NCBI GenBank assembly: GCA_004431415.1
Contig: QPMI01000608.1
Span: 1 to 39,375 of the forward strand
Direction of reading: 5' to 3'
Source of the DNA: Cyanophora paradoxa CCMP329
Taxonomy: Eukaryota > Plantae > Glaucophyta
DNA length: 39,375 nucleotides
In this document: positions 1 through 39,375 of the stretch, in pieces
Layout of the letters: each line of letters opens with the position of its first letter
Position numbering within the stretch: position 1 is the first letter of the stretch
Made by a program: the position numbers and the translations under genes
Notes under the pieces: model-generated
Database searches by the model: none
Seen by the model: the letters and a program-made list of their open reading frames with translations, nothing else
Told to the model about the DNA's origin: nothing

Positions 1-481
1 ATTCAAAGAAGACTTTATCAGAGATTCAATAATAATTCAGAGAGAAGCCAGAAGCTGGTCAAAAGAAAGCTGACCCAACTCTGTTCACACTTCTACACAA
101 TGATGATGAGTATAAGATGGCTCACATGAAGATATTACTGGATATGTGGAAGAACAAAGAGGTTGAAGAGATCTTAAGGTCCCCCTCAATCGATTATTGA
201 ACAGGGAATTAACTTTATAGCTGAAAATGATAAGATTGGTGAATGGCTTAGATAATTTCGAGGTTACATAATGCAAACGACTTTGTTTCCAGTGATATCA
301 TTTACAAATCATACAAAAGTGTTGATGATAAAGTTGAATGTGTATCTGTATGAAAAGAGTAAGGGAGATCTTCAATGTTAAATCAGAAAGAAAACGAGTT
401 ATGGTATTCTTGCCAGAGGATATATTGGATTCGAAAGATAACAAGGGTTCAGAAGACAATGAAGATGATGCCGAATATTAA
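1..481 (+). CDS. C-terminal part of a D5-like (SF3) primase-helicase, frameshifted and 5'-truncated by the window
   Basis: Manual translation across frames gives IQRRL (Arg-finger-like), EAGQKKADPTL..YKMAHMKILLD, FIAENDKIGEWL, NDFVSSDIIYKSYK and RGYIGF, ending at TAA 479-481. This is the usual order of helicase tail plus winged-helix in D5 proteins. It is missing from the ORF track because of several indels. Confidence 0.7.
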
Positions 482-535
482 ACAAACGATTATGATTGAG
501 ATTTACATATATTTTATAGCCTTACTGAAATGTTT

Positions 536-635
536 GTGTGACAGGTGTGACAGGTCCATCCCAAGGAAAGCCCTGGTGAAAAAGTTGATTTCAAAATCGA
601 TGGGATAGACCTGTCACACCTGTCACACCTGTCAC
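536..635. repeat. Palindrome of 9-bp iterons (GTGTGACAG)n, candidate replication origin
   Basis: Arms 536-563 and 601-628 are 28-bp inverted repeats with 1 mismatch, plus a partial extra unit at 629-635. The same motif family recurs at 16790-17174. Confidence 0.9.
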
Positions 636-750
636 TATCGAAAAAGACCAAAATTTGACAAGAATACTTAAGGCTTACTTGATTGTGTATAGTGAAGACA
701 AAATGGCAAAACTCTTGATGAGATGACCATGACTGAGTTAGATAAATGCA

Positions 751-1471
751 TTAAGCATGGAGATATTGGAGCATATATCGAAATGTCACAGAGATTGATA
801 GGTTACAATATGTATGCAGCAAACCAAAGAGAAATAGATCAGTAAATTCACATAACTGTTTCAGTGTCTGAGAATGCAAACAAAAAAACAAAAGCATATT
901 TACAAAAGTTATCTGTGACTTGATTGCAAGTATAAAGCCAATTCCTTTGTATATATTTTTAGCTGCCTCAGTGGCATACTGAGACCGCTTTTTCTCAATT
1001 ATCTTATAGACCTGGGGGTCCATTGCTACTATCAGTGGCAAATAATATTTAATCGGTCTCCCTCTGGGTCTCTGCTCCTCTTTTTGGGCTTTTCTGCGAT
1101 AATAGGAACATGCTTGTTGTTCTTATACTCTCTATATTCTGGGTCCTCTCTATATCGTTTCTGCTTTGCTAGAATGTGTCTAATAGCACCCTCAGTTAAA
1201 GGCTCATCACTGGTAAACTCGATTAAACTAATTGTATCCTCCATTAATATTTGCAGAGAAAACGTTTTCACCAGAAAGAACTTCTCCTTGGATACTCCTG
1301 TTGCTCATATGTATACTCTGTGGGGTCTGCTGGCATTGACTCCACAGAAACTGTTGATCTCCTTCTCTCTCTTGCTTCTGAGGCATTATCCTCATTATCT
1401 GACATCTCAAACTCCATTGTTGTCTCACAGCATCCACTGTGGCAATTGCTCACCACATGCAGACTGAACAT
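751..1471 (-). CDS. Hypothetical viral protein(s), probably one gene split by frameshifts
   Basis: Three abutting or overlapping minus-strand ORFs (1268-1471, 1032-1271, 751-1041) with charged, protein-like composition. No recognisable motif, and the ends are uncertain. Confidence 0.4.
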
Positions 1472-1565
1472 CTCAAAACTTTCGTATTATATCCATGTCT
1501 CTAATAAAACAGAGAAAATTAAAGCCAAACTCGTCTTTTATATACTGTTGGGGCTACTCCCTTTT

Positions 1566-2244
1566 CTACTTCAGCTTTGGTGGCACCAGGTTCAATGGTT
1601 CCCTTTGGGTCTTTGTTTTCATTTCATCTACTGCCTGCTCATCGATTTGGTTCTCTTTCTTAGCAATAAACTGTTTATCTGGGACACCAGTGATACCCAT
1701 TTTGAATACTTCCTTTCGAAGCATCTCCTTTAGCTTGGCTCTCTCTTTCTTCTCAGTAACATACTGCTCCAAGGCACTTGATTTGGCTTCCAGATCTTTG
1801 AGTTTAGCAGTCATCTCATCCCATTGAGCTTTGGGAATTCGATGAATATTTTGAGTGGGAGCAGTCTTATATGTGACTTCACCAGCCATAGACTGGATTA
1901 CCTTGTCTGATTCCTTACTAAGACCTTCACCTTTGCGAGCCAGTGAAAGATCTTGCAAGCCTAAACCTTTATCATCAGCAGCACCAATAATTCGCCTGGC
2001 ACCCTCAGCAACAGCTTTCATTTTGAGGCTTCTGGTGAGATGTTGAGTTGGTCAGCAGTTGAAGCTGTGGGGCTTTGTCATCGACTGATTCCTCATAGGC
2101 AGCATTGAGGGGTCTTCTTGTTGTGAGGGCTTTATCATTCATACCATTGAATTTCATTGGTTCAGTGTTAATGGATCCATTGTTTCCACCACCTGAATAG
2201 CCAACAGCCCCAGCTGGGATCCCTATTTTTCGTTTGGGAGGCAT
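1566..2244 (-). CDS. Hypothetical basic/coiled-coil viral protein, frameshifted near 2010-2065
   Basis: ORFs 2005-2244 (starts MPPKRK, NLS-like) and 1566-2021 overlap and join if indels are allowed. TAATAAAG lies just upstream of the ATG. Confidence 0.55.
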
Positions 2245-2272
2245 TGTATCTTTATTAGAATGAGAGATAATT

Positions 2273-3022
2273 TTATAAACCGCGTTTATATCGCATCAAT
2301 TTATTGCTATGGACTTGGCTTTTCACTTCTTTGGGGGCTTCCTCTTTCTCTGGTGGTTTCAGTTCATCTTCTTTCTTTTTTGGCTTCCTGTGGAAGCGAG
2401 GAAAATCGAAATCTCCAACTAAATCGGCTTTATCGACATAGTATTTAACTTAGTAGTTTGCAGAGGACCAAACGATATGATAGGAGTGAACATACTCTTC
2501 AAACATTTGTAGAAATCCTCTTTTTTCGCATTATATTGTATTCTTCCTCTATGGCTTCAAGTTCTTTTGCGATTAGCAGCACAAAACATAATCATAATTC
2601 AGAATTACACTTGAACTTTCGAATTTCTGAGAGATAGATAATGGATATTTTCGAATGGCGCCTCTGGAATACAAGATCCATTTTTATCTCCTGAGATCGA
2701 CTTCATTTCTATCATTAAATCATCTAAAACACCACATATGGTTAAGGTTCACCCTTTTCTCTTTCTCTCTCTTAAATTTGCAATGTAAGGGATCCCATGC
2801 ACCCAGTTGAACTGTAGCAGCTTTGTCCCAAAAATGTGAAAATGAGGTAGCGGATATAATAAGTGTTGTATCAATCTTTTTGGCATCATGCAGCTGTTTC
2901 AAATAATATTTTACAGCTTCAGTCTTCCCACATCCTGATTTCCCAAGTATGAGTAGTCGGAAAGGGGGTTCTATCATTTCACCAGCCACAAATTCCTCCA
3001 GTTCAGAACTTGGTATAGGCAT
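2273..3022 (-). CDS. A32/FtsK-HerA-type genome packaging ATPase, frameshifted
   Basis: Walker A LILGKSGCGKT is in the listed ORF. In other frames downstream are Walker B (VLDDL, about 2735-2720), MDLVFQRRHSKISII (the family's RH motif), SQKF...NYDYVL and a charged tail ending at TAA 2275-2273. Total about 250 codons, adjacent to the capsid gene. Confidence 0.85.
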
Positions 3023-3081
3023 TGTTGTAGATCTTCCTAAATAAAGACAGATAAAAATAATGCTGGGAGACTGAAAATGGT

Positions 3082-4452
3082 CTATAAATTGATTCTACGA
3101 AGACCTGAACCGTCCACAATGAGGAAACTATGCATGAGAGCGCGAACATTAACATCGATTACCTTATCTGAAGGCATGTAGAGGGTGAGGAAGGAAGAAG
3201 AGGAATTTGTTAAATCAACATAACCAGACTGGGCAATATTTCGAATTGCCTTTTCTCCATCAAGGCAGAATGGGAGTCCTGAAAGGACATAGCGATCAGC
3301 AACCTTATCCATGTTAGAGCATTTGAAGGCATCAGCAATTAGCTCAGCACCTTTGAGTAGGGAAATTGGCTCAGTGGCATAAAGTCGCTGTCCATTAATT
3401 TCAACAGTGAAAGTAATATCTTTGGAGTTGGCATAGGTCTTAAGAACACTGTGGGAGCCAGTGGATTTATCAACAGTTGCATTATCACGAACTGAAACAA
3501 GCAGAGCATAAACAAGACCTGAGATTTGAGAGAGGTTAATTCGATTGGGTTGGGCATTGCCCTTGGCAGGGAAAGCACTAGCATCTACAAATCCAATATC
3601 AAGGGAGGGAATAGCCATGCCAGTAGTCTTTACTTTTTCAATAACAGTAGCGAAAAGCTCATCAGAAACATTAATAGCATGCATGTAAAGGCGAGGAGAA
3701 GTAATAGAAATAACAGGAGTTGTTGCACCAAGACTGAAAGTGGTGATGTTTTGACCAACATGGGCAAGTGTAGCATTAGCAGTATCACCAAGACCATCAT
3801 CTTCTGTCTTATCAGCAACTGTCCCACCAACAACAGGGAGAGAGCGACCACCATAGGAAGTTTCAACATAACCCTTCTCAGCATCCTTAAACCAAACAGT
3901 AACAACCATTTCACCAGATAAAGCACCAAGGGGAAGATAATGATTGAGCCAAGGCACAGGGATTTCAACGAAAAATGAGCCACCAAGTCGGTTGGTTCCA
4001 TGAGCAGGGATACCATGAACCATGCCCATTGATCGCTTCTTTTTAGCTAGTTGATCCTCCGAATAATAGACCAGGGGGAAATGAGCAAGGAAATCAGATG
4101 GAATATGGTAGGTGTAAGATCCATAGGTAATTTCAAGTCGCTGAACTAAAGCACCAACTGGGCGAGTGTATCCATTGCGAACTAGGTCAGTATCACCAGC
4201 AAACGTGATGGCTGGAAGGTCGAAAGCAAGTTCGAGTTTTCCACAGAAATTGTAGCGAGGTAGCTTGAAGGAAATGCGATTTCCAACATTATTCTCAAAA
4301 GTATTGCTGGGATTCACAACAACTAGAACTGGCTTAGACTTAGATTCGAGACCAAGCATAAGGGAGTTATCCAGGAAAAAGGCTTTCGCCTCCTCTGGGG
4401 TTGTTAGGGCTTCTTTCAGCGAAAGTCTTTGAAGAGTGGAAGTGATATCCAT
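3082..4452 (-). CDS. Double jelly-roll major capsid protein (456 aa from the likely ATG at 4452)
   Basis: Intact beta-rich ORF between the ATPase and penton genes. Motifs GNRISFKLPR..GKLELAFDLP, ALVQRLEITYG, FFVEIPVPW..YLPLGAL..EMVVTVWFK and VEINGQ parallel NCLDV-type capsid motifs. ATAAAAG precedes the ATG at 4452. Confidence 0.85.
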   Translation of the reverse strand: MDITSTLQRLSLKEALTTPEEAKAFFLDNSLMLGLESKSKPVLVVVNPSNTFENNVGNRISFKLPRYNFCGKLELAFDLPAITFAGDTDLVRNGYTRPVGALVQRLEITYGSYTYHIPSDFLAHFPLVYYSEDQLAKKKRSMGMVHGIPAHGTNRLGGSFFVEIPVPWLNHYLPLGALSGEMVVTVWFKDAEKGYVETSYGGRSLPVVGGTVADKTEDDGLGDTANATLAHVGQNITTFSLGATTPVISITSPRLYMHAINVSDELFATVIEKVKTTGMAIPSLDIGFVDASAFPAKGNAQPNRINLSQISGLVYALLVSVRDNATVDKSTGSHSVLKTYANSKDITFTVEINGQRLYATEPISLLKGAELIADAFKCSNMDKVADRYVLSGLPFCLDGEKAIRNIAQSGYVDLTNSSSSFLTLYMPSDKVIDVNVRALMHSFLIVDGSGLRRINL

Positions 4453-4505
4453 TATATTCTCTTTTATTATACTGCAACATAAAAAATCTACCAATGATCC
4501 TTAAT

Positions 4506-5513
4506 TTATGCGAAGCTTGTAATAACTGGATAGGAAGGGTGAAGCTGCGACATTCTCATCTTAAAGTATTCATAAACTGGGTCCCCAGCTGGCTCATCAC
4601 CATAGCGAATTTCAAAGGTCAGATGAACAGGTTGACCCTCGAAATCAATTGGTTCATTTACAGCATTTACAATATCAACCGAGAAAGTGGATAATCCAAC
4701 CTTTTTATTATAATATTTGTAAAGTGGGTGAGCCTCTGTTGAATTATAAACTACATGCTCTCCATAGTCTTTATCAGGGACCACTATTTTATGGAAGTAA
4801 CCAGTCAGGAGACCATCCCCACATTGCACCAGATCACCCAGCTCCTTTACCCTCACAAACAAAACACTGTCCCTTGTCTTTTCAGGCTCAAAAGAAGATA
4901 TAATGCCATTCACTCGACCACCAGTAAAAATTCCATCAGTGAGAGCATCATAGACCTGTGATTGGATTGGGAGTTACCATATCTTCCAGGATCAAGACCC
5001 AGCAGTCTAGCTGAACTCAACAGCTTTTGGATTGTTTGTTGGCTTGGGTTCACAGCTACTGAGAAAGCCAAGTAAAATGGTACTGCTGAGTGGAATATAA
5101 TTCGTTTCAGTGATTCATCCCATTTGCAGCGAATGGATGGTTGGGGATTCTGCCTTCGAATTTAGAGTTAATTACATTCACCAGTTGCTGGTGGCTTTGG
5201 ATGGGGTGTTTCGACTTATAATGAATTGTTTCCATTGTTCATAGTCAGCAGCTGGGCGAACTGTTGGAATTCCTGAGCTTCCAGCTCCAGGAGTTTGTTC
5301 AGAATAATAAATGCTAAATGCATTGTCAACTGTCACATCTCCTGCTTTGGTTTCACCACTCACCATAGGGATACTGTTATAAAATTCGGCTGAGACCAGT
5401 CTCACAGCCCTCACATTCTCATAACTACTGGGGAGTCTAGCCACAAAGCTTGAAGTGGGACCATCACCAGAGATTGTATTAAATGAGCTAACCTCGATGT
5501 AATCCACAGGCAT
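4506..5513 (-). CDS. Minor capsid (penton-like, single jelly-roll) protein 1, frameshifted
   Basis: N-terminal SSFVARLPSSYENVRAVRLVSAEFYNS, middle SARLLGL (in an unlisted frame, about 5030-5000) and C-terminal LFVRVKEL...FSVDIVNAVNEPIDFEGQPVHLTFEI align by eye with the intact paralogue at 5543-6475. At least three indels are needed. Confidence 0.78.
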
Positions 5514-5542
5514 TCTTCTTTTATCTATATTCATATATTAAA

Positions 5543-6475
5543 ATGAACCGGCTCGTTAATATTGATAGCAGGGATAGAAGCCAAGGACAAAATGAAAACT
5601 CTTACAGGGTCACCCTCACAACTCCAGTAGAGAGACCAAGGGAATGCAGGGTTCTATATGCAGAGATTCCAAACAGCATCTATAACAGTGTGGGAACTGA
5701 TCATCTAACAGTTCAGTTTAATTACCAAGATGGTTCATATAACCAAGTGATCACACAACAAGTGTATCCCCTTCCCAGTGGCTACATCAATCAGGGTCAT
5801 TTTGGGGTAACACACCCTTATAATTATGGGCTGAACTATTCAAGCTTCCAAACCATTGCAGATAAAACTGTGTTTTTTGAGTTCAAGATATTCTACAATC
5901 CAACTACCTATAAAGTGGAGTTTTACAGTAACCATGAGTTTCGTTTTATTGCAAGCAACCAGAGAATAGGAAAGCTTTTGGGTGTAAGTTCTACTGAATA
6001 CACCACTGGGTATTATAGCACTCCTCCTGTTGGTGGATCTCCATATCGACCTGAGAACCTTTTAAAGTATGATGGTAAACCTATTACACCTGATCACCCA
6101 GCATGGGGAATCACCTTCTCAGGACCCAGACTCTCCTCAAAGCCCTTGCAGTATTATTTTGACAGCAGGAAGATGTCTGATATGAATGCTGAGCAGTATC
6201 TGTACATGCATATTAAAGAGCTAGCCCCCTTTGCCAGCAGACACAATATAATTCCGAAATCGCAACCACATAACCAGGGGGCTATCCTTAGATTACAATT
6301 GAGTAAGGATATAGGTGGCTATGTTTACCATAGTGGTGAGCATGCAGAATTCATTCAGATAAATGACAGAAACCTGGTGATAAGGGAACTCACAGTTGAG
6401 TTTAAAGATTACTTTGGTGAACTGATTGATATGAATGGAATCGATAATTCTTTTCAGTTGGAGTTTATCGAATAA
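5543..6475 (+). CDS. Minor capsid (penton-like) protein 2, 310 aa
   Basis: LVNIDSRDR start, VLYAEIPNSIYN, IGKLLG, YLYMHIKEL and ELTVEFKDYFGELIDMNGIDNSFQLEF are typical of minor capsid proteins of PLVs and NCLDVs. Confidence 0.85.
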   Translation: MNRLVNIDSRDRSQGQNENSYRVTLTTPVERPRECRVLYAEIPNSIYNSVGTDHLTVQFNYQDGSYNQVITQQVYPLPSGYINQGHFGVTHPYNYGLNYSSFQTIADKTVFFEFKIFYNPTTYKVEFYSNHEFRFIASNQRIGKLLGVSSTEYTTGYYSTPPVGGSPYRPENLLKYDGKPITPDHPAWGITFSGPRLSSKPLQYYFDSRKMSDMNAEQYLYMHIKELAPFASRHNIIPKSQPHNQGAILRLQLSKDIGGYVYHSGEHAEFIQINDRNLVIRELTVEFKDYFGELIDMNGIDNSFQLEFIE

Positions 6476-8021
6476 AGGCACCTGTAAAGTCAACTCTCAT
6501 TGTGGGAGCATTCACATACACAAGGGGATAAATGCGAATATATTTAATTCTGAGAGAAAAACCTATGTAAAAAGCATCCTTGATGCTGAGAGGAAATCCA
6601 CTCAATAGAGCCACATCACCTGAGTTGTGAGCATTGTTAATGTTCTCACAGACATATATTTTGTTTTGCCCATCTGATCGAATAAAAGACCAGTTGATCC
6701 CATCAGTGGATGTTGCCACATTGAAAGTCTTAATAAAAGCATTGGTGTCCCCTGATCCATAGGCAATCACAGAAGAGAGTTCAAAAGTATATGGGAAAGC
6801 AACTTGAAGGTATTCAGTGGGGGTTTCCCATATCTGCTCAGGAGCATAGGCTCCAGCTTCCCAGCCAAATGCTGAAGGTCTAGCCATGAAAGGCTCTTTA
6901 CCAGTCACAGAGGATGAGGCAGTGAAGGCATCATCTGCAAGCTGATACCAATTAGCATCCAAAGGTGGTGATGTAGTGAGAGTGGATGAAATGTAAGCCT
7001 TTGAAGGGTTCTTTAGTTCATAGTTTGCTACTAGTAGGCTGCAAAGCTTATTGATCATATCATTGTTTGCTGCAATGTAGGTTTCTGTGAAAGAAAGCAT
7101 ATCTGGGATTTTAGAAGTGTCATCAAGGGAGCTAACTATATGGTTTGGAAGAGGGACCGATAGCCTATAGTATCTCCCATAATCCTGATCATAGTTGTAG
7201 GGTAAAAGCTCCTCCATTTTATCAAGGGCAGAAAGCTCACTTGCAGCCATGAGCATGTTAATCAATGGGCTTCCATCTGTTGAGGCAATCCATGAGAGAA
7301 TGCCCCAGCTGTTTACAGTCTCATAAGCATAACCCACATAATCAGACTCTAAATGTGGGTCCACCTCACCACAAGAGATGCTTATTACTATAATGTCATC
7401 ATCATCACTGTAAATCTTCTTTGCATGGCTGTAACCACACACACTGGGATTATTGTTTCCCGAAATGGCACCATCAATGAGACAGACATATACTCCCCTA
7501 TTGAAATCAACAATGCTTACAGGAGAGAAATATGTAGGAGCAGCAGAAGTAGCCCTAGCAGCAATCTTACAAGGCATAAAGTTGTAATTGTTGTCATTTG
7601 TGATAAATATTGGTTTCATATTCTGAGTATCAAAGGATGTGATCACAATGTCCTTAAGGGAATCCTGTATTAGTGATTCACCAGTAACTGAATTGATTGC
7701 AGTCTCCAAGGGTCCCACATCATACTTTGTGTTAAATAGGGCATTTTCAATGATATTTCGAGGATTTGCGAAAATCAAGGGCAGTTGAGTTAGGTAAATA
7801 TTGTGTAAATCGTTTGCTGTCAGTTTAGGTTCACCTGGTTTATCAGGATGCCTGATGTTTAACCCAATAGCAATGATCCCACCAGTGGAAGTTCCACTCA
7901 CAAGATCCACAAGATCGATTATTCTCCTGCCAGTTCGATTTTCGATTTCTTTGAGCAGCCTGGTTATGATAATGCCCCTTGCACCCCCGCCAGAAAGACT
8001 TAAAACGACCTTGAGAGGCAT
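6465..8021 (-). CDS. Patatin-like phospholipase fused to a C-terminal discoidin (F5/8 type C) domain, 518 aa
   Basis: GGGARG oxyanion motif, GTSTG nucleophile elbow, SAAPTYF and DGA catalytic Asp. The C-terminal FTASSS..W..EYLQV..KTFNVATSTDGINW..KYIRIYP..MRVDF fits the discoidin pattern. Confidence 0.92.
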   Translation of the reverse strand: MPLKVVLSLSGGGARGIIITRLLKEIENRTGRRIIDLVDLVSGTSTGGIIAIGLNIRHPDKPGEPKLTANDLHNIYLTQLPLIFANPRNIIENALFNTKYDVGPLETAINSVTGESLIQDSLKDIVITSFDTQNMKPIFITNDNNYNFMPCKIAARATSAAPTYFSPVSIVDFNRGVYVCLIDGAISGNNNPSVCGYSHAKKIYSDDDDIIVISISCGEVDPHLESDYVGYAYETVNSWGILSWIASTDGSPLINMLMAASELSALDKMEELLPYNYDQDYGRYYRLSVPLPNHIVSSLDDTSKIPDMLSFTETYIAANNDMINKLCSLLVANYELKNPSKAYISSTLTTSPPLDANWYQLADDAFTASSSVTGKEPFMARPSAFGWEAGAYAPEQIWETPTEYLQVAFPYTFELSSVIAYGSGDTNAFIKTFNVATSTDGINWSFIRSDGQNKIYVCENINNAHNSGDVALLSGFPLSIKDAFYIGFSLRIKYIRIYPLVYVNAPTMRVDFTGAFIR

Positions 8022-8064
8022 CTTTTACTTATCAGGAATTTTATAAATCCCTATAGTAAAAGCC
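8022..8064. promoter_or_regulatory. Compact bidirectional promoter/initiator with inverted AGTAAAAG motifs
   Basis: CTTTTACT (8022-8029) and AGTAAAAG (8055-8062) are exact reverse complements, each 0-2 nt from a divergent ATG. Related (A/G)TAAAAG motifs precede other viral starts. Confidence 0.6.
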
Positions 8065-11000
8065 ATGAGCTTCAATTACCCACCCAATCTAGAAACCATT
8101 CAAGATGATAATGCAAGCAGCACCAAGCATGTGAACTTTGATAATATTAAAGTAAAGGGTTCAGTTTCAATTGACCACAGCTCTGATAATTCATCAAAGA
8201 CTCAATCAAGGGAGCATGCTTTATCTGTGAATCAAACCGATCCAGATAAAGAGGATGTCAGTGTTGCTTTTAGTTTGGGTAATGTGAAAGCAAACCAAGT
8301 GGCAGAGATCAAAGCCACCAGAAGGAGACCTAGGAAACTGAAAACCAGTGGCACTCACCCAGATATACCTTCCAGGTTCGATAGTGGTCGATTGATTTTC
8401 AATGTTCAAGATGAGCAGGGCAAACAGAACACAGCTTTACGAATTTACAATGAGGGCAGCACTGCAAAAGCTGAGGTCCCCCAAGTATTGCAAGTGGGTC
8501 CCATTGCCAATACAAATCAGGTCTCCTACACAAATGATGTCTACCCCAAGGATATTACATATGACTTTGCAAGAAATGAGCCTTTTGGGTTCTTTACTCC
8601 AAAAGATGTCCATCAAAAAAAGCCATCAATTACAATCAACAGTAGCCCCAGTCAACCAGTAGCAATCCATTTGCATCCTGATTTAGTCGAAATGGATAGG
8701 CACCTTTTGCCTTTGTATAGCAATGTGAAAGACCTTGGAATTCGAACCAGGCAATGGCGAAATATCCATGGCAGTAATGTGTATGCAAATGGTGAGAAGC
8801 TTGTTAGTGAGAAAACCCTAAGAGAAATCATTGAGCATTATGGTCCCAATGGACCTACTGTCCCATTCCCTATTCCATTTCCCAATGGACCACCCGATTT
8901 AACACCAAAGAAGCAGCCTGGAAGAGAATACACAGCAACTGAAGATGTAGCCTTTGGGCAGCATATTGTTAGTTGGGAGCAAGTTCGCAATAAACCTATA
9001 ATTGAACCCAGAAAGCAAATAGATGAGCAGTATTTACCTCCTGAAGTCGATATATTAGAGCTTGATGAATATCAATTCGTTCCAGATGAGGAAGAATATT
9101 TACCAGATGGTTTTGACCCACAAGAATATGAATATGATCAGTTTGACCCCAATGAGGAGGAAATATTGCCCGATGGCTTAGATCCACAAGAGTTTGAGTA
9201 TGAGCAGAACTATGAACCTGATGAGGAGTATTTACCAGATGGTCATGATCCACCAGCTGTTGACTATGAGCAACCTTATGAACCCCATGAGGAATTGTTA
9301 CCAGATGGATTTCGACCTGAGATCTGGGAGTTCTTTCCTGATTATGAACAAATTAATAATAAACCTGCAAAGTATCCCCCAGAGGATCACAATCATGATT
9401 GGGATGAGATCTTAGGCAAACCTCAGAAGTATCCACCAGAGGATCACAGGCATGATTGGGGTGAAATTGATGGGATACCTGCTGAGTTTCCACCAAGCAA
9501 ACATGAACACACTTGGGATGAGATCAATGACCAACCAGAATTCGCAAAGGTGGAGCCTCTTGATAACTTGGGGGTTTCTCTTTACCAGACTTGTAATGTC
9601 CCTGAAAGGATTTTTTTGAACGAACACTATGTTCATGTGAATGGGACACTTGCAAATTCAGCTATGAGAGGACCACTTCATATTAGGACATTACCAGGCT
9701 CTTTTGAAACCCCACCTGAACCAGGAGCAACCATACCAAATATCTTTGTGTCAAGCTACATGGAGGCTGACATTCCCACAGATACATTCAGAGTCCCAAC
9801 AGACCCAGCAACCTACCAAAATTACAACGCTGCTATACAGGTTCATGTAGCAGATGTAAGCAGTTTAGATGGCTCAAGACCAATGATAGTATTCAGCAGA
9901 GATAAATATTCTTACATTCCCATAGTGGGAACTGCAAATGATAATTATGGGAGGGCAGAGCTTGCATGGATTAAAACAGATTATGGTGGGGTTCTGGAAG
10001 CCAATCAGAGGATGGCTGCAAAAAACATACACAATGAAAATATTTCGAGAGTGGTCACAGAGGATTACCTTACTGCTGTTGTTCTTGTGAATATAGTCAC
10101 CCTTGCTATGCTTGCAAATTATGTAACGAAAAATGAACTTGCTCTTGAATTATCAAAGTATCTTCTCAAAACAGGTGGGACAATCACAGGGGACCTTACT
10201 GTTACCAGTAACCTTTACACAAGTAACCTTTATGCAAGCAATATAACGGTCGATTTTCTTACTGTTACATCTAATGCAAACCTCCCACATCATCCAACTT
10301 CAAATGTTGTGGAAGGGTGGATCAGAAACCATACTCACACCAAAGACCAAATTTTAGACTTTGATCACACACATGCCTGGTCAAATATTGTGGACAAACC
10401 ATTGACTTTTCCCCCAGATGATCACACCCATGCCTGGTCAAATATTTTCGACAGGCCCCTAACCTTCCCTCCTGATATTCACACTCATGATTATACCCAG
10501 ATCACCAACTGCAATCACAGACATCCTTGGAATGAAATAGATGAACAACCAGTGTTTGCACAATTAAATGCAATCGGAAATGTTTTTAATGGAGTCACAC
10601 TTTACCAATCGAGTAATACACCTGAAAGATTGTATTTGAATGATCATTATGTTAGTCTCAATGGGACTTTTACAGGTCAAACAGGCACTCCAATGGAGGG
10701 AACTCTTGCAGTAAGATTACCCAGGGATCCAATCGTAAATGGAGTTTATGATGGTGATTTTAATGTAGGAGTAAATGATACTTTCCCCAGTATCTATGTT
10801 ACAAATTATCACCCAGGTGAAACAGGACAAGTAGCCGATTTTTCAGCAGCTATTCAAATAAACGTTACAGATCAAAGCGCATATGATGGAGCAAGACCTA
10901 AAATAGTATTCACAAGGGAGAAAGTTGTAAACTATCTTCCCGTTGCGGGACAACCCACAGATGATCACGGTAAATGTGAGATGGCGTGGATAAAAACAAC

Positions 11001-13530
11001 ATCAGGTGGCGCCTTAGAAGTCAATCAGAGGATGGCGGCGAAAAACTTACACAATACAACCCTTTCAGGTGTCGTTACAGATGATTACCTAACCAATAAA
11101 GGATATCTTACGACCGCGGATTTAAGCAGTTACACAACGGATGCAGAATTAACAACGGCTCTTGCGAATTATTTACCTCTTACAGGTGGGACAGTTAATG
11201 GAACTGTAAACGCTACTAGTCTACAAATTGGTGGAAACACAATTCCAAAAGGATATGATTTCGATCAATTAGATGTAGTATCAACAGATAGAAGCGCAAA
11301 TAATTGGAATTTGAATTGGTCACCAAGAACAGGACAAACAGGATGTTATACTACACCAGCAAATGATGAAGATTGCAGCGGTTGTTGGATGCGTTGGACA
11401 ATTCCAGAAGGTATGAAATCATTTTATATTCAGCATATGCCTTGGTATAATGGCAGATATTTTGATATCTATGGTCAGACTCTCAATAACAATCAGCATT
11501 TCTTAAAACGTGTAAACGATTATCAAGGAATACAGTCAGTAAATCATGATGGGACAAATAATACTATCTTGTTTGTATCAATTAATTGCGAGTTTTACAA
11601 GTATATTTATGTTCAAGGGCGAATAGGTCGCATTCATCTTACAGGGGTTTTCGGTTGGAGCAGACAGAGGGCAACAGATAATGATGTTGGTTTAGTTCAT
11701 TATGATAATATTGCTTTCAAACCAGATGTAGGCAAATATACAGAGTTTGATGTTGTGAGTGGTTACAATAGCGCAGGTGTTGAATTTGTAGGGTCTTGGG
11801 ACACGAATTGGAAACCTACATCAGATAACCCGGTTGCAGGATTTTACAGCATTGTAACTGATGATGAAACCAGCGGTGACTATATGCAGATCTTAGTTCC
11901 AACAGGAATGAAAACTTGTCACGTCCAATATTTCTGTTGGACGAATTGTAGATATTTTGATATAGGAGGTTATCGAAACAATAGATGGAATCACATTATG
12001 AGAGTGAATACTTATCAAAATGCAGGAAATACATATGCAGATTCACTTTGGCATGAAGGTTTAACATGGACTTCATTCTTTTGTGGGAATTTCTCATATA
12101 TTAGATTTGTTGCGAGAAAAGGGCGTTGTCATATTGGAATGCTTGGATGGACAAAAGAGGTAGGAAGAACAGCACCAGCAAATGGTATGATAAGTTGGGA
12201 TAATGTTTATAGCAAACCGTCATTTTATTCAGCCGCAGACCTTCCACAAACAGCGACATGGCCAACAAATACATGGTTAAAATCAACCGACACTGTTCCG
12301 CGAATTTGGTTTGGAAATGGTGATTGCACATATATTCGAGGTTATGGAAATGGTGCTGGTGTTTCAATTGAATTCAGAGACTCAGCAGATGGAGCAATAT
12401 TAAAGTCTTATAACAATGGTAACTTTTGGGTGAAAAACACTATTACAGCACCCACTATTAATGCTACTACCAAACTCCAAATAAATGGTAATGATATCCC
12501 AAAGTTTCACACAGCAGATAAAACAGTAGGAGGTATTGAATTTAATAGATGTTCTTATAACGATTGGGAGTGGGCGTGGAGTTCAGCATGGGATCCATCT
12601 TATAATTATGGTTCTTACGTTTATAATAAGCAATCGGATGATCAAACTTCTACCGCTTGGATTGACTTCGATATTCCAGAAGGATATCACACAGGAACAG
12701 CGTTTTTAACTTATTTACCTTGGGTTAGCTCACGACTTTTTGAAATTTGGGGAGTGAATCGACAAGGAAATGAAGTTTTTATAACATCAGTGAATAGTTA
12801 TCAACCATACTCCACATCTCCTGAAGGTAACCACAGTGGTTTAAATAATGTTCCTATACATCTTGGTAATCGATTCCTCACAATTCGGATTAGACCAAAG
12901 ATTGGAAGAGTTCACATTATGGGTATAAGTTACATGAAAATTTGGGTAGGAAATAGTTATGGTGGTCACACCGGCTATATTCATTGGAATAATGTTTATA
13001 GTAAACCAAATATCTTAACAGGAGCTGTGGAAACTTGGTTTAATTCCAGTGATGGATATAATCGAATTCATTTCGGTAACAATGGTTCTACATATTTGAA
13101 AGGAAGGGGAGATTATCCAATAAGATTTCGAAATGAATTAGATTCTGATATTTGTTGGATCGATCATAACGGGCGGATGTGGATAAACAATTATTTAACA
13201 CAAGGAAGTGACAGAAGATACAAAACAGATATTAAAAAGATAACCGGCGCTCTTTCAGCAATCGAAAAATTAGAAGGAGTGAGTTTTAAACGAATTGGGA
13301 GTGAAAAAGACGGAACAAAATTAGGTTTAATTGCGCAAGATGTAGAAAAGGTAATACCAGAAATTGTAAGTGTCACAAAAGAAGATGGTTACCTTTCTCT
13401 CGAATACACGGGTTTAATTCCAGTTCTCATAGAAGCCGTTAAAGAGTTATCTAAGAAATGCAAAGATTTAACACAAACATGTGAAAATCTCCAAAGTCAA
13501 ATAGATCAAATTAAAAATGTCACAGTATAA
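8065..13530 (+). CDS. Giant fibre / receptor-binding protein with C-terminal intramolecular chaperone (Peptidase_S74), 1821 aa
   Basis: HxHxW..I..KP phage-tail repeats, two YL..TGGT..G.(L/V) shaft motifs and three repeated beta-rich domains. GSDRRYKTDIKKI..AL..IEKLEGVSF..GLIAQDVEKVIPEIV..LEY.GLIPVLIEAVKEL plus a terminal coiled coil. Confidence 0.9.
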   Translation: MSFNYPPNLETIQDDNASSTKHVNFDNIKVKGSVSIDHSSDNSSKTQSREHALSVNQTDPDKEDVSVAFSLGNVKANQVAEIKATRRRPRKLKTSGTHPDIPSRFDSGRLIFNVQDEQGKQNTALRIYNEGSTAKAEVPQVLQVGPIANTNQVSYTNDVYPKDITYDFARNEPFGFFTPKDVHQKKPSITINSSPSQPVAIHLHPDLVEMDRHLLPLYSNVKDLGIRTRQWRNIHGSNVYANGEKLVSEKTLREIIEHYGPNGPTVPFPIPFPNGPPDLTPKKQPGREYTATEDVAFGQHIVSWEQVRNKPIIEPRKQIDEQYLPPEVDILELDEYQFVPDEEEYLPDGFDPQEYEYDQFDPNEEEILPDGLDPQEFEYEQNYEPDEEYLPDGHDPPAVDYEQPYEPHEELLPDGFRPEIWEFFPDYEQINNKPAKYPPEDHNHDWDEILGKPQKYPPEDHRHDWGEIDGIPAEFPPSKHEHTWDEINDQPEFAKVEPLDNLGVSLYQTCNVPERIFLNEHYVHVNGTLANSAMRGPLHIRTLPGSFETPPEPGATIPNIFVSSYMEADIPTDTFRVPTDPATYQNYNAAIQVHVADVSSLDGSRPMIVFSRDKYSYIPIVGTANDNYGRAELAWIKTDYGGVLEANQRMAAKNIHNENISRVVTEDYLTAVVLVNIVTLAMLANYVTKNELALELSKYLLKTGGTITGDLTVTSNLYTSNLYASNITVDFLTVTSNANLPHHPTSNVVEGWIRNHTHTKDQILDFDHTHAWSNIVDKPLTFPPDDHTHAWSNIFDRPLTFPPDIHTHDYTQITNCNHRHPWNEIDEQPVFAQLNAIGNVFNGVTLYQSSNTPERLYLNDHYVSLNGTFTGQTGTPMEGTLAVRLPRDPIVNGVYDGDFNVGVNDTFPSIYVTNYHPGETGQVADFSAAIQINVTDQSAYDGARPKIVFTREKVVNYLPVAGQPTDDHGKCEMAWIKTTSGGALEVNQRMAAKNLHNTTLSGVVTDDYLTNKGYLTTADLSSYTTDAELTTALANYLPLTGGTVNGTVNATSLQIGGNTIPKGYDFDQLDVVSTDRSANNWNLNWSPRTGQTGCYTTPANDEDCSGCWMRWTIPEGMKSFYIQHMPWYNGRYFDIYGQTLNNNQHFLKRVNDYQGIQSVNHDGTNNTILFVSINCEFYKYIYVQGRIGRIHLTGVFGWSRQRATDNDVGLVHYDNIAFKPDVGKYTEFDVVSGYNSAGVEFVGSWDTNWKPTSDNPVAGFYSIVTDDETSGDYMQILVPTGMKTCHVQYFCWTNCRYFDIGGYRNNRWNHIMRVNTYQNAGNTYADSLWHEGLTWTSFFCGNFSYIRFVARKGRCHIGMLGWTKEVGRTAPANGMISWDNVYSKPSFYSAADLPQTATWPTNTWLKSTDTVPRIWFGNGDCTYIRGYGNGAGVSIEFRDSADGAILKSYNNGNFWVKNTITAPTINATTKLQINGNDIPKFHTADKTVGGIEFNRCSYNDWEWAWSSAWDPSYNYGSYVYNKQSDDQTSTAWIDFDIPEGYHTGTAFLTYLPWVSSRLFEIWGVNRQGNEVFITSVNSYQPYSTSPEGNHSGLNNVPIHLGNRFLTIRIRPKIGRVHIMGISYMKIWVGNSYGGHTGYIHWNNVYSKPNILTGAVETWFNSSDGYNRIHFGNNGSTYLKGRGDYPIRFRNELDSDICWIDHNGRMWINNYLTQGSDRRYKTDIKKITGALSAIEKLEGVSFKRIGSEKDGTKLGLIAQDVEKVIPEIVSVTKEDGYLSLEYTGLIPVLIEAVKELSKKCKDLTQTCENLQSQIDQIKNVTV

Positions 13531-13533
13531 TAA

Positions 13534-13842
13534 ATGGCGACCTATCCACTTGGTGGATCTCCTTCTACTACTTCTGAGCCTGTTGCTCTTGCATTCGATA
13601 CTATCAAACTTGTAGCCGCACTACAAAATGTCGAAAAAACGATTCAGCAAACTAACAAGCTCTCACCAGTTGTAAATGAGTATAAAAACCTCTTGGTTAA
13701 TGTCCTTGCTCAAGCTGCATATGGTGACCCTGTTGCTAAATACAATGAGTGTGATAACAACATTAAAGCAATGACATCCAACCTGCAAGTTCTTTCAACT
13801 GTTTACCAATCCCTTGGATCGAATTTAATCACTTTGGCTTGA
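13534..13842 (+). CDS. Hypothetical helical protein, 102 aa
   Basis: Intact ORF starting 3 nt after the fibre stop (TAATAAATG), with amphipathic composition. Confidence 0.7.
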   Translation: MATYPLGGSPSTTSEPVALAFDTIKLVAALQNVEKTIQQTNKLSPVVNEYKNLLVNVLAQAAYGDPVAKYNECDNNIKAMTSNLQVLSTVYQSLGSNLITLA

Positions 13843-13881
13843 TGGTAGTTTATTTTTCTTTCCTTCTTAGTAAAAGAAGCA

Positions 13882-14736
13882 ATGGGTGAATATAATCGAG
13901 TTCAACTGCCTATATATTCCCTTGGATCCCCTGCAATGCATTTTCGCCAGCATGAAGTAAATGATGAGGTTCGTGGTTTAGAATCCACAGAGAGACCCAA
14001 CTCCAATGGCAACTCCTTTGATAAAAATTCGATTATTCGAGTTAAAGAGCTGAGAGCTGATAAGAATTCTGGTGTGGTTAAAACAACTCGACTTCTTGTC
14101 ACAAATGCTAACTTCTTTCAGCCTACTAATGGAGGTCCTGATGCTTACAGTGTTGATCTGAAAGCCCTTGATTATGATAAAAACACTGCTGCTGTAACTG
14201 TGAGATCAGGAGGAGCATTTATTGGTGGTGGCTGCAGAGTTTCAGGTCAGCTATCTTCATCTGTTTCCTACAATGATGTCCCAGATACTCTCGAACAAAA
14301 TGTGGAGAACCCACAACGAATTCGTTTCTACACACCTGTTGCACAGCAACCTTTTTTGCATTTCTATGTTGCATCCTCTGTAACTCTTGAGAATTCGGAA
14401 TTAGTTTCCATTACAGGAACTGATCGAGTAAGAAGAAATATTCCTCTTCCCACTGCAATGCTTTCCATGTGTAGAGCCAATAATAATCAACCAGGACACA
14501 ACTACTTATTCTTTGTTCAAGCTTCGAACCATTTTGGCAGAGGATATTGTGTTTATAACAATTTGACATTTACCTATGATCTGTTTGTCACTGAGGTTGG
14601 AGTATACAATACTATGATTATGGGACTGAGAACAGATATAGCAGCTGTATCAGCACTTCGTGGGGTAAATGTTGCTGATATATTCACAACAGGATTTTAC
14701 CAAGAATTAGATGTAATTGATGACCCAACCCCATAA
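13882..14736 (+). CDS. Putative structural / fibre-like protein, paralogue A (284 aa)
   Basis: Intact ORF preceded by AGTAAAAG. Shares GL.STE, ELR.DKN.G.VKTT.LLVTNANF and SGGA.IG.G.RV.G with the next gene. Confidence 0.75.
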   Translation: MGEYNRVQLPIYSLGSPAMHFRQHEVNDEVRGLESTERPNSNGNSFDKNSIIRVKELRADKNSGVVKTTRLLVTNANFFQPTNGGPDAYSVDLKALDYDKNTAAVTVRSGGAFIGGGCRVSGQLSSSVSYNDVPDTLEQNVENPQRIRFYTPVAQQPFLHFYVASSVTLENSELVSITGTDRVRRNIPLPTAMLSMCRANNNQPGHNYLFFVQASNHFGRGYCVYNNLTFTYDLFVTEVGVYNTMIMGLRTDIAAVSALRGVNVADIFTTGFYQELDVIDDPTP

Positions 14737-14759
14737 AAGATATATCCCTTTAATGTAAA

Positions 14760-15593
14760 ATGGCTGAGCAACCCCCACTTGAACGAATTATTACACCTCA
14801 GCTATCATTAGCTGCACCAGCAAACCATGTTCTGCAGCATGCTACTTTTGATGATGTTGAGGGACTGCAGTCCACAGAGGTCCAACCTACAATGAATACA
14901 TTTGGTTCCACCCACAAGCTGAGATTACAGGAACTCAGATGTGATAAAAATAATGGAATAGTTAAGACAACTAAGCTACTTGTGACAAATGCAAACTTTT
15001 CTGCTCATTATGGAGACCCAGATAGCTATGGAGATCCTCTTTCTACTTATTCTTTTGAATCTAGGTCGGGAGCTATTAACTGCAAATCGGGGGGAGCTTA
15101 TATTGGTGATGGTCTTAGGGTTGGTGGGGCTGTTGGAGCGCCTCTATTTGTGAATGATCAACCCAATCCCATTGATCCCAACACAAGAATTCGAACCTAT
15201 GTCCCCAGCATGAATGCCCCCTATATAATAAAAATATTCCCAATTGTTGTGAATGAACAAACAGCAGTAGTAGACTCTCTTGTTGAGATTGGTGACCACT
15301 ACAAGGTTGTTGTGGATATTCCACCAGATGTATATGCTCTTTGTCAAGTAGAGGGTGGAACTCCTAATTTTGCTGTTGTGATCACCCCATATGATAATTT
15401 TGGAATTGCTTATCATGGAGTCAATTTCGGTTTAGAAGATTACCAGTTCTTAGTGAGAGCCACCAAGTTTGGTATCTACAAGTGTGTATTATATGCTGAG
15501 AGAACCGATTTTATTGCAAGGCAGAATACCTATGCTGAATACTATGGCACAAATCGATATTTCCCCATTTTTGGGCAGGATACTGCTCCATAA
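14760..15593 (+). CDS. Putative structural / fibre-like protein, paralogue B (277 aa)
   Basis: Intact ORF and tandem paralogue of 13882-14736, with a conserved N-terminal half and a diverged C-terminal half. Confidence 0.75.
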   Translation: MAEQPPLERIITPQLSLAAPANHVLQHATFDDVEGLQSTEVQPTMNTFGSTHKLRLQELRCDKNNGIVKTTKLLVTNANFSAHYGDPDSYGDPLSTYSFESRSGAINCKSGGAYIGDGLRVGGAVGAPLFVNDQPNPIDPNTRIRTYVPSMNAPYIIKIFPIVVNEQTAVVDSLVEIGDHYKVVVDIPPDVYALCQVEGGTPNFAVVITPYDNFGIAYHGVNFGLEDYQFLVRATKFGIYKCVLYAERTDFIARQNTYAEYYGTNRYFPIFGQDTAP

Positions 15594-15615
15594 GAATGTT
15601 GATTATATATAGAGT

Positions 15616-15888
15616 ATGGATAGTAAAACAAAAAAGTTTATTGATGCTGCTATGACAGTTCATGGTAAAGATAAATTCGATTACAGTGAGACACATTACA
15701 TCAAAGCTCAAGAGAAAGTATCTGTTAGATGTTTGCAGTGTAACAAGGTGATCCTTACCTATCCCTTTAATCATGTGAAGGGATCAGGTTGTAGGGACTG
15801 TAATAAAAGAAAAAGTCAAGCACATAGGAAAAGGGCTACTTCATCAATTAGAGTAGAGTATAGGGATATTTGCATTAGGTTTGACTAG
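15616..15888 (+). CDS. Small Zn-ribbon protein (DUF723-like), 90 aa
   Basis: FI..A..VHG..FDYS...Y......V.V.C..C......P.NH..G.GC..C pattern, as in repeats associated with viral homing endonucleases. No nuclease domain follows. Confidence 0.7.
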   Translation: MDSKTKKFIDAAMTVHGKDKFDYSETHYIKAQEKVSVRCLQCNKVILTYPFNHVKGSGCRDCNKRKSQAHRKRATSSIRVEYRDICIRFD

Positions 15889-15911
15889 TTAATTTTTCTA
15901 AGGTATTCTTA

Positions 15912-16310
15912 ATGGAGACTAAACACAGAGGCTTTCATGTTATGCTTGATTACAAGGCTAAATCAGCTATAGCAACAGGTTATGAGCATGTGAGCTTCCT
16001 AGGTAATTGGATTATGGGAACCCTTGAACAAGCAATATTGAGACAAGGTATTAGGATTGTTCATAAACACTGTGAGATATTTGATGGCAAACTATCACCT
16101 CCTGGTTTTGCATTGGTTCTGCTATTAGATGAAAGCCATTGTACAGCTCATTGTTATTCCAATGAAGGCATGTTAGCAATTGATATATTCAGTTGTGGTA
16201 AAGAAGCTCAGCATAAAACACAATCAGTAGCAGATGAGATCGATAAAACAATGAATTTCCTCACATTTGAGAAGACTGAGAGACATAAACATGATAGATT
16301 CCCGTTTTGA
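15912..16310 (+). CDS. speD: Prokaryotic-type S-adenosylmethionine decarboxylase proenzyme homologue, 132 aa
   Basis: G.HVMLD at the N-terminus, PPGFALVLLLDESHCTAHCY (E-S-H pyruvoyl self-cleavage site) and AIDIFSCG. Confidence 0.88.
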   Translation: METKHRGFHVMLDYKAKSAIATGYEHVSFLGNWIMGTLEQAILRQGIRIVHKHCEIFDGKLSPPGFALVLLLDESHCTAHCYSNEGMLAIDIFSCGKEAQHKTQSVADEIDKTMNFLTFEKTERHKHDRFPF

Positions 16311-16713
16311 TGGGTTTCTATAATGATAAACAGGGTAATTTACCTTTTTTATTACAATGGCAATCGTTAAAAAAGGATATAATATATCCTTTCCTACAAT
16401 AGCTTTCTACAATGATTTTCTTTCTACAGTAGCTTTTGTTACAATAGAATTCTACTGTATGATGTAGCCAAAATATGAATGCATCCTAAACCTACAAATG
16501 TAAGATTTCGAATACTATTCGATTTCATTACAGTAAAACTCAACATTCCCCTTGATTCCCCCTATTATAATTAAAGTGGACTCAAGGTTGACTCATATTA
16601 ATCGTAAAAGTAGTAAAAGTATATGGATTTTGTTACGAATTCAATGGGAGGGTTGACTAAGTGGGTTGAGTTGACTCAAATTTCACAGGAAATAACAATG
16701 AATCAGAGTATAA

Positions 16714-17182
16714 ATGCATTTTTTGAATCAACTACACCAACTAACACTGAGATTTTACCAATATATGAGGTCCTTACTGAATATGGTTTGTGTGACAGGT
16801 GTGACAGGTCTATCCCAAACTTTTCTATAGCATAAAAATGAACTCTCAAAAGTTTGGGATGGACCTGTCACACCTGTCACACTCGATTATTTCATTTGTT
16901 TATTCAAGTAGAATTACATAGATAAACTTCTTACTTATTGTTACTGAGTTTTTCATTATAAAAGAGATCCTTACTAAATATGGTTTGTGTGACAGGTGTG
17001 ACAGGATGCATTTTGTGAATCAACTACACCAACTAACACTGAGATTTTAACAATATATGAGGTCCTTACTGAATATGGTATGTGTGACAGGTGTGACAGG
17101 TCTATCCCAAACTTTTCTATAACATAAAAATGAACTATCAAAAGTTTGGGATAGACCTGTCACACCTGTCACACCCAATTAT
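16714..17182. repeat. Two ~170-bp direct repeats (period 292 bp), each ending in a 35-bp iteron palindrome, plus a half unit
   Basis: 16714-16882 matches 17006-17174. Stems are 16790-16824/16848-16882 (1 mismatch) and 17082-17116/17140-17174 (perfect), with 23-nt loops. A half unit lies at 16968-17005. Confidence 0.95.
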
Positions 17183-17425
17183 TTCAAAAATCCTAAGGGT
17201 CCCCCCTTAGAATCATTAAAACATGATAAAAACATATAAGTTTCATGTATAATTACGATTGGATTCAATAAGAGATCGATTTGTTTTATTTAACAAATGA
17301 ATCATTTATGGATCTTAATCGAGTTTAGCGATATATTTCCGATTAAATGAATTAAATTTAATTAAATTTAATCGAGAAAGTACATGAATATAATATCGAT
17401 TAAATCAATTAACAAACAGACCAAT

Positions 17426-17710
17426 CACACATAGTAAAATGCGGAGTTTTAACCAGAGGCAAGATCTAATTGAGATTCAGTTATATTATTCGGAAATATA
17501 TACAGATTATCGATAGACTCAGTAAGACTAATCGGAAAATAAGAGAAATTTACGATAAAATATCGAAAAGAATACAAAATAAACGAAATAAATGAATATT
17601 CGATAAGATATACACAGATTAACGATTGATTGAAATAGAATATACGAGATATATCAACAAAATCAATTAAGATAAGCCGAGGGTTAAAACTCCGCATTTT
17701 ACTATGTGTG
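17426..17710. repeat. Perfect 29-bp inverted repeat marking the element terminus
   Basis: CACACATAGTAAAATGCGGAGTTTTAACC (17426-17454) and its exact reverse complement (17682-17710), with a 227-bp AT-rich spacer. Host-like DNA begins at 17711. Confidence 0.95.
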
Positions 17711-18210
17711 TAGGATGCGCATCAAATTAAATTTGATCGCGAGCAGCGCTGCGAGTGAACGTTCAATCGGGGGCGCACATGTAGAAGCGAATGACCGCGT
17801 GATGGCCGCGAGCAGCGATATCGCCCAAAACTTTCTCGACGGGACCCCAGGCAAAGGAGTTCGGGCCAATGAAGACATCTGAGAGCGCGACATAGCTGAA
17901 CTCCAATGCCTGCGCAGCGGTCGCCGTTGGGCGAGAATTACGATCGAGGCTCTTCGGAAGCAAATTTAAAACGCACCCAGTCAGTCCCGGCAGCGTTCAA
18001 CTGCGGGTAGAAGGAAGTCCAGCCTGCAAAAAAGTTTTGATTTCGAATTTCACGTGCAGCGGCGATGGGAGCGCGGCTGCAATGCGACGCGAACGCACCT
18101 TTGAGCGGATTCGGGCCGCTGACGGGCTTGTATGTGAGGGGACCGCCAAAACAGGCGGCCGCGGCCGTGAAGAAGATCACAGCCGTGAGGAGGGAGCCGG
18201 AGCGGGCCAT
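17711..18210 (-). CDS. 5' exons of a host secreted DUF4832 / glycoside-hydrolase-like gene, interrupted by the viral insertion
   Basis: Splicing two GT-AG introns gives signal peptide MARSGSLLTAVIFFTAAAACFG, then NPLKG|WTSFYPQLNAAGTDW|ALEFSYVALSDVFIGPNSFAWGPVEKVLGDIAARGHHAVIRFY. This resembles the N-terminus of bacterial DUF4832 proteins. A third intron opens near 17778 and runs into the viral terminus. Confidence 0.68.
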
Positions 18211-18855
18211 TTCGAGAAAAGCTTCTTAGAAACTTGGAGAATTTCAAGATTCTCAGGGCGCGCAGTGCTGGCGCCGGAGACTTGCAATTGGCGGGAAATG
18301 GCTCGCCTTCGAGGCGACTGCGGGCGATTCGCGCATTAGAAACGCTGCGAATACACTTTTCCAGGCGCCACTGAAGCCCCCGGAGCGCCACGCGGGCGCC
18401 CGGCGAGCGCACCTTGCCGGCCTCGGAACGATTTGAAAGTGAGGACTGCGCGGGCCGTGGCGGGAGTCAGGCAGCAGGGGGGGAGGACCTGGAGGGGAGA
18501 GGAGACCAAAAGTAAAGCGCCCGACCCGGCCCGCGACCCCGCAGGGGGGGAGGGGAGAAACGCCAAGGGAAGAAATAGGCGGCATTTGCATGCATGCAAG
18601 GGGAGATATAGGGCTCGAGGAAATCAGATGAATTCAAGACTCGCGAGGGGATTCGAAGGATACGAATTAAGTGCTCCGAGTATAGACAAGCCAAGATCCG
18701 ATGATCCAGCTTTACTGGGGAATGAAGAAGAGATCGAAGGGCCCGCTGAGAATTAGCTATAGACAAGCCAAGATCCAGCTTGAAGAGGAGCTCGAGTAAA
18801 TCAGCGATCGCCCCGGCTCGCAAGAACCGAATTCAAGCACACGAGAGCTAGCGGG

Positions 18856-21800
18856 CTACGGGCCTCCGACGTGGAGGACGGGTACGGAGGCCCGGCTGAC
18901 GGGACGGCTCCGCACGGGTGTCTGGGACCCGCTGGCCCCCTCCCCGCCCCCGCGCCCCTCCACGCCCTCTACCGCCAGGTCGCTCTGCCGGCGGAGAGGG
19001 ACCTCAGCAGGGTACGCGAGAAGCGCTGGGGGTACCCGCCTCGATGTACTCGGGCTCGTCGCCGTGCGTTGGGAAGGGCTGCCGCTCGACGATCGGCTCC
19101 TCGGCCCTACGCGCGCGCCGGGGGTTAGAATCCGGGCGGGGCGGCATCGGCGGGGGCGGGGGCGGGGGCGGGCGGACAGCTTCTCGATCTTCTGCTTGAG
19201 GGCGTCGTGCTCGGCGGAGCTCTCGTCGGCGGCGAGGCCCCGCGCCGCCTCCGAGCGGCTGAACATCGACGCCGCCAGCGTGTTCCCCGCCGAGTCCTCC
19301 ATCACCACTGCCCGCCCCGCGCTCGCTGGGGGGGGGGGGGGGGGGGGGGGGGGGGGAGGGGGGGGGGCGGGGGGTACGGACTCGGGGCCCAGAGGCCGAG
19401 CTGCTCGGCCTCGCTCTTCTTCTGCGGCTTGGGGGGCACGTGCCCCGGCCCCGCCACGGAGCCGCGCTTGGAGCCCGGGGGCGCCTGCAGGGTCGGCACC
19501 CCCGACGCCCTCCTGTCCGGCCTGCGGGGGGGCGCCTCGGGCCCGGCGCCCGCGCTCCCGAGAACGTGGAAAGGCGTACCCGGGCGAGGCCTCGACGCGG
19601 GAAGCGACGGAGGTGCGGGAGGCGACGGAGGCCATCGATCCCCGCGGCCGCCCTGCGCCCCGAGCGCCCCGCCCCGCGTCAGCCCCGCCCGAGGCGGGGC
19701 GGGGTGCGGGGGGCGCGCGGCACCCTTCGTCTCGCGCTCGGCAGCGGCGTGGAGGTCCGAGTTCGATGCGCCGCCGTGCTGCACGGCCTCAGGGCCGCCA
19801 GCCGGCCCCGCCTGCCCCGCCTCGCCCGACCCCGACCCCGAGCCGGATGCCTGCGGCCCCGCCGGCCCCGCCTCCTCCCCCTCCGACCCGCTGGCCTCGC
19901 CGCCCGCCGCCTCCATCGCCTCCCCCTCCTTCGCCGCCTTGTGCAGCACCTGCGCCGCCCCGCCGCTCGCCGGGGTACGCAGAACACGCCGCGGGGGGGG
20001 GGGTACGCGGGGCACCTGGACGAGCTCCGACGTCATGTCGCGGTAGAGCATGTCGGGGTGTTTCTGCGGGGTAGCGGGGGGCACAGCGTCAGGCCGGCGG
20101 CGGGAGCAGGATGGCGGACAGGGGTACCATGAAGGTCTCGAAGAGGTCGGCCCCGAGGAGCTTCTTGGTGACCTCCGCGGCGCGCGGCAGCAGCGAGCAG
20201 AGCCCGAACAGCGTCTGCCGGCGGGTCGGAGGGGGTACTCGATTCCGAGCGGGGATGGGGGGAACGGGCGGACCTGGCCGCCCTGCTTCTGGCTCTCGTA
20301 GTGGTCAAGGTTCGAGAGGCACGTGAGGAGGCCGCCCACGACATTCCTGCGTGCGACCCCGCCGTTAGGGGGGTACGGCGCGCCGCCGGGGCGGGCGGGG
20401 CGAGCGGGCCTGCGGGTCATGCGGGTGGCCCAGGCGCGGGAGAGGCCGGCGAGGATGCCGAGCATCTTCGCCGCGCACGCCTGCTGCGTGTGCAGCGGGT
20501 GGTACAGCTGCGCGCGGCGTCGGAGGGGCGAGGCCACGGCCGGCCGGTGCAGGGCGCCGACGAAGGGGCTGCGCGGACCCGCTGGCCGCGCTGAAGCTCG
20601 CCCCCGTCCGCAGCCGCCGCCGCCGCCTGCTCCGCAAAGTGCGCTGCGGGGCGCGATTCTGATCCCCGGTGCAGGGAAGGGATGGGGGAGGGGGTACCGG
20701 CGGCGTCGAACTCGGCGAGGTTGGGCCGGAGCGCGGCAATGAGGGAGTCGAGGACGGGCCGCTCCAGCTCGTGGTACCCCCCCAGCACCTTGAGCAGCTC
20801 GTACGCTGCGAGGGGGCGCGGCTCGGTCCGGCGCGAAGGGAGATGATGCGCCGTACCCCCCCCCCCCCCCGGGGCGCCGCGCACCCTCGTACTGGACCTG
20901 GAAGTTGAAGGAGCGGAGCATGAGGACCGCGGCCTGCGGGGGGTACGCGCGCGTGAGCCCCCGGCAGCGCGGCGGCGCCCGCCCTCCTCCCCCGGCGTGC
21001 CTGGACGGTGGAGGCGTCGGGCTGGACGAGGCCGGTCGGGGGCGGGCCGCTCCCCTTCGCGCGCGGCGGGTTCGCCTGCAGCAGCACCCGCAGCGCCTGC
21101 GCCAGGCTGAGCGGAGGCCGCCCCTGCCGGCGGGTGGGGGGTACAGGGGCGCGCCTGCGCGGCCATGCGCTGGGCGCCCGAGTTGGGGGACTGGAGGAGG
21201 GCCACCACCCCGGCCTGGACCCGCGCGCAGTGCCGCGGGTTCCCTGCGCGCCCCCGCCCGCTCGCCTCGGCGCGCGGGGCGGGCGGCGGGGCGCTGGGGC
21301 GCGTCGGGCGCGCCCGCCCGAGGTTGGTGAGGAGGTTGCGGCCGGCGTCCAGCGTCCCCTCGTCCCGCGTCCGCCCCAGGCACTCCGCGATCACCCGCAC
21401 CCCTGCCGGGGCCCCTCGGACGCGCAGCGGCGGGCGAGGCGAGGCGAGGGGCGCTGCACGGCGCGCCCTCGTTCTCGCAGATGAGCTCCTTGTAGTAGCG
21501 CCCGGAGTTGGCGATGTGCTGGAGGACCTGGAACGTCTGCTGCCGGTCGTCCTGCGCGGAGCTAAGATGGGCGGCGCGGCGGCGCGGGGCGGGGCCGAGG
21601 AGGGCGCGCCTCGCCGATGCGCTCGAGGCCGAGGATCTCCAGGAGCGTGTTGACGCCACCGACCTCCAGGAACTCGGTGAGGAAGCGCTGCCCTGCGCAC
21701 GCGCCCCGCGCCGCTCGGGCGGCGCCGCGCTGGCTCCCGGGCCGACGCCGCACCGCTGGAGGCCGCTATGAAGACGGAGACCGCCTGCAGCTGAAGCGAG

Positions 21801-22257
21801 ACGGCGCTCCCGATGAGGTACCTGCGGCGAGCCGGGCGTCAGCGAAGCCCGGCGGCGCCCGGGGGCGGGGCCACGGCGAACGTCAGGCGGAGCCAGGTGG
21901 AGATGCGCGCGAGGAGCAGGCTCGCGCCGTTCCCGTACTCCTTCTCGAGCTGCGGGCCCGTCTTGTTCTTGTTCCTCGCAACGAACGCCTGGAGGATCCG
22001 CAGGCGCGTGTGCTTCGATCCCTGCGCAAGCAAAGCCACGTCAGGCGCCGCCGCTCGTGCACGCTGACGCAGCGCCGCGGGGGAGCGGGGTCGTTCGCGT
22101 CGCTAATTGCAGCGGTTGGCGGCAAGCCGGCGGCGGGGCTCGGAACGCTAGCTACAGCACGCCGCTGGCACTGGGAGGCCCTGCAGGCGCTGCCGCGCAC
22201 CCGGTCCCACTCCCGCAGCGTCTTGACAAGGTCGGTGTCCCGGGGCGGCTGGCTCAT
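18856..22257 (-). CDS. ARMH1: Armadillo-like helical domain-containing protein 1 orthologue (multi-exon) with a low-complexity C-terminal extension
   Basis: Exon peptides LREWD, KTGPQLEKEYGNGASLLLARISTWLRLT, FLTEFLEVGGVNTLLEILGLE, IANSGRYYKELICE, GNP and FQVQYEAYELLK match ARMH1/C1orf228 as I recall it. The 3' exons are less certain. Confidence 0.82.
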
Positions 22258-22368
22258 TGCAGCTGCTCTCCAGGGACAGCCGCGGGGTCGTGACGCCAAG
22301 CTCGGCGCTGGTCGCTAGCCCGTGGTCGGCGCGGTCGCTTGTTCCGTGCTCTTTCGTGTACCCACAAA

Positions 22369-24724
22369 ATGTTCATCTCGTCGCTGTGCTGCTCCCGGGC
22401 GACCCCACAGGCACTGTGCACGCAGCGGGAGGCATGCCATGCAGGTCCGGAAGCGCCAACTCAAGAGGTCCGGGCTCAGGTCCAGATTCTTCCTCGAAGG
22501 CCAGCGGCCCGGTCGACCAAACCAGCCTTCTTCGGCGCGCGCTTGAACACACAGCGGTTCCTCGGGCGCCAACGATGGCACCAGCAGCCGCGCGGCTCGC
22601 CAGCGCTAGCGGTCGCCGAGCCTGTGCAGGCCGATCTCGCTCCGGCGGAGAGCCCAGCAGCAGAGGACCGCACGGAGATGGACCTTAGCACGTTCGAGGG
22701 CCTCGGAGTCGACGCGGCGCTGCTGGAGGGCCTGCGATCGCGCGGCGTGCGCCCCGCCCCGCGCCGCCGCTGCCACGGCCGCGGCTCCCTGCCGGCGCCA
22801 ACGCGGCGCGCAGATTGAGGAGCCGGTGGAGGTGCAGCAGGCGGCGGTCCCGGCGGTCCTGGACGGGGAGGACGTCATCATCCAGAGCCACACGGGGACG
22901 GGCAAGACCCTGGCGTACGTTCTGCCGCTGCTCTCGTCGCTGCTGGCGAGCGGGCCGCCGGCGCCCGGCAAGAAGGGCGCGACCGGCCCCGAGGTGCTCA
23001 TCGTGGCGCCCACGCGCGAACTCTCCATGCAGATCTGCCTCGAGATCGAGGGGTAGCCCGCCCGTCCCGGAGCGACAAGCGCGCGCCTGGCCTGACGCGG
23101 GGCGGGGCAGCGTGTCGGCGGGGCTGGTGGCCGTGCAGCAGCTGATCGGCGGGGCGAACCCCGAGCGCCAGGTCGAGAAGCTCAAGAAGCGCCGGCCCCG
23201 CGTCGTCGTCCGCCCCCCCCCCCCCCCCCCCCCCCCCCCGCCCCGCCCCGCCCCGCCCCGCCTGCCCCGCCTGCCGCGCACTCTCCCCCGACCCCTCGTC
23301 GCAGGCCGGCACGCCGGGCCGCCTCCGCGAGCTCATCGACACGGGCAAGCTCAAGTGCGGGGTGCGCGCCCTCCCTCGCCCTCCGCCCCGCCTTGGCTGG
23401 CCTGACGGGGCCCCCCCTCCAGAACCTGCGCGCCGTCGTGCTGGACGAGGTGGGCGGTACACCCCTCCAGCCTCCACTTCCCCCTGACCCCGTACCCAGG
23501 TGGACCACCTGATGTCAGACGCGTTCGCGCGGGACCTGGGGCACATCCTCAGGACGGCAAACCCCGCCCGCCGGCAGGCGCGCGGCCGTACCCCCCTTCC
23601 TTTCCTCACGCACTCGCTTCTCACCGGGCGCGGCTCAGACAATCTTCGTCTCCGCGACCGTACCCTCTCCGGTCCTGGACGTGCGCTGCCCCCTTCCCCC
23701 TGTACCCACCCTCCACTCTCTTGACCCGCGCCTCCCCAGCTCGCGGCGGACCACATGAAGGACCCCCTGCACATCCAGGCGAGGACCGCCCCCCCCCCCC
23801 CCCCCCCCCCCCACCCCCCCCCCTCCCCGTCCTCCCCCCCTCGGGACCCCCCAAATCGAGCGGCTTACCCCTCACCTTAGGTGGACGCGTCGAAGCTGGT
23901 GACGCCGAGGCTGGAGCACGCGTACATCGTGGCGCCGCCGCGCAAGAAGGCGGAGACGCTGCGCCGCCTCTTCGTCGCCGCCCAGCCCTCCTGCGCCCTC
24001 ACGTGCGCCCGCCCGCCCCGGCGGCCTCGAACCCTGTCGCTCGCGCCTCACCCGCGCCGCAGCTTCATCAACGACCCGCGCCGCATCAACGAGGCGAGAG
24101 CTTCGATCTCGAAAGGGGCCTCCCTCTCTGCGAGCTCTAAGCCGCGGGTCGCTCCTCGCTGGCGCAGCTGGCGGAGTACCTCTCGTCGAACGGCACGGTC
24201 GAGGTCGCCGTCCTGCACGGCGAGGCCGACAAGGCCCGCCCCGCCCCGCCCCGCCCCGCCCCGCCCCGCATGCTTCCGCGGGCTAGACGCGCCCCGCCCG
24301 CCCCTGGGCGCAGCTGACTGCCGCGCAGGAGGCGCGGGGCAACGTGCTGAACGCCGTGCGGCGGGGCAAGGTCTCCCACGTCGTCTGCACCGAGATGGCC
24401 GCCCGCGGCCTCGACCTCCCCGGCCCGCCCGCCCCCCGCCCCGCCCCGGCTTAAGCTTAAGCTTCCAGACCGACCTTGCTTAACCCCCGCGCAGGCGTCT
24501 CCCACGTGTTCAACCTCGACCTGCCCACCGACCACCTCCACTACCTGCACCGCGCGGGGCGCACGGGGCGGCTGAACCAGGGGCGGGAGGGCAAGGGGAC
24601 GGTGGTGACGGTGGTGACCCCCGAGGAGGAGTTCGTGGTGGGGAAGATCGAGCGGGCGCTGGGCGTGACCTTCCGCCGCGTCGAGGTCTACGCCGGCAAG
24701 CTCTTCGACGCCCTCCCCGGCTAG
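22369..24724 (+). CDS. DEAD-box (DEVD) RNA helicase, about 13 exons, probably plastid-targeted
   Basis: Q motif (FEGLG..PVEVQ), HTGTGKT, PTREL, GG, TPGR, DE|VD, SAT, ARGLD and HRAGRTGR all appear in order after removing 12 short introns. There is a ~100-aa N-terminal extension starting MFISS and containing AFFGAR. Confidence 0.92.
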
Positions 24725-25455
24725 CCGTAGGTGGAGGACTGCAGCTGGAGTTAACTGCGCCGTGTATACGTGCATGTGCTGCGGTGTGCATAAGAATTCG
24801 GCATGCAACTTGACGCGCAATTGCAAAGGCCCCGCCCCGGCCCGCGCCGCCGGCCCGCCGGCCCGCCGGCGGGCCGCGGCCGCCGCGCGGGCCGCCGGCG
24901 CGCCGCGCGCCGCGCGCTCGGCGCTAGCGCTGGGGGCCTGGGGCCGCGTCACTGGCCCGTCAGCCCCGTGGGCCGTGGGCCACTGGGCCCGTGCCTGGCC
25001 AGAGGCCAGGAGCCAGGGGCCAGGAGCCAGGGGCCAGAGGCCAGGCCTAGCCTAGTAGCTGTAGGGGCCACTGGCCAGGGGCCAGGGCCCGCCACCGGGT
25101 ACCCCGATTTCGGATCGGATTTTCGAGGTTTCCTGAGTTCGATGGGGAATTTCGATCATATATATGCGCATATACAACGCCGACGGTTGGGTAACTTGGG
25201 TTTGGATCCGGACTCCGCCGGAATCGCGGCCGGATCCGGAGCTTTCGAAAGATTGCGATTATGTACCCCCGGCGCGGATCCACCCAAATTGAAGTCGGAG
25301 CTTCGATTCGAGAATCGAGATCCTGCGCGGCGTACCGCCGCGTACGCGTACGCGTGGCACGTCGTCAGCCCGACGGTCAGCTATCGTTTGCCTAGCAGCA
25401 GCCCAGGCAGCTGCAGATCCTAGACGTCCAGCAGCAGTACTTCGCCTTGCCTGAA

Positions 25456-28249
25456 ATGGCGCGCCTTCCCGCGGCCGTTTTTGGCGCCCTGTGCCTGGCG
25501 CTCCTCGCAGCCTCCGCCGCGGCTCAGGCCCAACGCTACATCGTGGTCAGTATTTGAATCTCGTGCACTGCGAAGGCAGCTGCAGCGCCGCCCCTTGCCG
25601 GGGTTCTCGCCGCGGCTTATCGGAGGTTGCAGGTTTTCAAGGAGGGCGACGCCCCCCTCGCCCGCGCCTCGGCCGAGGCGCGCCGCGACCGCCAGGAGCG
25701 GTCGATGGGGACTCTCCACGGCCTCTCCCTCGCCGCCGGCCTCGAGAAGAACGTCCAGGTCGACTACGAGTACGGGAACGCCGTCTATGGATTCGCCGCC
25801 CGGTGCGCCGCCGCGCCGGCCGGCGCCATAGCATTGCATTTAGAACGCAGCAAGAGATTGAGAACTGTTACTCTGTCGATGAGGCCCAGCCGGCCGCGGG
25901 TTAGAGCTCTGTCGTCGTTTGATCATGATCTGCGCATGCCAATGATAACGCATGCATATGCGCATTTGACCGGCGTCGACCGCGCAGGATGCCGGAGCAG
26001 CTTGCCCAGCGGCTGCGTGAGAACCCCGAGGTCGCAATGGTCGAGGAGGACAAGGAGGCGCGCGCCCCGAATGCGGCGGCCTCTCCCGCCGTCGCCAAGC
26101 CGCGCGCTCTCTTACCGTCGCGGGGCGGACGACAGGTGACGATCAACCGCCCGACGGGAGGAGGCAGCACCTCGCCGCCGCCTTTCCCCTGGAACCTCGA
26201 CCGCGTCGACTCCGTGCGCGCCCTTCTGTTCAGCATGCGCACTAGCGCTGGATGCATGTGCCTGCAGCTGACCGAGGCCGCGCACGCGGGCCGCTTCGAA
26301 TTCAGATCGAGCGTGTGTATAACAGCCAGTACAACGTGTTCGCGGACGGCACCGGCGTCGAAGTGTACGTATACGCCGGCGCTGGCCTCCTCTTTGATGT
26401 CCGCACGCTTCTCTGATTGCTCACTATCCGCCGCGCTCGCAGCCACGTCCTCGACACCGGGTGAGGCCTCTCCCTTAAGCTTGCGCCCGCCGGCGCGCCG
26501 GCGCCGCTGACGAAGCCGGCGCAGCATCCGCACGACCCACTCGCAGTTCGGCGGCCGCGCCTTCGAGGGTCTCGACGGTGCTTCTCGTGTGCTAGGCCTT
26601 GCACTTGCGAGTAATCCGCGTACGCAGCGATCGGCGAGTCGCGCAGTTGCGGCGGAGGCCTTACGTCCTATGACTGCAACGGTGCTCCCGCGGCCGGGCC
26701 CGCCGAGTGCCGCGGCCCCGCCTTCTCCTCGCCCTGACTCGGGGATCCGGAGGGCACGGCACGCACTGCGCCGGCACCGTCGGCGGCATCACATTCGGCG
26801 CGGCGAAGAACGTCAAGCGTGCGCGACGCATTCGCCAGTTCTACATGCGCAGCTCATAATTAGAGGAGCCTTGACGCCTCTCGCCCCCAGTGTACGGCAC
26901 GAAGGTGCTCAACAAGCAAGGCTCTGGCACAGGCGTACGCGCTCCCCCCCCCTTTCCGCTCCGGCCTGGCGGCCGCGCGCGCGCGTGCTCTTTAATTCTG
27001 ATGTTGCGGGCGCCGGCAGTCTTCCCTCCTGGGCGGCATCGACTGGGTCGTCCAGCGCAAGCTGAACAACCCCACCGTCCCGATGGCGCGCCCCGTCAAA
27101 CTTTGAGCCGCGCCCCTCTTGATCTCGCTCGCGATTTGATCCCGGCCCGCGGCCGGCCGAGCAGGTCATGTCCATGAGCCTGGGCTTCTCTGGCATTTAC
27201 TCGCCCGTCGACACCGCCATCAACAAGTGCGGCCGACCGCGGGCCAGGCCGGCGCCGCGGCAGACGCGCGCGGGGCTGACACTGATCACCTCCCGCCGCA
27301 GTGCCGTGGCCGCCGGCATCGTCGCCGCCGTCGCCGCCGGCAACAGCAACATCGACGGTGCGCACGCGCCTCTCGACGCGTCCGACCGCCAAGATGATGG
27401 ACGCTCTTTTAATTTGGCGCCCGGTCAGCCTGCGGGGTCTCCCCTGCCGCGGCCACGAGCGCCATCGCCGTCGGAGCGACGGACAGCAGCGACAACGTGC
27501 GCTCCCGAGACCCCTGCCCCCGTACTTGTCTAGCGGGCCGATGCTGATCGCACGATGGCATCCACGCGCCCGCAGCGCGCCTCCTTCTCGAACTACGGCC
27601 CCTGCGTCGACATCTTCGCCCCGGTGAGTGCCCGTCGCGGCTGGGGGCGCGCCCCCTCTGGGTGTCGAGCCCACTCGAAGCCTGACGCCCGCTCTGCGCA
27701 TGCCCCAGGGCGTGAACATCCCGTCGGCGTGGTACACTTCGGACACGGCGACGAACACCATCTCGGGGACCTCGATGGCCACCCCGCTCGTCGCCGGCGT
27801 CTTCGCCCTCTACCTCTCGGCCAGCCCTGCCCCGCCCGCCCCGCCGCCGGCTACCTCTGATCATGATTTGAAGCTTTAATCTGCAGATGAACCCGGGGGC
27901 GACCCCCGCGGAGGCCCGGGCCTACGTCCTGGGGTACGCGGCCAAGGACAAGGTCATCAACGCGGTCAGCACGACCGTGAACGACCACATCATCTTCGCC
28001 GCCTTCCCGAGCCCGACGCCCGCCCCCGTCGGCACCACCTCGACCCTCGCCGTCGCCGTCGGCGCCGCCGGCTCCGCCCCGGCGGCGGCGGCCTCCTCGC
28101 CGGCCCTCTCGGCGGGCGCCATCGCCGGCATCGCCGGCGCCGCCGTCGGCGCCGTCGCCCTCGCCGCCGTCGCCGTCGCCGCCGTCCTCCTCCGCCGCCG
28201 CCGCGTCGCCGAGAAGGCCGCCCCGACCCAGAACGTCTGCATCGCCTGA
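25456..28249 (+). CDS. Subtilisin (S8A, proteinase K-like) protease with signal peptide, I9 prodomain and C-terminal transmembrane helix; copy A
   Basis: MARLPAAVFGALCLALLAASAAAQAQRYIV, WNLDRVD, HVLDTG, GHGTHCAG, SMSLG, VAAGN, ASFSNYGPCVDIFAP, SGTSMATP and AIAGIAGAAVGAVALAAVAVAAVLLRRRR, spread over many exons. Confidence 0.92.
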
Positions 28250-29049
28250 GCCCCGGAGCCCAGGGCCGGAAGCAGCAACGTACTGAGTATACGTATACCA
28301 TGTACAGCTGCAACGGATACCATGTTCCTGTACGTAGCGATATCGATAGGAGGCCGGTCGCGCCTGGCCACATAACATCTTTAATTTCACACAATACCTC
28401 CTTCCAGTCGTTTCTATTTTTACTTAGCTCGCACGGCGTAATTTCTCGCTTCGGCTCGATCAGGGATGTACGCTAATATATCTGATCATCGGATCGTGAT
28501 TTCGAATATACTGCCGCAGTGCCGGCCGTACACTCTAATTGACTGCAATTGGATGCCTGCATAGCGATCAGGGGGCTGCAAACGAGGCTAAGGTCTACAT
28601 CAAGACCGACAGCTACGAGGATGCTGGCCTCTGGGCGCCTCAAGGGACAGGGTGGGCGGGAACGCGAAATTGCGGCTCGGGCGCCGCACTTGTTTTGCCG
28701 CGAAAAACGGGTATGCTAGCTCAAGGCGACTTGGACCAAATTCGGACTGTAAAATAATTGAGGCTCGACTAGCCGACTCGCTAACCTCAGTAAATCTACT
28801 TTACTACCCATAAGCTTTATGTATCAATTTTCAGATCAGACCTCAATTGCAAGCTCCAGCACATAACAAGATTCAACCTAATCAGAAAGATCCGGATCCT
28901 CCTGCAGCCAACTAGCTTTAGTACTCGTAACAGGTAATTTGTAACTAGCTATAGCTATGCGCGCTGCCGCAGTAAATATACACAAGGAGGCACGGCCGGC
29001 CTCCGGAATCACACTCACGGCCCCCGGCTTCGGCCCCGGGCTCCGGGGC

Positions 29050-31892
29050 TTAGGCGATGCAGACGTTCTGGGTCGGGGCGGCCTTCTCGGCGACGCGGCG
29101 GCGGCGGAGGAGGACGGCGGCGACGGCGACGGCGGCGAGGGCGACGGCGCCGACGGCGGCGCCGGCGATGCCGGCGATGGCGCCCGCCGAGAGGGCCGGC
29201 GAGGAGGCCGCCGCCGCCGGGGCGGAGCCGGCCGCGGCGCCCACGTTCACGGCGCCAAGGGAGACAGAGAGGGTGGCGAGGGCGCCGGCACCAGCGTACG
29301 CGTCGGCCGAGTCGCGGGTGGCACTGGGGCTCGGGAAGGCGGCGAAGATGAGGTGGTCGTTGTCGCTCTGGGCGTCCCCGACCTTGTCCTTGGCGGCGGC
29401 CCCGAGGACGTAGGCTGCCGCTTCCGCCGGGGTCGCTCCCGGGTTCATCTGCGGAGCTTCCAGTCAGAGGTGGCCGGCGGCGGGGCGGGCGGGGCGGGGC
29501 TGGCCGAGAGGTAGAGGGCGAAGACGCCGGCGACGAGCGGGGTGGCCATCGAGGTCCCCGAGATGGTGTTCGTCGCCGTGTCCGACGAGTACCACGCCGA
29601 CGGGATGCTCACGCCCTGAGCGGCGACGATGGCGGGCCAGTCAGGCACATGCAGCGGGCTCGACTTCGACGACACAGACCACTCACCGGGGCGAAAATCT
29701 CGACGCAGGGGCCGAAGTTCGAGAAGGAGGCGCGCTGCGGGCGGCCGCGGGAAACGCATTAACGATACCGATGAACACGAGTTCGCGGCCGGCGCTCTGC
29801 GCGCGCTCGAGCGGCGCACAGTGTCCGTGCTATCCGTCGCGCCGACGGTGATGGCGTTGGCAGCGCGCGCCGGCGAGGAGTTGCAGGCTGCGGGTCGGGG
29901 CGGTTGGTGAGAGGGGCGATGAAGCCGACCGCGGAGGCAAGGAGCGAGGAAGACGCGCATGCACCGTCGCTGTTCTCGTTCCCTGCGGCGACGACGGCGA
30001 CGACGCCAGCGCGCACGGCCCTGCAGACGATGCGGGGATCAGCGGGGAGAGCGGCGGAGAGGCTGATCGCGAGCCCCGCCGGGCGGGGCCGCACGTGCTG
30101 ACGGCGGTGTCGATGGGCTCGTAGGCGCCCCCGCCCAGGCTCATCGAAATGACCTGCGGGGAGCTCGTGACCAGGCGGCGACGATGGAAAGAGGCGGATC
30201 CGGAGATCAAGAGGCGAGGCGCGCCATCGGGACGGCGGAATTGTTCTGCTTGCGGGCCGTCACCCAGTCGATGCCGGCGATGACGGAGGCCTGCCCGCAG
30301 CAAAGAACAGTGAGAGCTCGGGAGCTCACATCTGCCGAGGTGCGCGGGGCGGCGCACGAAGGAGCCAGCGCCGCGGCGGTTTAGGACCTTGGTGCCGATC
30401 ACTGCGCGCGACGGGCGTCAAGGACCCCTCGATCGCGAGGGCTGGACCGGATGCGGAGGGCTGGGTGCCGCCAGCGGGGCGCACGCTTGACATTCTTCGC
30501 AGCGCCGTAAGTGACGCCGCCGACTGTGCCGGCGCAGTGCGTGCCGTGCCCTACGGATCCCCGAGTCAGGGCGAGAAGGACGCGGGGGACGCGGTGCTCG
30601 GCGGGGGCACCGTGGCAGTCGTAGGTCGAGCAAGGCTCGCCGATGGCTGCGCGGATTCGGAGTTCGCAGGGTGCCGCGCAGACAGCTGTCGGGCCGGGCG
30701 CACCGTCGTAGCCCACGAAGGCGCGGCCGCCGAACTGCGAGTGCGTCGTGCGGATGCTGCGCCAGCGTCGTCAGCGGCGGCGTGGCGGCTGGCGCAACGG
30801 CGCTCGAGCTCGAGGCCTCACCCGGTGTCGAGGACGTGGCTGCGAGCGCGGCGGACAGGGAGCATTCAGCGAAGCGCGCGGGTATCAGAGAGGAGGCTAG
30901 CGCCGGCGTACACTTCGACGCCGGTGCCATCCGCGAACACGTTGTACTGGCCGTCATACACGCGCTCGATCTGAAGCGGCCCGCGTGCGCGGCCTCGGTC
31001 AGCTGCAGGCACATACATCCAGCGCTAGTGCGCATGCTGAACAGAAGGGCGCGCACGGAGTCGACGCGGTCGAGGTTCCAGGGGAAAGGCGGCGGCGAGG
31101 TGGTGCCTCCTCCCGTCGGGCGGTTGATCGTCACCTGTAAACGTAGCCCGCCCCCAGTCAGGATCTACGTGCAGAAGCGACTGCCGCATTTGGGGCGCGC
31201 GCCTCCTTGTCCTCCTCGACCATTGCGACCTCCTGGCTCTCCCGCAGCCGCTCGGCCAGATGGGCCGGCATCCTGCGCGATGCGAGAAACACCGACAGCG
31301 GTCATATCGCTGGATCTGCTGTGCTGGCTGTGCGCTCGATCATCATCGGATTCAAGCCCTTGAAGTGCGATGCACGTGTACGTGTACCCATGCCCCAGGT
31401 GCAACAGTGGCCGGCGCGCGGCCTGCGCCTGCAGCTGCAGCTGTAGCTGGTCCCGCCCTAGCTCTGGCCCTCGATGCGCACTGCGACACGTCGGCGTACC
31501 GGGCGCAAGTCCGTAGACGGCGTTCCCGTACTCGTAGTCGACCTGGACGCTCTTCTCGAGGCCGGCGGCGACAGCGAGGCCGCGGAATGCGTCCATAGAC
31601 CGCTTCTGATGCTCTGCACGCGCGAACGCCGAGGCGCCGGGGAGGGGCGCTCCGCCCTCCTTGAAAACCTGCGGGCGGCGCGGGAACGAATTAAATTCCA
31701 CTGCGAGCACGCGGCGCGGCCGGCGCGCGGTCTTGCTGAAAACGAGCGCATCCATGGCCATGCAAATAAAACGCGCACGACGATATATCGCTGTTCATGG
31801 GCCTGGGCCACGGCGGCGACGGAGACGAGCGCATGCGCGAGGCAGAGGGCCGCGAGGACGGCCGCGGGAAGGCGCGCCGCACGGAAGCGCAT
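29050..31892 (-). CDS. Subtilisin (S8A) protease with C-terminal transmembrane helix; copy B, inverted paralogue
   Basis: Same motifs and exon order on the minus strand (HVLDTG, GHGTHCAG, VAAGN, SGTSMATP), and an identical C-terminus ...VAEKAAPTQNVCIA. Confidence 0.9.
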
Positions 31893-32151
31893 CGTCGCAG
31901 GTGATTGTTGAATTGCTTAAAGATTCTGCTGCTGCAGTTGGTGCTGCTGCTCGGGCTGGGGGCCGGGGCATGCATATGGGTGACGCCGTGACGGGCTGCT
32001 GGTCGAAGAGAACCAGTTCCCGTTTGGCAAGCCTACCGTTTCGAATTCCTGAAAGCCCACAAAGCTAGGCATGTGCCAGCGCAGCAGGCACGTGCGACAC
32101 GTGCAGAGGCGATTGGGTGTCACAGCGCGGGCCCGGGCGGCCGGGCGGCGG

Positions 32152-33754
32152 CTACTTCTTTGTGGCGCGGACAACGAACATGGGGTCCGTGATCCCTGGG
32201 TTGGGGCTAATGTCAAGCGCCTCCGCCGGCAGGAAGCCGCCTGCAACAGTCGCACGCGGCTCGGTCAGAGGGTCATCGAAGCAGCGGGGAGGGGGGGCCG
32301 GGCCGCGGGCGCGCCGGCGTAGTGGAAGTAGGAGGCGACGATAAGGACGTGGTCCGCGTCGCTCGTCTCCAGCCAGATCTGCGCCCCGCCGGCTCAGCCG
32401 GCGCCGCACCTCGGGACGACCCGGGGCGGCGCTCGGGCCTCGGGGGGGGGGGGTACGGGCCTTGATGGCCTTGGAGGGGAAGCAGCGGTTGGAGAAGGAC
32501 ATGTGGGCGGAGCCGCCGGGGCGGAGCACGCGCGCGATCTCCCGGAACACCTCCAGCGGCTGCCCCGGCCCCGCCCCGCGCGCCCCGAGATCAGCCGGCC
32601 CCGTGGCCAGGCAAGGCGAGCAGGAGCGAGCAGACGTCGGGGCACAGGGGAAAGGAGGATGGGGGACGACAAACAACGCGAGAGGCTCTTAGGAGGGGGT
32701 GGAGGGGGATGAGGAGGAGGAAAGGGGGCCGCGCCGGGGCGGGGCGGGGCGGGGCCGGGGGGCGGGGCGGGTGGAGGGCGGGCGGGATGGACCTTATTGA
32801 GGTAGTCCACGCTGACGACGCAGGTGACGAAGTCGAACGAGGCGTCCCCGAAGGGCAGCTTCGCGTCGACGTTCAGGTCCTGCAGCACGTACCTGCGCCC
32901 CGGCCCCGCGCCCCGCCGTCAGCAGGCGAGGCGGCGGACGACGTCCAGTTCTGGGGCCCGGCGGCCGCACTCGGTGAGCTGCGGGTTCTTCTCGAGCTCC
33001 TGCGGTGGGTACGGGTGAGCGGAGGGGGGGGGGGGGGGGGGCAAGCCGGCGCACAGCCTTGTTCATGCCAAGGCCGACCACCTGCGAGGGGAAGAGGAAT
33101 GGGAGACGGGGGTCAGCGGGACAAGCGGCTCCCAAGGGGGGCGCATGAGCCGCGGGCGGCCTCGAGCGAGCGAGGCGTGCGCACGCGTTTGCCCTTGAAC
33201 CCCTCGGGGTAATGGGAAACCCAGCTGGAGCAGAGGTCCAACACGTCTCCGTGCTGCGGCATCACTGCCGGGCGAGTCAAACGGCGCGGCGCACGCGTCG
33301 GCGGGCCGCGGGCCGCCGCGGCGCACCGCCCGCGTAATAGTTGGTCAGCGCCTTCACAGCTGAGCGGACCAGGCAATCAGAGGCGCGGGCGGACGTTCGA
33401 AGCGAAGCGCCGGCAACGCGCCGAATTCGTCGATGTGGAAGACGAAGCGCGGCTGCGCGTAGAACTCCCCGTCCGAGGACTCGTCCATGCGCTTGAACTG
33501 CTCGGGCCCGAACGGGAACTCCGTGGGAAACGTGACTTTCCTAGGCGTCGGCGCCGCGTCAGCCCCCCGCTGTTGGCCGCGAACGCCCAGGCCAAGCACG
33601 CGCGTGCGGCCGTGGGTGGAGCGCCGCGCAGGGGCCGCGTGCTTCTCCCGCTTCGCAACGTCTTCGCACGCGACGTACGTCTGTATAGCTAGACCGCGGC
33701 GCGGGCGGCGGCGCGTGCGCACCGCAGCAGCTCGCCGACGTCCATGCCGGCCAT
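32152..33754 (-). CDS. SAM-dependent methyltransferase type 11 (cyanobacterial/plant-like family), multi-exon; start uncertain
   Basis: Exon peptides FKRMDESSDGEFYAQPRFVFHID, VLDLCSSWVSHYP, VVGLGMN, QDLNVDAKLPFGDASFDFVTCVVSVDYL, PLEVFREIARVLRPGG, SFSNRCFPSKAI and DPMFVVRA. Confidence 0.88.
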
Positions 33755-33907
33755 CGTGGCAGCGGGGCGACGGGGCAGGCACGCGGCGCAGCAACCCGCG
33801 ACGAGCCTCCTCGCTGCGGCTGCAAATTGAGCCAGGGCGGAAGTGGCTGTACCCCGCGCAGTCGTAAAAAAATAGCCGTTGAGCAGCCGCGTTCTTCGTT
33901 TCCAGCG

Positions 33908-36900
33908 ATGGACGGCCCGCTGCGGACCCGGCAGCCGGATGGCGGCACACCTAAGATGGTAGCCGTAACCCCAGCAAGGCAAGTGCCCCAGCCCCGCCGC
34001 ACAACGGCCACTGACCCGCGGTCTGCAGGAGGTGATCTTCAAGCGCACGTCGTCGGCATCGAAGGCATCTTCTGATGATGCTCCGACTCCAGTGATGAAC
34101 CGCCGACCCCGCGGCTCGGACGAGAACAGGCCGCCCTCGACGGCCAAGTCGTCCCGCATCCCCGGGCCGACGCCGCGTATGCGGCGGGCCGATGATGGCA
34201 TTGGCCGCATGGATAACATCACCAGCATGGCTGATTTCGATGGGTTCTTCGCCCGGGAGTCAGTTGTGTTGCTGGCGGAGTCGACTCCGTGGAACAACCG
34301 GCTCAGGTCTCTGCAGAAGCTCCACAAGGTCTTCGAGCGGCCGGAGATGAAGGAGAGCATTGTCAGCAAAGCAGATGATATGGTCAAGGTCCTGGTCGTG
34401 CAGGTTCGGGCGCTCGGAGCCGTTCAGTGTTTTTGACCGGTCGAGGCCTGACACCGCGGGGGCCTGCGCAGCTCCAGAATTCGCGCACGTCGGTGATGGA
34501 GGAGTCGTGCGCGATCGCGGTTTTGCTGGCGGAGCTCGTGGGGGCGGGCTGCCCGGCCGCCACGCAGGAGCTGCTGCAGGCGCTGGTCACTGCCAACGGC
34601 ACCTTCAAGCCGATGACCGCCTCCCACGTCGCGACCTGCCGCGCGATCACAGCCCTCATCGACCACTGCGCCACGCGCGACTCGGCCCCGGTCCGCCGCT
34701 TTCCCTCGCGCGGATCTATTCTCGGGGCCGACCGCCTGCAGGCGATGCTCGCCGCGATCGAGGCGGCCGAGTCGGGGGGCGCGGAGGGGCGCATGGGCCT
34801 GGGCAAGTTCGCGCAGGCCCTCGCGAAGCACCTCCCGGGCTCGCCGTCCAAGGCGGCCCGGCGCAGCTCGTCCGCGGCCTCCGCGGCCTCCGCCTCCGCC
34901 GCCGCCTCCGCCGGGCAGTCGCCGCCGCGCGCCTCGTCGGCCTCCTGGGCCTCCGTCGTCTCGTCGGGCACGCCGGCCGGCTCCGCGCCCCGCGCCTCGG
35001 CCGGCGCCGCCTCCGCCTCGCGCCTGCGCACGCCCACCGTGCTGGCACACCGGCCCTCCGCCTCCTCCTCGGCCGGCACGCCGCCCTCCAACGGCGCCTC
35101 CTCCGCGGCCGCCACGCCCTCCGCCACCTCCCCGGCCACCCCGGGCCGGCGGCGACCCCGTCGGAGAAAGGCACGCCGGCCCCCGCCACCCCCGCCGCCG
35201 CCGCCCTCGCCACCCCGGCCACCCCGGCCGCTTCCGGCCCCCGCGCCTCCGCCACGCCGGCGGCGGCGGGGGCGCCCGGGACGCCCTCGGTGCGGGGCAG
35301 CGCGGCGGCGTCGGCCCTGACCCCGCCGGCACGCCCATGTCGATCTCGATCTCGGGCACGCCGGCGGCGGCCACCCCGCCGGCCCTCGACCGCCTCTCCT
35401 CCGTCAGCCAGGTGCGGCCGCCGCGCCCCGCCCCGGCGGCGCGGCGCGGGGCGGGCTGACGCGGGGGCAGTTCGTGGGGGAGGTGATCGAGCTGGTCTCG
35501 ACGGGGGCGGAGTCGGTGGCCTCCCCGGGGACCCCCGCCTCGCGCCCCGCCGCGCCCGGCGAGGAGGAGGAGGAGGAGTTCCAGGACGCCGAGGAGGGCC
35601 CCGCCTCGCCCGCCGCCGCCGCCGCCGCCTCGGCCTCCGCCAGCGCCTCGCCGGCCACCCCGGGCCTCGTCGCCCCGCGGCCCTCCGCCGCCTCCGCCGC
35701 CTGCACCCCGCCCGACGTCATCCGCGCCCGCCGCTCCAGCGGCTGGGCCTCCAACTCCGCCCCTCGCCCCAGCCCGTCGACATCCTCCTCGCCTCCCCGG
35801 CGCCGCCTCCCGCCGCGAGTCCGGCCACGCCCGCGCCGCCGGCACGCCGCCGCTGCCGCGCCGCTCCTCCGGCGCCGCCTCCCCGGCCTCGGCCCGCTCC
35901 TCCTTCGGCTACGCGGCGCCGCGGGCGTCTGCCGTGGCGCCCGGGGCTACACGCAGGCGCAGGTGGACGGGCTGCTGCGGGTGGCGCGCGAGGCGGCGGA
36001 GGCGTCGTTCGCGGAGCGGCTGGAGGCCGAGGCGGCGCGGGGGCGCGAGGAGGCGGCGTCGGCGGTCTCCAGCGCCGTCGCCCGCGTGCTCGCCGAGGCC
36101 GGCGCTGAGCGCCAGGCGCCCTCGCCGCCCTCGAGGCCCGCCTCCGCGACGCCGACGCCCAGGCCGCCGCCCTCGCCGACCGCCTCGCCGCCGCCGTCGA
36201 GGCCCGCGCCGCCGCCGAGGACGCCGCCCGCGCCGCCCTCGAGAGCGCACGCGCCGCCTCCGAGCAGGCCGAGCGCGCCGCCGCCGAGGCGAGCCGGCCC
36301 CCGCCCCCTCCCTGGCCCGCCGCGCCGCGGCTGACGGGGACCCTGCGCAGGCCCTCTTCACTGCGGCGGGGCGGATCAACGAGGCGGTCGCCGCCGCCGA
36401 GGCCCGCGGCCGCGCCGAGGCCGGCGCCGCCACTGCCGAGGCGAGCCGCCCGCTCCCCCCAACGCCCCGGCCCGCCTGACGGCCCCGCCGCGCCGCGCAG
36501 CTGGAGGCCCAGCTGGAGGCCGCCCGCGCGGCGCTGGCGGCGGCCGAGGCCGGCGCGGCGCGCGCGGCGGCCGACGCGGAGGAGCGGGCGCGGGGCTTCG
36601 CGGAGGAGCTGGAGGCGGCCATGGGGGCGGCGGCCGTGGTCGAGGCGGCGGCGGCCGACGCGCAGCTCGTGATCGCCCTCGAGGAGGCCCAGGCGCTCCT
36701 GCGCGCCGCCGAGGCCCGCGCCGCCGCCGCCGAGGCCGCCGCCGAGCCGCGCCGGCCGGCCCTTCGAAGGAGGAGGCCGAGGCGCTGGTGGCGGCGGCCG
36801 AGCGCCGCGGCGCGGAGCTCGAGGCGGCCCTCAGCGAGGCCCGCGCCCGGCTCGCCGACGCCGAGGCCCGCTCCAGCGAGCTCGAGGCGCGCGCCGGGAG

Positions 36901-38740
36901 CTCGAGGGTCGCGCCGGCGAGCTCGAGGCGCAGCTCGGGGCCGCCCGCGAGGAGGCGGGGGCGCGCCTGGCGGAGCTCGAGGAGGCCCGCGGCCGCGCCG
37001 CCGAGTCGAGGCCCGCGCGCCGAGCTCGAGGCGCAGCTCGGCGGAGCACGGGAGGAGGCGGAGCGCGCGCTCCACAGCGCCAGCGCCGCGCTCGAGGCGC
37101 GCGTCGCTGAGCTCGAGCGGCCCTGTCGGAGGCCCAGGCCGGCGTCGCGGAGCGGAGGCCCGCGGGGCGTCGGCGCCCGCGCGGACGCCGAGGCCGGGGC
37201 GGCGGAGCTGGCGGCCCGCGTGGCCGAGCTCGAGGCGCAGCTCGGGGCAGCCCGGAGGAGCGGAGCGCGCTGCCGGCGCCGCCCGCGCCGAGGCGGAGGC
37301 GCGCGCCGCGGAGCTCGGGCGCGCCGCCGCGGAGCTGGAGGCGGCCCTGTCCGAGGCACGAGAGCGCCTGGCGGAGGCGGAGGCCCGCGGGCGTCGCCGG
37401 CCAGCGCCGAATCCGAGGCGCGCGTCGCTGAGCTCGAGGCGGCCCTGGCGGAGGCTCAGACGCGGCTCGCCGAGGCCGAGGCCGGTGCCGCGGCCGCCGG
37501 CGCCGCGCGCGCGGCGGAGCTCGAGCGTCGTTGGCGAGGCGCGGGCGCGGCTGGCGGAGGCGGAGGAGAAGGGCGGCGTCGGAGGCGGCGGTGCGGGAGG
37601 CGGAGGAGCGGGCGCGGCGCGGGCGAGCGGGGCGGCGCGGGCGGAGGTGGAGGCGCTGCTGAAGCACGCGGGAGGAGGCGGAGCTGTACACGGCGGAGAA
37701 CGAGGAGCTCTTCGCGCGAGCTGCGCGCCGAGCGCGAGGCGCACGCCACCGCCTCCGCCGACGCCTCCCGCGAGCGCGAGCTCCGCGCCGCCTACGAGGC
37801 CGAGCTCGCCGGGTCCGCCCCGCCCCGCCCGCCCCTCCCCGCCCCTCCCGTCCGGGCCGGGTTCTCACGGGCCGGCAGGTGCGTGGGGATCATGCAGAAG
37901 CTGCAGGAGGAGAAGGAGCGGGCGGGGGTGCAGGTGGCGCGCCTCATCGACGAGACCGTCGAGCTCAAGGCGCAGCTGCTCCGCTACCGCGTGCGCCCCC
38001 CGCCCGCGCGCACGTGCTCAGCCGGGGCGAGGCCGACGGGGCGCCCCGCAGGACCTGGACGCGACCTTCCTCGACCTCTCCAAGCCCGCGACGACCTGGA
38101 GCCGAGGCCCCAAGCTGCGCGCCGCCGCGAGGAGGCCCGCGCCGACGGCGACCGCCGCGCCGAGTGGGAGCGCCGCCGGGGCGAGGAGAAGGGAAGGAGG
38201 CGGCCGGTCTGCGCAAGGAGCTCGACGAGCAGCACCGGCGGTACGAGGAGCTGAAGGAGAAGGCGCAGTCCAAGCTCAGCAGCGTCGAGGCCCTCTACAA
38301 GGAGCTCCTCGGACAAGTACCAGCAGCGCAAGGCGGCCCTCGCCGAGGCGCAGGCCAAAGCTCGAGGCCTCGGCGCGCGAGGCGGGCGAGCGGCGCGCCT
38401 CGCGGACGAGCGCGCGGGACGCTGCCGGCGGGAGCGGGAGGAGGCGGCGAAGCGGGAGGCGGAGCTGCTGCTGCAGAAGGAGCTGCTGGAGAAGCAGTGG
38501 GAGGCCTTCTCGAAGCAGAACGGGGACGCGGTGAAGCTGCGGGCGGACGCGGCGGCGCTGAAGCACCAGCTCGCGAGCTCGACCTCGCAGCTCGCGCAGG
38601 CCCGCGCCGAGGGCGAGCGCCTCACCGCCGAGGCGGCCCGCCTCGCGGCCGCCGTCAAGGAGAAGGACGGCCAGGTGGTGGAGCTCACGTCGCTCGTCGA
38701 GCAGATGGAGTCCCTTCTCAAGCAGCACAAGATCATGTAG
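33908..38740 (+). CDS. Large cytoskeletal-type protein: CLASP_N/TOG-like HEAT region, Ser/Ala/Pro linker, long Ala/Glu coiled coil, TACC-like C-terminus; several apparent frameshifts
   Basis: PWNNRLRSLQKL..VLVVQ|LQNSRTSVMEESC is the TOG/CLASP W..R and R..V pattern. ELEAALAEA-type heptads span about 36500-37800. The end reads RYEELKEKAQSKL...KEKDGQVVELTSLVEQMESLL. The exon structure is only partly resolved. Confidence 0.6.
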
Positions 38741-39375
38741 GGCGGCCCCGGCCGAGCCCCCGCCCACCGCCCGCGAGCCCGAGCTCGCTCTGTATCCTTC
38801 GGCCGTCGCGGCCGCCGCTACTTCCGAGCCGCCGCGGCGGCGTGCGTGCATCATGCGGTCGGGTATCGACCAGAGAGAGACCTGTAGAGCTGAATGCATA
38901 GAGAGATCACTGTGTCGCGCGAGGCCTGTGGGGGGCTAGCGCTAGGGAGCTCGATGCCGGCGGGGCGCCGGCGCGGGCGGCCACGCTCTGAACGAAGGCC
39001 CGAGCTCGCCTCGCGCTCGGAGGCCACGCGCCGCAGCTCCGCGCCTCCTCGGGCTCCAGCGCCGGCCGCATCTGGCGACGTCGACGGTGATCATGCGCTG
39101 GAAGAGGCGCGGAGCCGAATCGCATCGACGGCGAACCTCCTCGCGGTGGTGGGGTGCAGCTTGTACTTCGCCACCGGCTCGTACCTTCCGCGACGCGTCG
39201 GCGCACGTATGCGAACAAACTAGAGAGCCGGGGCGCACCACTCGGGCTCCATGCCGCAGCGGGCGCGGGCCGGCCGTGTTGAACGGCGCCGGAGCGGCGG
39301 CTGCGATCGCAAGCGAGCTTCGAGTTCAGCGGCAGGCGAGAAGGGGAGGAGGAAGGGGCCGCGCGCGCGCGCGCG

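Follow-up and report, generated by a model that had tools for sequence, protein, structure and literature searches.

The AT-rich first 17,710 nt of this 39,375-nt stretch of Cyanophora paradoxa DNA (hereafter the window) probably represent the right part of an integrated helicase-type Polinton-like virus (PLV), likely one of dozens of copies of a family catalogued in Cyanophora, that is likely silenced by host CpG methylation and would make its own double-jelly-roll virions upon reactivation. The observations behind this reading are the compositional island, its junction with the flanking DNA, the capsid gene, the motifs of a packaging ATPase, genes for a lipase, a fibre and a decarboxylase, and a high relative read depth. 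A preliminary description of this DNA had proposed an integrated small double-jelly-roll (DJR) virus with a PLV layout, which the major capsid protein (MCP), the ATPase motifs and the contigs crossing the junction bear out. Two published supplements already contain this family together with its genes, and the finding is modest as a discovery. Its value lies in a culturable glaucophyte with many near-intact PLV copies, a capsid that belongs to no named group, and a known methylome.

An AT-rich island with a sharp right boundary

GC content is 0.388 over positions 1-17710 and 0.721 in the remainder of the window, with the step at the island edge complete within 50 bases, and the observed/expected CpG ratio is 0.38 in the island versus 1.13 outside. 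As first described, the island is a block of AT-rich DNA in GC-rich surroundings whose listed ORFs are long and uninterrupted, those for the MCP, a second penton candidate, the patatin and the 5.5-kb fibre being intact. The element measures at least 17.7 kb, compared with about 14-40 kb between terminal repeats for PLVs in the broad sense, and has one sharp end, its left end lying outside the window. No tRNA was found in a scan, and the right-hand part of the element that the window covers contains no integrase and no polymerase, pPolB included. Several small unannotated ORFs on the minus strand (751..2449) matched no family above the cut-off; some are split by single-base deletions, and the missing bases are found in short-read contigs.

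The element-host junction at 17710..17711 had been flagged as a possible product of chimeric assembly. Short-read contigs cross it without mismatch in all three full-depth runs (X1, X2 and X3; years 2012, 2019 and 2024), spanning 17681 or 17682 to 18172 free of other letters and of gaps, at depths of 36.4, 44.4 and 100.3, respectively. A further run, X18, yielded only scattered pieces at depth 2-4 and counts neither for nor against the junction. Suspicion that a free or contaminating virus was misjoined to host DNA during assembly could draw on the use of short reads only and on the 30 or 29 element letters held by the junction contigs, which fall short of the 31 letters asked of a bridge. However, assembly with 31-letter words is expected to leave just such an overlap of 29-30 letters where a repeat stops, and the contig crosses at flank depth in every full-depth run; we consider a misjoin extremely improbable.

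Capsid, packaging and replication genes

The MCP gene (3082..4452, minus strand) is intact and encodes a 456-aa protein that sequence identity, the ESM Atlas and fold searches assign to the DJR type. The protein is about 60-61% identical over its full length to P0001, a C. paradoxa protein present in Table S2 of Bellas et al. 2023 (PMC10120064) as an HHpred-confirmed MCP, and 37% identical to P0002; these two were its only relatives among 1.84 billion representatives. Table S2 also holds a closer MCP, which by eye count agrees at 67 of its first 80 positions (PMC10120064). Full-length identity of 60% to P0001 lies well above the threshold of >25% for membership of MMPC21/MMPC29. In the ESM Atlas the protein reached 0.98, sharing 217 of 256 features with Capsid_N/Capsid_NCLDV clusters at a recognition value below the 2300 mark, and 12-18% of the members of its top two neighbours carry that annotation. 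DJR capsids head the fold searches made with its low-confidence AlphaFold model (pLDDT 36), the best Foldseek match being an adintovirus capsid (E 4e-9). Sequence searches of the PDB and of phage records with the MCP returned nothing significant, and word-based scans of limited reach recovered no relative from IMG/VR viral contigs, queried with the MCP and the MCP alignment, or from JGI metagenomes. Taken with the identity to a published MCP, the Atlas result upholds the DJR capsid of the preliminary description, and the protein is an unusually divergent capsid protein.

Adjoining the MCP gene is a putative A32-like packaging ATPase (2450..3022, minus strand) that is frameshifted in the assembly. 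Walker A (2944-2921), a Walker-B-like VLDD (from 2730) and RHS (from 2660) follow one another in order across three frames, and Pfam returned Pox_A32 at E 0.0011, below the cut-off. Ordered motifs, a weak Pox_A32 match and a place beside the MCP together correspond to the A32-like ATPase of PLVs in the broad sense. The packaging ATPase named earlier stands as to the order of its motifs, whereas its reading frame is broken and its profile match sub-threshold. A protein search with the ATPase found no homologue, and three loci from a scan of viral contigs were discarded as bearing Walker A alone.

The window start cuts into a gene that likely encodes a D5-like superfamily 3 primase-helicase, of which the 3′ end (1..520, plus strand) is left, frameshifted into pieces in three frames. 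We take this label from motif likeness, and the segment gave no informative Pfam, PHROG or phage match. Two candidate pentons follow the MCP. The first (4510..5534, minus strand), broken by several indels, is presumably a penton from motif likeness; it has no profile match, and 5178-5534 none in Pfam. The second (5543..6475, plus strand; 310 aa) is intact and matches DUF5901 at E 0.0036, below the cut-off, and the fold searches of its model (pLDDT 35) serve as leads only. A word-based scan of IMG/VR viral contigs with the penton, of limited reach, found no relative. The D5 helicase and the two pentons of the preliminary description are retained here as candidates, suggested in the helicase and the first penton by motif likeness and in the second penton by the sub-threshold profile.

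Entry and accessory genes

Profile searches recovered each of the three accessory genes originally recognized from the sequence. The ORF at 6465..8021 (minus strand), which joins a patatin phospholipase to an F5/8 discoidin domain, matches Patatin at E 1.4e-20 and F5/8 discoidin at E 2.1e-6; its GGGARG, GTSTG and DGA motifs are intact, and its PDB sequence matches comprise patatin/CapV and the discoidin domains of factor VIII and lactadherin. The 1821-aa fibre (8065..13530, plus strand) contains a duplicated block of ~310 aa (aa 427-736 and 772-1073) and three related distal modules of ~150 aa, followed by a C-terminal S74 chaperone (Peptidase_S74, E 1.2e-15); none of five fibre sub-regions matched Pfam. 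The distal fibre varies between copies, the contig at 11589-11958 lying near junction depth, and its observed/expected CpG ratio is 0.78 versus 0.25 in the proximal part. A predicted decarboxylase of SpeD/AdoMetDC fold (15912..16310, plus strand) matches AdoMet_dc at E 5.2e-11 and carries an ESH motif; a word-based scan of IMG/VR viral contigs, again of limited reach, found no relative.

Between fibre and decarboxylase, all on the plus strand, lie an unannotated ORF of 102 aa (13534..13842), two paralogous ORFs of 284 and 277 aa (13882..15593) that are 33% identical to each other, and a zinc-finger-like ORF of 90 aa (15616..15888). The paralogues, with ESM Atlas values of 0.93-0.94 to unnamed viral clusters and below the recognition mark, are possibly short virion appendages. 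The zinc-finger-like ORF matches parts of HNH-type endonucleases in PHROGs (E 3e-8 to 3e-9), and no nuclease domain was seen in it.

This accessory set had not been recognized from described elements, but it is described: patatin-discoidin, S74 and AdoMetDC all occur in glaucophyte PLVs. For these elements, both discoidin domains and a fusion of patatin with discoidin are named by Bulzu et al. 2025 (PMC12220804), who also report S74 fibres across PLVs and tabulate 156 glaucophyte PLVs in their Table S6. That table, which pools both Cyanophora MCP clusters and whose counts do not show co-occurrence within one element, records a lipase in 89 of the 156, AdoMetDC in 66, S74 in 37, a penton model in 97, D5_N in 40 and rve in 85, and neither a tyrosine recombinase (0/156) nor a protease (0/156).

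Repeats and the right terminus

A repeat search located an iteron-like repeat at 497..629, in which two tandem GTGTGACAG units face two inverted ones. The unit occurs 14 times in the window, always inside the island (0.08 expected; 0/100 shuffles), and 497..629 is 75% like 16748-16882; this repeat is a candidate replication origin. In the portions of Bellas et al. 2023 and Bulzu et al. 2025 available to us (PMC10120064, PMC12220804), neither iteron-like repeats at the element's helicase end nor a variable fibre tip are mentioned, and a scan of IMG/VR viral contigs for the repeat pattern, limited in reach, found no relative.

Repeats and a fold test characterize the non-coding right terminal region (16311..17710), which contains a duplicated 181-nt block with iteron-like pairs (16714-16894 and 17006-17186). 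The right end is AT-rich yet CpG-rich and is closed by 48-nt inverted arms (17426-17473/17663-17710) with a fold z of -10.4, none of 100 shuffles being as stable. The region would likely constitute a terminal inverted repeat (TIR) of an element whose left end lies outside the window. As for the defined inverted repeat first reported here, the 48-nt pair exists, but it is local and confined to the right end, with 189 nt between its arms. A separate MITE formed by the 285-nt end unit was rejected, as target duplication around the unit is absent, and a hairpin telomere was rejected, as the centre is not palindromic. The terminal CpGs showed no significant 10.2-base periodicity (p 0.08).

Copy number and the state of the copies

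Five conserved stretches have a short-read depth 17-65 times that of the junction contig, a per-contig ratio that is rough, being based on single contigs, and summed depth does not equal copy number. GC bias is small, because the copy-specific AT-rich contig at 11589-11958 in the distal fibre reaches only 1.1-1.8 times junction depth. The short-read contigs also reveal over 600 sites at which copies differ and a sharp right terminus common to many copies. Table S4 of Bellas et al. 2023 (PMC10120064) lists 366 MCP hits in the C. paradoxa genome, in clusters 21 and 29, and Sarre 2025 reported 32% CpG methylation in C. paradoxa, enriched on virus-derived genes.

The variant sites and the strong loss of CpG would also be compatible with a family that makes no particles now, having multiplied within the genome in the manner of a large transposon or through segmental duplication, of which this copy is a decaying relic. 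Such decay would account for the frameshifts in the helicase, the ATPase and penton 1, and no free relative was found in the viral contigs or metagenomes scanned. However, a base absent from the window is carried by all covering contig depth at places 34 (X2), 2020 and 2064 (X3) and 2523 (X2 and X3), as expected of assembly errors, and Bellas et al. 2023 (PMC10120064) describe frameshift-type assembly artefacts in such elements. Moreover, no entry gene is disrupted and fibre tips differ from copy to copy, in keeping with selection on infection. We regard a relic as improbable and favor an integrated PLV that would still be able to form virions.

Placement of the capsid protein

The MCP fits no named group. 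We compared a 3-sequence MCP alignment by hhalign with 52 IMG/VR NCLDV MCPs (330-620 aa, taken from 146 matched stretches) and with nine full-length, less redundant prasinophyte-PLV MCPs (kept from 63 metagenome loci, of which 42 carry the PLV motif in frame; scanning viral contigs for this motif returned 0 loci). The NCLDV set aligned globally over 354 columns with E 2.3e-4 and a probability of 20%, compared with E 0.027-0.041 to the prasinophyte-PLV set, 0.17-0.19 between the PLV and NCLDV sets and 0.028-0.49 for reversed controls. Depth-matched NCLDV subsamples scored 27-40 in five of six cases versus 14-20 for controls. The MCP thus appears weakly nearer, in sequence, to NCLDV capsids than to the one PLV group compared, a comparator distinct from the polinton, virophage, Zephyr and mriyavirus sets.

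This result, the Capsid_N/Capsid_NCLDV annotation of the ESM Atlas neighbours, and the match of polinton/PLV MCP models in only 2/156 glaucophyte elements (virophage MCP model, 0/156; PMC12220804) would agree with a family that falls, within the PLV continuum, on the side related to NCLDVs, either alongside Zora/VC102, VC134, VC218, Zephyr, VC40, GKS2 and the mriyaviruses or on its own deep branch there. Against this stand the weakness of all profile scores and the restriction of the comparison to a single PLV group. Our HMM of the 52 NCLDV MCPs gives the three Cyanophora MCPs ≤0 bits, like shuffles, and Pfam, NCLDV capsid profiles included, matches 0/3, the signal being confined to profile-profile comparison; VC40 MCPs match NCLDV models at 3e-25 (10.64898/2026.06.19.733378). 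The top Foldseek match is the adintovirus capsid, and the ATPase of glaucophyte elements fits the PLV-type model over the NCLDV-type model in 107 versus 1 of 156 (PMC12220804). NCLDV best matches in HHpred were rejected as a sign of affinity, being generic (11 of the first 13 rows of Table S2 in the portion available to us; PMC10120064). The NCLDV-like capsid of the preliminary description accordingly survives as to its Atlas neighbours and the faint hhalign signal, but not as to profile matches or fold, and placement on the NCLDV side is possible, though it seems to us rather unlikely. It would differ from the preferred reading in placement, not in mode of working.

The original suggestion of an undescribed lineage between PLVs and mriyaviruses has lost its novelty: viruses of PLV size that bear NCLDV-like capsids have been described (Zora, Zephyr, VC40 and GKS2; Bellas and Sommaruga 2026, 10.64898/2026.06.19.733378), in a preprint whose main text does not name the Cyanophora family. 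A bolder and more doubtful proposal is that the Cyanophora elements form an unnamed deep NCLDV-side PLV lineage, endogenous and high-copy in a culturable alga, with its own D5-like primase-helicase recognizing an iteron-type origin and with receptor binding diversified by fibre-tip swapping. If true, this would provide a laboratory host for small giant-virus relatives, which are now mostly metagenomic.

Giant-virus insertions have been reported in C. paradoxa, and with the weakly NCLDV-like MCP they raise the question of whether the island is a fragment of an endogenized giant virus or mriyavirus. The compact MCP-ATPase-penton layout and the terminus shared by many copies speak against such a fragment, as does the lack of any Pfam match to HUH, VLTF2, VLTF3 or RuvC among the 18 ORFs scanned, which derive from the right part of the element. 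Mriyaviruses, moreover, are 35-45 kb in size and without integration genes (PMC11253617). We judge this origin very unlikely and retain the integrated PLV.

Proposed mode of working

The PLV would integrate by means of a retroviral-type integrase encoded on the absent left part, creating TIRs and a short target duplication, and a long stay under CpG methylation would lead to CpG erosion. Upon activation, probably with a co-infecting giant virus as helper, the primase-SF3 helicase may load at the iteron-like repeats, with a host or helper polymerase copying the genome. Pentons would close the MCP shells that the A32 ATPase fills, with no maturation protease involved. Trimeric fibres, folded by S74 and bearing exchangeable tips, would bind the cell, the discoidin-tethered patatin would breach the membrane, and the SpeD-fold enzyme may raise polyamine supply.

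Comparison with known systems

The element most resembles the Cyanophora MMPC21/MMPC29 PLVs, with which it shares the MCP family, the A32 ATPase, candidate pentons, high copy number, patatin-discoidin, S74 fibre, AdoMetDC, the lack of a protease and, in a subset, a D5-type helicase. It differs in the truncation of the present copy at its left side and, as far as the parts of the published accounts available to us extend, in its iteron-like repeat and variable fibre tip. Zora/VC102, VC134, VC218, Zephyr, VC40 and Alpensee/GKS2 share with it a PLV-sized genome, an SF3 helicase option, a lipase and an MCP that, in the element here, possibly leans toward NCLDVs; unlike in these groups (10.64898/2026.06.19.733378), no HUH/VLTF3 match was obtained here and NCLDV models miss the MCP, and Zephyr has no known endogenous member (10.64898/2026.06.19.733378).

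Aquintoviricetes PLVs (Gezel-14T/PgVV, TsV) share a reduced morphogenetic module without protease, a helicase-type replication gene and S74 fibres, but their MCP models miss 154 of the 156 glaucophyte elements, which have rve instead of a tyrosine recombinase. The Mriyaviricetes (Yutin et al. 2024, PMC11253617) share the DJR MCP, packaging ATPase and SF3 helicase; their HUH, VLTF2, VLTF3 and RuvC set is not seen in the 17.7 kb here. In the Polintoviricetes (polintons, adintoviruses and gosseviruses), by contrast, a cysteine protease is typical, which is absent from the 18 ORFs scanned in the window (the left part of the element lying beyond it) and from 156/156 glaucophyte elements, as is pPolB from the window; common to both are rve, present in the Cyanophora family, a frequent lipase and the adintovirus capsid as top fold match.

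Host junction and copies of the element

The element, the right-hand part of an integrated small DNA virus of Polinton-like (PLV) type, occupies positions 1-17710, where GC is 0.388 and CpG o/e 0.38, compared with 0.721 and 1.13 in the remainder of the window. This shift in composition takes place within 50 bases at the island's end, and by our own gene spans about 96% of 1-16310 is coding. Twenty listed sequencing runs contain the window wholly or partly, 17 of them with at least half of its words, and four were examined. In each of the three full-depth runs (X1, X2, and X3), one short-read contig, which starts at 17681 or 17682 and reaches 18172, agrees with the window letter for letter and without gaps, at the depth of the flank. 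This speaks against a chimeric assembly at 17710, the possibility raised in the preliminary description. These contigs include 30 or 29 letters of the element, below the 31-letter bridging rule, and we infer that such a short overlap arises where many copies end, branching to different flanks.

Over five conserved stretches, single contigs have 17 to 65 times the depth of the junction contig; the ratio is 7-13 for fibre stretches and 1.1-1.8 for one copy-specific contig in the fibre. Because summed depth, as the tool warns, is no copy number, a figure of dozens of copies is a rough estimate. At several frameshifted places, bases absent from the window are present in short-read contigs. At 34, 2020, 2064, and 2523, at least one run has the missing base in its entire covering depth, an indication of assembly errors. 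Just part of the depth carries it at 5147 and 5202. A further run labelled as another organism (X18) yielded pieces 90-99% alike at a depth of 2-4, including the terminal region 17305-17709; these could stem from copies in a related host or from contamination.

The host flank contains a large inverted duplication (25629-28273 and 29027-31672; a gapped alignment of 2.4 kb at 74.6% identity, reaching 97-99% in some stretches) that looks like a paralogous gene pair in opposite orientation. A host gene at 35900-38900, frameshifted in the assembly, encodes long alanine/glutamate-rich, coiled-coil-like repeats.

Gene content and published relatives

Among 18 ORFs scanned, three exceed the curated Pfam cut-offs, as patatin plus discoidin (6465-8021, minus strand), S74 chaperone (fibre ORF, 8065-13530, plus), and AdoMetDC (15912-16310, plus). 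The ATPase piece (2450-3022, minus) and penton 2 (5543-6475, plus) match below cut-off, and the major capsid protein (MCP; 3082-4452, minus) has no Pfam match. The ATPase motifs lie in the correct order, spread over three frames. The helicase end (1-520, plus) and penton 1 (4510-5534, minus) are both frameshifted, and take their putative labels from motif likeness. The layout is that of a reduced PLV module (MCP, ATPase, pentons) with a helicase-type replication gene (PMC11161782).

Two relatives of the MCP were found among 1.84 billion representatives, one of them a Cyanophora paradoxa protein. The same protein and a closer relative appear among the confirmed endogenous MCPs listed by Bellas et al. 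(2023; PMC10120064), who report 366 MCP hits in the C. paradoxa genome, in clusters 21 and 29, with no named virus group. Going by these relatives, the host is probably Cyanophora or a close glaucophyte. The accessory genes, initially unrecognised as a set, are already described from glaucophyte PLVs. In Bulzu et al. (2025; PMC12220804), PLVs of glaucophytes and rhizarians are credited with discoidin domains, either on their own or joined to patatin, S74 fibres are called widespread, and AdoMetDC is reported from cryptophyte PLVs as well. Among the 156 glaucophyte elements in their Table S6, AdoMetDC is entered for 66, lipase for 89, S74 for 37, D5_N for 40, a pPolB domain for 49, rve for 85, and tyrosine recombinase and protease for 0. 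Adintovirus-like proteins have also been noted in C. paradoxa contigs (Starrett et al., 2021; PMC8502044). Our literature search for a dedicated account of the Cyanophora PLV family returned none beyond the papers cited here. The element is a real copy, probably of the intact type, and its PLV family is already listed in the literature, yet unnamed and unplaced.

Fibre, repeats, and proposed lifestyle

In the fibre, one block is duplicated, and three distal modules are related to one another. The distal part occurs in fewer of the copies and has more CpG (o/e 0.78 versus 0.25 proximally), a pattern suggestive of recent exchange of the receptor-binding end. Across 11001-13530, low-copy and CpG-richer than the remainder, short-read contigs of other copies skip parts of the sequence and have 39 bases inserted at 11129; at 8950-9530, within the fibre gene, tandem repeats of 66 and 57 bases encode acidic and His/Trp-containing peptide repeats.

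The 9-mer GTGTGACAG occurs 14 times, always within the island, against 0.08 expected. Its tandem pairs stand opposite inverted pairs. One such array lies at the helicase end (536-628), and two more, with a half copy, lie in the right terminal region, whose likeness to the helicase end is 75%. This arrangement resembles iteron-type origins, to which primase-helicases of phages and plasmids bind, and marks a candidate origin. The pair pattern was absent from the viral contigs scanned, and a literature search for iterons with polintons and primase-helicase found none. The last 510 bases (17201-17710) retain CpGs at 19 sites, most of them with AT-rich surroundings (o/e 2.1, against 0.13-0.62 in the genes), with a spacing near 10 bases that is not significant, and may be a protected protein-binding end.

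With its patatin motifs unbroken and a discoidin domain similar to the lipid-binding ones of factor VIII and lactadherin, the fusion is likely, judging from sequence, to be a membrane-tethered lipase. No spermidine synthase adjoins the SpeD-fold gene in the window; ornithine or arginine can serve instead as the substrate of such SpeD-fold decarboxylases (PMC10407285). Integration would proceed by an rve integrase, as the glaucophyte family table suggests. Copies are probably silenced, given the CpG loss and the 32% CpG methylation of C. paradoxa, with methylated virus-derived genes, reported by Sarre et al. (2025; PMC12344493). The element may depend on a helper virus, as an analogy with Gezel-14T and Tsv-S suggests.

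Affinity of the capsid

The NCLDV-like capsid of the preliminary description is favoured by two comparisons. ESM Atlas neighbours of the MCP carry NCLDV capsid families, in 12-18% of members for the two top clusters and in 85-89% for the third. When an alignment of the MCP with its two relatives was compared with one of 52 NCLDV MCPs, the match spanned 354 columns at E 2.3e-4 (probability 20%), against E 0.027-0.041 for nine MCPs from one PLV group, the prasinophyte PLVs, and E 0.17-0.19 for those PLVs against NCLDV; the match also exceeded reversed controls and was kept in 5 of 6 subsamples, with weak scores throughout. The PLV comparators derive from metagenome contigs with prasinophyte-type PLV capsid genes. 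Pointing away from NCLDV, single-sequence scoring of the MCPs with an NCLDV HMM was no better than shuffles, none of the three MCPs matched Pfam, Foldseek ranked an adintovirus capsid first (query model pLDDT 36), and the ATPases of the 156 glaucophyte elements fit a PLV model in 107 and an NCLDV model in 1 (Table S6, PMC12220804). HHpred best hits to NCLDV were discarded as a sign of affinity, being common to 11 of the 13 first rows shown, ordinary PLVs included. The evidence is mixed, and the MCP may belong with either PLV or NCLDV-side groups.

No mriyavirus markers (PMC11253617) were seen in the 17.7 kb of the island, the left part of the element lying outside the window. In Bellas and Sommaruga (2026; 10.64898/2026.06.19.733378), Cyanophora is absent from the main text; the supplements and figures may place clusters 21 and 29. 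The suggestion of an undescribed lineage between PLVs and small NCLDV relatives such as mriyaviruses has precedents in print: the MCP family is already listed (Bellas et al., 2023), and PLV-sized groups with NCLDV-like capsid modules have been described (Bellas and Sommaruga, 2026).

Follow-up and report, generated by a model that had tools for sequence, protein, structure and literature searches.

The analysis identifies a 93-bp module of facing tandem repeats, placed immediately after a likely D5/SF3 primase–helicase gene in a eukaryotic virus. Judged from its layout and position, this is probably an iteron origin, or loading site, for the virus's own D5 primase–helicase, of the kind used by P4 and the SaPIs. 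The window is the whole stretch of DNA that was analyzed, 39,375 nucleotides in length, and the module occurs in it as three copies, designated A, B and C.

Bases 1 to ~17710 of the window are a multicopy Polinton-like virus (PLV) that is integrated in a eukaryote. The GC content of this part is 33–42% by region, against 58–85% in the remainder of the window, where the host-side DNA amounts to 21.7 kb, and single contigs of the element are covered ~16–40 times as deeply as the flanking DNA in all four public DNA runs. At the right end of the element junction contigs begin at 17681–17686, and the GC content rises from ~30% to >50%. The left end lies outside the window. The features that we assign are as follows.

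1..481, + strand: 3′ end of a likely D5/SF3 primase–helicase gene (read-through profile score)
520..529, + strand: flank CCTTACTGAA; the same flank is at 16772–16781 and 17064–17073
536..628: module A (to 635 with a partial third repeat); repeats at 536–553, inverted repeats at 611–628
2720..3094, − strand: N-terminal part of a likely A32-type packaging ATPase, frameshifted (Pfam Pox_A32, E = 0.0017, under the Pfam curated cut-off)
3082..4494, − strand: double-jelly-roll major capsid protein (ESM Atlas 0.97, Capsid_N/Capsid_NCLDV clusters)
6465..8021, − strand: patatin-like lipase with an F5/8 domain (Pfam)
8065..13530, + strand: long, putatively fibre-like protein with a C-terminal peptidase S74 chaperone (S74 match)
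15912..16310, + strand: S-adenosylmethionine decarboxylase, the final identified gene ahead of the subterminal non-coding region
16790..16882: module B; repeats as in A, 57-bp spacer, arms pairing over 35 bp
16987..17005, + strand: half-site, left arm only, with a CCTTACT flank (motif search)
17082..17174: module C, 292 bp after B, inside a 181-bp direct duplication
17426..17710: terminal 285 bp of the element, flanked by an inverted repeat of 29 bp (perfect) or 48 bp (imperfect)
~17710: right end of the element; depth is down to host level after 17710–17721

The capsid protein has Foldseek matches to the capsids of iridovirus, PBCV-1, mavirus and Sputnik, obtained with a low-confidence model (pLDDT 37.5), and its closest sequence is P0001, from a eukaryote source, at 60%. 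It has just two relatives (61 and 37%) among 1.84 billion representatives, and thus belongs to a poorly sampled capsid lineage. No close relative of the virus was found in viral contigs by the exact module, the capsid or the helicase piece. The reading frames at 13882–14736 and 14760–15593 are adjacent paralogues that share a 68-bp block at 75%, with no Pfam match. An AT-rich palindrome of 44 bp (17336–17379) precedes the terminal 285 bp, and together with the inverted repeat that bounds them it is possibly an integration or excision signal. On the host side, 25629–28273 and 29027–31672 form a diverged inverted duplication of ~2.6 kb (75% overall, with blocks up to 99%) around a 750-bp spacer of lower GC content. 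This is likely to be a head-to-head gene pair and not a fold-back of the read.

Each module has the plan (GTGTGACAG)2…(CTGTCACAC)2, with two 9-bp head-to-tail repeats facing two inverted repeats. A, B and C are each exactly 93 bp in length with an identical 57 bp between the repeat pairs; the partial third repeat of A occupies 629–635. The sequence-only reading on which this work builds had reported a repeat palindrome at 536, 16790 and 17082, and this is borne out. With up to one mismatch allowed there are 14 matches to GTGTGACAGG in the window, every one exact and all within 536–17174, compared with 1.21 ± 1.18 expected from 100 shuffles, none of which reaches 14. A de novo scan of 1–17710 for facing repeat pairs returns just A, B and C, and finds nothing in any of 100 shuffles of the element or in the host part of the window. 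Module A starts 54 nt past the helicase stop codon at 479–481. Modules B and C, together with the half-site, are 0.5–0.9 kb from the element end; B and C lie 480–770 bp past the last identified gene, and are contained in the two halves of the direct duplication (16714–16894 and 17006–17186, 96% identical).

While the ends of the module are constant, its middle is free. The spacers of A and of B/C are unrelated in sequence, and alignment of spacers across families leaves zero invariant columns. The loops had been described as 37 nt in A and 23 nt in the distant copies, with unrelated sequences. The latter is correct, but the difference in size is one of arm length alone, since the arms of B/C pair 7 bp further than the 28 bp of A. 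The innermost distance from GTGACA to TGTCAC is 59 bp here. A fixed distance around a free middle suggests a protein-binding geometry more readily than a hairpin. The three copies differ in base composition. Module A has no AT-rich centre, its spacer being 56% and its loop 62% AT compared with 61% for the element, and this counts against an origin. The corresponding values are 65 and 76% for B and 70 and 81% for C; a value of 81% is reached by 0.9% of the 37-nt windows of the element. A AAACTTTT(T)CTA stretch is common to B/C and to loci L048 and L049 (by eye). In other contigs from the same run, the module repeats are followed by different spacers or flanks at 16772, 16806 and 17155, as seen among the 6 of 28 loose ends listed; to judge from these six, the genome holds additional types of module.

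The gene preceding module A is likely to encode the C-terminus of a D5/SF3 primase–helicase, its sequence pointing to the end of the ATPase domain, a linker and a winged-helix domain. In the window copy the gene is broken by frameshifts. Over 220–564, contigs from short reads show 9–13 gap letters relative to the window, so that these frameshifts are probably read errors. Bridging five breaks with X gives a continuous product that scores 20.3 bits on a combined HMM, built from the D5 C-termini of both phage and eukaryotic-virus loci, whereas the best of 1000 shuffles scores 6.4. The score is 8.5 bits on a narrower phage D5 profile, against 6.2 for the top shuffle out of 1000, and 12.0 bits on the eukaryotic-virus profile (best shuffle 11.1). 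The five break points were picked after weak D5 matches had been seen, and an earlier read-through with other break points had no profile score; the support for the helicase is therefore good, but not blind. Single pieces of the gene have no match in Pfam, PHROGs, ESM Atlas or by phage tblastn, no longer homologue of a 54-aa piece was found, and the pairwise score with the helicase of locus L158 is equalled by 7 of 1000 shuffles. The helicase gene that had been placed directly upstream of the palindrome is supported only by this read-through. The 80 bases at 349–430, in the predicted wing of the helicase, are replaced in a second contig of approximately equal depth in three of the four runs, and the virus family may carry two alleles of the wing.

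How general is the module? The exact 18-mer is present at 34 viral loci, and at 12 of them (23 of the 34 were scanned) it lies within or next to a primase/helicase gene, the gene types being VapE, DUF5906, DUF3987, AAA_25 and NrS-1-type. In the Microbacterium phages it falls within annotated primase/helicase genes in 12 of 16 records. The pattern of facing pairs is found at 13 viral and 32 metagenome loci, giving 45 loci in 32 clusters, while a single shuffled control pattern has no matches in viral contigs. In 16 of the 32 clusters the module either overlaps the stop codon of a D5/VapE primase–helicase or lies within 91 nt past it, and 13 of these helicases have a Pfam match of their own, independent of our custom profiles. 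The distance from GTGACA to TGTCAC is 55–62 bp in nine of the 16, with the gap bounded by the search pattern. The remaining 16 clusters, where the module is off the helicase 3′ end, count against the origin assignment. Three of these have a helicase downstream of the module, one is the terminal repeat of a eukaryotic element, and in 12 (several of them short or at contig ends) no helicase was found. The phage helicases linked to GTGACA are of widely different families and wings. The D5 gene of phiC31 is followed by a plain palindrome without GTGACA repeats (by eye). A sigma-70/terminator scan gave matches at chance level.

The association with D5 genes is also present in eukaryotic viruses. 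A facing-repeat module lies 4–72 nt after the D5 stop codon in 11 of 15 loci, compared with three of 137 other ORF stops, and two of those three are convergent genes that end on one module. The 15 loci are relatives of the L158 helicase from giant-virus MAGs and PLV-sized contigs; they take in L158 itself, which was the query, and one pair that is identical at the site. In L165 a module missed by the filter can be seen by eye, and in L167, L168 and L169 none was found after the D5 stop. The modules of L160 and L161, like A, are situated between convergent reading frames. Since the same layout recurs behind genes of this kind in many viruses of bacteria and of eukaryotes, the module is likely to be a helicase loading site, and by the same token the modules after D5 genes in the giant-virus and PLV-sized contigs are candidate origins. 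A search for the motif beside helicase genes of other elements had been suggested as a check on the sequence-only reading, and both the phage and eukaryotic loci answer it positively. A dispersed host repeat had been named as a finding that would refute that reading. Palindromic ends are common in transposons, and the module could in principle be such an end or a repeat of the host, unrelated to the virus. Yet the host DNA of the window, 21.7 kb in all, contains none of the 14 motif matches, and in other viruses the module goes with helicase genes, making this scarcely credible.

The position of module A, 54 nt past a stop codon and between convergent frames, would also fit a terminator, in which the palindrome acts as an RNA hairpin that ends the transcript. 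In the polyadenylation rule of the Mimiviridae, hairpin palindromes reportedly end transcripts and are present after the majority of genes. The modules fold strongly (z = −8.7, −13.3 and −13.8 for A, B and C), and the one asymmetry between the arms of B corresponds to a G–U-type pair. But a hairpin has no need of the 9-bp tandem period, the fixed 57-bp spacer or the conserved letters. Moreover, the same letters are found in bacterial phages, sometimes within the helicase ORF, and B and C are hundreds of base pairs beyond the nearest identified gene. The rarity of the module at non-D5 stops points in the same direction. Of the 214 inverted pairs, the 25 longest include no long palindrome at the other gene ends of the window, a comparison that applies to long hairpins. 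We consider a terminator to be quite improbable.

The layout seen in the window has a counterpart in L158. A de novo scan of the best 80 of 144 PLV/virophage-like loci, which had been picked by their protease and not by a helicase, finds six modules in 1.05 Mb. Three of these are in L158, a PLV-like locus that carries a D5 primase–helicase. One is 70 nt past the D5 stop, one is on the far side of the capsid block and inverted, and one is upstream. Thus, as in the window, there is one module beside the helicase plus distant copies. The other D5-type locus among the best 80 of 144, L147 with a DUF5906 helicase, has no module. Two further clusters have a large ORF of 1200–1350 aa beside the protease gene, represented by L091 (10956–15014) and L120 (11479–15138), from a cluster in 30 of the best 80 of 144 loci, and by L149 and L138, from a cluster in 12 of them. 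The ORFs of one cluster have no Pfam match and those of the other have an SF1-type helicase domain; the loci of both are without the module.

The modules flank the morphogenesis genes in both the window and L158, and replication origins can promote recombination. The sequence-only reading had offered a recombination site as the alternative to an origin, with same-orientation copies by which the capsid block that A and B/C bracket might be excised or swapped. Tyrosine recombinases act at sites with inverted arms and a short (6–8 bp) spacer that is identical in the partner sites. The modules differ from this in having a 57-bp spacer that is unrelated between A and B/C, and the longest exact match between A and B is just 25 nt in direct and 29 nt in inverted orientation. 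The relative orientation of A and B/C is itself ambiguous; the CCTTACTGAA flank makes them direct, as had been claimed, while one asymmetric base in the arms makes them inverted. In L158 the far copy is inverted, so that recombination there would invert the block and not excise it. There is no joint from A to B/C, of the kind that was to be sought, among the 15 of 19 joints listed, where contigs cannot exclude rare events. The contig depth on the helicase side is not above that on the capsid side (position 483 versus 752: 2146/1751 in X2, 3847/2896 in X4, 3375/3480 in X7 and 707/3945 in X1), which is a weak argument as depth is not equivalent to copy number. Recombination as the function of the copies is thus highly improbable, while the origin half of the earlier proposal is supported by position, at 16 of 32 clusters and at the D5 stops of eukaryotic viruses.

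A further group of loci (L049, L053, L063, L069, L071 and L075) forms a cluster that is the low-GC element of another eukaryote. L053 has an integrase–chromodomain gene (weak Pfam matches) and L075 a protease-like gene, both on the inner side, and these two loci share ~800 bp up to the element end, showing that the stretch is a terminal repeat. Resembling B and C, two modules with a CTTACT flank are contained in the terminal repeat of this family, at a distance of 250–340 bp from each other. The second module is built of GGCAC repeats in L053 and of inverted repeats in L049, on the same spacer. The element end continues as a near-perfect palindrome of 44–64 bp in L049 (1086–1145), L053 (1714–1757) and L069 (3146–3209), but not in L063. 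Modules with swapped letters or reversed polarity are seen in L053 (1319–1430), L049 (~700–830) and L085 (5856–5986). There are GGGAC and GGCAC modules in L087 (9644–9766 and ~10030–10130), and two foreign module types at 11894–12113 in L173, 0.9–1.0 kb behind its own. The swapped modules lie next to modules of other types, several of them on a similar spacer.

The letters of the repeat can be compared with the helicase. The repeat letters track the wing of the helicase, and not its body, in two cross pairs: the L162 and L165 helicases are 96% identical and those of L163 and L173 91%, yet within each pair the wing and the repeat are both different. L171 has a KDLRxLG wing like that of L162, yet different repeats. 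Linkage alone could explain the co-variation of wing and repeat, because wing and module are <150 bp apart. We would suggest, very tentatively and with more doubt than conviction, that D5-carrying PLVs, virophage-like viruses and giant viruses have a common phage-type origin with an exchangeable code, in which wing and iteron letters are swapped jointly on a kept spacer and terminal repeats collect the modules of several helicases. The helicase of a giant virus or of a different PLV family could then act in trans to replicate an integrated virus, or could be titrated by it.

The same observations can be read differently, in that the modules all bind helicase but only some of them fire, the subterminal copies being regulatory, decoy or relic sites, i.e. 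serving autoregulation or titration, or remaining from earlier replication modules. Relatives do hold extra modules with other letters on the same spacer scaffold (L053, L049, L087 and L173), and both a half-site and a recent duplication are present in the window. However, all the copies in the window share their repeat letters, and it is B and C that have the AT-rich spacers. Furthermore, 12 substitutions are listed among genomic copies over 16350–17800, of which none falls in the arms and four are in the loop of C, although the repeated arms are harder to call. We regard silent subterminal copies as unlikely.

If the module is an origin that functions in the manner of those bound by SaPI Rep, the winged-helix C-terminal domain would read the GTGACA core, and two helicase hexamers would be loaded face to face on the module. 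The 57-bp spacer would open after loading of the hexamers, whereupon the primase would initiate both forks, the template being the excised viral genome. Modules B and C are likely to be within the terminal repeat of the element and, on a weaker argument, might be extra or auxiliary loading sites in the way that P4 has its ori and crr. A defined 93-bp module and a predicted cognate domain make the start of replication directly testable in PLVs that lack a protein-primed polymerase, and the natural pairs of helicases that are 91–96% identical with unlike wing and repeat offer a ready test of specificity. Should the assignment be true, the module would be a mini-replicon part for protist genetics, and would mark which integrated copies share replication specificity.

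The closest parallels are in satellites of bacterial phages, among them the SaPIs and PICIs, where rep and ori together drive autonomous replication. According to PMC9371898, the SaPI Reps are SF3 helicases in which a C-terminal winged-helix domain binds iterons just past the gene. An AT-rich centre has two or more iterons on each side of it, those of the two sides pointing opposite ways, and two hexamers are probably loaded. The PICIs of Gram-negative bacteria have the same layout, and deletion of ori impairs replication (PMC6092414). Like the pri-rep-ori arrangement of these elements, module A is immediately 3′ of an SF3 helicase gene, as identified by the X read-through, in the window modules two iterons on one side face two on the other, and the loops of B and C are AT-rich. 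In contrast, the centre of A is not AT-rich, 2.5 extra copies lie 16 kb away, and the host is a eukaryote. The element is not a bacterial phage satellite such as a PICI, given the double-jelly-roll capsid gene, the high-GC flanking DNA and the eukaryote source of the nearest capsid.

In the P4 record (GenBank X51522) crr is annotated 45 nt past the alpha gene and its type-1 repeats have a 9-bp period; ori is 4.5 kb away. The window resembles this in having an iteron block within ~50 nt or so past a D5-like helicase gene, tandem repeats at a 9-bp period opposite inverted ones, a second iteron site kilobases off, and direct duplication of one block. The duplicated block is beside the helicase in P4 (crr) but subterminal in the window. 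Replication of P4 requires crr as well as ori in cis. The repeat letters are similar, TGTTCAC in P4 and TGTCAC in the window, where the core is one base shorter. They are not the same, as the type-1 repeat of P4 is TGTTCAC(C/A) and that of the window TGTCACAC, and the TGTCAC arm is on the right in the window while TGTTCAC is on the left in crr. P4 is a satellite of P2, whereas the element in the window is a eukaryotic virus that encodes its own capsid.

With the PLVs the element shares the double-jelly-roll capsid and a low-GC, multicopy insertion in a eukaryotic chromosome; further hallmarks of PLVs are terminal inverted repeats, an integrase and an A32-type packaging ATPase. For the PLVs associated with entomopoxviruses, inverted repeats have been hypothesized to be an origin for the primase–helicase (PMC11296320, available text). 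There the whole terminal inverted repeats are proposed, and the available text names no iteron motif, spacing or site after the helicase gene. We found no description of a facing-repeat module in PLVs in the openly available main texts, and an earlier account may exist in subscription papers or supplements. The available text of PMC12220804 and PMC11464507 contains nothing relevant to the module, and a literature search for the motif gave no account of it, the match in the available text of PMC11338833 being a PCR primer. What may be new here is a defined 93-bp module in a PLV, where otherwise we found just the hypothesis of an origin in the terminal repeats. By analogy, the module likely works as an iteron origin like that of P4 or of the SaPIs and PICIs, while belonging to neither, as it differs in host, in the letters and polarity of its repeats, and in the centre of module A.

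Follow-up and report, generated by a model that had tools for sequence, protein, structure and literature searches.

What erodes CpG dinucleotides in some flanking contexts and keeps them in others is the question raised by a 39,375-nt stretch of Cyanophora paradoxa CCMP329 DNA (contig QPMI01000608.1; hereafter the window), the left portion of which belongs to a virus. An earlier note on this DNA had claimed for positions 5543-16310 that the surviving CpGs almost all have a 5′ T or a 3′ A, that is, lie in TCG or CGA, and had proposed long-term loss under a sequence-selective host methylation or defence system. Three features described below go beyond that note: a fibre module exempt from the bias, evidence of selection at Arg codons and separate exclusions of the words GTGC, GTAC and GGCC.

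The Element and Its Genes

Window positions 1 to about 17710 are the right part of a Polinton-like virus (Preplasmiviricota), followed by host DNA (Table 1). The GC contrast in composition (about 39% versus 70% in the host part), together with a summed contig depth that runs in the thousands to about 17710-17795 and is 28-290 across 17796-18935, marks an AT-rich, multi-copy insertion of the Polinton-like type ending near 17710. A contig at host depth begins 29 nt inside the element's right end (bridging threshold 31 nt), and the 48-nt inverted repeat located there is likely part of the terminus, as the drop in depth suggests. Between 56 and 63% of the words of 5600-10400 are present in 14 DNA-type sequencing runs of one organism; no RNA run is among those listed, which has no bearing on expression.

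Table 1. Features of the window (strand as + or −; a dot where none applies).
Feature	Position	Strand	Remarks
Polinton-like virus (multi-copy), right part	1-17710	.	AT-rich, ~39% GC; left end beyond window
Core, left part	1-10860	.	CpG filter sparing TCG/CGA; + strand without GTGC
A32-like packaging ATPase, 5′ part	2720-3022	−	Frame stops early in this copy; Pfam Pox_A32 E 0.0011, under curated cut-off
Probable major capsid protein	3082-4452	−	60% identity to P0001 (EP00741_Cyanophora_paradoxa)
Probable first minor capsid protein, fragmented in this copy	4506-5534	−	Open frames 5178-5534 and 4506-4973
Probable minor capsid protein (penton)	5543-6475	+	Atlas: Preplasmiviricota clusters, Sputnik V18/19; score 0.97-0.98, low recognition value
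Patatin phospholipase fused to F5/8 type C (discoidin) domain	6465-8021	−	Pfam
Fibre protein, 1821 aa, C-terminal peptidase S74 chaperone	8065-13530	+	Pfam E 1e-15
Variable fibre module	10861-13440	+	No CpG filter; GTAC absent; at least partly low-copy
Right part of core with non-coding terminal region	13441-17710	.	CpG filter back
S-adenosylmethionine decarboxylase homolog	15912-16310	+	Pfam AdoMet_dc E 5e-11
48-nt inverted repeat	17426-17473 / 17663-17710 (region 17426-17710)	.	Sits at high-copy end
Host DNA, low-copy, GC-rich	17711-39375	.	CpG undepleted; flank filter not detected

The capsid gene is adjoined by an A32-like packaging ATPase gene, a weak marker given its sub-threshold Pfam match, and by a probable minor capsid gene. 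The capsid protein itself has no Pfam and no PDB sequence match, its predicted model has a pLDDT of 31, its look-alikes in the Atlas are capsids of large DNA viruses (score 0.97-0.98, of low recognition value), and a profile search with it returned 8 proteins, none giving usable DNA. The fragmented gene at 4506-5534 probably encodes the first minor capsid protein, an assignment suggested by the resemblance of its N-terminus to that of the adjacent gene. Matches to the patatin protein are 29-38% identical and uninformative, the C-terminal part of the fibre protein matches phage tail-fibre genes (28-41% identity), and a search for relatives of ORF 13882 found none. DNA of the element's relatives was absent from the viral and metagenome contigs searched, and tblastn of the L001 primase against positions 1-700 gave no significant match. 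Two GC-rich contigs sharing a 20-nt repeat motif proved unrelated and lack the CpG filter. Endogenous Polinton-like viruses of glaucophytes are alike in AT-rich insertion, capsid, A32 ATPase, S74 fibre and the patatin-discoidin fusion, which is known from them, but the available part of that account describes no CpG, dinucleotide or word-level filter, unlike what is found here (PMC12220804).

A Graded Filter on CpG Flanks

CpG is strongly depleted in the element (observed/expected 0.32; TpG and CpA 1.27, the highest among six dinucleotides listed; GpC 0.95), and 164 of the 182 CpGs of the core have a 5′ T or a 3′ A. In core coding DNA 110 of 121 (90.9%) fit this rule against 60.8 ± 2.2% in within-gene synonymous shuffles, none of 2000 reaching the observed value, so that the bias stays under codon-preserving shuffling, the check named in the earlier note. 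The bias is CG-specific, the same flank statistic being only 0.63 for each of GpC and CC, and unannotated or non-coding stretches also follow it (16/18, 13/16, 6/6 and 17/19). Most of the counts previously made by hand are borne out: the patatin gene gives 12 of 13 as claimed, the pattern continues in 13534-14736 (18/19), base composition predicts roughly half (about 0.51) and the flanking host DNA is CpG-rich (observed/expected 0.94-1.35 per kb from 18001 onward), while for 8065-10500 the bias is upheld and the figure of about 18/20 becomes 19/21. The claimed density of under 1 CpG per 100 nt is not upheld (1.35 over 5543-16310). Over that interval as a whole only 100 of 145 CpGs (69%) fit, because the fibre module shows no filter; elsewhere the bias holds, reaching base 1 (73/82 in 1-5542) and running right to 17710 (17/19 in 17241-17710).

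At silent sites CpG was kept at 26 of 107 TCGA, 16 of 220 TCGB, 18 of 229 VCGA and 10 of 465 VCGB positions, compared with a baseline of 618 of 1462, which gives odds relative to baseline of 0.44 with both flanks, 0.11-0.12 with one and 0.03 with neither. Survival is raised 3.7-fold by a 5′ T and 4.0-fold by a 3′ A, the two multiplying independently (interaction p 0.92), and TCGB and VCGA are equal (p 0.86), whichever strand bears the mutable C. Since each flank has an approximately four-fold, independent and strand-indifferent effect, this is a graded filter with the duplex as its target; single-flank and single-strand models are ruled out by these counts. The best-kept one-flank class is GCGA/TCGC, and a 5′ C is not protective, as CCGG, CCGT and CCGC are depleted, CCGG as much as ACGT (1 of 22 expected).

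The CG deficit of 791 is accompanied by TG and CA excesses of 488 each (both-strand counts), and deamination therefore fits. The test at 4-fold sites depends on its baseline, the pyrimidine share being 0.61 before G, the same as before other bases, with 0.51 before A and 0.69 before C or T. After a crude codon control the host flank has a TCGA observed/expected of 1.15 and a neither-flank value of 0.99 (44 blocks of 90 nt, a low-power comparison over genes that may be unmethylated), and the roughly 3-fold raw TCGA excess of the host was discarded as evidence, being apparently explained by codon structure.

The Exempt Fibre Module and Evidence of Selection at Arginine Codons

Within 10861-13440, boundaries set post hoc from the inspected data, 32 of 70 CpGs fit the rule (shuffles 52.9 ± 4.8%) and VCGB was kept at 34 of 136 positions (baseline 0.235). 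With the fibre gene left unsplit, 5543-16310 is still biased (69.2% versus 58.8 ± 2.3%; 0/2000 shuffles). The module has no GTAC (6.8 expected) and a single GTGC (4.3 expected), which reads differently in other copies. An exact-match contig over 11589-11958 has a depth of 45-129 with alternative joints, and it is likely that the low-copy module arrived too recently for erosion. Reads on the window gave 1721 variant rows, and substitutions among copies (run X1) are not tilted overall towards C-to-T change (C>T 143, G>A 191, T>C 190, A>G 190). Two unprotected CpGs of this copy are missing from other copies, which, with the untouched low-copy module, supports the earlier proposal of a long-term loss at the level of the lineage.

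Arg codons CGC, CGT and CGG occur 20 times after T (9.5 expected) and once after other bases (11.5 expected), with 0/2000 shuffles in each case. Of the 18 Arg of the capsid protein, 16 are encoded by CGN, every one in a TCG or CGA context; all 18 are conserved in P0001, yet they obey the flank rule, and in this gene 10 of 10 follow T (p 0.0095 given the gene's own codon use). Because conserved Arg codons follow the rule, selection probably acts besides any deamination.

Exclusion of GTGC, GTAC and GGCC

The + strand holds GTGC once and its complement GCAC 33 times. On that strand GTGC is absent from both + genes (10.6 expected) and − genes (5.8 expected; 0/300 shuffles), while GCAC is at expectation (13 versus 14.7 and 15 versus 13.5, respectively), so the polarity holds irrespective of gene direction. 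Core coding DNA also contains GTAC only twice (24.1 expected) and GGCC once (17.8 expected), with GACC/GGTC in excess (68 versus 52); in the host flank GTAC and GGCC are normal and the element's non-CG exclusions are absent. This near-complete loss of the palindromes GGCC and GTAC may be Type II site avoidance, which the graded CpG set does not resemble. Judged from word counts, the three exclusions point to separate virus-side enzymes, and they likely reflect a pressure separate from the CpG filter, that on GTGC and GTAC being the faster.

Phage T7 and EcoP15 are an example of strand-asymmetric restriction-site avoidance. The strand-polar GTGC exclusion hints at an enzyme or a replication signal. 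Avoidance of type I/III sites in phages likewise involves one strand regardless of gene direction, with the palindromic member fully excluded, but a survey, in its available part, found no systematic case even among phages (PMC6286503), and the present element is a eukaryotic virus. Elimination of AGCT in pandoraviruses (PMC7253447, partial text) is also an unexplained near-total 4-mer loss in a eukaryotic DNA virus, whereas here other words are lost, one of them with strand polarity, and a graded CpG filter lies on top.

Origin of the CpG Filter

The explanation towards which we lean is that host CG methylation, with TCG and CGA as disfavoured flanks, shaped the CpG loss of the element. Such methylation would act on integrated virus copies over many cycles, marking TCG/CGA sites least; methylated silent positions would be lost through C-to-T deamination, and sites unable to change would be removed by selection, either through escape from silencing or through the load of hypermutable sites. 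Arg CGC and CGT would then remain almost only after a T-ending codon because selection removes methylated sites at fixed positions. The CG-specific deficit with TpG/CpA excess and the symmetric strand effect are those of methylation-driven depletion of the DNMT1/DNMT3 type. C. paradoxa has 32% mCG, with DNMT1 and DNMT3, and its repeats and viral genes are methylated (PMC12344493, partial text), which supports the earlier suggestion of host methylation in part; no flank preference in CG methylation is given in the available text of that account, figures aside.

CG methylation on viral and repeat DNA is described from C. paradoxa, Acanthamoeba and Amoebidium (PMC12344493, PMC11244446, PMC12210455, each in part), and in Amoebidium it is flank-dependent, CGC/GCG reaching 70% versus 20% (PMC11244446, partial text), although in the element GCGA/TCGC does best among the one-flank classes and the axis is instead 5′ T/3′ A. 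The activity of DNMT1 spans almost 100-fold over NNCGNN (PMC7381644), and DNMT3 prefers RCGY over YCGR (as cited in PMC4810514, partial text). The mammalian enzymes thus resemble the filter in the graded effects of both flanks, TCGA being a YCGR and ACGT an RCGY site, but differ in that a 5′ C gives no protection in the element, and the depletion of CCGG makes the YCGR rule of DNMT3 a partial fit only.

It is unlikely that the CpG pattern was instead made by a virus-side cytosine methyltransferase or restriction-modification set, encoded in the unseen left part or by a helper giant virus. Enzymes behind the non-CG exclusions, with GGCC and GTAC avoided in the core and normal in the host, could account for the CpG pattern too, the filter is missing from the fibre module, which may stem from a virus infecting this host, and methyltransferases and some complete restriction-modification systems are encoded by giant viruses; the motifs reported for these, however, are palindromic N4C/N6A (PMC7253447, partial text), the CpG effect grades across all ten NCGN classes with flanks that multiply, unlike a fixed site, and a Pfam scan of 13 window ORFs, which leaves the element's left part outside, found no methyltransferase. 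Less likely still is uniform methylation followed by a downstream process (repair of T:G mismatches, active demethylation or binding by a methyl-CpG reader) that discriminates TCG/CGA sites. This would require an extra context-dependent enzyme, although it accommodates all the sequence results just as well, duplex symmetry and the Arg effect among them, and methylation is reported to be effective on most C. paradoxa repeats (Sarre et al., PMC12344493, partial text). RIP-like hypermutation of integrated copies after insertion would suit the TpG/CpA excess and the multi-copy family, but is very improbable given that the fibre module of the same copy is uneroded, transitions among copies are balanced, long frames are intact with their conserved Arg codons following the rule, and there is no strand-specific single flank. 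Codon structure moves the expected share from 0.51 up to about 0.60, but an artefact of codon, codon-pair or amino-acid composition is refuted, since none of 1000 pooled or the 2000 within-gene synonymous shuffles reaches the observed bias, and the rule holds outside genes and is absent from part of the fibre gene.

Building on host CG methylation, a bolder and rather doubtful reading is that the virus family exploits a blind spot of the host CG methyltransferase, placing unavoidable CpGs, even those of essential Arg codons, in TCG or CGA, and that a second, orientation-dependent defence operates in this alga-virus system, through a type III-like or nicking enzyme that reads GTRC and has its known counterparts in bacteria and phages. 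The prediction for the existing methylome is that 5mC is lowest at TCGA, changing about 4-fold per flank. The CpG pattern would also date module swaps inside the virus. Methylation of inserted viruses in protists is already known, and the new part would be counter-adaptation in the virus sequence, which the available text of PMC12344493, PMC11244446 and PMC12210455 does not describe; if true, it would mean that elements of this kind pass repeatedly through a silenced state and escape from it.

Identity of the inserted element

The GC content of the window is 33-42% from base 1 to about 17.7 kb and about 70% in the remainder. Pfam searches on 13 ORFs returned a weak A32-like ATPase, a patatin-F5/8 fusion, an S74 fibre chaperone and an AdoMet decarboxylase. 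The putative capsid has a single close relative, the protein P0001 (60% identity), recorded as EP00741_Cyanophora_paradoxa, and its Atlas look-alikes are large-DNA-virus capsids, a recognition of low value by the tool's own caution. Glaucophyte Polinton-like viruses are described as carrying a patatin-discoidin fusion (PMC12220804). In four DNA-type runs, the contigs over the element add up to depths in the thousands and carry many variants; over 17796-18935 depth is down to 28-290. Depth is not copy number, but individual contig depths of 2032-2295 in the element vs 28-125 in the flank suggest tens of copies. Together, the GC step, gene set, P0001 relative, fusion and depth identify window 1 to ~17.7 kb as the right-hand portion of an endogenous Polinton-like virus present in multiple copies; its host, we infer, is likely C. 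paradoxa. Several of its genes are broken into pieces in this copy, for which assembly error and decay are both possible sources. In X16, a sequencing run assigned to a different organism (organism B), 14% of the words of 5600-10400 are present, which is not evidence of host range.

Features of the window and of L001, a phage contig sharing a repeat motif
Feature	Position	Basis or remark
Putative capsid, 456 aa	3082-4452	Relative P0001 and Atlas look-alikes
AdoMet decarboxylase homolog	15912-16310	Pfam
TGTGACAGG-type repeat, inverted pairs	Window 535-635, 16789-16882, 16986-17005, 17081-17174; L001 8344-8468	
Direct repeat, 181 nt	16714-16894 and 17006-17186	96% identical
Inverted duplication of host gene	25629-28268 and 29031-31672	Arms 82-99% complementary

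In L001 the TGTGACAGG-type inverted pair sits directly 3' of the primase gene, and such pairs are possibly a replication origin; tblastn of the L001 primase against window 1-700 found no protein link. The duplicated host gene looks subtilisin-like by eye, and Pfam on three ORF pieces gave no confirmation.

CpG survival depends on flanking bases

The earlier note held that the CpGs surviving across 5543-16310 are almost all TCG or CGA. Its hand counts were right to within two sites (recounted as 12/13, 19/21 and 18/19 CpGs) and the bias is real, but the span was wrong: just 100 of the 145 CpGs in that interval fit, because unprotected CpGs (neither 5' T nor 3' A) cluster at 10863-13437 in the fibre gene. 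Outside that cluster, from base 1 to 17710, 164/182 obey the rule. The note had also asked for a codon control, under which the bias persists, with 90-91% observed vs about 60% in synonymous shuffles, a share reached by 0/1000 pooled and 0/2000 within-gene shuffles. The boundary of the fibre module (10861-13440) was drawn after data inspection; with the fibre gene unsplit the interval still gives 69.2% vs 58.8% in shuffles (reached by 0/2000), so the result is independent of that post-hoc boundary. The same flank statistic is 0.63 for GpC and CC, without comparable skew. The observation is real once its span is corrected, and the causes offered for it below are candidates of differing likelihood.

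At silent sites, where C-to-T is free on one strand only, CpG was kept in 26/107 cases with both flanks (TCGA), 16/220 with 5' T only (TCGB), 18/229 with 3' A only (VCGA) and 10/465 with neither (VCGB), the baseline for C before other bases being 618/1462. Survival is multiplied about 3.7-4-fold by each flank with no interaction, does not differ between TCGB and VCGA, which are reverse complements, and is lowered about 2-fold even in TCGA (p 0.0002). This pattern rejects a fixed 4-bp site as well as a mutator that reads one flank on one strand; the filter looks like a graded enzyme preference working on the duplex.

The fibre module serves as an internal control, since the filter is absent from it (VCGB 34/136, baseline 0.235). 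An exact-match contig over 11589-11958 has a depth of 45-129 and other contigs show different joins nearby, so the module is at least partly low-copy; it likely joined the element recently. That it is uneroded speaks against post-insertion decay of this copy, and transitions between copies are balanced.

The high-copy AT-rich end segment, 17241-17710, is enriched in CpG rather than depleted (TCGA 7 vs 1 expected). Just two unprotected CpGs lie in it, at equivalent positions in the two arms of a 48-nt inverted repeat.

Mutation and selection

The CG deficit of 791 is accompanied by matching excesses of TG (488) and CA (488), and at 4-fold sites T is found where C was lost, although the outcome of that test shifts with the baseline chosen (pyrimidine share 0.51 before A, 0.69 before C/T). 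Deamination has no silent route at the Arg codons CGC, CGT and CGG, of which 20 follow T (9.5 expected) and one follows another base (11.5 expected). All 18 capsid Arg residues are conserved in P0001; 16 are encoded by CGN, every one in TCG or CGA context. Because neutral deamination alone would not tie a fixed Arg codon to the preceding base, we infer that selection also acts, against methylation itself or against hypermutable essential sites.

Excluded words without CG

GTAC occurs 2 times vs 24.1 expected in core coding DNA, that is, outside the module, and 4 times vs about 35 on both strands of window 1-17710; GGCC occurs once vs 17.8 in core coding DNA and at 2 sites vs about 17.5 in window 1-17710. 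Beside this loss, core coding DNA has an excess of GACC/GGTC (68 vs 52), as expected if GGCC cytosines were methylated by a methyltransferase and then deaminated. On the + strand of window 1-17710, GTGC occurs once and GCAC 33 times (p 4e-9, best of 118 pairs), at ratios of 0:17 in minus-strand genes and 1:16 in plus-strand genes and so whatever the direction of the gene, and against strand-aware shuffles the GCAC count matches expectation. A single rule, no GTRC on the + strand, accounts for both GTAC and GTGC. It is in force within the module too (GTAC 0 vs 6.8), and is therefore distinct from the CpG filter and either faster than it or common to the donor. The host flank is normal for GTAC, GGCC and GTGC. 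Candidate causes of the polarity are a strand-specific nickase from a helper giant virus (chloroviruses encode nickases), a priming or nicking signal in the element's own replication, and an orientation-dependent restriction enzyme. A head-to-head site requirement has been described for such restriction enzymes (PMC6286503).

Among the variants listed (40 of 1721), 4 fall at the 60 bases of 'forbidden' words (0.14 expected), and there most or all of the remaining depth carries another letter. Such sites are either peculiar to this copy or errors of assembly, and the virus family is thus cleaner than the window copy.

Possible causes of the CpG pattern

On balance, the probable cause is CG methylation by a host system that disfavours T/A flanks. 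C. paradoxa is reported to have 32% CG methylation, DNMT1 and DNMT3, and methylated repeats and viral genes (PMC12344493); the abstract, sections 5, 6 and 9 and term searches of the main and supplement text of that paper yielded no CG flank analysis. Flank-dependent CG methylation is described in Amoebidium (PMC11244446) and for mammalian enzymes (PMC7381644; PMC4810514), although neither preference exactly matches the T/A-flank rule of this element. The raw TCGA excess of the host flank (o/e 2.96) is gone under crude codon control, and so is no evidence for or against. Most viral AdoMet decarboxylase homologs are enzymes of polyamine metabolism, and some have an altered substrate (PMC9992855); speculatively, the homolog here could deplete SAM and thereby weaken methylation.

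That virus-side enzymes made the pattern is unlikely, and context-dependent repair or reading is slightly less likely again. RIP-like decay is highly improbable given the uneroded module and the balanced transitions among copies, and a codon artefact can be practically dismissed, as no synonymous shuffle reaches the observed share.

No report of a Polinton-like virus losing CpGs while sparing TCG/CGA was found in the literature searched, which covered few subscription journals and included parts of PMC12220804, PMC10120064, PMC12210455 and bioRxiv 10.64898/2026.10.09.758095. The observation gains interest from the signs of selection, from the internal control and from the strand-polar word, and existing methylome data would allow it to be tested.

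Follow-up and report, generated by a model that had tools for sequence, protein, structure and literature searches.

The window analysed here, a stretch of DNA of 39,375 nt in its full length, contains one long open reading frame (ORF) which had been described from its sequence as a modular phage-like tail fibre in a eukaryotic virus. The locus raises the question of what kind of virus carries such a protein, how the fibre is built and matured, and what it may bind. The answer bears on how Polinton-like viruses (PLVs) recognise their hosts.

Table 1. Positions of the features in the window, with strand and basis of the assignment.
Feature	Positions	Strand	Basis
A32-like packaging ATPase, broken in the present copy	2720..3022	-	Pox_A32 E 0.0011, under cut-off
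Likely double jelly-roll major capsid protein, 456 aa	3082..4452	-	Atlas 0.97-0.98 to Capsid_NCLDV/Capsid_N clusters; relative P0001, 61% identity
Likely minor capsid (penton) protein	5543..6475	+	DUF5901 E 0.0036, under cut-off
Patatin phospholipase-F5/8 discoidin fusion, head to head with the fibre gene	6465..8021	-	Pfam
Fibre ORF, 1821 aa, intact	8065..13530	+	Open reading frame
N-terminal region, no family	8065..8964	+	No Pfam match; one PHROG at E 0.066
Acidic 22-aa repeats, 5 units, 35% D+E	9007..9339	+	Repeat search
HxH shaft repeats, set 1, three HxH, 19-aa period	9340..9534	+	PHROG 988/5231/23676
Module M1	9502..10209	+	Self-comparison; no relative known beyond this gene
HxH shaft repeats, set 2, five HxH	10318..10554	+	PDB 9d93_La; 6cl5/6ct8/6cl6; Pfam PTR E 0.059, under cut-off
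Module M2, 48% identical to M1	10516..11220	+	Self-comparison
D1, unnamed domain, predicted galactose-binding-like jelly roll (fold inferred from D3)	11260..11724	+	Alignment
D2, core on a contig at host-flank depth	11737..12219	+	Alignment; contigs
Linker L1, residues 1403-1461	12271..12447	+	Self-comparison
D3, modelled as an all-beta jelly roll	12493..13014	+	AlphaFold2 pLDDT 83, pTM 0.82
Linker L2, residues 1657-1712; predicted end of the mature fibre	13033..13200	+	Self-comparison
Peptidase_S74 intramolecular chaperone, Ser1715/Lys1720	13207..13527	+	Pfam 57.9 bits vs curated cut-off 22; 6f45 E 1.7e-5
AdoMet decarboxylase	15912..16310	+	E 5.2e-11
Right end of the element, with inverted arms 17426-17473/17663-17710 followed by host DNA	17426..17710	.	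Repeat search; junction contig 17694-18172 at flank depth

The viral element and its genomic setting

The window consists of two parts with a GC content of about 35–42% up to ~17.7 kb and 64–84% beyond ~18 kb. The low-GC part is made of compact ORFs for the capsid protein, the ATPase, a DUF5901-like protein, the patatin-F5/8 protein, the fibre, two paralogues of unknown function and an AdoMet decarboxylase; it is likely an integrated, multi-copy PLV inserted in GC-rich eukaryotic DNA, with its left end beyond the window and its right end within. In run X1, one of four runs examined, single contigs of the element had depths of 776–8533 vs 99–127 for the flank, and overlapping contigs at flank depth (99–127) covered positions 17694–19137. 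Since the element contigs are far deeper than the flank and contigs cross the right end, the element is integrated and has many related copies; the GC step and the contig depths thus characterize it as endogenous. The four runs (X1–X4) carry the same species label and are perhaps not independent of each other. Fourteen of the 24 runs listed, all with one organism label, contain 60–64% of the words of 8065–18000.

The inverted arms at the element end are 189 nt apart and could form a terminal hairpin. Palindromic GTGTGACAG-type units, origin- or iteron-like in appearance, occur at 532–635, 16786–16883, 16983–17005 and 17078–17175; the first lies in the interior of the element, and the rest are found close to its right end, in a duplication of 181 nt. 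In the host flank, two of the 67 frames matched Pfam, and neither provided a marker of the lineage. A search for tRNA genes found none. The host DNA also holds a long nested inverted repeat (25629–28268 and 29031–31672, arms 72–99% complementary), with a subtilase exon (29448–30038) in one arm, which represents either an inverted gene duplication or an assembly fold-back.

The capsid protein has 212–217 features in common with the Capsid_NCLDV/Capsid_N clusters of the Atlas, and its recognition value was 1778, below 2300; the support for its assignment as the double jelly-roll major capsid protein of a PLV is therefore moderate. It had no match in Pfam or among PDB sequences and no relative in IMG/VR, and P0001 was its one relative among 8000 candidates scored. 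According to Table S6 of PMC12220804, the MCP-POL column is matched by only two of 156 glaucophyte elements. The sequence thus appears to represent a divergent capsid lineage. The family DUF5901, matched by the gene at 5543, is presumably linked to minor capsid proteins.

In the same table, lipases (89), AdoMetDC (66) and S74 (37) are counted among the 156 glaucophyte elements, the combination of many lipases with AdoMetDC and S74 occurs only in the glaucophyte row of the 19 host groups, and patatin-discoidin fusions are named for Rhizaria and glaucophytes in the passages of PMC12220804. Judged by its genes, the element matches the published glaucophyte PLVs, which points to a probable host of glaucophyte type.

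Several genes are broken in the present copy, namely a gene piece at 1–400, the ATPase (2300–3022) and a second penton-like gene (4506–5534), while the 5.5-kb frame of the fibre is intact. The broken ATPase and penton-like neighbours may mean that the present copy is a relic, or else they may reflect errors of the assembly. Downstream of the fibre, adjacent paralogues at 13882–14736 and 14760–15593 share 34% identity, with the N-terminal half more alike; they matched no family and are possibly short virion proteins with variable C-termini.

Organization and predicted maturation of the fibre

The ORF and the layout read from it in the original prediction were confirmed. The N-terminal region is likely the capsid-anchoring end, judging from its position, and the acidic repeats that follow are likely a flexible spacer; they were indeed found as five units with a 22-aa period (LPDG/LPP at residues 324, 346, 368, 390 and 412), and their DNA copies lie 66 nt apart at 9087–9272. 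Both of the predicted sets of HxHxW..I..KP repeats are present, with HxH at residues 442, 461 and 480 (a period of 19 aa or 57 nt) and at 756, 768, 787, 806 and 818. The module of ~230 aa, noticed earlier as occurring twice, is repeated at residues 480–715 and 818–1052 with 48% identity and a score of 486 (shuffle mean 37, maximum 91). The three beta-rich domains of ~165 aa, D1 (1066–1220), D2 (1225–1385) and D3 (1477–1650), have pairwise identities of 38.5, 29.0 and 35.9% and scores of 214, 184 and 156 (shuffle maximum 52–67); the motif described for them is found in all three, with VP in place of IP in D2. The two linkers recognised earlier proved to be related as well (41% identity, score 109, shuffle maximum 45). 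A motif W/Y..[IV]..[KRQI]P, with 12 matches in the protein including one inside M2, stands at the end of the HxH repeats and of each of the three D domains; D thus has the look of an insertion into a shaft that continues beyond it.

The fibre matched 37 PHROG families, the best of which are tail fibres; for PHROG 988/5231/23676, E values were 1.5e-13 to 6.6e-12 for the whole protein, with the best stretch at residues 429–496. The C-terminal Peptidase_S74 domain (residues 1715–1768) is well above its curated Pfam cut-off. Together with the capsid gene, these matches bear out the prediction of a phage-like S74 fibre in a eukaryotic virus, with the refinement that the virus is an integrated, multi-copy provirus. 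In passages of PMC4690869, pb1 of phage T5 is cut before Ser1264 with Lys1269 as the base, and the spacing of Ser1715 and Lys1720 is the same, which gives the present protein the dyad of S74 fibres. The match of the dyads leads to a predicted cut between Gly1714 and Ser1715. A Ser-Asp cleavage site had been placed at 13207; the S74 domain does start with Ser1715 at this nucleotide, but the cut is predicted before the serine and not within Ser-Asp.

The HxH repeats align with the tail collar fibre 9d93_La (E 2.9e-5) and with the pyocin fibres 6cl5/6ct8/6cl6 (E 0.012–0.13), so that HxH here forms part of a periodic repeat akin to the shafts of fibres with solved structures. According to passages of PMC6116203, the HxH motifs of the pyocin fibre trimer contribute six histidines that bind iron. 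By analogy with these systems, the protein is very probably a trimeric, S74-matured fibre, both the trimer and the cleavage being predicted. Among proteins of 1001–3187 aa, none was related to the fibre over its full length, and none of 3551 candidates was a full-length relative of residues 1050–1700.

Outside this gene, no relatives of module M were found, the matches being confined to the HxH repeats (P0159, L001), and M and the N-terminal region are unrelated (hhalign probability 1%). A monomer model of M from two sequences was uninformative (pLDDT 33). By sequence comparison, we regard M as an orphan module.

The D domain: family, fold and origin

A profile of the three D copies was searched against 1.84 billion proteins, with clustering at 50% identity, and retrieved 191 clusters at E up to 0.001 (152 at 1e-10); none of 150 matched the profile in the shuffled control. 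Among the 150 clusters listed of the 191, 143 have one D copy per protein, six have two and P0002 has eleven; 34 of the listed proteins carry S74 and 29 carry collagen-like runs. Pfam scans of 35 D proteins revealed collagen, S74, phage fibre repeats, F5/8, LamG, PAN and similar domains, none of them over D. The domains that co-occur with D are fibre or adhesion domains, and its neighbours in other proteins include ricin-type lectin, LamG, F5/8 and PAN. The protein P0002 has a length of 5217 aa and a hydrophobic N-terminus resembling a signal peptide; it may be a cellular surface protein.

In Pfam, each of the three copies matched no family at E up to 1 (the profiles of CBM6/35/32, F5_F8, Laminin_G_3 and MAM among them), and D had no match in PHROGs or NCBIfam. 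The three-copy profile found nothing under E 0.2 among PDB sequences, two queries found no D in 50,697 cultured-phage records, and for one D clade (A7), none of 29 pattern hits in GTDB genomes held up. The best Atlas value for D2 was 0.76, which is a lead only. NECAP1, retrieved with a wide profile (E 0.004 over 39 positions), was ruled out as a relative, the folds being different.

The AlphaFold2 model of D3, built from 74 sequences, is all beta (pLDDT 83.4, pTM 0.82). Its structural matches reach Z 11.4 with an rmsd of 2.0 A over 107 residues (VIA-align), 69 of 48,161 chains reach Z 8, and the Foldseek match has E 5e-5 and TM 0.54. The best folds by Z are the C-terminal sandwich of 3nqh (11.4), neuropilin MAM (10.8), Eph (10.0–10.5), cleaved adhesin (9.9–10.2) and CBM35 (9.6–9.9). 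On the basis of this model, we assign D with high confidence to the galactose-binding-like jelly-roll superfamily, which has a beta-sandwich fold. Toward CBM35/CBM32/CBM6 on the one side and MAM/Eph/cleaved adhesin on the other, Z values lie within about 1 and identities at 5–19%; because carbohydrate-binding and protein-binding folds are tied, the fold does not give the class of the ligand. The conserved residues of D (W1553, N1577, Q1580, H1590, R1615 and H1617) are found within or beside the loops that follow odd-numbered strands and, going by the strand order, would sit at one end of the domain. In CBM6/32/35, the sugar site is located at such an end. Weighing the model and these residues, we lean toward a glycan as the ligand of D. 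The earlier suggestion of an unnamed, lectin-like family is upheld both by the absence of matches in the profile collections named above and by the fold, and the fold search that had been proposed matched no catalytic domain.

The alignment of relatives near D3 fetched eight viral loci, four of them labelled GVMAG, and 32 metagenome loci. Six of these loci were scanned, four having clear giant-virus genes and two weaker ones; the clear ones include a D5 primase, a capping enzyme (twice) and two NCLDV capsids beside a D+S74 gene. In that last case, a giant-virus contig (L030, 7934–14286), the D+S74 gene adjoins a tandem pair of NCLDV capsid genes and another gene with S74. A more distant D clade yielded 21 loci, and among five that were partly scanned, one had phage tail-fibre neighbours, two had other PHROG matches and two had none. 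In a tree of 206 domains, D1–D3 fall in an 89-member clade (support 0.89) with five of the six domains in giant-virus context and none of the 17 phage-like ones, a grouping that is partly circular, as the loci were fetched with near relatives. The D family is common to PLV and giant-virus fibres and probably to phage fibres too. The best outside matches of D1, D2 and D3 have 45, 41 and 43% identity vs 29–38% between the sisters, and the array is therefore old or was assembled from separate sources; "triplicated," in the sense of a recent local event, is not supported. A recent triplication in place is not supported by the trees either, where D1+D2 had a support of 0.89 in one and 0.016 in another, with D3 apart.

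Variation among proviral copies

Contig joints were called at a minimum likeness of 90 in four runs. Ten joints are listed inside the fibre gene; five keep the frame and five are out of frame as listed, four of these with unknown letters between. The joint 9471->9375 adds two HxH units in frame (X1, depth 702), a 39-nt (13-codon) insert at 11129, at the end of M2, keeps the frame in three of the four runs, and the joint 11088->10330 leads in frame from M2 back to the second HxH array (X4). Two further joints remove modules, each in one of the four runs, with unknown letters at the junction and short sides of 42 and 36 letters: 11687->12183 removes exactly D2, in frame and at homologous positions (X3, depth 597), and 12216->13192 joins the end of a D domain to S74 in frame (X1, depth 102), although in the latter a D3 end may have been placed on the end of D2, to which it is 92% similar.

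An identical contig with the D2 core (11589–11958) was found at flank depth in X1, X2, X3 and X4 (135, 45, 129 and 79), and this D2 is therefore private to one or a few copies. The summed contig depth along the fibre gene in X1, relative to the first bin, was 1.0, 1.0, 0.5, 0.5, 0.3, 0.1, 0.17 and 0.23, alike in all four runs, and serves as a hint only: summed depths give no ranking of the parts of a gene, and the bin of the ATPase is low as well. Overall, related copies probably gain or lose modules at module boundaries, the contig-graph data being suggestive rather than proof.

Proposed mechanism and alternative explanations

The reading that we consider probable is a chaperone-matured, metal-pinned, trimeric vertex fibre with nine jelly-roll knobs for host glycans, whose modules are exchanged among copies. 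As in T5 pb1 and the pyocin fibres, three chains would fold from the C-terminal chaperone, which would then cut itself off, and as in the pyocin fibres each HxH ring would bind one metal ion, probably iron, with six histidines. The N-terminus would dock on a capsid vertex, reach would come from the acidic and HxH repeats together with the M modules, and the nine D knobs of the trimer would give avidity for host surface glycans, while the patatin-discoidin protein might help entry. The contig joints suggest that proviral copies would gain or lose whole modules by recombination at W..[IV]..KP, the end of every HxH repeat and D domain. Tentatively, the proviral copies might even be a stored library of receptor-binding fibres, in which the half nearer the capsid is constant and the distal half resembles a cassette, with D-family lectin modules recombined at the motif shared along the shaft. 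In eukaryotes, this would parallel the shuffling of tail fibres in phages, and it might follow the surface glycans that a helper giant virus also uses.

The same trimeric fibre could instead use D to bind protein, either a host surface protein or the particle of a helper giant virus for co-entry, as MAM and Eph domains bind theirs. MAM and Eph tie with the CBMs atop the fold lists, and the D relatives nearest to this gene sit in giant-virus contigs, which keeps this reading in view as a less likely alternative. However, conservation of surface-type W, N, Q, H and R, as in D, suits sugar binding. In other proteins, D is also accompanied by ricin-type lectin, LamG, F5/8 and PAN domains, and passages of PMC12220804 argue that fibre-bearing PLVs enter hosts on their own. 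It is improbable that D has no ligand and is a knob serving only the structure or folding of the shaft, the receptor being bound by M, the L2 tip or the patatin-discoidin protein: D is internal and never terminal here, and most relatives have more fibre sequence after it (D-to-S74 gaps of 68–1155 aa), but it is self-contained, its model folds well as a monomer, P0002 carries eleven copies, and polar and aromatic loop residues are conserved.

Broken neighbouring genes and the half of the joints that are out of frame as listed might point to a protein that is no part of a virion, in a decaying transposon-like relic with joints due to neutral slippage or de Bruijn graph artefacts. We consider this very improbable, given that the 5.5-kb frame is still open, that capsid and entry genes are adjacent, and that the analogous PgVV fibre is a virion protein in the passages of 10.1101/2022.07.28.501842. 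The title of the top fold match 3nqh, a glycosyl hydrolase, would suit D as an enzyme (depolymerase), yet the match covers only chain residues 332–460, the C-terminal beta-sandwich of a 439-residue chain, the other enzyme matches are likewise accessory sandwich domains judging by chain range, and no enzyme profile matches D; hardly any weight is left for an enzymatic role. The glycan-binding, module-exchanging fibre thus remains our preferred reading. If the exchange of modules is true, a single host genome would provide a natural series of fibres in which modules could be related to the choice of receptor.

Comparison with known systems

An S74 fibre in a PLV is less novel than the original prediction implied, as such fibres have been published as widespread. 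In the passages of PMC12220804, S74 is ubiquitous across PLVs of most eukaryotic groups, where it ends modular proteins that reach 3.9 k residues and carry as many as seven LamG domains in an array. These fibres resemble the present one in their length, C-terminal S74, arrays of binding-type domains, phage-tail repeats and patatin-discoidin neighbour; their arrays consist of LamG, collagen, BppL_N, avian fibre and H-lectin domains, whereas here a family without profile and the orphan M are found. Copy-to-copy change of modules, suggested here, is absent from those passages; Fig. S6 of the same paper may show the present architecture. Open-access word searches found no literature naming the D family (an unnamed domain is not findable in this way) or module exchange between PLV copies. 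Passages of other work describe a fibre and a discoidin gene in Tetraselmis PLVs (10.1101/2025.10.09.676808) and giant-virus islands enriched in adhesion genes (PMC13620141).

The Ltf fibre of Gezel-14T/PgVV, found in virions (10.1101/2022.07.28.501842, in part), is likewise the longest PLV ORF, phage-fibre-like and next to a lipase, but is set apart by its description as built of T4 gp36-like repeats. T5 pb1 and the K1F endosialidase (passages of PMC4690869) share the S74 chaperone and the Ser-x4-Lys dyad; they have a bullet-shaped tip, whereas the present fibre belongs to a eukaryotic virus and has internal jelly-roll knobs. The R-pyocin fibres and 9d93 (passages of PMC6116203) share the W..I..KP..FPP..HxH shaft repeat and tandem knobs with a lectin-like domain; unlike them, the present fibre has eight HxH in two arrays and a galactose-binding-like sandwich as its knob. 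Finally, D resembles CBM35/CBM6/CBM32, MAM, Eph and cleaved adhesin in its jelly-roll fold (Z about 9–11, TM about 0.5), but differs from them by its low identity, the lack of a profile match and the lack of a single best family. It represents an unnamed, widespread binding-type domain of about 160 aa that is predicted to fold alone. In conclusion, the class of the fibre is already known, and what is new is the unnamed jelly-roll family, the orphan module M and the hints of module exchange.

Follow-up and report, generated by a model that had tools for sequence, protein, structure and literature searches.

The window analysed here is the whole 39,375-nt stretch of contig QPMI01000608.1 from Cyanophora paradoxa CCMP329. 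Positions 1 to ~17700 have ~39% GC and the remainder ~73%. We identified viral genes in the low-GC part, together with a non-coding end that carries an inverted repeat (Table 1). The major capsid protein was called from language-model features with a recognition score of 1778, which is below 2300, and it showed no Pfam match. Its closest homolog, at 60% identity, was Cyanophora paradoxa P0001 in EukProt. Two relatives were found among 1.84 billion representatives, as was also the case for the 277-aa gene, and capsid-based locus searches of viral and metagenome contigs returned no relatives. A gene remnant at 1–480, which may resemble the C-terminus of a primase-helicase, gave blank results in the Pfam, homolog and Atlas searches. 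No pPolB, rve, protease or recombinase was found among the scanned ORFs of the window, the left part of the element lying outside it. The remnant (1–480) and the ATPase region (2050–3022) are split over several frames; since many host genes look frameshifted as well, assembly indels, rather than decay, are suggested for the broken viral genes. Within the host DNA, a subtilase (Peptidase_S8) gene is duplicated at 25629–28268 and 29031–31672, the two copies being inverted tail to tail, with segments that are 72–99% complementary.

Table 1 Coordinates of the viral genes, the features of the non-coding end and the first host bases in the window
Feature	Position	Strand	Remarks
A32-like packaging ATPase, N-terminal part	2720..3022	-	PF04665 E 0.0011, below cut-off, 100-aa fragment; frame broken in assembly
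Major capsid protein, double-jelly-roll-like, 456 aa	3082..4452	-	Atlas features 0.97-0.98 to Capsid_NCLDV/Capsid_N clusters
Patatin and F5/8 (discoidin) fusion	6465..8021	-	Pfam
Fibre-like protein with S74 chaperone domain	8065..13530	+	PF13884 E 1e-15
AdoMet decarboxylase	15912..16310	+	PF02675 E 5e-11; last gene before the non-coding end
Two 181-bp direct repeats	16714..17186	.	Each with a palindrome, 35-bp arms of 9-bp GTGTGACAG units
AT-rich, CpG-rich non-coding segment	17200..17426	.	Adjoins the inner arm in multiple copies
Inner arm	17427..17454	+	Repeats the terminal 28 bp exactly in inverted orientation, begins at the tip sequence ACACAT; boundary from contig ends
82-codon ORF	17449..17697	-	Starts at the outer-arm ATG and reaches the inner arm
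Loop (spacer)	17455..17681	.	227 nt, 26% GC; outermost ~19 nt on each side are the decayed stem extension
Outer arm (element tip)	17682..17709	-	5'-ACACATAGT..., with a brief (AC)n reiteration; predicted site of integrase attachment
First host bases, GTAGGA	17710..17715	+	From contig depth; 5-6 bp TSD predicted

In Table S6 of PMC12220804, from which we took the Glaucocystophyceae row (67 values matched to 67 headers), PF04665 is given for 139 of 156 Polinton-like viruses (PLVs), lipases for 89, rve for 85, AdoMetDC for 66, pPolB (PF03175) for 49, D5_N for 40, S74 for 37 and tyrosine recombinase for 0; neither integrase type was detected in 71. The accessible part of the same paper mentions patatin-discoidin fusions for Rhizaria and glaucophyte PLVs. 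The island in our window, with the GC contrast given above, is at least 17.7 kb long and occurs in multiple copies at varied sites, as do PLV islands of 14–40 kb, and a double-jelly-roll capsid was recognised by feature match. From its gene content and its match to the glaucophyte PLV profile, we conclude that the element is an endogenous PLV. It is present in multiple copies, and the inverted repeat, which is real, lies at its right end.

Comparison of the sequences showed that 17426–17454 and 17682–17710 are exact reverse complements with 227 nt between them, as the original prediction had stated, while in none of 300 Markov-resampled controls did a perfect inverted repeat exceed 15 nt. No further copy of the 29-mer, allowing up to 10 mismatches, was detected in the whole window. 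The exact arm was also absent from viral_contigs, and a 21-mer from metagenome_contigs. Past the perfect arm, complementarity continues imperfectly, out to 48 nt at 81%; the gap between the arms is 227 nt, or 189 nt if this decayed extension is counted. Of 1000 dinucleotide shuffles, 972 gave a poorer alignment than the two halves of the spacer. A palindrome spanning the whole loop was rejected, as an equally good score past 48 nt was obtained for 421 of 1000 shuffles. For the unit, the folding energy is -48 kcal/mol (z = -10.5), a stability reached by none of 200 shuffles, and the loop alone folds weakly (z -2.1 and -0.8).

To place the end of the element, we used contigs of public sequencing runs. 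The stretch is contained in 20 of the 23 listed runs, all of one organism; three runs of the same study contain next to none of its words. Four runs (X1, X4, X10 and X17) were covered over 16300–18700 and two of them (X4 and X17) over 17640–17770, with depths that are rough, being summed over contigs and subject to GC bias. Among the 16 contig pieces listed, of 148 in the latter two runs, 7 stop at 17709 and none at 17710; 4 stop at 17702 because of a one-base insertion variant, 3 stop elsewhere inside, and 2 continue into the flank of this copy. Summed depth at 17710 is at most 30–42% of its value at 17705–17709, and it falls from 61,004 at 17705–17709 to 127 from 17715 on in X4, and from 22,401 to 36 in X17, so single-copy depth is reached by 17715. 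As no listed piece ends at 17710 and the depth drops there, the last shared base is T17709 and the repeat is 28 bp long. G17710 probably belongs to the host flank, its match with C17426 being coincidental. Thus, the inverted repeat of the predicted 285-bp cassette stands, whereas its size does not: the contig ends give 283 bp with 28-bp arms.

At least two other flanks, GC-rich and host-like, were found, one following 17711 in X4 and one following 17703 in X17; for most flank contigs the overlap is probably too short for placement, so that two is a minimum and no count of sites. Together with the return to single-copy depth, these flanks bear out the original prediction that the region is the terminus of an element. 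The host flank at 17773–18172 has a paralog at single-copy depth on a 685-nt contig, ~88–94% alike, in all four runs; the virus adjoins a low-copy host repeat.

The corrected tip reads ...ATGTGT, which is 5'-ACACAT or 5'-ACACATAGT on the other strand. Polinton termini are typically 5'-AG...CT-3'. Here most of the listed contigs stop at ...ATGTGT (17709) and one loose end stops after ...ACT (17703). It had been predicted that the end is not of the AG...CT type, which holds for the majority tip, and that it reads ...GTGTG, which does not hold; an AGT...ACT pair sits 6 nt inward of the tip, precisely where a single contig stops in one of the two runs. This loose end in X17, ...TTTTACT, is 6 nt shorter than the majority tip, has a canonical AG...CT end, and may be a junction deletion or a subfamily. 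At the corrected boundary the flanks are CCAATC and GTAGGA, still without a direct repeat, as had been noted for the uncorrected one. The shift to 17709 replaces the formerly proposed target-site duplication (TSD) candidate TAGGA(T) by GTAGG(A). A 5–6 bp TSD is predicted there from the rve-type TSD lengths in the accessible part of PMC12220804; the norms of terminal inverted repeats (TIRs) and of TSDs were taken from what is accessible of PMC12220804, PMC10120064 and PMC8547959. A GTAGGA target shared between copies, at which the start of a flank contig at 17686 in X4 and X10 hinted, was rejected; the starts differ in X1 and X17, and it was treated as error branching.

The tip is present at ~98–125 times the depth of the single-copy flank. 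In X17 the contig over 17674–17709 has a depth of 4517 compared to 36.4 for the flank contig (~124x), and the two variants over ~17650–17702 sum to ~98x of the flank in X4 and ~117x in X17. Just upstream of the inner arm, at 17414, the depth is 54–70x in all four runs, so that about 55–70 copy-equivalents connect the inner arm to the same upstream sequence, and at 16484, in the viral body, it is 28–49x. The ratio between these two positions (1.4–1.9 in 4 of 4 runs) fits what a TIR at both ends would give, and 17200–17426 probably lies inside a long TIR. In the run contigs, many variant sites among copies were seen in this region. No large step across the inner arm was observed in X17 (70x at 17414 and 78x at 17583), in which the depth climbs toward the tip from 70x to 124x; in X1, X4 and X10, unlike X17, summed depth rises 1.7–2.9x across the inner arm. 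Judging by this climb, the exact inner context could be missing from as many as about half of the tips. Subfamilies diverging toward the interior, or a minority of free units, may account for some of them.

Free units would be expected if the 283 bp were a MITE at the border of the virus, either independent or moved by the PLV integrase through its inner and outer ends. Its size and ends are indeed MITE-like, its composition is unlike that of the viral body, and summed depth is greater within it in 3 of 4 runs. On the other hand, the sequence that precedes the inner arm also reaches 54–70x and is equally AT-rich and CpG-rich, the flanks carry no direct repeat, and the depth in X17 stays level from one side of the inner arm to the other. 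Since the inner arm is multi-copy with the same upstream DNA, a free MITE is unlikely, and at this copy the unit does not stand alone with a TSD at both ends. We consider a border MITE very improbable, in agreement with the original prediction that this is no simple MITE insertion.

The motif AGTAAAATG is present in both arms and directed inward, which agrees with the predicted motif and ATG pointing into the spacer from each arm. AGTAAAA occurs within 20 nt before 3 of 14 start codons, compared to ~0.004 expected per gene for this post hoc choice of motif, and could be a genuine 5' element of the virus. Two inverted AGTAAAA, one before each ATG, were observed in the 43 bp that separate the divergent patatin and fibre genes (8022–8064). 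As to the arms, a frame of ~25 codons follows the ATG on the plus strand. The 82-codon ORF on the opposite strand was rejected as a gene: it is open in 2.6% of 5000 resampled spacers, has no Pfam match under E 0.05, and is shifted in about a third of the depth by a T inserted after 17672. It is probably not a gene, and probably no gene depends on the arms. Hence, of the putative promoter proposed originally, the association of a motif with start codons persists, but not a promoter in the arms, as the ATGs there open no recognisable gene.

It had also been proposed that the arms are paired recombinase sites or an invertible end. In this case, a site-specific recombinase would invert the spacer or excise the element, and the inverted 28-bp sites round a short spacer, with motifs facing inward, are what it would act on. 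Tyrosine recombinases, however, were counted in 0 of the 156 glaucophyte PLVs in Table S6 of PMC12220804, and none is encoded among the scanned ORFs of the window, which holds only part of the element. Moreover, the arms have no internal dyad symmetry, inversion would switch no gene, and no strand-changing joint was among those listed for the four runs or for the two, a search of low power in which contigs break at the arms. A recombinase is, accordingly, highly unlikely, although an enzyme of another type could conceivably act there, given the 71 of 156 PLVs in which neither integrase type was detected.

The composition of the end is peculiar to it. On both sides of the inner arm CpG o/e is 2.1–2.5, compared to 0.36 in the viral body and 0.22 at 16400–17200. 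Over the terminal 510 bp as a whole (17200–17709) it exceeds 2, and in the rest of the virus it is 0.2–0.4. The loop (CpG o/e 2.5) carries 9 WW-CG sites, mostly at a spacing of 20–22 bp; 6 of its 8 CpG gaps fall in that range (p ~1e-4, post hoc), and a general tandem period was not detected (172 of 1000 shuffles). According to the accessible part of PMC12344493, 32% of CpGs in C. paradoxa are methylated, with repeats and viral genes among the methylated sequences, and it is because of this methylation that a CpG-rich tip on a CpG-poor virus deserves attention. Further inward, the GTGTGACAG palindromes are, by resemblance, candidate replication-origin iterons. A 75% copy lies 16 kb away at 497–629 (to ~635), just past the broken gene, and the palindrome is absent from viral_contigs. 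Related copies of it with other flanks occur as loose contig ends. Rfam gave 16 matches, all far under the gathering score and all in the palindromes at 16.8–17.2 kb, with none in the cassette.

Subterminal repeats are found in DNA transposons, and they offer a model for paired binding sites. Perhaps the arms are likewise outer and inner double-stranded binding sites for the integrase or for origin or terminal proteins, with the phased CpGs of the loop bending DNA or binding protein and no fold-back involved. The perfect conservation of the arms is consistent with this, as are the post hoc 20–22 bp spacing and the ACACA reiteration, which is compatible with protein priming as described in the accessible part of PMC4196379; pPolB, as noted, is listed for 49 of 156 glaucophyte PLVs. 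Binding sites would need neither a copy that reaches the last base of the tip nor a decayed 19-bp extension of complementarity, and we regard this reading as possible but rather unlikely.

Instead, we tentatively prefer, with slightly less than even confidence, that this is a conserved right PLV tip at which a terminal stem-loop within the TIR folds back to prime copying of the end, the arm doubling as the integrase site. Starting from what was observed (the arms, the position of the end, the many copies, the differing host flanks, an inner arm linked to viral DNA upstream of it, and viral genes), the proposed cycle would run as follows. The unit would lie in the TIR and be repeated at the left end. 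In the free linear genome, the 3' end would fold over the 227-nt loop, its terminal 28 nt would pair with the inner arm, and extension would proceed leftwards. A nick at 17426/17427 followed by fill-in would then yield the open arm-loop-arm end, the form seen integrated. Finally, an rve-type integrase would join the tip to host DNA with a TSD of 5–6 bp. Fold-back priming would account for two features: the inner copy begins precisely with the base of the tip, and base pairing, flawless at the 3' end, decays toward the loop. The 28 perfect base pairs and the ~19-bp decayed extension point to selection on a terminal stem. Terminal palindromes in the TIRs of rve-bearing, non-pPolB virophages and PLVs have been proposed as replication primers (bioRxiv 10.64898/2026.07.28.741278, in the part accessible).

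Some observations count against fold-back: the weak folding of the loop, the rising depth toward the tip, the 1.7–2.9x step in summed depth across the inner arm in 3 of 4 runs, and the lack of a nicking enzyme among the ORFs of the window. The low-power search of the run contigs, which listed no strand-changing joint, likewise gave no sign of flipped loops. Polintons have 1–3 bp terminal repeats for protein priming, according to the accessible part of PMC4196379. The ACACA reiteration fits protein priming too, in which case a hairpin is not needed. The repeat could also be a functionless by-product, namely a one-off fold-back or template-switch duplication in the ancestor of the family that was inherited and gene-converted. 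Accidental annealing is offered as an alternative in the accessible text of bioRxiv 10.64898/2026.07.28.741278, and tips do vary, one X17 contig stopping at 17703 without the last 6 nt. With 28 perfect pairs set so sharply against 19 decayed ones, amid the many variant sites among copies, a by-product is quite improbable in our view.

The hairpin telomeres of parvoviruses and poxviruses provide fold-back ends that could self-prime, an AT-rich, incompletely paired loop, and flip and flop forms. In a stronger version of the fold-back proposal, which we consider unlikely, the PLV would have parvovirus-like hairpin telomeres in which the 227-nt loop is flipped at each end resolution, and the ~100 integrated ends in a single culturable alga would keep both flip and flop. 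If this is true, flip and flop counts would be the first direct sequence evidence of hairpin-primed replication in Polinton-like viruses. The same telomeres are named as analogues in the accessible text of bioRxiv 10.64898/2026.07.28.741278. For our element they are an analogy and imply no homology, and neither a nickase nor a resolvase was found in the window.

Compared to other glaucophyte and C. paradoxa PLVs (PMC12220804), the element shares a probable A32 ATPase, the patatin-discoidin fusion, the S74 fibre, AdoMetDC and the low-GC island; the accessible part of that paper describes no inner TIR structure. With Polintons/Mavericks, as far as PMC4196379 is accessible, it shares a short terminal dinucleotide reiteration, a probable long TIR and the AGT...ACT pair 6 nt inside the tip, but it differs in its 5'-AC..GT-3' tip and in having no pPolB, rve or protease in the part within the window. 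Polintons/Mavericks in the strict sense carry genes for pPolB and an rve integrase and have a 6-bp TSD. In the literature we found no long-loop inverted repeat in a PLV TIR, although preprint supplements may list cases; the accessible parts of PMC6431247 and bioRxiv 2026.06.19.733378 hold nothing on tips.

The closest parallel is Halocafeteria seosinensis, for which the accessible part of bioRxiv 10.64898/2026.07.28.741278 reports palindromes in TIRs beside TSDs, in virophage subtypes 1, 2, 5 and 6 as well as PLV subtype 4. They are enriched with non-pPolB replicases, and the hairpin priming linked there to the rve integrase is a proposed role. In both cases the self-complementary tip of an endogenous capsid-encoding element adjoins host DNA. 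The Halocafeteria palindrome, however, has 52 nt and is contiguous (gap of at most 10 nt), whereas 28-bp arms here enclose a 227-nt AT-rich loop with phased CpGs; with its gap limit of 10, the screen of that preprint would therefore miss such a loop. Screens limited to short gaps would undercount ends of this kind. The conserved PLV end structure is real and its function is putative. Terminal palindromes with a proposed priming role were already known from the 2026 preprint, and what is new is the 227-nt loop with CpGs ~21 bp apart. Flanked by identical arms, a long asymmetric loop keeps a record of its own orientation, something short palindromes do poorly, and hairpin priming is therefore testable in this family from existing long reads.
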